Under the pieces are notes generated by a model that saw only the letters and a list, made by a program, of their open reading frames with translations, was not told the DNA's origin and did not search any database. DNA of 39,532 bases, from the IMG/VR virus record IMGVR_UViG_2061766007_001503; one strand, given 5' to 3'. Position 1 is the stretch's first letter, and each line of letters begins with the position of its first letter. The position numbers and the translations under genes were made by a program. Positions 1 through 39,532 of the stretch are shown here, one piece after another. The DNA is from an uncultured virus (IMG/VR IMGVR_UViG_2061766007_001503) (Duplodnaviria; Heunggongvirae; Uroviricota; Caudoviricetes).

Positions 1-14
1 ATTAAATTGTAAAT

Positions 15-719
15 TTAACCAAGTAAACTTAAAACGCCAGCGTTAGCTTGGTTAGCCTGTGCGAGCATTGCCTGGCCTGCCTGTGCAAGGATGTTCGCGT
101 TAGAATACTTAACCATTTCAGTTGCCATATCAGTATCGCGGATCTGACTCTCTGCAGCGGTTGTGTTCTCAACGACATTATTGAGATTATTAATTGTGTG
201 CTCAAGACGGTTCTGAACTGCACCTAAGTTGGAACGCTGACCATTAAGAGTCGTAATAGCGTCCTTAATTGTACTAATAGCACTTGCTGCATCATCTGCA
301 GAGGCGATAGAAAGGCTATCAATTCCAAGACCAGAAGCAGACATAGCGCTGATACTTATTGAAATAGTTTGGCCATTTTCTGCGCCGACCTGGAGACTCT
401 TATTGGTGAAGTTACCATCTAATAACTTCTGTTCATTGAAAGTTGTGGTATCCGCAACTCTATTAATTTCGGCGACAAGAGCCTGAACCTCAGAATCTAA
501 GTATCCACGGTCTTCAGAAGTATTTGTGCCATTAGCGGCCTGAACTGCAAGTTCATTCATTCTCTGAAGCATATCATGAACTTCGTTCAATGCACCTTCT
601 GCAGTCTGAACTGCGGAAATGCCATCTTGCGCGTTACGAGAAGCCTGTGTAAGACCTCTGACCTGTCTACGCATCTTTTCAGAGATTGCTAAACCTGCTG
701 CATCGTCTGCTGCGCGGTT
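15..719 (-). CDS. fliC: Flagellin, minimal D0/D1 type; first ~35 aa lost in the gap at 721-730
   Basis: Frame extends upstream of the track ORF as [17 protein letters not shown]. Contains [56 protein letters not shown] and C-terminal [15 protein letters not shown]. 234 aa visible. Confidence 0.97.
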
Positions 720-730
720 ANNNNNNNNNN

Positions 731-1038
731 TTTAAGCGTCGGCACTCTCTCAAGACCACGATCAAAGTAAGAATTCAACCAAGCGATTGAGGATAATCTT
801 CTTAATTGTCTATGACCTTCCGCATCTTTAGAAATCAAAATGAAGTGATAATATTTTTGTCCAGAATCTCTAGTATTCGTGAGATAAATCTCATTTCCTA
901 TTGCTACTTTAAAATCTGGGTGCTTTTCTTTTATCTCTTGTGCATACTTATTGATTTCGATTGAGCCACTAAGACATTCATGCTCAGTTATTGCGATTCC
1001 CGCAAGTCCAATTTCAATCGCATAATCAATAAGATTTT
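731..1038 (-). CDS. dnaE: DNA polymerase III alpha subunit, N-terminal PHP domain fragment (both ends in gaps)
   Basis: AIEIGLAGIAITEHE, IGNEIY and YYHFILISKDAEGHRQLRRLSS match the PHP motifs of C-family polymerases. Confidence 0.85.
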
Positions 1039-1048
1039 NNNNNNNNNN

Positions 1049-1417
1049 TAAAAAATTTTTGTAATGCCCATCTTTCACTGCAAGGATTTTTTGGAGTTTC
1101 ATATACTATTAATGCAATAGTATCAGCATTAAATTTATTTAAACAATGTTCAAATGCTTTAAAAGTTTTTTCTTTATCAACAAGAGAATAAAGTAGTTGT
1201 TCATATTCAATCATAGTAGGGCATGCGGGAGCCAGGTCTTTGGATTCACATGGGCAGCCACAAGTACCATATTTTTGAACTATAAGTGGATCATAGCGGA
1301 GCCCGCACACTATACCTNNNNNNNNNNNNNNNNNNNNNNNNNNNNNNNNNNNNNNNNNNNNNNNNGTGTAAAATTTCTAATTTGATAAAAATATGAAGTG
1401 TAAATAAAAAAACTCAT
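1049..1417 (-). CDS. DUF488-like phage protein (spans gaps)
   Basis: ATG at 1417 behind an AGAGGT RBS reads MSFFIYTSYFYQIRNF. C-terminal ALIVYETPKNPCSER resembles the DUF488 L.CYE.P...C.R motif. Confidence 0.5.
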
Positions 1418-1429
1418 ATTTGTAACCTC

Positions 1430-2161
1430 TTAATAAATTGTTTGAGATCCTAAAGTACAAAAACAAATTCCACTTCCACCATTTTTAGGGTTATTAGAGC
1501 AACTATCACAAGCTAAATTTGAAAAGTCTTCTCTTTTAAAAAATTTATATGGATCAATAGGGTTAGGATCTATTTCGAGAAAATCTGTAATTGGATTATT
1601 ATTGATTATTTCTTTAAGTTTTTTCTTATATGTAGCTGCATCTATAGTTACTCTATGATAGTTCAGAATTTGACTAAGTAACCCACTTTTAATATTAGCT
1701 CCAAGATTAAATATTTTAAAATCATATACATTTGAAGCTAAATTGATATGATTATGTCTAAATGTATAACCATGATCATGACCATGAATATTCATAGCAA
1801 AATTCTCAAGTCCTTCAAGAGGTTCGTGGCTTAATACAAGTCTATCTGCGATAAATAAAGGACCGGTATATACTTCATCAAAGTGACTAGCTACTTTACT
1901 TAATACATCATGATTACCTGTAATTAAAACTTTATAACATTTTAATTCGTCAAGATAATCTGGGTTACCTACGTCTCCAAGGTGGATTAAAGTATCTCCT
2001 TTCCGCACGTTTTGCTTTATTATTTCCATATGCTCTTGCGGAGTAATCCAATCTGGATCCATAAGTTTACAATCAAAATCATCAAAGTGAGTATCACTGA
2101 TAATATAGACTGAACCCGTAGCACTCCAAGGTTGAAATTTTTCATAAAGTGATTTAATCAT
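1430..2161 (-). CDS. Calcineurin-like metallophosphoesterase
   Basis: Motifs SDTHF, HLGDVG, GNHD, SHEP, HGHDH; Cys-rich C-terminal tail CDSC..GICFC. Confidence 0.85.
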   Translation of the reverse strand: MIKSLYEKFQPWSATGSVYIISDTHFDDFDCKLMDPDWITPQEHMEIIKQNVRKGDTLIHLGDVGNPDYLDELKCYKVLITGNHDVLSKVASHFDEVYTGPLFIADRLVLSHEPLEGLENFAMNIHGHDHGYTFRHNHINLASNVYDFKIFNLGANIKSGLLSQILNYHRVTIDAATYKKKLKEIINNNPITDFLEIDPNPIDPYKFFKREDFSNLACDSCSNNPKNGGSGICFCTLGSQTIY

Positions 2162-2978
2162 CAATGTCCTCCACACTAATAATCTCATATTCTACATCAG
2201 GATCATTTAATCCATAAATTCTAATGCATTCAGCAATAGAAGAAACAGTACAATGTNNNNNNNNNNNNNNNNNNNNNNNNNCATATTTAAAAGTTATATA
2301 TTTCATAATTAATAATTCCTACAAGCATTTTCATAATCTTCAAAATAATAATTTATTTCATCTTCATTTATATAAGGATAACCTTTTAAAAAAGCATTTA
2401 AAGGTTCTTCAAATTCATCAAGGCAACCCCATAAAGAAATAAGCTCTTGAAAAGTATTTATACTTTCAATATCTTCACCAAAAGGATGACNNNNNNNNNN
2501 NNNNNNNNNNNNNNNNNNNNNNNNNNNNNNNNNNNNNNNNNNNNNNNNNNNNNNNNNNNNNNNNNNNNNNNNNNNNNNNNNNNNNNNNNNNNNNNNNNNN
2601 NNNNNNNNNNNNNNNNNNNNNNNNNNNNNNNNNNNNNNNNNNNNNNNNNNNNNNNNNNNNNNNNNNNNNNNNNNNNNNNNNNNNNNNNNNNNNNNNNNNN
2701 NNNNNNNNNNNNNNNNNNNNNNNNNNNNNNNNNNNNNNNNNNNNNNNNNNNNNNNNNNNNNNNNNNNNNNNNNNNNNNNNNNNNNNNNNNNNNNNNNNNN
2801 NNNNNNNNNNNNNNNNNNNNNNNNNNNNNNNNNNNNNNNNNNNNNNNNNNNNNNNNNNNNNNNNNNNNNNNNNNNNNNNNNNNNNNNNNNNNNNNNNNNN
2901 NNNNNNNNNNNNNNNNNNNNNNNNNATCTTTAGAGTTTAATAAATCTGTTGCTTTTTCATAATTCTCAATTTTCATTT

Positions 2979-3398
2979 TTATTCTCCTTTAATTTTCTCC
3001 ATTAATTCTTTAACAACTTTTTCGTGCATTTCATTTGCCGCGAGATCTGGATGCTGGTCATATTTTTCCATAACTTCTTCCCAGGTCTTACCCCAAATAC
3101 CCCACTCGCTATTAAATTCAATTTCTTTTGAAACATCTGCATCATCATATTCATCATAAGAAGATTCAAAAGCCATTGTTTCATACCAACGATTTGCTCC
3201 AATAGTCATTATGTCGCCTTTCTTTTGATAAGGCTCTAAATCATAACGGCATATTTGACAACCAACAGTTGATACAACCCATTTTTTATTTTTATATTCA
3301 AGTAAAGTGTTTCTGCGAAAGACGCAATCTCTAGAACAAATAAAATGTCCAGCCCAACCGCGTTCAGTTCTTTTTACTTTATCCATTATTAATTCCAT
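2979..3398 (-). CDS. Hypothetical phage protein
   Basis: Ungapped 139-aa ORF in a tightly packed minus-strand array; no motif recognised. Confidence 0.7.
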   Translation of the reverse strand: MELIMDKVKRTERGWAGHFICSRDCVFRRNTLLEYKNKKWVVSTVGCQICRYDLEPYQKKGDIMTIGANRWYETMAFESSYDEYDDADVSKEIEFNSEWGIWGKTWEEVMEKYDQHPDLAANEMHEKVVKELMEKIKGE

Positions 3399-3454
3399 CT
3401 TTCATTTTTTTCTATTTCATCAAAAGAAGTCCAACTTCAAATTCTTTTTCTAAT

Positions 3455-3666
3455 TTAAAATTTTCCTTCTACTTCAGTTTCCATATTTTCGAATTCATTT
3501 TTTAAATCTTCTAAAGCCATATCTTCATAACTAACATCTTGATAATCTGTATAAAGATNNNNNNNNNNNNNNNNNNNNNNNNNNNNNNNNNNNNNAGAGC
3601 ATTTAATTGATTTTCTTTTTTTAATAATTCTAATAATCTTTTTTCATTTATAATATAATATTTCAT
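3455..3666 (-). CDS. Small hypothetical protein (spans gap)
   Basis: AGGAGA RBS then MKYYIINEKRLLELLKK; acidic tail after the gap ends ETEVEGKF*. Confidence 0.45.
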
Positions 3667-3742
3667 ATATCTCCTTTTGTGGAAATGGGTACAAGATTTA
3701 GTAATTTTAATATATATCTTTACTAAATGTTGTGATTTTCCG

Positions 3743-4921
3743 CTACCTCAATATTACTAGTTTAGAAGAGGAACGAGTCGCAGCAGTGTATAACCACCGC
3801 TTATGTTCTTCTCTGTCAAATGGGAAGTTTTCTTCAATAACCAAGACCTTATCCCACTCGCTACCTTGCGCTGCGTGACATGTTAGCGCATATCCATAAG
3901 TCATCTGTCTAGGAAGAATATCTCCTAACCTAGCTCTCATTCTACCAACTTGATAAGCGACCCTCCAATCTACACAAGGTTCTTCTTTAAGAAGAAAATC
4001 CTTATCAATATTAATACAATTAAATGCGCTTCCCGCCTCTGGTTCTAAGTCACACATAATAGTAGGAATATGATGTCTATTATTTTTAATATATCCAGGT
4101 AATTGAATAAAGCTATCAAAAATATTAGTTACATTTCCTATTGTTCCATTAACTAATGCATCACCATCGTCATTTAAATCTTCCCAATAATTACGTTTGC
4201 AAATAACTTTTTCACCTGGATTTAATTCTCCTTTAAATCCAAGCAAATCTCTTACCTGTGTATTAATATTGTGACGCATCAGGTTAGTTGCGGTAAGAAT
4301 AGTATCTGCCCAAAGTAAATGACCTGTTACCATATCTTTTTGCGGAAGTACCATTACTTCATTACCCTGCATATATGGAATTTCTTCACCATTACGAATC
4401 TTCATAGTCAGCTGAATAATTTCTGATTCAGCTTCCTGTCTCATAATCTCGTCAAGAAATACATGAGGGTGGTCAAGTAAATCATGAGCCTCTTTCTTGT
4501 CGATCATAGGTAATTGCCCAGGGTCGCCTAAGAATATTACAAAGACTTTATGACCTAGTAGCATATCTATCATTGACTTAGGCACCATGGAGCACTCATC
4601 TACAACAACGATATTATAATCTAGAGTAAGTTTCGGTTTTCTAAAAAAGCCTCCGCCGGGTCTGGGAAAAGAATCATATAACAAACGATGGAGAGTCATA
4701 GCATTATGATTCCCCTTCTTGCGCAGAACTTCGGCGGCTTTACCTGTAAATGTAGCGTATGCAACTTCGTCCTTGTCTACATCAAGTGCGCTAATTATGA
4801 ACTTAACTAGAGTTGTTTTTCCTGTGCCTGCATAACCAGCGATAGTAACATACTTCTCGTGATTCTTATATCTAGTTAATGCTTCTTTTAATCCTTCTTG
4901 TTGTTTTTGAGTAAGTTCCAT
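3743..4921 (-). CDS. SF1B helicase, Dda/RecD-like
   Basis: GYAGTGKTT (Walker A), VVDECSM (Walker B), GDPGQLP, TCHAAQGSEW, LYTAATR. Confidence 0.92.
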   Translation of the reverse strand: MELTQKQQEGLKEALTRYKNHEKYVTIAGYAGTGKTTLVKFIISALDVDKDEVAYATFTGKAAEVLRKKGNHNAMTLHRLLYDSFPRPGGGFFRKPKLTLDYNIVVVDECSMVPKSMIDMLLGHKVFVIFLGDPGQLPMIDKKEAHDLLDHPHVFLDEIMRQEAESEIIQLTMKIRNGEEIPYMQGNEVMVLPQKDMVTGHLLWADTILTATNLMRHNINTQVRDLLGFKGELNPGEKVICKRNYWEDLNDDGDALVNGTIGNVTNIFDSFIQLPGYIKNNRHHIPTIMCDLEPEAGSAFNCINIDKDFLLKEEPCVDWRVAYQVGRMRARLGDILPRQMTYGYALTCHAAQGSEWDKVLVIEENFPFDREEHKRWLYTAATRSSSKLVILR

Positions 4922-4950
4922 TTTGTCACCTTTTCATTTCTTTATAATTA

Positions 4951-4979
4951 ATTATATCATATTTTTATAAAAAAATCAA
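4951..4979 (-). promoter_or_regulatory. Sigma-A/70-type promoter upstream of the helicase
   Basis: TTGATT-17 nt-TATAAT with extended -10 TG; overlaps the terminator hairpin of the upstream gene. Confidence 0.7.
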
Positions 4980-5003
4980 GCGGAAGCGCTATGGCCTCCG
5001 CTT
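4970..5003 (-). terminator. Intrinsic terminator after the GIY-YIG gene
   Basis: AAGCGGAGGC-loop-GCTTCCGCTT followed by GATTTTTTT on the minus strand. Confidence 0.55.
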
Positions 5004-5658
5004 AATCAATATATTTCCAATGATAGCCGCCTGAAGTTTGGTAAACTCCTCGACATGCTGCAGCAATATTTTGATGATGTAAATTTAATTCTTGAGCGGC
5101 TTGNNNNNNNNNNNNNTCAATACATAAACATTTTTTTCCTTGAGTATGTTTACCATAATTTGGATTTTTTTCACCTTGCATATCTAAACTATGTTGTTGT
5201 TTCCATTCTTCAGTATGCCTATGTCCTTTAAATAATCCTTGTTTATTTTTTAATCTTTGTCTAGCTCTTTCTTTAGTTTGGATTCCTTTATCAGTTTGGT
5301 ACCATTTTCTTTTTATTATACTCATCCTTTTTTTCCATTCTTCATCAGGTATCCATCCAGATAGGCCATCTCNNNNNNNNNNNNNNNNNNNNNNNNNNNN
5401 NNTATCTTCATAAGCATTATAATATTTAATCCAATATTTTTCTTTTTCATTAATAATTTCATCATATATATCTAAAGGAACTTCTTCAATAATTTCAAAA
5501 GTAAAATTTTCTATTCCANNNNNNNNNNNNNNNNNNNNNNNNNNNNNNNNNNNNNNACTTTTATGTTGAGACCACCTATGTTCAATATTTTTTGCTTTGC
5601 CAATATATAAATTATGAGTAATTATATTTTCTATTTTATAAATTCCAGAATGGCTCAT
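5002..5658 (-). CDS. Free-standing GIY-YIG homing endonuclease with NUMOD3/NUMOD1-type DNA-binding tail
   Basis: SGIYKIEN..LYIGKAKNIEHRW, ENFTFEIIE, FKGHRHTEEWK, GEKNPNYGK, NIAAACRG..SGGYHWKY. Confidence 0.88.
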   Translation of the reverse strand: MSHSGIYKIENIITHNLYIGKAKNIEHRWSQHKSXXXXXXXXXXXXXGIENFTFEIIEEVPLDIYDEIINEKEKYWIKYYNAYEDXXXXXXXXXXXDGLSGWIPDEEWKKRMSIIKRKWYQTDKGIQTKERARQRLKNKQGLFKGHRHTEEWKQQHSLDMQGEKNPNYGKHTQGKKCLCIXXXXXQAAQELNLHHQNIAAACRGVYQTSGGYHWKYID

Positions 5659-5660
5659 TT

Positions 5661-7445
5661 TTAAAATCCCCATGCAGATAATATATTATCATCTTTAATA
5701 ATTTCGTAGTCAATTAAAATTAANNNNNNNNNNNNNNTGTTGCATTTACAAACGGCGTTAATTCTACAACCTTTAGAAAATAATTCAATTTGTTCATCAG
5801 TTCCGCCGAATTGAATAATATCAACATTAGGACAACTGAATTTTAAAGTATTAGATTTCATTATCTTAAATGTAGTATCATTAATAGGAATATTTCTAAT
5901 ATATACAAGAGAACGATCTAAATCTTTTCCCCAATAATCATTCATATCTGCAATTTCAAGAATTTTTTCTCCATCTATTGAATTATAATCCCAAACATAA
6001 TCTACATAATAACTAGGTTCAGAAGAAAGGTCTTTAAGTATTTCATCAGTGTAGTCAATAAATTGATATACATAATCTCCTGCTACTTCTTCATCTCCAG
6101 GATAATCATATCCTAAGCCAAGTCCGAATGCACCTTGATGTCCTGCTGCGAAGATGCAACCGGGGGCTGCCGCGCATATATCTTTAAACATCATATCTGC
6201 ACCATATCCACGAGCAGAACCTTGATAAGAGATTCTTCCCTCATTATCAATAACTTTTGTTAAGATAGCAACAGGACGCTGATATTTTGCCATAAATTTA
6301 TTCGCAATTAAACCAGCTATGTTTCTATCAACTTCGCCTGGTTCAAGTAAGAATAATAAAACTTTATGTTGCATCATGTTGCGCTCTAAAATCAAGTAAT
6401 CTAAATGCTCGAGGCCGGCCTCCTCTGCACGAGTCTGCCTATTCTTGACATTAGTACAAGTTCTAATAGCTTGGTCTACTTTTCTCTCTTGATCACCTAA
6501 TTTATGCCCTCTCTTATTAGAGGGTATCATTTCAAAAGCTTTATACTTTAGCATAGACTCAAAGATTAATTCTTTTTCATCAAGAGTACCACTTCTTACT
6601 ATTGCATTAACAAAAGGAACAATGAAGAATGCAGCGCCAATTGGTGAGAACTGTAATCCATTAATACCAGATGGTTTATAATCTGCTTTTGATAATGGAA
6701 AACTATTTTTTTGAGCCATTTCATATATAAAAGGATTTTTAATATTTTTCTCTTTAAATCCTTCAAAGATTAATGTTTTAGTTTCAACAGAAATCATACT
6801 CATCATATCACCCATATCACCAAGAGCAACTAAATCTAAATATTCATCAGCATAATGGTTTCCGCCAATCATATCTAAATATCTACAAAACTGCCAAGTA
6901 ACACCTACACCGGATAGTTCTTTATTAGGATAATCAGAAAGTTGATTATTAATAATTACTGCGTTTTCTGATATACTATCTGCTTCATGGTGGTCTAATA
7001 CTAAAACATCAATTCCTAAATCTTTAAGTTCTTTATGATATTCATAATCATTACTAGAAGAGTCAGGGAGAATAATTAATTTATACTCACCAACCATATC
7101 CATAATATCTGCAAGCCCATGCTGTTTACCTTCGTGAAGGCAATAATTAATATGTTCTTCTACAAAAGTAGGAAAACAATCATGCAGATAATTGATTAAA
7201 AGCGCAGAGCTGGTAAAGCCATCACAGTCTGCATCAACGACAACAAGGACTGGATCATTTGCGGAAATGTGTACCATAAGCATGCGAGCGCCAGCAGTTA
7301 AGCAATCCTGCCCTAATAATTGCGGTTCATTTATACAAGACATATCCGCTTTTAAATATGTTGCAATATCTTTAACTCCTCTATTGTAAAGAACTTGTGT
7401 TAATGCATCTCTAAATGTTGGAGGATTTATTAACTTGACATTCAT
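5661..7445 (-). CDS. recJ: RecJ-like ssDNA exonuclease (DHH family)
   Basis: DADCDG, LDHHE, LSGVGV, DLVALG..GDM, GSAR and GH..AFG motifs. Confidence 0.92.
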   Translation of the reverse strand: MNVKLINPPTFRDALTQVLYNRGVKDIATYLKADMSCINEPQLLGQDCLTAGARMLMVHISANDPVLVVVDADCDGFTSSALLINYLHDCFPTFVEEHINYCLHEGKQHGLADIMDMVGEYKLIILPDSSSNDYEYHKELKDLGIDVLVLDHHEADSISENAVIINNQLSDYPNKELSGVGVTWQFCRYLDMIGGNHYADEYLDLVALGDMGDMMSMISVETKTLIFEGFKEKNIKNPFIYEMAQKNSFPLSKADYKPSGINGLQFSPIGAAFFIVPFVNAIVRSGTLDEKELIFESMLKYKAFEMIPSNKRGHKLGDQERKVDQAIRTCTNVKNRQTRAEEAGLEHLDYLILERNMMQHKVLLFLLEPGEVDRNIAGLIANKFMAKYQRPVAILTKVIDNEGRISYQGSARGYGADMMFKDICAAAPGCIFAAGHQGAFGLGLGYDYPGDEEVAGDYVYQFIDYTDEILKDLSSEPSYYVDYVWDYNSIDGEKILEIADMNDYWGKDLDRSLVYIRNIPINDTTFKIMKSNTLKFSCPNVDIIQFGGTDEQIELFSKGCRINAVCKCNXXXXXLILIDYEIIKDDNILSAWGF

Positions 7446-7458
7446 TTATTAACTACTC

Positions 7459-8565
7459 CTATCCATAAATATTTATTCTTTCCTTATATAATCTTAAAAA
7501 TATATCTCTACCGCAGTCAGTGGGCGAGCATTTCATTCCTGTTAAATGTTCTTTATCCCAAATAAAAGATATAGTAACATACTTACCATATTTTTTATGA
7601 ATACTTTTTAAATTTCTAATTTTCTTTTCAGCTTCTTTGCTAGTAACATCTCTAAAGTCGTGGTCAAGTCCAATGATAATTTCTTTCACTCCGAGGTTGA
7701 TTAGTAACCATGCCTGATAATTAATAAAAGAACTTCCGCACATAGCAACTGCAATATTATTATCTTGACCAAACATTGAGCCATATTGCAAAACTGATTT
7801 TTCAGATTCAAGAACTATTGCTTTTTGTATAGTTCTGATATGTTCTTGATTTTGATACAATCCATATAAATTAAAAGAAAGAGGGTGATTATACATCTTA
7901 TTACCTACTTTCATAGGCAAATATTTCCCATATCTTTCTGCATTCTCTTGAATTAAAGTTCTTTCTCTTATTCCAATTAATCGACCCTTTTGATCTCTAT
8001 GTGGAATTACTATACCTTGGTTTTTCGGATCGAAACAAATTTCATAGTATGACATAATCTCTGGGGTAATATTATCTTCTACCCATGGCTGAATAATTGG
8101 ATGGGGGAGATTCTTAAGAAGAGTATCTTCATAAGATTTTAATTCAACAATTTGAGTTTCTAACTCTATATTATTTATTCTATCAAAATTTTGCATATAT
8201 GTCAAGTCATCTTCTATTAATGACTTGCGCTGTTCTTCAGTTGCGGAAGGCGCGTACCCGAAGGATCTAGCCACATATTCTACCGCTCTAGGCAAAGGAT
8301 ATTCCTCTTCTAGTTCTCTAGTTTTAACTTTTCTGACTAATTCAAAAATATCAAAACTAGGCTCTGCGCAACCTGTATAACAATGAAAGAGATGACTATT
8401 TTCATAATAATAAAGTTTATGACTATCTCCACCATGGCAGATAGTTTTGCATAAAAGAACATCATTCTGGAGCTGAGGCTCCCCGCCCAGCTCCGCTACA
8501 ATGTCCTTGATTTGTTCTATTGTTAAAGACTCCTTGATATAAGGCAAGTCATATTCGTAAACCAT
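7459..8565 (-). CDS. Phage DNA primase (Zn-binding plus TOPRIM)
   Basis: CH..FHCYTGC zinc motif, IVIPHRD..G.LIGIRER, NLYGL, ESEKS, GLDHD; adjacent to the helicase. Confidence 0.85.
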   Translation of the reverse strand: MVYEYDLPYIKESLTIEQIKDIVAELGGEPQLQNDVLLCKTICHGGDSHKLYYYENSHLFHCYTGCAEPSFDIFELVRKVKTRELEEEYPLPRAVEYVARSFGYAPSATEEQRKSLIEDDLTYMQNFDRINNIELETQIVELKSYEDTLLKNLPHPIIQPWVEDNITPEIMSYYEICFDPKNQGIVIPHRDQKGRLIGIRERTLIQENAERYGKYLPMKVGNKMYNHPLSFNLYGLYQNQEHIRTIQKAIVLESEKSVLQYGSMFGQDNNIAVAMCGSSFINYQAWLLINLGVKEIIIGLDHDFRDVTSKEAEKKIRNLKSIHKKYGKYVTISFIWDKEHLTGMKCSPTDCGRDIFLRLYKERINIYG

Positions 8566-8604
8566 AGCGTAGTTATCTCCTAGTTCACTAGAGTTTAATC
8601 AAAA

Positions 8605-10108
8605 TTAGAATGCCGATTCTTCCTCTACCTTAATTTTCAAAAGAGGAATTTCAATTACATTATAAGCCCAGTCTGTAATAAACATACCTTCATATCTACA
8701 AGTACCCGTATTAGTTAGCATCCAAACATAAATACCTTTCCATTTATTTCCACGGTTTTTATAAATACTCATTTTAACATTAGGAGTAGGTAATCCATTT
8801 TTAATACAGAATGGAGTTATCTTTTCTACATCTTCTTTTCTCACTTCAAGCATAATAGATCCCCAATCAATTCTATCAGCAATAGCCTTAGAACCTCTCA
8901 AGAGATTTTGATCGGGTGTTTCTGAAGTTTGATAATCAGCATTTAACTGTGTACTACTAAGTATAAAAATACCTAATTCTACTGTTATATCTTTTAATTT
9001 TGATGACAGAAGGAAGAGAATATTATCTTCTCTTAGATTCTTAACTCCGCTTNNNNNNNNNNTCTTCGCAGAAGAATGAATATAATCAAAGAAACAATAT
9101 TGAATATGATATTCTCTAATATACTTCTTAATAATTGTTTCTATATCTTCCATTGAAAAATCTGGAATACAAATAAAATAAACTTGAGATTGTTTTAATA
9201 ATTGTTTCGCTTTCTCAATTCTTTCCCATTCTCCTGCATAATATTCATGCATAAGAATATGATCTTCTTCTACACCAGATATAAATGCTATTGCGGAAAC
9301 CTGGATCTCATCCATAGTTTGCTCTGTTGCAATAAACAAAGTAGGCTGACAAGTTCCTGTTGGCTTCCATTTATTTTCTTTTAAATCGTACATTTGCGAG
9401 CAACCAATAAAACAAGCATCGCCTATCATAGCACGAGTTTTACCTACATTAGTTGCTGCTGAACGAAGATAAAATTTTCCTTGTCTAGCTCCTCTACAAA
9501 TGGTAGTAGTATACATATCAAACAAAGGATAACCTACTGCAGGAACATCTGCAAAAGAATCAATGAGTTCATCAATGCCCGTACCTAACTGAGCACCATC
9601 ATCTTGAACTTCATCAACATATTCCATTTTGATATTATCAATCTTATCATTAATAGAATTGTAAATATCATTAAGCGATGCATTATCAAGCCAATTCTCT
9701 TGCTCTTGCTTTTTCTTTGCATTGAATATATCGTCTGGATCATATAGCCAAGATAAATCCATGCCTAAACTTTCATATGCCCGAAGTAAAGACATCTTTT
9801 TCATACGACTATAATAATATTCAAAAGTATTGAGATTGGCGATTTCCGCAGCCTTAAGTAAAAATTCTTGCCCTTTATTTTCAGTAAATGTAGCAAGTGC
9901 TTTCGGTCTTTGTGCAAGATAATCTTCTATTGCGGGAANNNNNNNNNNNNNNNNAAATACAACCAAAAACTATTTTATGAAAGTCATCATAAAAATCTTG
10001 CTCATTAAATTTATATTTATCTATATATTCAAATAATTTAGGATTTTTATATACGCAACCAATTACTTGAACTATATTTGGTATTTCAATATATTTTGAA
10101 TTTCTCAT
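8605..10108 (-). CDS. DnaB-like replicative helicase (track ORFs 8605-9966 and 9881-10108 joined across a gap)
   Basis: SAATNVGKT Walker A, FIATEQ, FFDYI, STQLN, LRGSKAIAD, KNR. Confidence 0.88.
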
Positions 10109-10574
10109 TCATCTTCTCCTAAATTAAATAATTTCTTTTTTATTGCGGGGACTGGTGGTTTAATAATTATTTCTTTTACTTTTGTAATTAAATTTTTATT
10201 TTTATTTGCTTCCTGAGTCATAAATAAACTATANNNNNNNNNNNNNNNNNNNNNNNNNNNNNNNNNNNNNNNNNNNNNNNNNNNTAGAAATAGATTAAAG
10301 ACTTCAAAATACCAGAAAGACTATAACCTTTCTTTTGAAAGTCTTTAATTTGTTTATTTATCACCGGCCAATTAGCTTTATCACCATATTTATTAGTTAT
10401 ATACTCTTTTAGTTTAACTAAATCTGGATCAGCTCCTGGACCTAGTGGTATAATTTTATCATTATCAGGATAACAAGTAGCATGACCGTATCGTCTTGCG
10501 GCTACTTGGACAGCTTGTATTTTATCACGATCAAACTTCTGACCGCATTTAGGACAGATACAATAATGCGCCAT
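10105..10574 (-). CDS. Zn-finger protein translationally coupled to the helicase (possible loader or accessory factor)
   Basis: CPKC..H..C. After the gap a frame continues YSLFMTQEANK..LFNLGEDE*, and its TGA overlaps the helicase ATG. Confidence 0.6.
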
Positions 10575-10997
10575 GCATTTTATTCCTTTCTATACTGTAT
10601 TTTNNNNNNNNNNNNNNNNNNNNNNNNNNNNNNNNNNNNNNNNNNNNNNNNNNNNNNNNNNNNNNNNNNNNNNNNNNNNNNNNNNNNNNNNNNNNNNNNN
10701 NNNNNNNNNNNNNNNNNNNNNNNNNNNNNNNNNNNNNNNNNNNNNNNNNNNNNNNNNNNNNNNNNNNNNNNNNNNNNNNNNNNNNNNNNNNNNNNNNNNN
10801 NNNNNNNNNNNNNNNNNNNNNNNNNNNNNNNNNNNNNNNNNNNNNNNNNNNNNNNNNNNNNNNNNNNNNNNNNNNNNNNNNNNNNNNNNNNNNNNNNNNN
10901 NNNNNNNNNNNNNNNNNNNNNNNNNNNNNNNNNNNNNNNNNNNNNNNNNNNNNNNNNNNNNNNNNNNNNNNNNNNNNNNNNNNNNNNNNNNNNNNNN

Positions 10998-11968
10998 AAC
11001 CTGTGCTCTCGTACACTGAGTTACTTTCTTACCAGTACCAAGGTACTTGGTAGTAATTTCTGTGATGCGAGGAACCCAATATTCAAAGAATTTCTTACCA
11101 TCATTAGTTGTCATATTCACATCACTAGAGCCAGGAATGTTGGCAACGATTGTATTAAATTCTTGCATTAAATCATCAAAGTTAAGTTCCTTATTAACCT
11201 CCGCAGGTCTAACCTCTGTGACTGCATCGGCGCCCGCAGTTTGCTCTTCTTTATCAATAGCCGCATTAAGAGCATCAACAAGGGGCTTATATCCGAATGG
11301 AATCTTAGGCTCAATATATTGGAATCTACAACCAACATCCGCCATACCATCAAAAGAACGAAGCATCATATATCTTTCCTGTGTAATAGGATCGAAGTAT
11401 CCATATCCGATAATGTCTGCCATATTCTTAATAATATTATTAACGGAAGACTGCGCGGTTGCGGTTACCCTTGTATACTTAGTTCCATCGGGTCTTGTAA
11501 CCTCTTCTGTCTTATCATGGCTGATGAAAAGTACCGCATATCCTTCCATAGTAATAGTGCGGAAGACCTCTTCAAATTCTTTCTTAAACACGCTCCAGCC
11601 NNNNNNNNNNNNNNNNNNNNNNNNNNNNNNNNNNNNNNNNNNNGTGCGCAAACATATTTTTCACAATAACTTGCCGCAACATCAATAGTGTCGATAGCAA
11701 TAGCCTTATACTTTTCCTTAACTCTGTCATCCTTACAGAAACGCATAAGTGCGCGGATATCCGCCCAGTTCTTTGCCTTTTGTGCATAGGCACCGGTCAA
11801 TGCTCTAGTACCATCTTCACATGCAATAATTAATGCTCCCATATCTCTTGCGAGAGTAGTTTTACCTACCTTGGGTGCTCCAAAAACATATGTAATATAT
11901 CCCGAAAGATCTCTACTAATTTTACTAGGTTCAAGATTTAATAAGTCATCTAATTCAAAGTTCGCCAT
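10998..11968 (-). CDS. AAA_24/Sak4-like ATPase (putative ssDNA-annealing recombinase); C-terminus in gap
   Basis: GAPKVGKTT, IAIDTID, VLFISHDK, ADIIGY; lies next to the SSB-like gene. Confidence 0.8.
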
Positions 11969-12064
11969 AATCTAATTTTCTCCTTAAAAATTTCCAAAAG
12001 TGTTTTTGGATTTTGAATCTCGATTGTCTGCGCTCCGACAGACTATTGTTACCTTAAATTAGGT

Positions 12065-12094
12065 AAAAAAGGAGGGGAGCTATAAAGCTCCCCT
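12065..12094 (-). terminator. Intrinsic terminator
   Basis: AGGGGAGCT-ttat-AGCTCCCCT then CCTTTTTT on the minus strand. Confidence 0.75.
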
Positions 12095-12113
12095 TGTGTA
12101 TATAAGGGCTTGA

Positions 12114-13046
12114 TTAGAAGTTAAAACCTCCAACCGCCGCAGGAGCNNNNNNNNNNNNNNNNNNNNNNNNNTACTCTTCCTGGCGCTTCTTGACTTCTGC
12201 GAGATAAACCTCTCTATTTGCCATAGCAGTCTTAATCTCATCAGTGGTAATACCAGTAGACGCATCACCAAGCTCATAAGTCTCAGGTCTACTCCAATTG
12301 ATGACCCACTCCTTAATTGTACGAGTATACTCTCTTACTGCAGGCTCACCAAATGCGGAAACCTCTTCCTTTGTGGTAACGATAGTCTGACTCTCAATAG
12401 TTCCTCTAACTTCAGTAAAGATAAGGTTAGAAGAAGATGCTTCAAGATTAGTAAAGTAGTTAATTCCACCCTTACTCTTGACAATAAGCTCGACAGGAAG
12501 CATACTATTTCTGAAATCAAATACCGCACCCTTAACAACAAGATAATCTGCGGGGATATTCTTATCAGGATCAGCTTCTACCAGATTAGTTCCATTGATA
12601 AGCATATCAAAAGCGAAAGTATTTCTAAGTGCAGGCTCACAGAGCTTGGTTACGATAGTAACGAATCCACCTTCATTTCTCTTTGCAGAAACAAGAGTTT
12701 CCTCACCATTTCTATTAGAATAGAAATCATTAAGACCAAGTGCGGTGTCAACCTTAAGCATAGTAGCGTTCTCAAGTCCGTCATTAAGAACGGTCTTGCA
12801 CTGTCCATCAATAATCTTCTTAAGAGCTGCGAAAGTTGCATTAGCAGTACCCTTAGAAGTTGTAGCAGTTACATAAGTAAAATGAACCGAAACAATATTC
12901 AGTCCTTCATCATCAGTAGCAATATCAATAGTTCCAGCAATAAACTCCTTGCCGAAATTATCACCCTGCTTCTGAACTGTCTTCATTACTAACTCATGAT
13001 CGTATAATCTTCCTTCAATGTGCTCACGATTAATTGCTTTCTTCAT
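12114..13046 (-). CDS. Putative phage single-stranded DNA-binding protein
   Basis: Beta-rich 310-aa ORF, N-terminal IEGRL, flexible tail ending GGFNF, position between recombinase and replication genes. Assignment is by context. Confidence 0.55.
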   Translation of the reverse strand: MKKAINREHIEGRLYDHELVMKTVQKQGDNFGKEFIAGTIDIATDDEGLNIVSVHFTYVTATTSKGTANATFAALKKIIDGQCKTVLNDGLENATMLKVDTALGLNDFYSNRNGEETLVSAKRNEGGFVTIVTKLCEPALRNTFAFDMLINGTNLVEADPDKNIPADYLVVKGAVFDFRNSMLPVELIVKSKGGINYFTNLEASSSNLIFTEVRGTIESQTIVTTKEEVSAFGEPAVREYTRTIKEWVINWSRPETYELGDASTGITTDEIKTAMANREVYLAEVKKRQEEXXXXXXXXXAPAAVGGFNF

Positions 13047-13497
13047 TTNNNNNNNNNNNNNNNNNNNNNNNNNNNNNNNNNNNNNNNNNNNNNNNNNNNN
13101 NNNNNNNNNNNNNNNNNNNNNNNNNNNNNNNNNNNNNNNNNNNNNNNNNNNNNNNNNNNNNNNNNNNNNNNNNNNNNNNNNNNNNNNNNNNNNNNNNNNN
13201 NNNNNNNNNNNNNNNNNNNNNNNNNNNNNNNNNNNNNNNNNNNNNNNNNNNNNNNNNNNNNNNNNNNNNNNNNNNNNNNNNNNNNNNNNNNNNNNNNNNN
13301 NNNNNNNNNNNNNNNNNNNNNNNNNNNNNNNNNNNNNNNNNNNNNNNNNNNNNNNNNNNNNNNNNNNNNNNNNNNNNNNNNNNNNNNNNNNNNNNNNNNN
13401 NNNNNNNNNNNNNNNNNNNNNNNNNNNNNNNNNNNNNNNNNNNNNNNNNNNNNNNNNNNNNNNNNNNNNNNNNNNNNNNNNNNNNNNNNNNNNNNNN

Positions 13498-14041
13498 ATC
13501 TTTTATCTTTTGTTTCAAGATATTTAAGACGAAGTTGTTCTAAATGATTTATTATTTCAGAAGAAAGATAATGCATATTAAAATTATAAGAATAAGTATT
13601 ACCATCAATATGATTTACATTATATTCTACTGAAAGTTCAGGATTATAATCATCTATTTCAAAGCAATCAATAGTAATAGGAGTACTAGCTAACTTGTGC
13701 ATAGTAGAAGTTGAATTTGCAGTTGTGCCAACTTTGTATGTATCCATTTCCTTCCACCAATAAAGAGGTGCAGTAATATCAACAGATACAAAGATTTGAC
13801 GAAGGAATTTATCATTAGGTGTCCCCGCCTTAATCATACGCTGTGCAAGATCAAGATCGTTTGGACCAAGAGCTGCATACTCTCCAAGATCTCCGTCAAT
13901 TTGAATTTTTTCTTTTTCTCTTATATACTCAAGAGTTTCTAATCCAAATTCACTATCACTTTTTGCATAAGACTCCATAGGATGCCTTAACCCTCTAAAC
14001 GCGTTTCCCCAATTACCAGTCCATTCATTCTCAAATCTCAT
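13498..14041 (-). CDS. Divergent ThyX/Thy1-like flavin-dependent thymidylate synthase family protein; C-terminus in gap
   Basis: KFLRQI.V.VDITAPLYWWKEMDTYKVGT.ANS.STMH is the pattern of phage ThyX-like proteins; canonical RHR..S..S.R motif absent. Confidence 0.6.
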
Positions 14042-14637
14042 ACTAATTCCTCCGCAACTTCATCAATAAAACCTTTTTCTACTCCTAATGCTACATCATA
14101 CCATACATCATCACGCTTAAATTCTTGATATTCTTCTTCTGTAATATTCGTATTACTTATGACAATATCTTTTAAGCAATCCAACTGTTTCTTATAGAAA
14201 TTTGTATAATTCTCAAACTGAGAACTTGTGCCACCATTTGAAGTACTTCCCTCGTGGAAGAGAAATGAAGCATGCGGATACGCGATTCTCTTATGTCCAC
14301 TAATAAAAGTGAAGAATCCACCAGAATAAGCAGTACCCATACAAATTGTCCATACGGGAGTTTTAGATAACTTAATAGCATCTATAATTGTAAAAGTATC
14401 AGTTAAATAACCTCCGCCAGAATCTATATACATTTTAATAGGCTCTCTTTCTTCTACGGGGATGTTATTCTTTTCATCTTGTNNNNNNNNNNNNNNNNNN
14501 NNNNNNNNNNNATAAATTTCTCTTTTTAAAGCACCTTCAAGATTTACCAAGTCTTCAAAAGATTTCATATCTTTCTTGACATTTTCCATCAATGCATCTG
14601 TGAGATCTTCAATATCAAAATCTAGTTTATTTTTCAT
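14038..14637 (-). CDS. clpP: ClpP-family protease subunit
   Basis: IKMYIDSGGG, G.AYSGG (catalytic Ser), FLFHE (catalytic His), RDDVWY..A..KGFIDEV. Confidence 0.88.
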   Translation of the reverse strand: MKNKLDFDIEDLTDALMENVKKDMKSFEDLVNLEGALKREIYXXXXXXXXXXQDEKNNIPVEEREPIKMYIDSGGGYLTDTFTIIDAIKLSKTPVWTICMGTAYSGGFFTFISGHKRIAYPHASFLFHEGSTSNGGTSSQFENYTNFYKKQLDCLKDIVISNTNITEEEYQEFKRDDVWYDVALGVEKGFIDEVAEELV

Positions 14638-15550
14638 TAACCGACTCCTTTTACAGTATTNNNNNNNNNNNNNNNNNNNNNNNNNNNNNNNNNNNNNNNN
14701 NCTTCAAGCACTTCCCAAGAGAAATTCCATATGCCATATTCTTGCATGGCTTTATAAAGTTTATTTGCGGCGGGCGTGTCAATCCCAAGACCACACTTTG
14801 CGTNNNNNNNNNNNNNNNNNNNNNNNNNNNNNNCTACAGCCTGACCTACATAACATTCTTTTGTCTTTTGATTTGTTATTTTATAAATTCCTGTTTTAAC
14901 ATCTCTACCTACAACGTTGTTACATAAATTAGTCATAGGAGTTCTAAACCAAGTCTGCCAAATAAGCATTGATAAAATGCGGGCATTATTTAACTTTGGC
15001 TTAATTGTTTCTAAAATTGCTATATCTTTTAAATCATTATCAGGAATTGTTAAACAATAGAAAGATTGTTGTTCCTCAATTTCTTTTTCTTTTCTCTGTG
15101 CTTCTATAGCGGCGGTGCGGGTAGCTCTGACTTTGTCAAGTTCTGCNNNNNNNNNNGTTTTAATTGAAGATTTGAATATGATGTTTCAAGTGCATCCATA
15201 CACATATCATGTTCTTCTTCAGCTTCGCTATACTTTTGTTCAAGAACAGCAAAGTAATTCTTAAATGCTTCTTCAGACATTTTTTTTTGGTTTTCAACAA
15301 TCTGTGTAGAACTTTCAATACTATTTCGTAAAGTATCTAAATGTTTCTTCTCTTCATCAATCTGTGCTTGTAAAATTTCTGAATGTTTTGATAATTCTTC
15401 AACTTCATCATTACCAGATTGGATTTGTTTTATTAAAACATCGGTTTCTAATTGTAATTTTTGTAATTCTTGTATTTTATTATTTACAATAAAACAAAGA
15501 ATAGCTATAACAATTATAACTAGAATACCGGTTATAATAAAAGGTACCAT
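14637..15550 (-). CDS. Membrane-anchored coiled-coil protein with C-terminal GIY-YIG domain (two track ORFs joined across a gap)
   Basis: N-terminal TM helix FIITGILVIIVIAILCFIV and a long E/K/Q coiled coil. After the gap near 15150 a frame is open from AELDKVRATRTAAIEA through TGIYKITN..CYVGQAV and YGIWNFSWEVLE. Confidence 0.72.
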
Positions 15551-15580
15551 ACATCGTACCTCCTGTATTCAATTTTGATA

Positions 15581-15620
15581 AAAAAATAGAGGTAGGTAGA
15601 TAAAACATCTACCTACCTCT
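15581..15620 (-). terminator. Intrinsic terminator
   Basis: 14-bp perfect stem AGAGGTAGGTAGAT/ATCTACCTACCTCT followed by a T-tract on the minus strand. Confidence 0.8.
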
Positions 15621-15641
15621 TTGCAAATAAAAGGATTTAAA

Positions 15642-15923
15642 TTACTCCTCGGTCTTTGCGGTTGCAGCTGCATCAGCGGCGACNNNNNNNNNNNNNNNNN
15701 NNNNNNNNNNNNNNNNNNNNNNNNNNNNNNNNNNNNNNNNNNNNNNNNNNNNNNNNNNNNNNNNATAACCCTTTCTCTGAAGACCAGAAGTAACGATACC
15801 ATCAACGCTCTTCTTCTCCATACCAAGTGCCTCAGCGATATCTGCTGCGGTCATCTTCTCGCCCTTGTTGTCCTTGAGATAATTAAGAACTACTAAACTC
15901 TTTTCACTAACTGCCTTTGCCAT
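15642..15923 (-). CDS. Small winged-helix DNA-binding protein
   Basis: MAKAVSEKSLVVLNYLK..MTAADIAEALGMEKKSVDGIVTS.LQRKGY helix-turn-helix pattern. Confidence 0.7.
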   Translation of the reverse strand: MAKAVSEKSLVVLNYLKDNKGEKMTAADIAEALGMEKKSVDGIVTSGLQRKGYXXXXXXXXXXXXXXXXXXXXXXXXXXXVAADAAATAKTEE

Positions 15924-16768
15924 AATACAAAATNNNNNNNNNNNNNNNNNNNNNNNNNNNNNNNNNNNNNNNNNNNNNNNNNNNNNNNNNNNNNNNNNNN
16001 NNNNNNNNNNNNNNNNNNNNNNNNNNNNNNNNNNNNNNNNNNNNNNNNNNNNNNNNNNNNNNNNNNNNNNNNNNNNNNNNNNNNNNNNNNNNNNNNNNNN
16101 NNNNNNNNNNNNNNNNNNNNNNNNNNNNNNNNNNNNNNNNNNNNNNNNNNNNNNNNNNNNNNNNNNNNNNNNNNNNNNNNNNNNNNNNNNNNNNNNNNNN
16201 NNNNNNNNNNNNNNNNNNNNNNNNNNNNNNNNNNNNNNNNNNNNNNNNNNNNNNNNNNNNNNNNNNNNNNNNNNNNNNNNNNNNNNNNNNNNNNNNNNNN
16301 NNNNNNNNNNNNNNNNNNNNNNNNNNNNNNNNNNNNNNNNNNNNNNNNNNNNNNNNNNNNNNNNNNNNNNNNNNNNNNNNNNNNNNNNNNNNNNNNNNNN
16401 NNNNNNNNNNNNNNNNNNNNNNNNNNNNNNNNNNNNNNNNNNNNNNNNNNNNNNNNNNNNNNNNNNNNNNNNNNNNNNNNNNNNNNNNNNNNNNNNNNNN
16501 NNNNNNNNNNNNNNNNNNNNNNNNNNNNNNNNNNNNNNNNNNNNNNNNNNNNNNNNNNNNNNNNNNNNNNNNNNNNNNNNNNNNNNNNNNNNNNNNNNNN
16601 NNNNNNNNNNNNNNNNNNNNNNNNNNNNNNNNNNNNNNNNNNNNNNNNNNNNNNNNNNNNNNNNNNNNNNNNNNNNNNNNNNNNNAAAAATCAAATACTA
16701 AACGCTATATATCAAAGACTGCGGACGAAAAAATGGGTATAACCATCTAATATACTTCATTTTCATCT

Positions 16769-18728
16769 TTAATCATTTTTCCTACTTTGCCCAAACGCAT
16801 CAATAAATTCAGCTTCAGTGATAATAGGAATACCCGCAGATTGTGCAGCTTTATTTTTTGCAGAAGTTGAAGTAGAATCGTTATTAATTAAATAATTAAC
16901 TTTGGAACTCATACTACCTACAACCTTTCCGCCAATAGACTCAATGTATGCTTTAAGTTCATCACGATTTTTCCATTGAGTTACTTTTCCTGTAATGCAG
17001 AATGTTACACCTGCGGCAGCCTGAGATTCCTGAGTCTGAACTTCTGGCATTGCAAAAGCAAGCATTTCCGCAATTTCATCAGCCTCCGCATAATCAAAAC
17101 TATTAATAGCGTTGCTAATCTCTGGCCCAAAACCGTCAAGTTCTGTCCAATCTCCACCAATTGCAGCTTTGAAGTCCCACCAAGTGGAATAATACTTCAC
17201 AATTTCTTTTGCAACAGTATTACCAACAAGAGGAATACCAATTCCCGCAATATAATTAGCAAGATTTGTACCAAATTTTGCAGCATCAATATTATCAAGA
17301 ATTTTAGTAACAGAAGTTACTCCAAATCCATCTTTTGAAATCCATTCTGTTTTATGGTCTTTCAGATTAAATACATCTTTTAAATTATTAATCCAGCCCC
17401 AATCAATTAGTTTCTCTATTGTTGCCATAGAGATGCCTTTAACATCTAAACCTTTTTTGCCAAGAAAATGATCTACTCTATTTGCAAGTTTACCTTCACA
17501 TTCTGGATTATCACAAACTACATTCAGGACCCCACTACTAGACACGACCACTTTAGTCAATCCACCACAAATAGGGCAATATTCAGGCTTAATATGCTCA
17601 AACAGCACATTATCATTAGGATCATCATTTTTAATCGACCTAATAATTTGGGGAATAATCATATTACTCTTAATCACCCAAATAGGTTGATTAATTTTTG
17701 GAAGTTCTCCAAGTGTCTGATATAAAACTGAAAGATTATGTAATGAAGCTCTTTCAATAATACTATCACCAGTATCAACAGGCTTAAAAATAGCAACAGG
17801 AGTAAGGACACCAGTTCTACCCATTCCCCATTCAATATCGAGTAATTCAGTTTCATATTCTTCATCATAAAACTTATATGCAATAGCATTTCTAAAATGA
17901 TGTTCAGTTCTACCTAAAGACTCGCCATATTTCTTACTTTCAAATTTAAATACATAACCATCAATAGGCCAGAGATTGTGCTCTTCCATTCCATCAAGAA
18001 TATCAATAGCATCATAAATAGTTTCCGCATCACCAACTCTAGGGACGGTAATAAATCCCCATTCATCAAGTTGTTCAAGTCTGCGGAAATTGAAATCAAT
18101 ATTTTCACAGCCTTGAATTAAATCCCAAGCAACAAAACTTAACTTGCGAGAATAGGCTTCCTTTGCAGAAAGTTGCCTAATAGATCCCGCCGCAAAATTT
18201 CTAGGATTAGCATAATTATTTGAAAACTCTCTTTCAAAAGTAACTAAATCACAAACAATTTCACCATCAATAAGTACAGTTTCTTTTGTAGGAATAGTCT
18301 GCGGAATGGAGGAAATAACAAAAGCATTATGAGTAATATCCTCACCCTTTACTCCATTACCTCTTGTTCCAGCTTTTACAAGATGTCCATCTTCATATTT
18401 CAGCCTACAAGAAAGGCCGTCCATCTTAAACATTCCAAACCAATCTTGACCTTTAACAAAAGAAGCAACCTCATCTTTATCTTTTGTTTTATCAAGAGAA
18501 AGCATAGGGTTCGTAGTATATTTAACTTTACTTAACTTCGTTACTACATCAAATTGAATAGACTGGGTTGGAGAATCTGGATAAATAATTCCCGTTTCTT
18601 TTTCCAACTGTTTAAGTTTAAAGTACATACTATCCCATTGACCATCTGTAAGAATGGGAGCACCATCATCATACGCCTTAGTATATACATTTAAAGTATC
18701 GACTAAATTTCTTATATCTCTTGCAATT
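16769..18728 (-). CDS. ligA: NAD+-dependent DNA ligase (start in gap)
   Basis: Frame extends upstream as AY..G.PILTD.QWD. Contains MLSLDK, KMDG, TRGNG..GEDIT, NPRNFAAGS, GRTG.LTPVA, C4 zinc finger and BRCT (FCITG..GGKV). Confidence 0.95.
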
Positions 18729-18831
18729 NNNNNNNNNNNNNNNNNNNNNNNNNNNNNNNNNNNNNNNNNNNNNNNNNNNNNNNNNNNNNNNNNNNNNNNN
18801 NNNNNNNNNNNNNNNNNNNNNNNNNNNNNNN

Positions 18832-19259
18832 ATTTTTATATAATTCTTAGCATATGAATGCTGTACACCATCAAAGAAAAGATACCTTAAAGTATCAATA
18901 TCTTCCAATCCTTCTTCTTCTAAATAAGTTGTAAAAACTGATTGTTCTTCGTTTGNNNNNNNNNNNNNNNNATCTTCATCTGAAACTTTATTTCTATTTT
19001 TCCAAGTGGAAAATTGTTTAGATTGACTTAATACTTCATAAACTGTATCAGGCCACCGGTCTGATAAAACTCGATTTAAAATTACTTCAACAACAGCCAT
19101 TTGACCGTCAGTACATTGATTACCCGCTTCTCTAAAGGTAATTCTTGCAATTAATTCTTTTTCTTCATCAGTTAAAGATTTGATTAATTCTCTATAATCA
19201 TTTGAAACATAATTATCAATTCCTCTTTGGATAGCTTCTTCATCAATTTCGTTAAGAAT
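18832..19259 (-). CDS. SleB/Hydrolase_2 cell-wall hydrolase fragment
   Basis: LIARITFREAGNQ..GQMAVVEVILNRV.S..WPDTV.EV..Q..QFS. Confidence 0.8.
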
Positions 19260-19852
19260 NNNNNNNNNNNNNNNNNNNNNNNNNNNNNNNNNNNNNNNNN
19301 NNNNNNNNNNNNNNNNNNNNNNNNNNNNNNNNNNNNNNNNNNNNNNNNNNNNNNNNNNNNNNNNNNNNNNNNNNNNNNNNNNNNNNNNNNNNNNNNNNNN
19401 NNNNNNNNNNNNNNNNNNNNNNNNNNNNNNNNNNNNNNNNNNNNNNNNNNNNNNNNNNNNNNNNNNNNNNNNNNNNNNNNNNNNNNNNNNNNNNNNNNNN
19501 NNNNNNNNNNNNNNNNNNNNNNNNNNNNNNNNNNNNNNNNNNNNNNNNNNNNNNNNNNNNNNNNNNNNNNNNNNNNNNNNNNNNNNNNNNNNNNNNNNNN
19601 NNNNNNNNNNNNNNNNNNNNNNNNNNNNNNNNNNNNNNNNNNNNNNNNNNNNNNNNNNNNNNNNNNNNNNNNNNNNNNNNNNNNNNNNNNNNNNNNNNNN
19701 NNNNNNNNNNNNNNNNNNNNNNNNNNNNNNNNNNNNNNNNNNNNNNNNNNNNNNNNNNNNNNNNNNNNNNNNNNNNNNNNNNNNNNNNNNNNNNNNNNNN
19801 NNNNNNNNNNNNNNNNNNNNNNNNNNNNNNNNNNNNNNNNNNNNNNNNNNNN

Positions 19853-21989
19853 ATGATACCCTTTCCGCCACGGGCTTGAATTGTAAGGTCTTTAAGTTCG
19901 ACCTTCTTACCTGTTCCTTTTGTCGTGATAATACCAACAGTATCAGTTGCCTTATGGATAGGCAATGCTGCAACCACTTCATCACCTTCCGCTAAATTAA
20001 TACCTTTAACACCCATTGTAACTCGACCAACAGGATTGATACTTTTGGTTTCAAAGTGAATACTCATACCTTTACGAGTAATCATTACCAAATCTTCTTC
20101 ATCTTGGAAAGAAACAGAAGCAACAGAATCGCCTTCTTTAATTTTTAAAGCAACAATACCGCTATTCTTTTTAACCCCAAGATATTCATTTAAATAAGTC
20201 TTCTTAACCATACCTTCTTTTGTAATAAAAATTGCAAATTTCGGTAAAGTTTTTCTATGTAAAGATGTTACTGCAATAACTTGTTCATTCTGATCCAGCT
20301 TGATGATAGAACTAATCGGCACTCCTTTTGTAGTATTATTTCCATCAGGGATATTATCTACTACAATACGATACATTTTACCAAGATTAGTAAAGAACAT
20401 CATATAATCAACTGTATTTGTCTTAATAGTAGACATAATAGCATCATCAGTTGATTTAACACCAACTCCGCCACGACGCTGAACCTTGAAAGAAGATACA
20501 GGTACTTTCTTAATTAATCCAGACTCTGTTGTTACTACAACAACATCAATAGGAACTACTTCTTGAATTTCTTTTTCTTCTTTAGGGACTTCAATTTGTG
20601 CTAATTGAGTGCGTCTTGCATCACCATATTTCTTTACAATATCTTCAAGGCGTTTTTGAATTTCTGCCATTTNNNNNNNNNNNNNNNNNNNNNNNNNNNN
20701 NNNNNNNNNNNNNNNNNNNNNNNNNNNNNNNNNNNNNNNNNNNNNNNNNNNGCTAAACTTGATAATCTCATAGCTAAAATTGCTTTAGCCTGAGCTTCTG
20801 AAATACCATACTTCTCAATTAATGCAACTTTAGCCGTTGCACTACTTTCAGATTTTTTAATTAATGCAATAACATTATCAATATCTTCAAGAGCAATAAG
20901 AAGTCCTTCAACAATATGTAATCTTTCTTTTGCTTTGATTAAATCAAAATTAATTTCTTTAATTAAACAATCAATATTATGATTAATATAAACTTCAATT
21001 GCCTGCTTAAGATTTAACTCAGTAGGAGTTTTATCAATAAGTGCAACCTGATTATATGAAATTGAAGTCTGAAGATTAGTTTTACTATATAATTTATTTG
21101 CGATCACATCAGGGTTAATACCCTTCCCGCATTCAATTACAATTCTCAAACCTTTCTTATTACTTTCATCACGGACTTCTGTGATGCCTTCAATTTCTTT
21201 AGCATCACAGACCTCTCCAATTTGAGAGATAATTCCTTCTACAGTTTCTCCATAAGGAATTTCATAGAATACAATATTATTTTTTTCAACCTTATAACAA
21301 CCTCTAACCTTTACAGAACCATGTCCAGTTTTCATAATTGCGGGAATGTCATTCTTATTAATGATAACTCCGCCAGTAGGGAAGTCCGGACCGGGCAATG
21401 TAGGCTCATTTCCGTTCATGACTGCGTAGATTGCTTCCGCAACTTCCTTGAGATTATGCGGAAGCCAATTACAAGCCATAGCTACACCGATACCAGTGTT
21501 AGGATTGCACAAGAGGTTAGGAAAGATTGCTGGTAAAGTAACTGGCTCTTCAAGTGTTTCATCATAGTTAGGAATAAAATCAACATTCTTTTTCTTTAAG
21601 CCTTGAAGAAGTCCATCTTCCGCAAGTTTACTAAGTCTTGCTTCTGTGTAACGAGATGCGGCAGGGCCATCACCAATCTGGTTTCCGTTGCTACCATGCC
21701 AGTCGATAAGCGGATACCGCATAACCCACCATTGAGAAAGTCGTACCATAGCTCCGTAGATTGATGAGTCACCATGAGGATGATACTTACCCATGACATC
21801 ACCAACAATTCTAGCCGCCTTAACATGAGGTTTAGAATATGTTCTTCCTTCCTCAAAAGCAGACCAGAGAATTCTTTTAGCTACTGGCTTAAGACCAGAT
21901 TTAGCATCTGGAATTGCACGATCAGTATTAACAGCAACCGCATACTCTATGAAATTTGTACCTAATTCATGTCTTACATCATTCTGCAT
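19853..21989 (-). CDS. gyrA: DNA gyrase subunit A (spans gaps)
   Basis: DAKSGLKPV, YHPHGDSSIY, AASRYTEARL (catalytic Tyr), GPDFPTGG, and pinwheel repeats with GyrA-box QRRGGVG. Confidence 0.95.
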
Positions 21990-23844
21990 TGTATGTGGCC
22001 TCCTGTGAATGTTCTTTAATATATATCTTTCTTGCGGTTACGCCTTGCCCCATCAATTGCTCAAATAAAATATCGGTTTCTCTTATATCTTCAACTGTAA
22101 TTTGCTTAATAATTCTGTTATTAGGATCAGTTAAAGTTTCTTCAGTTTCTTCAACAGACATTTCACCAAGACCTTTAAGTCTATTTACAGTATATTTCTT
22201 ACCCTGATTAGCTCTCTTAAATTCTTCAAGCGCTTCATCATTTTTGAGATACTTATACTCTTTACCTATTGTAATCTTATAAAGAGGAGGAACTCCCGCA
22301 TAAATATAACCATCTTGAATTAACTGCGGGCAAAAATTCCAAATGAAAGTATAGAAAAGGTTCTTAATATGAGCGCCATCAACATCAGCATCGCTCATAA
22401 TAATAATTTTTCCATATCTCAAATCTTCTTTATCATAAGTAACTTTCATTGTTTTCGGATCAATTCTTAAACCAAATGCTTCAATCATTGTCATAATCTC
22501 TGCATTTTTCTGAATCTGCGCCAAAGTTGCTTTCTGCGTATTAAGAATTTTTCCTCTAACAGGCAAAACCGCCTGTGTTGCGTTATCTCTTGCAAGTTTG
22601 ATATTACCAGAAGCACTATCTCCTTCTGTAATATAGATTTCACATTCCATTCTATTTTTGGAATTACAATCTGCAAGTTTACTATCAAACTTAACTACTT
22701 TTTCTTTTTTCTTCTTTTCAGTTTCACGAGCTGCGTCTCTTGCTTTCTTAGCCGCTTCTCGCGCCTTACGAGCGGCAATTGCTTTGTCAAAAATTACCTT
22801 TATATCTTTTTCATTTATCAAAAGCCAATTTGTTAAATTTTCAGTTATAAAACTTATTTCTGGTTTAGTCTCAATTTTTGTTACACGAGATTTAACCTGA
22901 GCATCATAAGAAACAGAAGGAGCAGTATAATTAAATACAATATAAATTCCTTCTTGAATATCATCGCCAGTAAGGTTTTCATCCTTCTCTTTAAGCCAAC
23001 CGCGCTCTCTAAAGAACTTGTTCATTTCTCTTGTAAGAGTAGTTTTAAGCTGTGTAATATGAGCGCCGGTATCTGTTAAACCAGTGTTTACATATGGAAC
23101 AATAGTAGATGAATAATTTGCGGTATAGGTTAATACAAGGTCAAGCTTGTACTTATCTTCCTGACCGCTCACTACAAGTCTGTTATTAATAATCTCTTTA
23201 TCTTTAACAGCTTCATCTACTAAATCATTAAGACCATTCTTTGAGGAATAAGTCTCTTTTGCTCCGTTATAATCAAGATTAATAATTAGACCAGGACATA
23301 AGCAACTTATAGTCTTAAATAATGTACGAATTTTATTTATTTCAACTTCTGTATGAGTGAAAAATTCTTCTGAAGGTTGCCATTTAACAATAGTCCCATT
23401 ATTTTCTGCTAATGCATTACCAACTTTTCTATCTTCAAAGACTCCTTCTTTAAACCAAATATGTTCATATTTTTTATCTCTAATAGTTTCAACTTGTAAC
23501 CAATGAGATAAAAATGTAGTAATTTTACTACCAATACCAAATGAACCAAGTGAAGTTCCTTCGTAGCTACCATCTTCACGATACTTACCAGAGGTGTTAA
23601 GTACGCTAAATGCTGCTTCAAGAATTGTTTTACCATCATCGCGGAAACTATTAGGAATAAATCCTTGTCCATAATCTCTTACAGTGATGATGTCTTTATC
23701 AATAGTGACATCAATTTGATTACCATGCCCTGCATTAAACTCATCCACCGCATTAGAGAAAATTTCAATAAGCAACTGCGTTGAATATGTGGTATCACCA
23801 GCATAAACACCAGGACGAAGTCTGGTAAATTCAAGGGGTGAAAG
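21979..23844 (-). CDS. gyrB: DNA gyrase subunit B (start in gap)
   Basis: RLRPGVY.G, EIFSNAVDE, DYGQG, G.FGIG, EGDSA, PVRGKILN, MSDADVDGAHI, RLKGLGEM. Confidence 0.95.
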   Translation of the reverse strand, partial: LSPLEFTRLRPGVYAGDTTYSTQLLIEIFSNAVDEFNAGHGNQIDVTIDKDIITVRDYGQGFIPNSFRDDGKTILEAAFSVLNTSGKYREDGSYEGTSLGSFGIGSKITTFLSHWLQVETIRDKKYEHIWFKEGVFEDRKVGNALAENNGTIVKWQPSEEFFTHTEVEINKIRTLFKTISCLCPGLIINLDYNGAKETYSSKNGLNDLVDEAVKDKEIINNRLVVSGQEDKYKLDLVLTYTANYSSTIVPYVNTGLTDTGAHITQLKTTLTREMNKFFRERGWLKEKDENLTGDDIQEGIYIVFNYTAPSVSYDAQVKSRVTKIETKPEISFITENLTNWLLINEKDIKVIFDKAIAARKAREAAKKARDAARETEKKKKEKVVKFDSKLADCNSKNRMECEIYITEGDSASGNIKLARDNATQAVLPVRGKILNTQKATLAQIQKNAEIMTMIEAFGLRIDPKTMKVTYDKEDLRYGKIIIMSDADVDGAHIKNLFYTFIWNFCPQLIQDGYIYAGVPPLYKITIGKEYKYLKNDEALEEFKRANQGKKYTVNRLKGLGEMSVEETEETLTDPNNRIIKQITVEDIRETDILFEQLMGQGVTARKIYIKEHSQEATYNAE

Positions 23845-24125
23845 NNNNNNNNNNNNNNNNNNNNNNNNNNNNNNNNNNNNNNNNNNNNNNNNNNNNNNNN
23901 NNNNNNNNNNNNNNNNNNNNNNNNNNNNNNNNNNNNNNNNNNNNNNNNNNNNNNNNNNNNNNNNNNNNNNNNNNNNNNNNNNNNNNNNNNNNNNNNNNNN
24001 NNNNNNNNNNNNNNNNNNNNNNNNNNNNNNNNNNNNNNNNNNNNNNNNNNNNNNNNNNNNNNNNNNNNNNNNNNNNNNNNNNNNNNNNNNNNNNNNNNNN
24101 NNNNNNNNNNNNNNNNNNNNNNNNN

Positions 24126-24396
24126 CCGCGTAGGCGGAATCTGAAATAATATTATAATGATACATTGGATCTTTGTTGGCTAATTCAAGGACATGAATAA
24201 TAGCCTCTAATTCCATACGATTATTTGTAGTTTCATCAAAATTTTTCTTAAAAGCATAATTTAACATATATGAAACAGATTGCAGTTCATGAATTCTCGA
24301 AACTCGAACAACACCAAAACCACCTGGCCCAGGGTTCCCATGGCAGCCGCCATCACAATAATATGTTAATTGTGCTTTCATAAAGTTCTCTCCCAT
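24126..24396 (-). CDS. rnhA: Ribonuclease HI, N-terminal part
   Basis: YCDGGCHGNPGPGGFG, TTNNRMELEAII, IISDSAY. Confidence 0.9.
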
Positions 24397-24440
24397 CAAA
24401 AATATCCTTTCCTAGCTCTTTTCTAGTTCTTTCTATAATA

Positions 24441-24469
24441 ATTATAACAAAATTTTTGATAAATTGCAA
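24441..24469 (-). promoter_or_regulatory. Sigma-A-type promoter for rnhA-gyrB-gyrA
   Basis: TTGCAA-17 nt-TATAAT with TG extension. Confidence 0.7.
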
Positions 24470-24518
24470 GTTCTACGAGAAAAAATGGCAGTAAAATTTA
24501 CTAGAGAGATTTTGACAA

Positions 24519-24555
24519 TAAAAAATACCGCGGAGACTTGTGATCTCCGCGGTAT
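24519..24555 (-). terminator. Intrinsic terminator after the endolysin
   Basis: 12-bp stem ATACCGCGGAGA/TCTCCGCGGTAT plus T-tract. Confidence 0.8.
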
Positions 24556-24559
24556 AAAT

Positions 24560-25576
24560 TTAAATCTTTTGAGTATATTTTGCGCTTACCCAACCATTAT
24601 ATTCTTTTAATTTAACCCAACCATTTTTTTCTTCAACGACAGAGTACTGGCCTTTATCTCTAATTGTATTAATAATAGAATTAGCAGAACCCGCGCCAGA
24701 ACGAACATTTAATGCACTAGCGGTAACTTGAATTTTATATAAATAGTCTTGTTTAGGTGTTTTAGGTGGGGCCTGAGTTTTTTTGACATACTCAGGATTG
24801 TTTACATAAATCCAACCTATCCCACTTTTAAGTTTGCCCCAACCATTCTGTTCTTCTNNNNNNNNNNNNNNNNNNNNNNNNNNNNTTAATAGAGGTTATA
24901 ACAGCATATGTGCTACTAGGACCTTTACGGACATTTAATTGATCAACAAGAATTTGTACGGTATAGTCTGCTTTTGGAGGAGCTGTAACTATCTCAGAAG
25001 GCTCTGGTTCAGGAGCAATGGGGCTACCAATACCAGCAACTTCATTAAGAAAATTATCCCAATTAACTAAAGCAGCTTCATTTTTACACCATGGTTGAGG
25101 ACATAATTTACCAGTGATCATATGGTGCATAATAACATGATTAATATCAATATGATATTGCTGCATTAATTGTTTTGTTAATGCAATAGTATTATTGACT
25201 ACCGCATCTGTAATGTACCAATCATCATCAGACACTGAAGTGGATTGTTTATTAATTTTATTACTACACATTTCAATGCTAATAGAATTTTTATTTGTGC
25301 ATTTTAAATATTCAATTCCAGCAAGTTTAGTAGCTTTTGAAGCATATTTAGATCCACCAACCGCCCATGTATATCTATTAGCAATATTACCATTATATTG
25401 TNNNNNNNNNNATCGGCAGATGCTTCTCTAGAACTTGTTGCAAACATATTAGCAACATTTATTGCAGTACCTTTTTTAGAATTTACACCGGCAGTATAAT
25501 GAATAACGATATATTCAATTTTTCTTCCAGGTTTTGAACCAGTGTTATGTGTGCTATTCTTTTGTACAATGTCCAT
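24560..25576 (-). CDS. Endolysin: Amidase_2 N-acetylmuramoyl-L-alanine amidase with two SH3b domains (spans gaps)
   Basis: YIVIHYTA, WAVGG, NSISIEMC, HHMITGKLCP, then two LNVR.G.......I..EE.NGW.KLK...GW repeats. Confidence 0.9.
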
Positions 25577-25769
25577 TATCCTTTTGCCTCCTCTTCTTCA
25601 CTTNNNNNNNNNNNNNNNNNNNNNNNNTCATATTTTATTCCACCTACTGTATTTTCTGCTTTAGCTTTAGCGCAATACATACCATAAGATAAAGTTTCTC
25701 CAATTACAGCGGTGATTAATGTAATTAATGGAGTATAATCTGGCATTTGACCGATAGCAAAACCAAGAT
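25576..25769 (-). CDS. Small membrane protein, putative holin (fragment)
   Basis: LGFAIGQMPDYTPLITLITAVIGETLSYGMYCAKAKAENTVGGIKY; hydrophobic and directly upstream of the endolysin (TAATG overlap). Confidence 0.5.
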
Positions 25770-25921
25770 NNNNNNNNNNNNNNNNNNNNNNNNNNNNNNN
25801 NNNNNNNNNNNNNNNNNNNNNNNNNNNNNNNNNNNNNNNNNNNNNNNNNNNNNNNNNNNNNNNNNNNNNNNNNNNNNNNNNNNTACAAAAGGGAGCCTAT
25901 TAAAGTCTTTATATATTATAT

Positions 25922-27118
25922 TTACATCAATTCTGCGGTCTTAGCTATTTCACTTCTATAAATATTCTGTAATTCGACCTCTCCATAAAAATGCTTTCCT
26001 CTAAAAACTTGAGATGCGCGCCGCATTCCATTATGGATTCCCGCATACATTGACATATCAACCTGATGATTAAAATCTCCATCAATAATACAAATTGAAT
26101 CTTCTCCAATGCGTTGTAATGCCAACCGCATTAATTCTACATCTAAGTTTTGAGCTTCGGAGATATAGATTGCCGCGTTCATGCCTGTCGTATCATAACC
26201 TCTAATATCAGACATGGGTAATAAGACTAATTTACCTTCACGAATTAATCCTTCAACTACAACTTTATCTCCTAGCTTACTTTCAAGTAAGTTGCCAATT
26301 TGACTATCTAAAAGTTTTTCTGTTCTAGATCCAGGATAAAATCCTAGTTTAGCTGAACCTTTTGTTGCAACAGTATTACAGAAAATAATAACCTTATCAA
26401 TTTTATTATGTTCTAATAGTGAAAGCATATAACCAAACGCAAGATAACTTTNNNNNNNNNNNNNNNNNNNNNNNNNNNNNNNNNNNNNNNNNNNNNNNNN
26501 NNNNNNNNNNNNNNNNNNNNNNNNNNNNNNNNNNNNNNNNNNNNNNNNNNNGAAAGCGTCCATTTATATTTATCAATAACACAACCGCAGTTATCTGTAA
26601 TTAATAAATATTCATTAATTCCTAATTTGTATAGGTTTACATTATTTGGTAAAATTTCCTCATAAAAAATAGCTAAATCATTATCGTCCATTTGAATTTC
26701 TTTAAAACCTGTATAATCATCATCATTTTCAAATGATGATAAAAACATGGTTGGAATACCTAATGATTCTGCTATTGTTTTGCAACTTAAATCTGATGTA
26801 ACAAATTTAAATTGAAATTGATTGGTTGATAGAGCCCATAAAGCAGTGCAAATAATGCGGCTATCATTATTTAGCATTAAACCATATTTTTGAATTAATG
26901 GCTCTATTTCTTTTGTAGAATAAGGAATGACAGTATATTTGNNNNNNNNNNNNNNNNNGTAATAATTGTCTAGCAGCCCATTTAGTTTCTTCATCTTTAG
27001 TTCCTGATGTTTTTATTAACTCAAGTTCGCAAAAAGTAATATTTGAAACAATAAAATGAGATTCAAATGCTCTATTTTGTAATTCTAGTAAACTACAAGT
27101 GTCATAAAAATTAAACAA
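25922..27118 (-). CDS. phoH: PIN-PhoH (PhoH2/YlaK-like) protein, split by gaps
   Basis: PIN motifs YDTCSLL, NNDSRII, VTSDLS; PhoH motifs LGFYPGSRTEK, IRGY, SEAQNL, RIGE.S, DGD..QVD, RSEIA. Confidence 0.85.
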
Positions 27119-27184
27119 TAATCTTCCACCTTTCTATATTGGAATTTTATTCTACAATATAGTTTTACTTTTATAAATGAATGA

Positions 27185-27594
27185 TTAATCTGTTTTACCC
27201 TTCTTGCGTTCTTCAACTCTTTTTCTGAACATTTCCCTCTTTTTCTCTCTGCGTTCAGGCATTGTTCTATAAAATTCAATATCTTTTTCTAATTTTTCGA
27301 TTTCAATTCTTCTTCTGTTCAGCTGACGATACATAACTTTAGCTGTAGGAGACTCTGGATCAAAATTCTTATATTGTTCACAAGATTGCACGAACTCTTG
27401 GAAATCTTTATATTTTGCTTTTAAATTGCGGAGTTTAATCATAAGTGTATTCGCAATTGCTCTGGCCTCCGCATACTGGCATCCAATAATTTCAGAAGCA
27501 TTATCATAATCATCTGGGTGTAAGCGGGCGGAGCCTTGTAATTTATATTTANNNNNNNNNNNTTTGGATCATATTCACTATAAACTATTTTCAT
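27185..27594 (-). CDS. Hypothetical protein, basic coiled-coil C-terminus
   Basis: AGGAGG RBS and promoter upstream; the frame after the gap reads GSARLHPDDYDNASEIIGCQYAEARA into track ORF 27185-27442. Confidence 0.6.
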
Positions 27595-27626
27595 ATAAAT
27601 AGTCCTCCTTAATTTTTATATAATCT

Positions 27627-27655
27627 ATTATAACATAAATTTTTGTAAATGTAAA
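27627..27655 (-). promoter_or_regulatory. Sigma-A-type promoter
   Basis: TTTACA-17 nt-TATAAT with TG extension. Confidence 0.65.
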
Positions 27656-27720
27656 GGAAAAAATCGAAATGAAAAAATGCAAGAGATAGTTCAAAGAGGA
27701 AAGGGCTCGTAAGCGGCAAC

Positions 27721-27747
27721 AAAAAATCCCCGGTATAAAACCGGGGA
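27721..27747 (-). terminator. Intrinsic terminator
   Basis: TCCCCGGT/ACCGGGGA stem followed by TTTTTT on the minus strand. Confidence 0.75.
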
Positions 27748-27754
27748 ATTGAGA

Positions 27755-28018
27755 TTATTTATCAGGTTTTCTTGAAGTTTTAAAGAATGAACCAAGCCAA
27801 GCAAGAGCGCCACCAATAAGAGGGATGTCATTCTTTGTGATTGTAATACCAAATAATGCAAAAGCATTGACAATATAATTTCCAATAAACAACTTAGAAC
27901 ACCAGCCGACTACCCAACCAATCACAAAACTAAACCAAGGTATGATAAACATAAGTAAAATAGTCACAACTACAATTTCTATAAGTTCTTTATTAAGTTC
28001 TTTATTGTACTTTTTCAT
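27755..28018 (-). CDS. Small multi-pass membrane protein
   Basis: 87 aa with 2-3 hydrophobic segments. Confidence 0.65.
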   Translation of the reverse strand: MKKYNKELNKELIEIVVVTILLMFIIPWFSFVIGWVVGWCSKLFIGNYIVNAFALFGITITKNDIPLIGGALAWLGSFFKTSRKPDK

Positions 28019-28565
28019 TATTTTCTCCTATATATTTTTTAATATCTGAAATAACTGTCATAATTGAAACAGGAAATATATCATGTGCATCAAGTTCTAC
28101 ATGATAGATAAGTCCTTTATCCATATCACAAAATCTATCTTTTGTGTGGGTATGCCCACAAAGATTAATCACCCTTGCTTTAAGTGGTTTATCATCATCA
28201 AGATTTGCAGTAAGACAAGGATAATGACTAAGGAAAAAATGATAATTGTTGAAATTAAGAAATTTTCCTTCACAAATTTCAACTATATTATAACAATGAT
28301 TATAAAGTTCCATTCTATTATCAGTATCATGATTTCCACGAATAAGATGAATATTACCTCTAAGCTGCTTAATACACCAAAGACCATGATTATCATCATT
28401 AAGCATAAGATCACCAAGAAGATATACATCATCATTATCATCAATAATAGAATTCCAATTATTAATAATCATAGAATTCATATCGGATATATTATGAAAA
28501 CCTCTGGGCTGATAGAGGAACTCTCGATTATGACAAAAGTGAAGATCTGAACTAAACCAAATCAT
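28002..28565 (-). CDS. Calcineurin-like metallophosphoesterase
   Basis: SSDLHFCH, LLGDL, RGNHD, SHYP, CGHTH. Confidence 0.9.
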   Translation of the reverse strand: MIWFSSDLHFCHNREFLYQPRGFHNISDMNSMIINNWNSIIDDNDDVYLLGDLMLNDDNHGLWCIKQLRGNIHLIRGNHDTDNRMELYNHCYNIVEICEGKFLNFNNYHFFLSHYPCLTANLDDDKPLKARVINLCGHTHTKDRFCDMDKGLIYHVELDAHDIFPVSIMTVISDIKKYIGENNEKVQ

Positions 28566-28582
28566 ACCATACAGCCTCCATT

Positions 28583-29074
28583 TTAATTAACAATGCGCCA
28601 AGTTCCGCCAGTTTTAATATAAATATTATCAAATCCTTCTTCGAGTTTTGGCATAGTAAACTGTTCTGCCATTCTACGAATTACACTAGCGGGGACAAAT
28701 GCTCTACCTGTGCGGTTATTATTTTGCTGAATCGCAGTATCAACGCCAGGATTAATAACAANNNNNNNNNNNNNNNNNNNNNNNNNNNNNGGAGTAAGAA
28801 TTCTTAAAATTCTGTTACGGGATGCTTCGCTAATATGAGTAGCATCAATAATAGTTACTTCATGATTAGTAATACTATCCATACATTGTTGAACAAATGC
28901 ATTCCAAACTTCTTTTTCTTTTCCAAAGTAAGTATCTTTTTCTTCAAGCAAAGAGAAACGAATTTTATCTCTTGATACAATATTTGCATCATTTCCAAAA
29001 GCAGAAAGATGATTTTCTGCCCAAGTACTCTTACCNNNNNNNNNNNNNNNNNNNNNNNNNNNNGATTTCTCCAT
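28583..29074 (-). CDS. Polynucleotide kinase-like P-loop protein (AAA_33)
   Basis: GKSTWA, VSRDKIR, IIDATH, R.GRAFVP..VIRRM resemble the T4 Pnk/Pnkp kinase domain. Confidence 0.8.
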   Translation of the reverse strand: MEKXXXXXXXXXXGKSTWAENHLSAFGNDANIVSRDKIRFSLLEEKDTYFGKEKEVWNAFVQQCMDSITNHEVTIIDATHISEASRNRILRILTXXXXXXXXXXXVINPGVDTAIQQNNNRTGRAFVPASVIRRMAEQFTMPKLEEGFDNIYIKTGGTWRIVN

Positions 29075-29497
29075 TATTAATCATCTCCTTTAATTTTCCA
29101 TACGGCCTAATTCTAATACCTTTTTCATTGAAATTGCAATATTCATACTCGCATTTAAAATCTTCATATGAATATTTAGTGAAAGGTTTGACTTCTGCAT
29201 GATTTACTTCTTGATTACAANNNNNNNNNNNNNNNNNNNNNNNNNNNNNNNNNNNNNNNNNNNNNNNNNNNNNNNNNNNNNNNNNNNNNNNNNNNNNNNN
29301 NNNNNNNNNNNNNNNNNNNNNNNNNNNNNNNNNNNNNNNNNNNNNNNNNNNNNNNNNNNNNNNNNNNNNNNNNNNNNNNNNNNNNNNNNNNNNNNNNNNN
29401 NNNNNNNNNNNNNNNNNNNNNNNNNNNNNNNNNNNNNNNNNNNNNNNNNNNNNNNNNNNNNNNNNNNNNNNNNNNNNNNNNNNNNNNNNNNNNNNNN

Positions 29498-29664
29498 GAA
29501 ACGCCCTGAGATGTGTCAAGAGAAAACATACCAAGCACAGATGTTCCATCTACACAATGAGAACCTTTCTTTACAAGAACATCGCCATTGACTTTAGTAG
29601 CTCTTGCAATAAATTCTTTAATATCATTGATATAATTGATTTTAATGAATTTAATATTTGTCAT
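29498..29664 (-). CDS. HPr-family phosphocarrier-like protein (C-terminus in gap)
   Basis: IKEFIARATKVNGDVLV..G...VDGTSVLGMFSLD resembles the HPr Ser46 region (VDAKSILG..SL); no His15 equivalent seen. Confidence 0.7.
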
Positions 29665-29732
29665 ATTATAACCTCCTTTAACTGCGGCAGCGCAGGGATC
29701 CCAAGTCTAGATGACCCGATCCCCGCATTATT

Positions 29733-30983
29733 TTAGCCGTTATGATACTTCATTAAAAATTCATTAGACACAGCCTTGAAACTTTTAGTCCCGTCGATAG
29801 ATCTAAAGACCAGACCTTCCCGCATCCCGCCATCAACAACAGACATATCAGTTGCAATAGCAAGAAGTTCCTCAACAGTATCAGGCATTATAAAGTTTTC
29901 ATCAACAATAGGTACACAAGGTACATTATATTCCTCAAGAAGATTGGTCATTGCTCTAGGGTTAAGGCGTCTAGGAGCCTGACCTTTAATACCTACAATA
30001 ACATTGAAAACCATAAGTTTATGCTCTTTAAGAGAATAATCTCTCTTCTGAATACCTTCGCCATAGGTTTCACCCTGGACGGTGACAAACTCTACATTGC
30101 CTTCGGTATTTTCAAAGTATTCCATAAGACACTCAAGAACATGCTCCATATCATACTTTTCTGCCATTTCTGTATAAACATTGGTGTCATAATAGCAGCC
30201 CTTATCAGGTCTATCAAATACTACATTTCTAGAACATACATAGAATTCTCTTTTGTTGCCCCAGCCTTTCATAGTGAAAGTAGTAGAAGTACCATCTATC
30301 TTTTCAGTTGCGTACCACACAGACTTATCACTGAGAATCCAAGGCATATTCTGAACGCGCTCTTCATCAGTCTTTACAACCCATGCCGGCCAACCGTGGG
30401 AATCTCTTTTCTTACCAAAGAACACAAAAAGGATCTTTTTACCCCACTTCCGCTTATAAAGCCATTTTACAAAAGGCTTCTGAAAGACTTCAGGATAACG
30501 CTGTGCCATCTTCTTATATTTATCCCCGCTAGTATTAGCTTTTCTTTTGTTGTCCTCAACTTCATAATAAGTCACGCCGAGTTTCTTGGTAAGAAAAGCA
30601 GATTCAGTTCCAGGACGATACTGATTGCCCTCATTATCATAGATATAATTAAATTCATCAGTATAAGCTACATACCAACCAAAATCTGCGGCTGCCATAA
30701 GGAGTCCCTGAGACCAGAACTGTCCTTCATCAGTCTTAAACTTCTGAGTTTTGATATGTCCCTTATATTTTGCACAAAAGGCAAATACAGGATTATCAAG
30801 TGGAACCTGGCTATCAATTTCAAAATAAATACCAGGATCGCCAGCCTTAAAAGCGCCCTTTGGAACCATACAAGTCCAGCCACCAATTCTTGCGCATTCA
30901 ACCCTATCCTTCCCAGGGATAGGCTCAACCGCATCTACATATACAGCATATGCGAGTTCACGCTCATTATTCTTATTAAGCAT
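29733..30983 (-). CDS. ATP-dependent RNA ligase, Rnl2/DRB0094-like
   Basis: N-terminal EPIPGKDRVECARIGGW..YFEIDS module; nucleotidyltransferase motifs TEKIDGTS, QGETYG, VFNV, REGLV, FKAVS. Confidence 0.88.
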   Translation of the reverse strand: MLNKNNERELAYAVYVDAVEPIPGKDRVECARIGGWTCMVPKGAFKAGDPGIYFEIDSQVPLDNPVFAFCAKYKGHIKTQKFKTDEGQFWSQGLLMAAADFGWYVAYTDEFNYIYDNEGNQYRPGTESAFLTKKLGVTYYEVEDNKRKANTSGDKYKKMAQRYPEVFQKPFVKWLYKRKWGKKILFVFFGKKRDSHGWPAWVVKTDEERVQNMPWILSDKSVWYATEKIDGTSTTFTMKGWGNKREFYVCSRNVVFDRPDKGCYYDTNVYTEMAEKYDMEHVLECLMEYFENTEGNVEFVTVQGETYGEGIQKRDYSLKEHKLMVFNVIVGIKGQAPRRLNPRAMTNLLEEYNVPCVPIVDENFIMPDTVEELLAIATDMSVVDGGMREGLVFRSIDGTKSFKAVSNEFLMKYHNG

Positions 30984-30996
30984 TGTTTTTTCCTCT

Positions 30997-31200
30997 CTAT
31001 TCTACTCTTGTAATTTCTTCTGTATCATACTCAGTTGGTTCAATTTCACCAAGAAGAGCGTTAAGATATGCATCTCTTTCATCATCTGTTACATAAGGAC
31101 TTTCAGAAAATCCCATATGGCGAATTTCCGCATCATCAAATTCGATCTCTTTTATCCAAGTTACAATAAATTTTCTCTTTTCATTAGTAGGATATTCCAT
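30997..31200 (-). CDS. Small acidic hypothetical protein
   Basis: 67-aa ORF with AAAGGT RBS directly behind a promoter. Confidence 0.6.
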   Translation of the reverse strand: MEYPTNEKRKFIVTWIKEIEFDDAEIRHMGFSESPYVTDDERDAYLNALLGEIEPTEYDTEEITRVE

Positions 31201-31215
31201 TTATTTTACCTTTCT

Positions 31216-31244
31216 ATTATACCAAAAATTTTAATAAAAATCAA
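31216..31244 (-). promoter_or_regulatory. Sigma-A-type promoter for the RNA-ligase cluster
   Basis: TTGATT-17 nt-TATAAT with TG extension. Confidence 0.7.
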
Positions 31245-32069
31245 TTATTCGTCTTTACCTTCAAAATATTTAACTTCAAAAGTATCTAAATCTAATAATG
31301 CGGCTCTATTTGTTACAATAGTACAAAGATCCAAATCAATTTTATGACCTCCGCAATAAGTAAGAATCTCTGGCGTTGGCATTCTATCAATTCCTTCATC
31401 ATACACCCACATTCTCATATAAATATAATCTTCTCTTGTTGCAGGCGGTTTATCAATATATTCATATAAATATCTTAAATATTGTACTGGCGTATGACCG
31501 TGAATCATATAGCATTTTTCTGGATCACAATTTACAATATGATTAACTCCTTCATCCCAGGGATCGTTAAAATGCTCTCTATCCCAGGTGGCATCATGTT
31601 TATGCCTACAGACAGCAAATGGAGAATGACCTGCGTGTTCCATCATAATAGTCTGTCCATTTGTATTATTATAAACTTCAAAAGTGGATAAATCTCTTTT
31701 CATAATTAATTTAAGATTAATTATATCTTGAATAGAGATTTCAAAAAGTTTATTATAAACTATATCTCCGCCATTGGTAATCCAATCATCAAGTAAGCGG
31801 TGGTATTTTTCATCATAAAAATCTAAATCATCAATACGCTGTTTGATAATATGCGGGAGGCAGTCCATCATCATTTCTTCGTGGTTTCCGCGTAGAAAGC
31901 GTACTCTATGATCATTCAAGAGTAAAAACAATATCTCTAAACCATGTGGGCCTCTGTCAATAGCATCACCTAAAAAATAAAGTGTATCAGTTTCGTCCAT
32001 ATAGTTTAAAATCTGTTTTGCGATATTCAGATTTCCGTGCCAGTCAGCGCTGGCAAAATGTTTATTCAT
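31245..32069 (-). CDS. PPP-family (lambda-like) Ser/Thr phosphatase / metallophosphoesterase
   Basis: ADWHG, LGDAIDRGP, LRGNHE, HAG, HGHTP, IDLD. Confidence 0.88.
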   Translation of the reverse strand: MNKHFASADWHGNLNIAKQILNYMDETDTLYFLGDAIDRGPHGLEILFLLLNDHRVRFLRGNHEEMMMDCLPHIIKQRIDDLDFYDEKYHRLLDDWITNGGDIVYNKLFEISIQDIINLKLIMKRDLSTFEVYNNTNGQTIMMEHAGHSPFAVCRHKHDATWDREHFNDPWDEGVNHIVNCDPEKCYMIHGHTPVQYLRYLYEYIDKPPATREDYIYMRMWVYDEGIDRMPTPEILTYCGGHKIDLDLCTIVTNRAALLDLDTFEVKYFEGKDE

Positions 32070-32307
32070 AAANNNNNNNNNNNNNNNNNNNNNNNNNNNN
32101 NNNNNNNNNNNNNNNNNNNNNNNNNNNNNNNNNNNNNNNNNNNNNNNNNNNNNNNNNNNNNNNNNNNNNNNNNNNNNNNNNNNNNNNNNNNNNNNNNNNN
32201 NNNNNNNNNNNNNNNNNNNNNNNNNNNNNNNNNNNNNNNNNNNNNNNNNNNNNNNNNNNNNNNNNNNNNNNNNNNNNNNNNNNNNNNNNNNNNNNNNNNN
32301 NNNNNNN

Positions 32308-33567
32308 ACTTTGTCTTATAAGCAAGATGCTTGGAAAAGTTTGAATAAAGATGTTTATAGTTTTTTTAATAAGTTATCTAATCTGAGATTAACATCAAGC
32401 TATCAAAAGGGAGAAACAACTTCTTCTAATGAAAAAGTAGCTTCCGCATCTGGTAAAGTTCAAGGTCAGCATTTTCTTGAAGTTAAGAAGTTAGCTACGC
32501 AGACTTTCTTAACAGGAAGTAGAGTTGAACAAACTGAACCTGCGGGCGTCTCGGGAGCACTGACCGTGACAGTAGGTGGACAAGAGAAAGAGTTAGATAT
32601 TACTCCAGATATGTCGATGGCGGAAATTGCTAGAAAACTTACTGAAGCGGGCTTGGTGGCCAATTTTGATGAAAATAATGCGAGATTATTTATTGCATCA
32701 AAAACTACTGGTCAGCATAGTGACTTCACGATCAGCGGTGACGCTGGAGTGCTAGAGACTATCGGGCTAGGGACCGCCGCCACAAAGATGCCAGGTCAAG
32801 ATGCATCTATTTCATTAAATGGTGCTGATTTTACTTTTGATACAAACAATTTTTCAGTTAATGGAATTAATTTCTCAATTGAATCCACTGGTTCTACTGT
32901 TATAGGTCATAAAACAAATGATAAAATTACAGAAGCTATTAAATCATTGATTACTGATTATAATGCTTTAATTAAGAAGATTGATCATTCCTATAACAAT
33001 GATTCTGCAAAGGGTTATTCTCCATTAACAGATGAAGAAAAAGAAACTTTGACGGATCGGCAAATCACAGAATGGGAAGATAAACTTAAAGAAGGTGCTT
33101 TAAGTAAAGACAGAACATTAGGTGATTTAAGTACATTATTAAAAACTACAATGAGTTCTTTTTCTGTTGACGGTATGAATTTAACTTCATTAGGAATTAC
33201 TTTAGGTGGTTACTTTACCACAGAGAAAGACGAGCGTGGGGTTTATAATATTAATGATGAAAAGCTTGAGAAAGCCATTTCCGCAGATCCAGATAAAGTA
33301 ATTAATTTCTTTTCTAAATTATCATCAACATTATATGATAAGTTAAATGAAAAAATGAAGTCTTCAAGTACAAATAGTGTTTATACTGTTTATAATGATA
33401 AGCAGATTAAACAGCAATTACTTGATTATGATAAAAAGATTTCAGAATGGGAAAAGAAAATAACGAAATATGAAGATAAATATTATAGCCAGTTTGCTAA
33501 AATGGAAAAAGTTTTAGCAAAATCACAAAATCAAGCAAATTATTTAAGTAACTTTTTTGGTATTTAA
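32308..33567 (+). CDS. fliD: Flagellar filament cap protein FliD/HAP2 (first ~40 aa in gap)
   Basis: KQDAWKSLN, VKKLA, RLFIASKTTG, GQDASISLNG, NNFSVNGI, DYNALI, YSPLTDEEK..QITEWEDK.K.G.L, G..NINDEKLEKAI..DP, EDKYYSQFAKMEKVLAK..NQ..YL. Confidence 0.93.
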   Translation, partial: TLSYKQDAWKSLNKDVYSFFNKLSNLRLTSSYQKGETTSSNEKVASASGKVQGQHFLEVKKLATQTFLTGSRVEQTEPAGVSGALTVTVGGQEKELDITPDMSMAEIARKLTEAGLVANFDENNARLFIASKTTGQHSDFTISGDAGVLETIGLGTAATKMPGQDASISLNGADFTFDTNNFSVNGINFSIESTGSTVIGHKTNDKITEAIKSLITDYNALIKKIDHSYNNDSAKGYSPLTDEEKETLTDRQITEWEDKLKEGALSKDRTLGDLSTLLKTTMSSFSVDGMNLTSLGITLGGYFTTEKDERGVYNINDEKLEKAISADPDKVINFFSKLSSTLYDKLNEKMKSSSTNSVYTVYNDKQIKQQLLDYDKKISEWEKKITKYEDKYYSQFAKMEKVLAKSQNQANYLSNFFGI

Positions 33568-33572
33568 GTAAT

Positions 33573-33612
33573 AAAAAAGTGGGGAGAGCATTTCTGCTCT
33601 CCCCTTTCTTTT
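33573..33612. terminator. Bidirectional intrinsic terminator between convergent fliD and DUF2828 genes
   Basis: A-tract, GGGGAGAGCA-tttc-TGCTCTCCCC, T-tract. Confidence 0.85.
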
Positions 33613-33614
33613 GT

Positions 33615-35094
33615 TTAACAACAAACAACAACATCGTATCTATCCTTCATCAGGGTTTCTAACATCAGATCAATGCCGTTCTTGCCTGTGATAATTGACT
33701 CAAAAATGGAAGGTGACATTCCAGATACAAAACTTACAGAGTCGCCTCTATCAAGAATTGTGTTATTTCTGGCGTTGACATTCCAATACACAAGTCTAGG
33801 TAACTTATGTCCATGGGCTGCCCATTTTTCTCTCATCTTTTCCATCTCAGTTTCAGCATGAATACCCCAATCCCCGCCGTGGCTCATAGCATCAATTTCC
33901 ATATCGGAAATGACAACAATGGTCTCGGGAATGTCGGTTTCTTTTGTGCTAGGCAGATCTGCGATTGCCAGAAGTAAATCAAAGGTTTTGGTTAAATCAG
34001 TATTTTCACACAGGTTAGTGCGATAAATGCGACGAACTGCATCAACAAAATCAATACCTTTGATTTCAACCAACTTCGGGTAACGACTAAAGCTGATATA
34101 GTGGTTCTTAAAAGGACCTCCTGCCTTGCTTGCTGCATACATACCAAGAGAAATAGCAACATCAATAGGAGCAACATTACCATTTCCGTTCCAGGTCATA
34201 GATCCGGAAGTATCTACTACGCAAAGCATATTAGACTGCTTACCATCGAAATAATCGGGAAGATTATTCCAATACTTTTCAATCATAGCGTGGTCAACGC
34301 TAGAATTATTAGCATAGCGAGCCTTTGCAACAATTTCATAAGGATAAAGAGTTTTTGCATTTACCTTAGAATTTTCATCTTTAGCAAATGCTTCATACTT
34401 TCTCTTGATAATATCCCTACGAGCAAAAGCATTTTTATAGATAAGTCCTGCCTTAGAGGGGATCTTATCGAACTCAATTTCATCCCAACGGTTCTCGGAC
34501 ATGAGCTTTTCTACAATGTTAATGCGGCTGCGCAGCTCAGAGAGGATCTTGCGATACTCTTTGTGCGTAAGACCAAGATGCGTTCTAATAACATTACCCA
34601 TAGCCTGAGTATGTCTAGAAGAAGCATTCTCAGAAGGAAGCCACTTTGCGAGTAAAGAAGGAGTCTTGCACTCAAGATCAAGAGCAAGTTGACCTGCGAT
34701 AACCGCAAAAATAGTTTCATCAACATCTTTATTATATCCGAGAGCGCTATAGATTAAATCGTCCCAGCGTCCAAAGAATGGTACATTACCGAGATTTTTA
34801 ATTGCAATTTCAGGGTAATTTTTTACAAGCCAACTAAAGCAGACTCTAAAGAATCTGCGCTCTCCCTGCCCACCTCTAGCATCACGAAGGTAAAAAAGGC
34901 ATCTTAAAGCAAGCTCTGGATTTTCCTCAAAAGCATTCTTAAAAAGAAGAATACAATCTTCGTCCGAGCGTTGTCTATAAGCACCTCCAAAAGCAAACAT
35001 ATCATAAACATCAGAGAGGGTACTACGAAGCGCAACTCCGCCATTCTCTGTCTGCTTANNNNNNNNNNNNNNNNNNNNNNNNCATATTATTCAT
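33615..35094 (-). CDS. DUF2828-family TROVE/Ro60-like protein with C-terminal vWA domain
   Basis: Upstream extension TENGG..RST; RDARGGQGERRFF, GRWDDL, AKWLPSE, VVDTSGSM (MIDAS), VISDMEID, VYWNV, VSGMSP. Probable ATG at 35094 behind an AAGGAG RBS. Confidence 0.88.
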
Positions 35095-35291
35095 TTCCTT
35101 TTTCTCCTTTTAAACTGAAAAGTTTAGGTCATTTTCATAACCAAAAAATAAATGTTGCGGAAATGCATAATTACCAATAATTAAAAAATCTTNNNNNNNN
35201 NNNNNNNNNNNNNNNNNNNNNNNNNNNNNNNNNNNNNNNNNNNNNNNNNNNNNNNNNNNNNNNNNNNNNNNCCCAACCGGAGGGACCGGAG

Positions 35292-35364
35292 AGCCGCTAG
35301 AGGGACTTGAACCCCCAACCCTCTGATTACAAATCAGATGCACTACCAATTGTGCTATAACGGC
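35292..35364 (-). tRNA. tRNA-Thr(UGU), CCA not encoded
   Basis: Cloverleaf: acceptor GCCGTTA/TAGCGGC, anticodon arm TCTGA-TTTGTAA-TCAGA, T-loop TTCAAGT. Confidence 0.93.
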
Positions 35365-35375
35365 CTAGACCAAGA

Positions 35376-35723
35376 TTACTCTTGGCTATTTTTCTTATTT
35401 GCTTTTTTCTTTTCTTCTTCTGCTCTACGCTTACTAATTGCCTTAGCCTTTTCTACAAGAGCAGGATTAGTGCATCTTTTATTACTAACTGCGTCAAGAA
35501 GATGATCCTCCTCTGCAATCATAGCGTCATACATCTGCTGATGTCTAGTCTTAATATTTTCTAAAGAAATAGACTCAGTTTTCCTAATCAAATTATTAAA
35601 TCTCGTAATTCTACGATCAAATTCTCTTTCACTTTCCTGTGAAGTTGTCACATTACAATTAAAGATATTGATAATATCAGAATCCTTGCTATCTACTGTA
35701 ACATTGTGCCAATTTTTTGCCAT
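35376..35723 (-). CDS. Hypothetical basic protein
   Basis: Ungapped 115-aa ORF with AAGGA RBS and an upstream TGTTATAAT -10 at about 35753-35761. Confidence 0.65.
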   Translation of the reverse strand: MAKNWHNVTVDSKDSDIINIFNCNVTTSQESEREFDRRITRFNNLIRKTESISLENIKTRHQQMYDAMIAEEDHLLDAVSNKRCTNPALVEKAKAISKRRAEEEKKKANKKNSQE

Positions 35724-35779
35724 ATATTTTTCCTTTCATACTTTATATAAATATTATAACAAAAATTTTNNNNNNNNNN

Positions 35780-36123
35780 NNNNNNNNNNNNNNNNNNNNN
35801 NNNNNNNNNNNNNNNNNNNNNNNNNNNNNNNNNNNNNCAATAGTGTTTTTTAAAGTGTTCTCTCACTTTTCGAGCTTTTTCTACTTCCACCATCAAATTT
35901 TGAGAAAATTTGAAAAACAAACATCTTTTATTTAATAAAACTAAGCATTGACCAGATGTAAGGGTATTACTTAGAGTCCACTAAACTCAGGCTGCGCAAG
36001 CAACGCGAGTAGGGAATTTAACAATTTTTTTGTCGTTTCAATTTATAAGGTGGTTGCATGACGCGCATACCATTTCGTGCGAATTGAAATTTTTCAAACC
36101 CCAATCGAAACCATGACGCCCCC
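35780..36123 (-). ncRNA. ssrA: tmRNA; 3' tRNA-like end falls in gap 35770-35837, so the left coordinate is approximate
   Basis: 5' end GGGGGCGTCATGGTTTCGATTGGGG is typical of tmRNA. Tag frame 36034-35987 encodes (A)DKKIVKFPTRVACAA*. 286 visible nt plus the 68-N gap fits the usual ~350 nt. Confidence 0.85.
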
Positions 36124-36228
36124 GAAAATGGTGTTTTAGATGTTATCGCCTCATCAATCAACCTTTAGAAGACCAGGTTCAGCAAATGCGCAATAATTTG
36201 CTGCGGTCTATTGCGCTCTATTGGTCGA

Positions 36229-36302
36229 TCGGGAAGACGGGACTTGAACCCGTAGTCTCCGGTTTATAAGACCGATGCGCTAACCTATTGCGCCACTTCC
36301 CA
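36229..36302 (-). tRNA. tRNA-Ile(UAU), CCA not encoded
   Basis: Acceptor TGGGAAG/CTTCCCG, D-arm GCGC/GCGC, anticodon arm TCGGT-CTTATAA-ACCGG, T-arm ACGGG-TTCAAGT-CCCGT. Confidence 0.88.
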
Positions 36303-36309
36303 ATATATC

Positions 36310-36380
36310 CAGCGGATGTAGGGATCGAACCTACACACTATGAGTCAAAGTCATATATCCTACCATTAGATTAATCCGCT
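36310..36380 (-). tRNA. tRNA-Gln(UUG), CCA not encoded
   Basis: Acceptor AGCGGAT/ATCCGCT, anticodon arm TATGA-CTTTGAC-TCATA, T-arm GTAGG-TTCGATC-CCTAC. Confidence 0.9.
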
Positions 36381-36389
36381 ATAAGCGCT

Positions 36390-37038
36390 TTAAAGGAGCG
36401 CCCATTCTTCATCTGAATAAGAATTTATTTCTTTTTTAGTTCGTGGTAAATTAAATTTATCACACCATTTACGAATTGCATTATCGCTTATTTTAAATTG
36501 TTCTCCTATTGTTGTAAAGGGCATCGTTCTAATTAATTGTTTTAATTCTTCTCTTGTAACAGGCATTTCATTTAATGGAATTATTCTAGCCTTAATTGCA
36601 CAATCATTACACCTAATAGCATTTGAACTTATTTCTTTACCACAATCTGAACAATAATATNNNNNNNNNNNNNNNNNNNNNNNNNNNNNACCCAACGAAG
36701 ATTTTCTAATCTATCATCATTATTTATACCATTAATATGATCTAATATTAATGTTAATTCTTTATTTTGCCATATTGGTAATTGTTTACAAATTGAACAT
36801 TNNNNNNNNNNNNNNNNNNNNNNNNNNNNNNNNNNNNNNNNNNNNNNNGTTGAATTTTCAATAAAAATATTATTCTCTACTCTTTTTACAGGAGTTTGAT
36901 GTGTAAAATGAGCTATTGAAATTTGATATTTTTGTAATCTAGAATGAACTGTATGACTATTGCTTCCTGAGTGTGTAGCATATCCTAATTTATCTATAAC
37001 TTCATTCATAGATTTGGATTGTTGAACAATTTGCCTTA
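36390..37038 (-). CDS. HNH homing endonuclease with Zn-ribbon and HTH tail (spans gaps)
   Basis: CSIC....WQNKELTLILDHINGINNDDRLENLRW, then CSDCGKEIS..A.RCNDC and IGEQFKISDNAIRKWC. Confidence 0.85.
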
Positions 37039-37899
37039 NNNNNNNNNNNNNNNNNNNNNNNNNNNNNNNNNNNNNNNNNNNNNNNNNNNNNNNNNNNNNN
37101 NNNNNNNNNNNNNNNNNNNNNNNNNNNNNNNNNNNNNNNNNNNNNNNNNNNNNNNNNNNNNNNNNNNNNNNNNNNNNNNNNNNNNNNNNNNNNNNNNNNN
37201 NNNNNNNNNNNNNNNNNNNNNNNNNNNNNNNNNNNNNNNNNNNNNNNNNNNNNNNNNNNNNNNNNNNNNNNNNNNNNNNNNNNNNNNNNNNNNNNNNNNN
37301 NNNNNNNNNNNNNNNNNNNNNNNNNNNNNNNNNNNNNNNNNNNNNNNNNNNNNNNNNNNNNNNNNNNNNNNNNNNNNNNNNNNNNNNNNNNNNNNNNNNN
37401 NNNNNNNNNNNNNNNNNNNNNNNNNNNNNNNNNNNNNNNNNNNNNNNNNNNNNNNNNNNNNNNNNNNNNNNNNNNNNNNNNNNNNNNNNNNNNNNNNNNN
37501 NNNNNNNNNNNNNNNNNNNNNNNNNNNNNNNNNNNNNNNNNNNNNNNNNNNNNNNNNNNNNNNNNNNNNNNNNNNNNNNNNNNNNNNNNNNNNNNNNNNN
37601 NNNNNNNNNNNNNNNNNNNNNNNNNNNNNNNNNNNNNNNNNNNNNNNNNNNNNNNNNNNNNNNNNNNNNNNNNNNNNNNNNNNNNNNNNNNNNNNNNNNN
37701 NNNNNNNNNNNNNNNNNNNNNNNNNNNNNNNNNNNNNNNNNNNNNNNNNNNNNNNNNNNNNNNNNNNNNNNNNNNNNNNNNNNNNNNNNNNNNNNNNNNN
37801 NNNNNNNNNNNNNNNNNNNNNNNNNNNNNNNNNNNNNNNNNNNNNNNNNNNNNNNNNNNNNNNNNNNNNNNNNNNNNNNNNNNNNNNNNNNNNNNNNNN

Positions 37900-39510
37900 T
37901 TAAAGAATTAAGAGGGCTACATTCTGAAAATATAATGGGTTTATTTAATTTTCGGCAATTTGAAAATATCCAGGTTCCATATTCTATGTAAGTAGTTAAA
38001 AAATTAACCGATTGGTCAAAATTATAACAACTGTGAAACATTTCTGATATAGAATTAAGATAAGCATAATCTAAATNNNNNNNNNNNNNNNNNNNNNNNN
38101 NNNNNNNNNNNNNNNNNNNNNNNNNNNNNNNNNNNNNNNNNNNNNNNNNNNNNNNNNNNNNNNNNNNNNNNNNNNNNNNNNNNNNNNCTAAATTAATTGG
38201 TTGATTAAAATTACTTAAATTAGAAAAAACATTTTCTGCATTTTTAATATTGGAATAAGTTAAATCAATTAAACCATTAAATAAATATTTAGATAAATAA
38301 TATGAAGGAAAAGTATTTATCATATTATTAATTGTTGAATATGAAAAATTAATANNNNNNNNNNNNNNNNNNNNNNNNNNNNNNNNNNNNNNNNNNNNNN
38401 NNNNNNNNNNNNNNNNNNNNNNNNNNNNNNNNNNNNNNNNNNNNNNNNNNNNNNNNNNNNNNNNNNNNNNNNNNNNNNNNNNNNNNNNNNNNNNNNNNNN
38501 NNNNNNNNNNNNNNNNNNNNNNNNNNNNNNNNNNNNNNNNNNNNNNNNNNNNNNNNNNNNNNNNNNNNNNNNNNNNNNNNNNNNNNNNNNNNNNNNNNNN
38601 NNNNNNNNNNNNNNNNNNNNNNNNNNNNNNNNNNNNNNNNNNNNNNNNNNNNNNNNNNNNNNNNNNNNNNNNNNNNNNNNNNNNNNNNNNNNNNNNNNNN
38701 NNNNNNNNNNNNNNNNNNNNNNNNNNNNNNNNNNNNNNNNNNNNNNNNNNNNNNNNNNNNNNNNNNNNNNNNNNNNNNNNNNNNNNNNNNNNNNNNNNNN
38801 NNNNNNNNNNNNNNNNNNNNNNNNNNNNNNNNNNNNNNNNNNNNNNNNNNNNNNNNNNNNNNNNNNNNNNNNNNNNNNNNNNNNNNNNNNNNNNNNNNNN
38901 NNNNNNNNNNNNNNNNNNNNNNNNNNNNNNNNNNNNNNNNNNNNNNNNNNNNNNNNNNNNNNNNNNNNNNNNNNNNNNNNNNNNNNNNNNNNNATATAAA
39001 TTAGCATATTTCATATTTAAATCTATTAATGGGGTAATTTTTTCTGTCGCAGATAGTCGTAAAAATGAAGATGCCTCTCGACAAGAAAAGTTATATAAAT
39101 TTATATTTGGATCTAAATCATAGCAACCAAAAAACATACTATCAGCACGATCAAATGTTAAATTAATAAGATTTATATTTTGCAATCCAGTATTTGAAAA
39201 CATACCTACCGGATTATTAANNNNNNNNNNNNAAATCACTTCTATTATTAAATAACCAATCTGCATAATTAATAGTTGTATTATTAAAAATAACAGTACA
39301 GTTTTCTATATTATATTTATGATTTTCACAAAATTGTTCCATATGCTCAATGGTGCAATTAGTAAGATTTATAATAGATCCATCTAAGAAATTAATAGAA
39401 AACATATTATTAAACCAATTTACATTAGCATTTGAAAAATTATATTCAAAACTTTGAACATTTCCAAGAGCAAAATTATAAAGAATATAACTATTTGACA
39501 TATTAATCAA
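37900..39510 (-). CDS. Fragments of a large BspA/DUF285-like leucine-rich-repeat protein
   Basis: Repeated MF..C.NF.Q.(I/V) units: MFHSCYNFDQSV, IFSNCRKLNKPI, FSNLSNFNQPI, MFFGCYDLDPNI. Extremely AT-rich and mostly gap. Confidence 0.6.
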
Positions 39511-39532
39511 TGAGAAATAATAATTATTTTCT

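Follow-up and report, generated by a model that had tools for sequence, protein, structure and literature searches.

Flagellin and FliD genes in a large rumen phage lineage, and a possible role for them in filament growth on the host flagellum

Flagella propel gut bacteria, and they also act as a major receptor for phages and as a major immune signal. A viral scaffold from IMG/VR (IMGVR_UViG_2061766007_001503, uncultured Caudoviricetes), whose 39,532 nucleotides are called the window here, has a flagellin gene and a gene for the filament cap FliD. The locus raises the question of whether these two genes belong to the phage, whether they form a pair, and what a phage might do with them. A first-pass annotation, made from the letters alone, had proposed that the phage supplies a matched filament and cap for the host machine to assemble. 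The features that bear on this are collected in Table 1.

Table 1. Features of the window around and between the flagellin and FliD genes
Feature	Position	Strand	Remarks
Flagellin fragment, ~residues 37-270 of a ~270-aa D0/D1-type flagellin	15..719	-	Pfam; stop codon 15-17; 5' end in gap
Scaffold gap, 10 N	721..730	.	Truncates flagellin 5' end
DNA polymerase III alpha PHP-domain fragment, 308 bp	731..1038	-	Pfam PHP 19-102/164; order probably wrong
Gene A, 3' part, conserved, function unassigned	1049..1317	-	blastn to G001 55995-56263
Sigma-A-type promoter (TTGA.. -35, TGnTATAAT extended -10)	4926..4979	-	Before RecD-like helicase gene; sequence pattern
Scaffold gap, 235 N	32073..32307	.	Covers FliD codons 1-38 and FliD promoter and leader
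FliD (filament cap, HAP2), residues 39-456 and stop	32308..33567	+	Pfam FliD_N and FliD_C
Intrinsic-terminator-like hairpin and T-run	33565..33616	+	Between FliD and convergent DUF2828/DUF7788 gene; RNA fold

The presence of both genes among phage genes is confirmed by Pfam profiles, with both domains found in each protein. For the flagellin (PF00669 and PF00700), Flagellin_N matches with E = 7.3e-37 (127 bits, cut-off 26.6) over profile positions 35-139 of 139, and Flagellin_C with E = 6.8e-27 (94.1 bits, cut-off 23) over positions 2-86 of 86. The frame opens directly at the N-run, hence about 36 N-terminal residues are missing; the C-terminus reads GVLSLLG, as in Lachnospiraceae flagellins. 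The protein shares 81% identity with its intact 270-aa counterpart in a relative, G001, where Flagellin_N is complete (1-139/139) and Flagellin_C is present. That intact relative, not the truncated window copy, was compared with the solved flagellin chain 9hpz_A (270 aa, from an entry with 22 chains), and residues 1-269 align to 1-269 with E = 8.2e-101. Over six pairs of flagellins, the middle (~residues 141-185) is 47-58% identical versus 76-94% in the terminal regions.

In the window FliD (PF02465 and PF07195; frame scanned, 32311-33567), FliD_C is matched from 1 to 235 of 236 with E = 1.8e-30 (106.6 bits, cut-off 25.4), and FliD_N from 32 to 96 of 97 with E = 6.8e-9 (36.7 bits, cut-off 24.8). 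Its missing N-terminus is supplied by P0001, a 456-aa entry of a protein collection in which all 418 residues visible in the window recur with 100% identity. G001 FliD, to which the window protein is 67-68% identical, has both domains complete (FliD_N 1-96/97, and FliD_C). By sequence alone the protein has no PDB match at E 0.001. The structure model of P0001 (pLDDT 87.6) has helices at 14-63 and 401-454 and beta domains at 70-242, and Foldseek aligns it to 9gnz_R (E = 1.6e-19, TM 0.65), 6sih_A (TM 0.69) and 5h5v_C (E = 6.4e-17). Entry 9gnz is Salmonella FliD in a cap-filament complex. As modeled, then, the window-identical protein has the FliD fold of long terminal helices and beta-rich head domains.

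The window has 48 N-runs and is a gapped scaffold of a ~140-kb phage. The N-runs differ in length from the matching stretches of G001 (79 vs 92 bases, and 51 vs 91 bases), which makes them scaffold gaps, as a mask would keep the true length. The piece of polymerase gene beside the flagellin is 92.9% identical to G001 54505-54812, and the order of fragment and flagellin at 15-1038 is swapped relative to G001 and another relative, L003, both of which have the fragment on the opposite flank of the flagellin. Contigs with this piece extend 50-128 bases at both ends into sequence that does not flank it in the window, so the piece was probably mis-ordered in scaffolding, and the doubt that the first-pass annotation had raised over the junction at 721-730 was justified. 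The relatives nevertheless place the flagellin at this locus. Gene A precedes the flagellin in G001, L003 and the distant relative G008, in which it is recognized by tblastn at 40% identity and adjoins the flagellin; a Pfam search with gene A gave no match even at E 5.

These joints invite the explanation that the flagellin, FliD or both are cellular DNA joined by scaffolding or mis-binning. Beside the flagellin are a 10-N gap and the mis-ordered fragment, no contig of runs X1-X4 spans 721-730 or 1039-1048, and the conserved parts of the flagellin gather reads of many organisms, to a summed depth of up to 470. We find this explanation hardly credible, and already contradicted, since gap-free relatives carry both genes at the same loci (the flagellin in G001 and L003; FliD in G001, G002 and G006) and G001 is closed by terminal repeats. 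Also against it, the G008 flagellin has an in-frame TAG at a conserved Gln and adjoins a phage tRNA(CUA), and flagellin contigs of run X1 that are 100% identical have depths of 7.2 and 8.0 versus 5.8-7.7 for neighboring phage contigs, a weak comparison with one figure per contig.

G001 measures 141,935 bp, carries direct terminal repeats and is rated 100% complete by CheckV. Window positions 1049-36108 are collinear with G001 55995-93441, and because this complete genome has both genes intact, the window genes are phage genes. Pfam content of G001 includes a tape-measure domain, PolIII alpha, NrdD, a T7 gp5.9-like protein and Tad8, and its PHROGs include portal, terminase-like, virion structural and tail-fiber families. 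The structural module lies at 5.5-46.6 kb; flagellin and FliD are far from it, in a replication/early block, spaced 34 kb apart in G001 and 32 kb apart in the window. Co-occurrence of the two genes in relatives, which the annotation had asked about, is seen in four large related viral contigs, G001, G002, G006 and G008, and a fifth related contig, the 28-kb fragment G007, has FliD only. Both genes are real and phage-owned, not contamination. Related genomes measure 120-147 kb, and Phage_integrase and Resolvase profiles find nothing in the four contigs. The window is probably part of a ~140-kb non-integrating phage, probably virulent, of rumen Lachnospiraceae, with the host taken from flagellin similarity and habitat only.

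The observation that nothing else flagellar is encoded also holds. Among the 41 window ORFs scanned with Pfam, the identified neighbors are a RecD-like helicase, a DnaB-like helicase, DHH, GyrA/GyrB, NAD ligase, RNA ligase, PhoH, an amidase, a cell-wall hydrolase and GIY-YIG nucleases; there are three tRNAs, and other flagellar, export, chemotaxis, FliS, FliW and CsrA families are absent from these ORFs. CsrA and FliW are found in none of the four related contigs, and FliS gives there only sub-threshold matches inside the FliD ORF, none over cut-off. TnpB/TldR (OrfB_IS605) is found in none of the four contigs, nor among the 41 window ORFs or the 130 ORFs of G001; Cas12f1-like_TNB is over cut-off in none of the four, with two sub-threshold matches far from the flagellin.

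As to whether the genes form a pair, the trees give them separate histories, both trees coming from quick searches with SH-aLRT support only. Phage-type FliD forms one clade with 100% SH-aLRT, comprising 30 rows, 26 of them without known genomic context. Phage flagellins occupy at least 3 places among Lachnospiraceae flagellins, and are 75-85% identical to those of rumen Lachnospiraceae; phage FliD has 30-35% identity to FliD from those five bacteria whose flagellins are closest, so that compatibility of the phage cap with host flagellin is putative. Judged from these trees, the phage FliD clade is old, the flagellin is host-like, and the pair was not acquired together, so the reading of filament and cap as a matched set that came in as one is not supported. 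Both genes are under purifying selection: pN is 0.15-0.34 versus pS of 0.55-0.74 in all 12 pairs compared. Together with the intact copies in G001 and the presence of both genes in four related contigs, G001 among them, this supports that the two genes are the phage's own.

All anatomy of promoters and leaders is taken from relatives (49-81% protein identity) because the window's own 5' regions are in gaps. A sigma-D promoter couples bacterial flagellin to completion of the basal body. A sigma-D-type motif is found upstream of 72 of 107 bacterial flagellins, and of none of the 4 flagellins or 4 FliDs from phages. The strict pattern for a sigma-A extended -10 is found before G001 flagellin, G002 FliD and G006 FliD, while G001 FliD has a near match only. 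The G002 and G006 flagellins, 2 of the 4 in phages, come directly after a tRNA with no recognizable promoter of their own, and the same pattern search finds none before the L003 flagellin. The class of promoter that precedes flagellin and FliD in relatives is the one found in the window before the helicase gene; it recurs in L001, L002 and L006, and the pattern has 61 matches in G001.

In Firmicutes, CsrA and FliW keep flagellin translation in step with export through a leader that has a GGA hairpin and a Shine-Dalgarno (SD) sequence. Of 111 flagellin leaders, 91 have a GGA-loop hairpin (shuffled mean 11.5, maximum 21), and the 4/4 from phages are among them; 3/3 phage FliD leaders have it too, and in the leaders of both phage genes in relatives, it is accompanied by an AAGGAGG ribosome site. 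The phage leaders resemble the CsrA type, with CsrA binding putative, and something other than CsrA may account for the retention of the hairpin. A leader before FliD is new in the phages: bacterial fliD in 5/5 genomes comes straight after flaG and has none to itself. Phage FliD stands alone between a phosphatase gene and the DUF2828 gene, outside any flaG-fliD-fliS operon context, as the sole plus-strand gene in a block of minus-strand genes. The terminator-like hairpin after it folds at -22.7 kcal/mol (z -5.71), and 0 of 200 shuffles are as stable. Unlike fliD in the bacterial flaG-fliD-fliS arrangement, the gene is monocistronic and has a promoter, a leader and a terminator to itself.

The reading we lean towards is that these are early phage genes whose products are assembled by the host flagellar export machine, as a minimal set for filament growth or regrowth. 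Host RNA polymerase would transcribe both genes soon after infection from the phage's host-sigma-A-type promoters, host FliS, FliW and CsrA would handle the products, and the existing flagellar type III export apparatus would secrete phage flagellin and FliD. New caps would form, and the filament would grow on hook-basal bodies already present. Flagellin and FliD would be the exact set for growing a filament, or for regrowing one after shearing; regrowth of sheared filaments requires a new FliD cap (PMC5430758). The purpose we favor is that the infected cell would stay motile once host flagellar gene expression fails. More tentatively, the lineage may have long kept its own cap and repeatedly swapped in the flagellin of its current host, leaving sigma-D control but staying on the CsrA-FliW checkpoint; the two genes would then be a virus-run motility module with the cap as a host-independent adaptor.

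The main alternative purpose would be an altered filament surface, with the assembled filament, different in its middle region and cap, blocking adsorption of competitors or of the phage's own progeny to infected cells and debris. The middle region is indeed the divergent part of the flagellin, phage FliD is very unlike host FliD, and the known phage flagellin system alters filament properties including recognition (PMC13418256). We consider such remodeling unlikely: phage flagellins nest among bacterial ones and are no more divergent than bacterial paralogues are from each other, the use of flagella as a receptor by the window phage or its competitors would be hypothetical, and no repressor of host flagellin was found (TnpB/TldR over cut-off in 0/4 contigs), therefore old filaments would remain.

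A regulatory use, in which the flagellin, the GGA leaders or both titrate host FliW, FliS or CsrA and shift flagellin synthesis or the CsrA regulon, would suit the CsrA-type leaders on both phage mRNAs, the acquisition of one by FliD in the phage lineage, and the lack of phage-encoded FliW, CsrA and FliS. Hag, FliW and CsrA form a homeostatic circuit that is described as hypersensitive to intracellular Hag (PMC6529632). We rate this use as quite unlikely, as two complete structural proteins would be needless for it, both are conserved throughout, including the terminal helices for export and polymerization, and pN is far below pS across the full length. To our knowledge, FliD has no role in the FliW-CsrA circuit, which also speaks against it. 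A use outside the flagellum, as virion-associated fibers or as free monomers released as decoys or signals, with no extension of the host filament, might be read from the flagellin's match to a PHROG family of unassigned function (phrog_16088). FliD has no PHROG match, both genes are on early-type promoters in the replication/early block far from the G001 structural module, and their products retain N- and C-terminal segments characteristic of exported flagellar axial proteins, so that we regard it as very improbable.

How, then, does assembly by the host machine, our preferred reading, compare with what is known? The annotation knew of no characterized phage system of this form, and here it is superseded, as prophage fliC_P with the repressor TldR is described as replacing the host filament in Enterobacter (10.1101/2023.11.30.569447; Nat Microbiol 2026, PMC13418256). 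Shared with it are a phage-encoded flagellin, conserved D0/D1 and a divergent middle region. In that system, the host machine is described as assembling phage flagellin into a filament of phage origin, which is what we infer here. It belongs, by that account, to temperate lambda-like phages of Proteobacteria, with an RNA-guided TnpB-derived repressor of host fliC and a FliA/sigma-28-type promoter kept on fliC_P; the present genomes are of 120-147 kb with a probable Lachnospiraceae host, and no integrase, resolvase, TnpB/TldR or sigma-D motif was found. The fliC_P-TldR system has, by that account, no phage FliD, whereas one is always present here.

The two genes also appear as "lytic-specific fliC and fliD" in a paper on the rumen virome (Microbiome 2025;13:14, PMC11740651), from the same habitat and attributed to lytic viruses, which are probably the same phage group; the listing is a catalog entry, and genome context, phylogeny, regulation and mechanism are absent from its fliC/fliD passage. 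Compared with flagellar loci of Lachnospiraceae, the flagellin is close in sequence with the same GGA-hairpin and SD leader, and FliD has the same domains and fold. Those flaG-fliD-fliS loci have a sigma-D promoter and Hag-FliW-CsrA control, whereas the phage genes are unlinked, without sigma-D motifs and without flaG, fliS or fliW neighbors.

One phage route to changing flagella is proven, that of a prophage flagellin with an RNA-guided repressor. The lineage of the window suggests a second, in lytic-type phages that infect abundant Firmicutes of the gut and rumen, in which both parts for filament growth would be supplied, the host assembly checkpoint escaped and translational feedback kept. 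The old phage cap beside freshly host-like flagellins is a natural experiment in cap-flagellin compatibility. If the proposed route is true, the motility of infected cells would be under viral control, with consequences for phage dispersal and the behavior of rumen bacteria, and the idea of auxiliary genes would be widened from metabolism to locomotion.

The window encodes a flagellin and a FliD filament cap, and Pfam, run on 41 window ORFs, detects no further flagellar family among them. The first-pass annotation had said as much, and the profile searches confirm it with one addition, which is that gaps cut both genes. The flagellin frame starts right at the 10-N gap 721-730, and the 38 absent FliD codons fall within the 235-N gap 32073-32307. 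P0001, a 456-aa entry of a protein collection, equals the window FliD at 418 of 418 visible residues. The other Pfam families are a RecD-like helicase, DHH phosphoesterase, DnaB-like helicase, AAA_24 ATPase, ClpP-like protease, NAD-dependent DNA ligase, GyrA, GyrB, RNase H, amidase and cell-wall hydrolase domains, PhoH, a kinase (AAA_33), RNA ligase, metallophosphatases, GIY-YIG nucleases, and a DUF2828/DUF7788 protein. There are three tRNAs, the - strand holds nearly all genes, and G+C is 33.6% over the 33,126 determined bases out of 39,532. We read the 48 N-runs as scaffold gaps and not as length-true masks, since lengths and frames differ from the complete relative G001: runs of 79 and 51 bases correspond to 92 and 91 bases there, and frames shift across some runs, as they do in gyrA and the AAA_24 gene. 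An apparent RNase H-GyrB fusion in the window is an artefact of reading through such a run, and these are two genes in G001.

Coordinates of features in the window and in related viral contigs
Source	Feature	Coordinates	Strand	Details
Window	Flagellin	15-719	-	Flagellin_N E = 7.3e-37, profile 35-139 of 139; Flagellin_C E = 6.8e-27, 2-86 of 86
Window	PolIII alpha piece	731-1038		308 bp, 92.9% identical to G001
Window	Gene A, 3' part	1049-1317	-	
Window	Sigma-A-type promoter	4926-4979		before helicase gene
Window	GIY-YIG nuclease	5002-5673		
Window	RNase H-GyrB read-through	21979-24399		806 aa, across N-run 23845-24125
Window	FliD	32311-33567	+	FliD_C E = 1.8e-30, 1-235 of 236; FliD_N 32-96 of 97
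Window	DUF2828/DUF7788 gene	33615-35000		convergent with FliD
Window	BspA-type/DUF285 repeat region	36629-39531		mostly N
G001	Flagellin	54999-55811	-	intact, 270 aa; Flagellin_N 1-139 of 139
G001	T7 gp5.9-like RecBCD inhibitor	56725-57000		
G001	ADP-ribosylglycohydrolase	60698-61498		
G001	GyrB	79064-80974		
G001	RNase H	81031-81549		
G001	FliD	89459-90832	+	intact, 457 aa; FliD_N 1-96 of 97
G001	DUF2828/DUF7788 gene	90867-92318		phrog_850 'RNA-binding protein', E = 9e-110
G001	BspA-type/DUF285 repeat region	94287-98888		
G001	Tad8-like anti-Thoeris protein	129314-129550		
G002	tmRNA	L002 1075-1419		ARAGORN; tag peptide AKKIVSFPTKVALAA
G008	Flagellin	L108 1495-2697		400 aa
G008	tRNA, anticodon CUA (CTA)	L108 2913-2986		

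By blastn, window 1049-36108 is collinear with 55995-93441 of G001 (IMGVR_UViG_3300021399_000111), mostly at 66-92% nucleotide identity. G001 has 141,935 bp, direct terminal repeats and a completeness rating of 100%. Of the 166 ORFs called in it (minimum 60 aa), 130 were scanned; the others are 31 below 75 aa and 5 that span locus boundaries. Pfam identifies a 2,960-aa tape-measure protein, PolIII alpha, NrdD, dUTPase, a T7 gp5.9-like protein and Tad8, and PHROGs (32 ORFs) a portal, a terminase-like protein, virion structural proteins, tail fibre and tail proteins, and a sigma factor. Both flagellar genes are also on three more large viral contigs, G002 (146,105 bp), G006 (122,314 bp) and the more distant relative G008 (147,056 bp), whose FliD is only 23% identical; G007, a 28-kb fragment of another relative, has FliD and no flagellin in its assembled part. 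Integrase and resolvase families are found in 0 of the 4 large contigs, hence the lineage is probably virulent. Past window 36108, the matching G001 position jumps from 93441 to 114149, and after the tRNA cluster both sequences encode large proteins with BspA-type leucine-rich and DUF285 repeats. Among the G001 genes are one for a T7 gp5.9-like RecBCD inhibitor and one for a Tad8-like anti-Thoeris protein. The window site corresponding to the G001 ADP-ribosylglycohydrolase holds a GIY-YIG nuclease gene, and in G002 a tmRNA gene sits among tRNA genes. The DUF2828/DUF7788 gene next to FliD adjoins RNA ligase, kinase and phosphatase genes, which would possibly make the surroundings of FliD an RNA-repair cluster.

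The annotated phage collection of 50,697 records has no close relative: blastn with window 16769-24399 (7.6 kb) gives 11 records, each at no more than 5% coverage. No isolate phage among the records has this FliD, and tblastn with the G001 FliD and flagellin finds none with both genes. Its matches are confined to fecal fragments named 'Bacteriophage sp.' that bear no annotation, to small 'phage' contigs of Listeria, Salmonella and E. coli, and, for flagellin, to Bacillus phage EZ-2018a at 50% identity. A FliD scan of viral contigs with a single protein query has no match; scan A1 recovers G001 and two distant FliDs, L103 and L104, and scan A2 recovers G001, G002 and G006.

The flagellin is found at two types of locus. 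In G001 and the 11-kb contig L003, the coding-strand order is gene A (conserved, of unknown function), flagellin, PolIII alpha; the window shares this locus, and the G008 flagellin adjoins gene A. In G002 and G006 the flagellin follows a tRNA, between RNA ligase and kinase genes. Gene A was considered as a hidden chaperone and rejected, for Pfam matches nothing in it at a cut-off as lax as E = 5; it is a landmark only, since in G002 it adjoins PolIII alpha without a flagellin. In the window a PolIII alpha piece sits between gene A and the flagellin, and 10 N bound each piece at this end of the scaffold. Contigs of four public bovine gut metagenome runs (X1-X4), one of which may be the window's source, were aligned to window 1-3500, and none bridges 721-730 or 1039-1048. 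Those containing 731-1038 extend 50-128 bases at both ends in letters not adjacent in the window. Most simply, a small contig would have been placed out of order at the end of the scaffold. Contigs identical to the flagellin have depths of 7.2 and 8.0 versus 5.8-7.7 for neighbouring phage contigs, which is weak evidence at one figure per contig. Assembly breaks at the flagellin because its conserved stretches gather depth from other organisms, summing to as much as 470-fold.

A FliD search of 5.8 billion proteins gives, as its best 27 matches, proteins of 452-463 aa that are 46-100% identical, several on contigs of 122-145 kb; next come proteins of 486-729 aa with a local identity of 36-51%, two of which carry the name Lachnospiraceae FliD. 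A tree of 130 rows (4 phage, 5 bacterial, 119 unlabelled, L103 and L104; quick IQ-TREE search with SH-aLRT support) joins the 4 phage FliDs with 26 unlabelled rows in a single clade (support 100%, stem 0.39), to which L103 is sister. FliD in the five bacterial genomes whose flagellins come closest to those of the phages is 519-578 aa and 30-35% identical to phage FliD, and between groups bacterial FliDs are themselves just 36-39% identical. For the window flagellin, thousands of proteins lie at 76-83% identity, and 77 loci in species-representative genomes have flagellins 61-78% identical to it; almost all belong to Lachnospiraceae, and rumen or gut MAGs account for many. In the flagellin tree (108 rows, with one 201-aa fragment dropped and the split or short matches L004-L006 left out), the four phage flagellins need at least 3 label changes forced by starred branches. 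The window and G001 pair together (support 90), L003 falls within a rumen Lachnospiraceae group (98%), and G002 is in a 96%-supported group, 85% identical to a sheep-omasum MAG flagellin. The single FliD clade, the scattered flagellin placements and the two flagellin loci together argue for a cap long established in the phage lineage and for repeated capture or replacement of the flagellin, which resembles that of the likely hosts. The matched pair of the first-pass annotation, in the sense of co-acquisition, is accordingly not borne out.

Flagellin terminal regions are 76-94% identical, and the middle (about residues 141-185) 47-58%. In all 12 pairwise comparisons pN (0.15-0.34) is far below pS (0.55-0.74); since synonymous sites are saturated at those pS values, dN/dS as such was set aside. 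We take function to be maintained in both phage genes. Over its whole length the G001 flagellin aligns with a 270-aa flagellin chain of known structure, 9hpz_A (22 copies in the entry), at E = 8.2e-101. For FliD, searching by sequence alone recovers no solved structure at E = 0.001. The full-length AlphaFold model, from a 28-sequence alignment, has a mean pLDDT of 87.6, with long terminal helices at 14-63 and 401-454 and beta-rich head domains; Foldseek matches it to 9gnz_R of the Salmonella cap-filament complex (E = 1.6e-19, TM 0.65), to 6sih_A (TM 0.69) and to E. coli D1-D3 5h5v. The G008 flagellin (IMGVR_UViG_3300033463_000022) has one in-frame TAG, at conserved Gln55 (...EKMR-Q-...), and about 220 bases downstream is a tRNA with the CUA anticodon. 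These two features suggest that TAG means Gln in this phage, with its flagellin written in its own recoded dialect. In G002 (L017-L024), 73% of the sequence lies in stop-free frames of 100 codons or more under code 11, 88.5% with TAG as sense and 81% in a TGA control, versus 85% and 89% of G001 under code 11 and with TAG as sense; there are hints of TAG recoding in parts of G002.

Promoters and leaders are described from relatives; the 5' regions of both window genes lie in gaps. A sigma-D pattern, TAA[AG]-N13-18-CCGATA at most 250 bases upstream, is found at 72 of 107 distinct bacterial flagellin regions, and at 0 of 4 phage flagellins and 0 of 4 phage FliDs; bare CCGATA[TA] is present in 87 of the 107. 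A strict sigma-A pattern (TTGACA-like, spacer, extended -10 TGnTATAAT) is found at none of those 107, at one of four phage flagellins (G001) and at two of four phage FliDs (G002 and G006), and the G001 FliD has a near match. G001 has 61 instances of this promoter class, most of them preceding early and replication genes on the - strand. The G002 and G006 flagellins directly follow tRNA. At its 3' end the window FliD has a strong terminator-like hairpin (-22.7 kcal/mol, z -5.71), indicating that it is a self-contained unit. FliS signals were rejected as sub-threshold and inside the FliD ORF.

A GGA-loop hairpin precedes the ribosome site in 91 of 111 distinct flagellin leaders, including 4 of 4 from phages, versus a mean of 11.5 and a maximum of 21 in 200 shuffles; 71 different hairpin sequences keep the pairing, and the ribosome site A[AGT]GGAGG is present in 105 of the 111. 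All 3 phage FliD leaders have a GGA-apex hairpin with an 8-10 bp stem, 24-29 bases from the start, plus ACAAGGAGGT. The bacterial fliD, in 5 of 5 bacteria, is within a few bases of flaG and has no leader of its own. Leaders of the phage relatives are hence predicted to have the two-GGA CsrA-type layout, in loop and ribosome site. In Firmicutes, CsrA represses flagellin translation through a two-site leader layout, and FliW and flagellin close a feedback loop. The CsrA-FliW-flagellin feedback is a topic of PMC6529632 and PMC8523840. Genes for CsrA and FliW are found in 0 of the 4 phage contigs.

The first-pass annotation knew of no characterised phage system of this form, and a precedent exists. 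In Enterobacter prophages, a phage-encoded flagellin replaces the host filament by way of the RNA-guided repressor TldR; the passages on that system mention fliD solely as a host gene (10.1101/2023.11.30.569447; PMC13418256). The rumen phage lineage is like that fliC_P-TldR system in outline and is not a member, since no TnpB/TldR, integrase or sigma-28-type promoter was found in it. A rumen virome study includes 'lytic-specific fliC and fliD' in its set of auxiliary genes (PMC11740651). Among the matches listed in the literature on phage-encoded flagellin, fliD and auxiliary genes, and flagellar AMGs in viromes, there is no functional study of a phage FliD. What stands of the proposed fliC plus fliD phage module is that it is real and conserved across large related viral contigs; its co-acquisition and its lack of precedent do not.

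Other uses have to be weighed against assembly into host filaments. That the pair is an artefact is scarcely credible: although gaps cut both window genes, a complete relative carries both intact. A non-flagellar use is improbable. PHROGs includes one flagellin-like family, whose function is unknown (phrog_16088), and no FliD family. Titration of FliW, FliS or CsrA would touch the CsrA-type leaders, and we regard it as rather unlikely, with function maintained in a cap as well as a flagellin. A surface or receptor change has the Enterobacter filament replacement as a likeness and flagellins resembling those of likely hosts on the other side, and is unlikely though worth keeping in mind.

Assembly of the phage products into host filaments, with motility upkeep as the favoured purpose, has in our estimate a somewhat better than even chance. 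The phage would supply flagellin and FliD from early promoters independent of the flagellar sigma factor, and the host would be left to do the chaperoning, translational feedback and export. Growing a filament further on a hook-basal body that is already there takes just these two proteins. Shearing removes the cap, and regrowth has to wait for a new one made of FliD (PMC5430758), so the two genes may amount to a minimal kit for filament growth and regrowth, by which the phage would keep its host motile.
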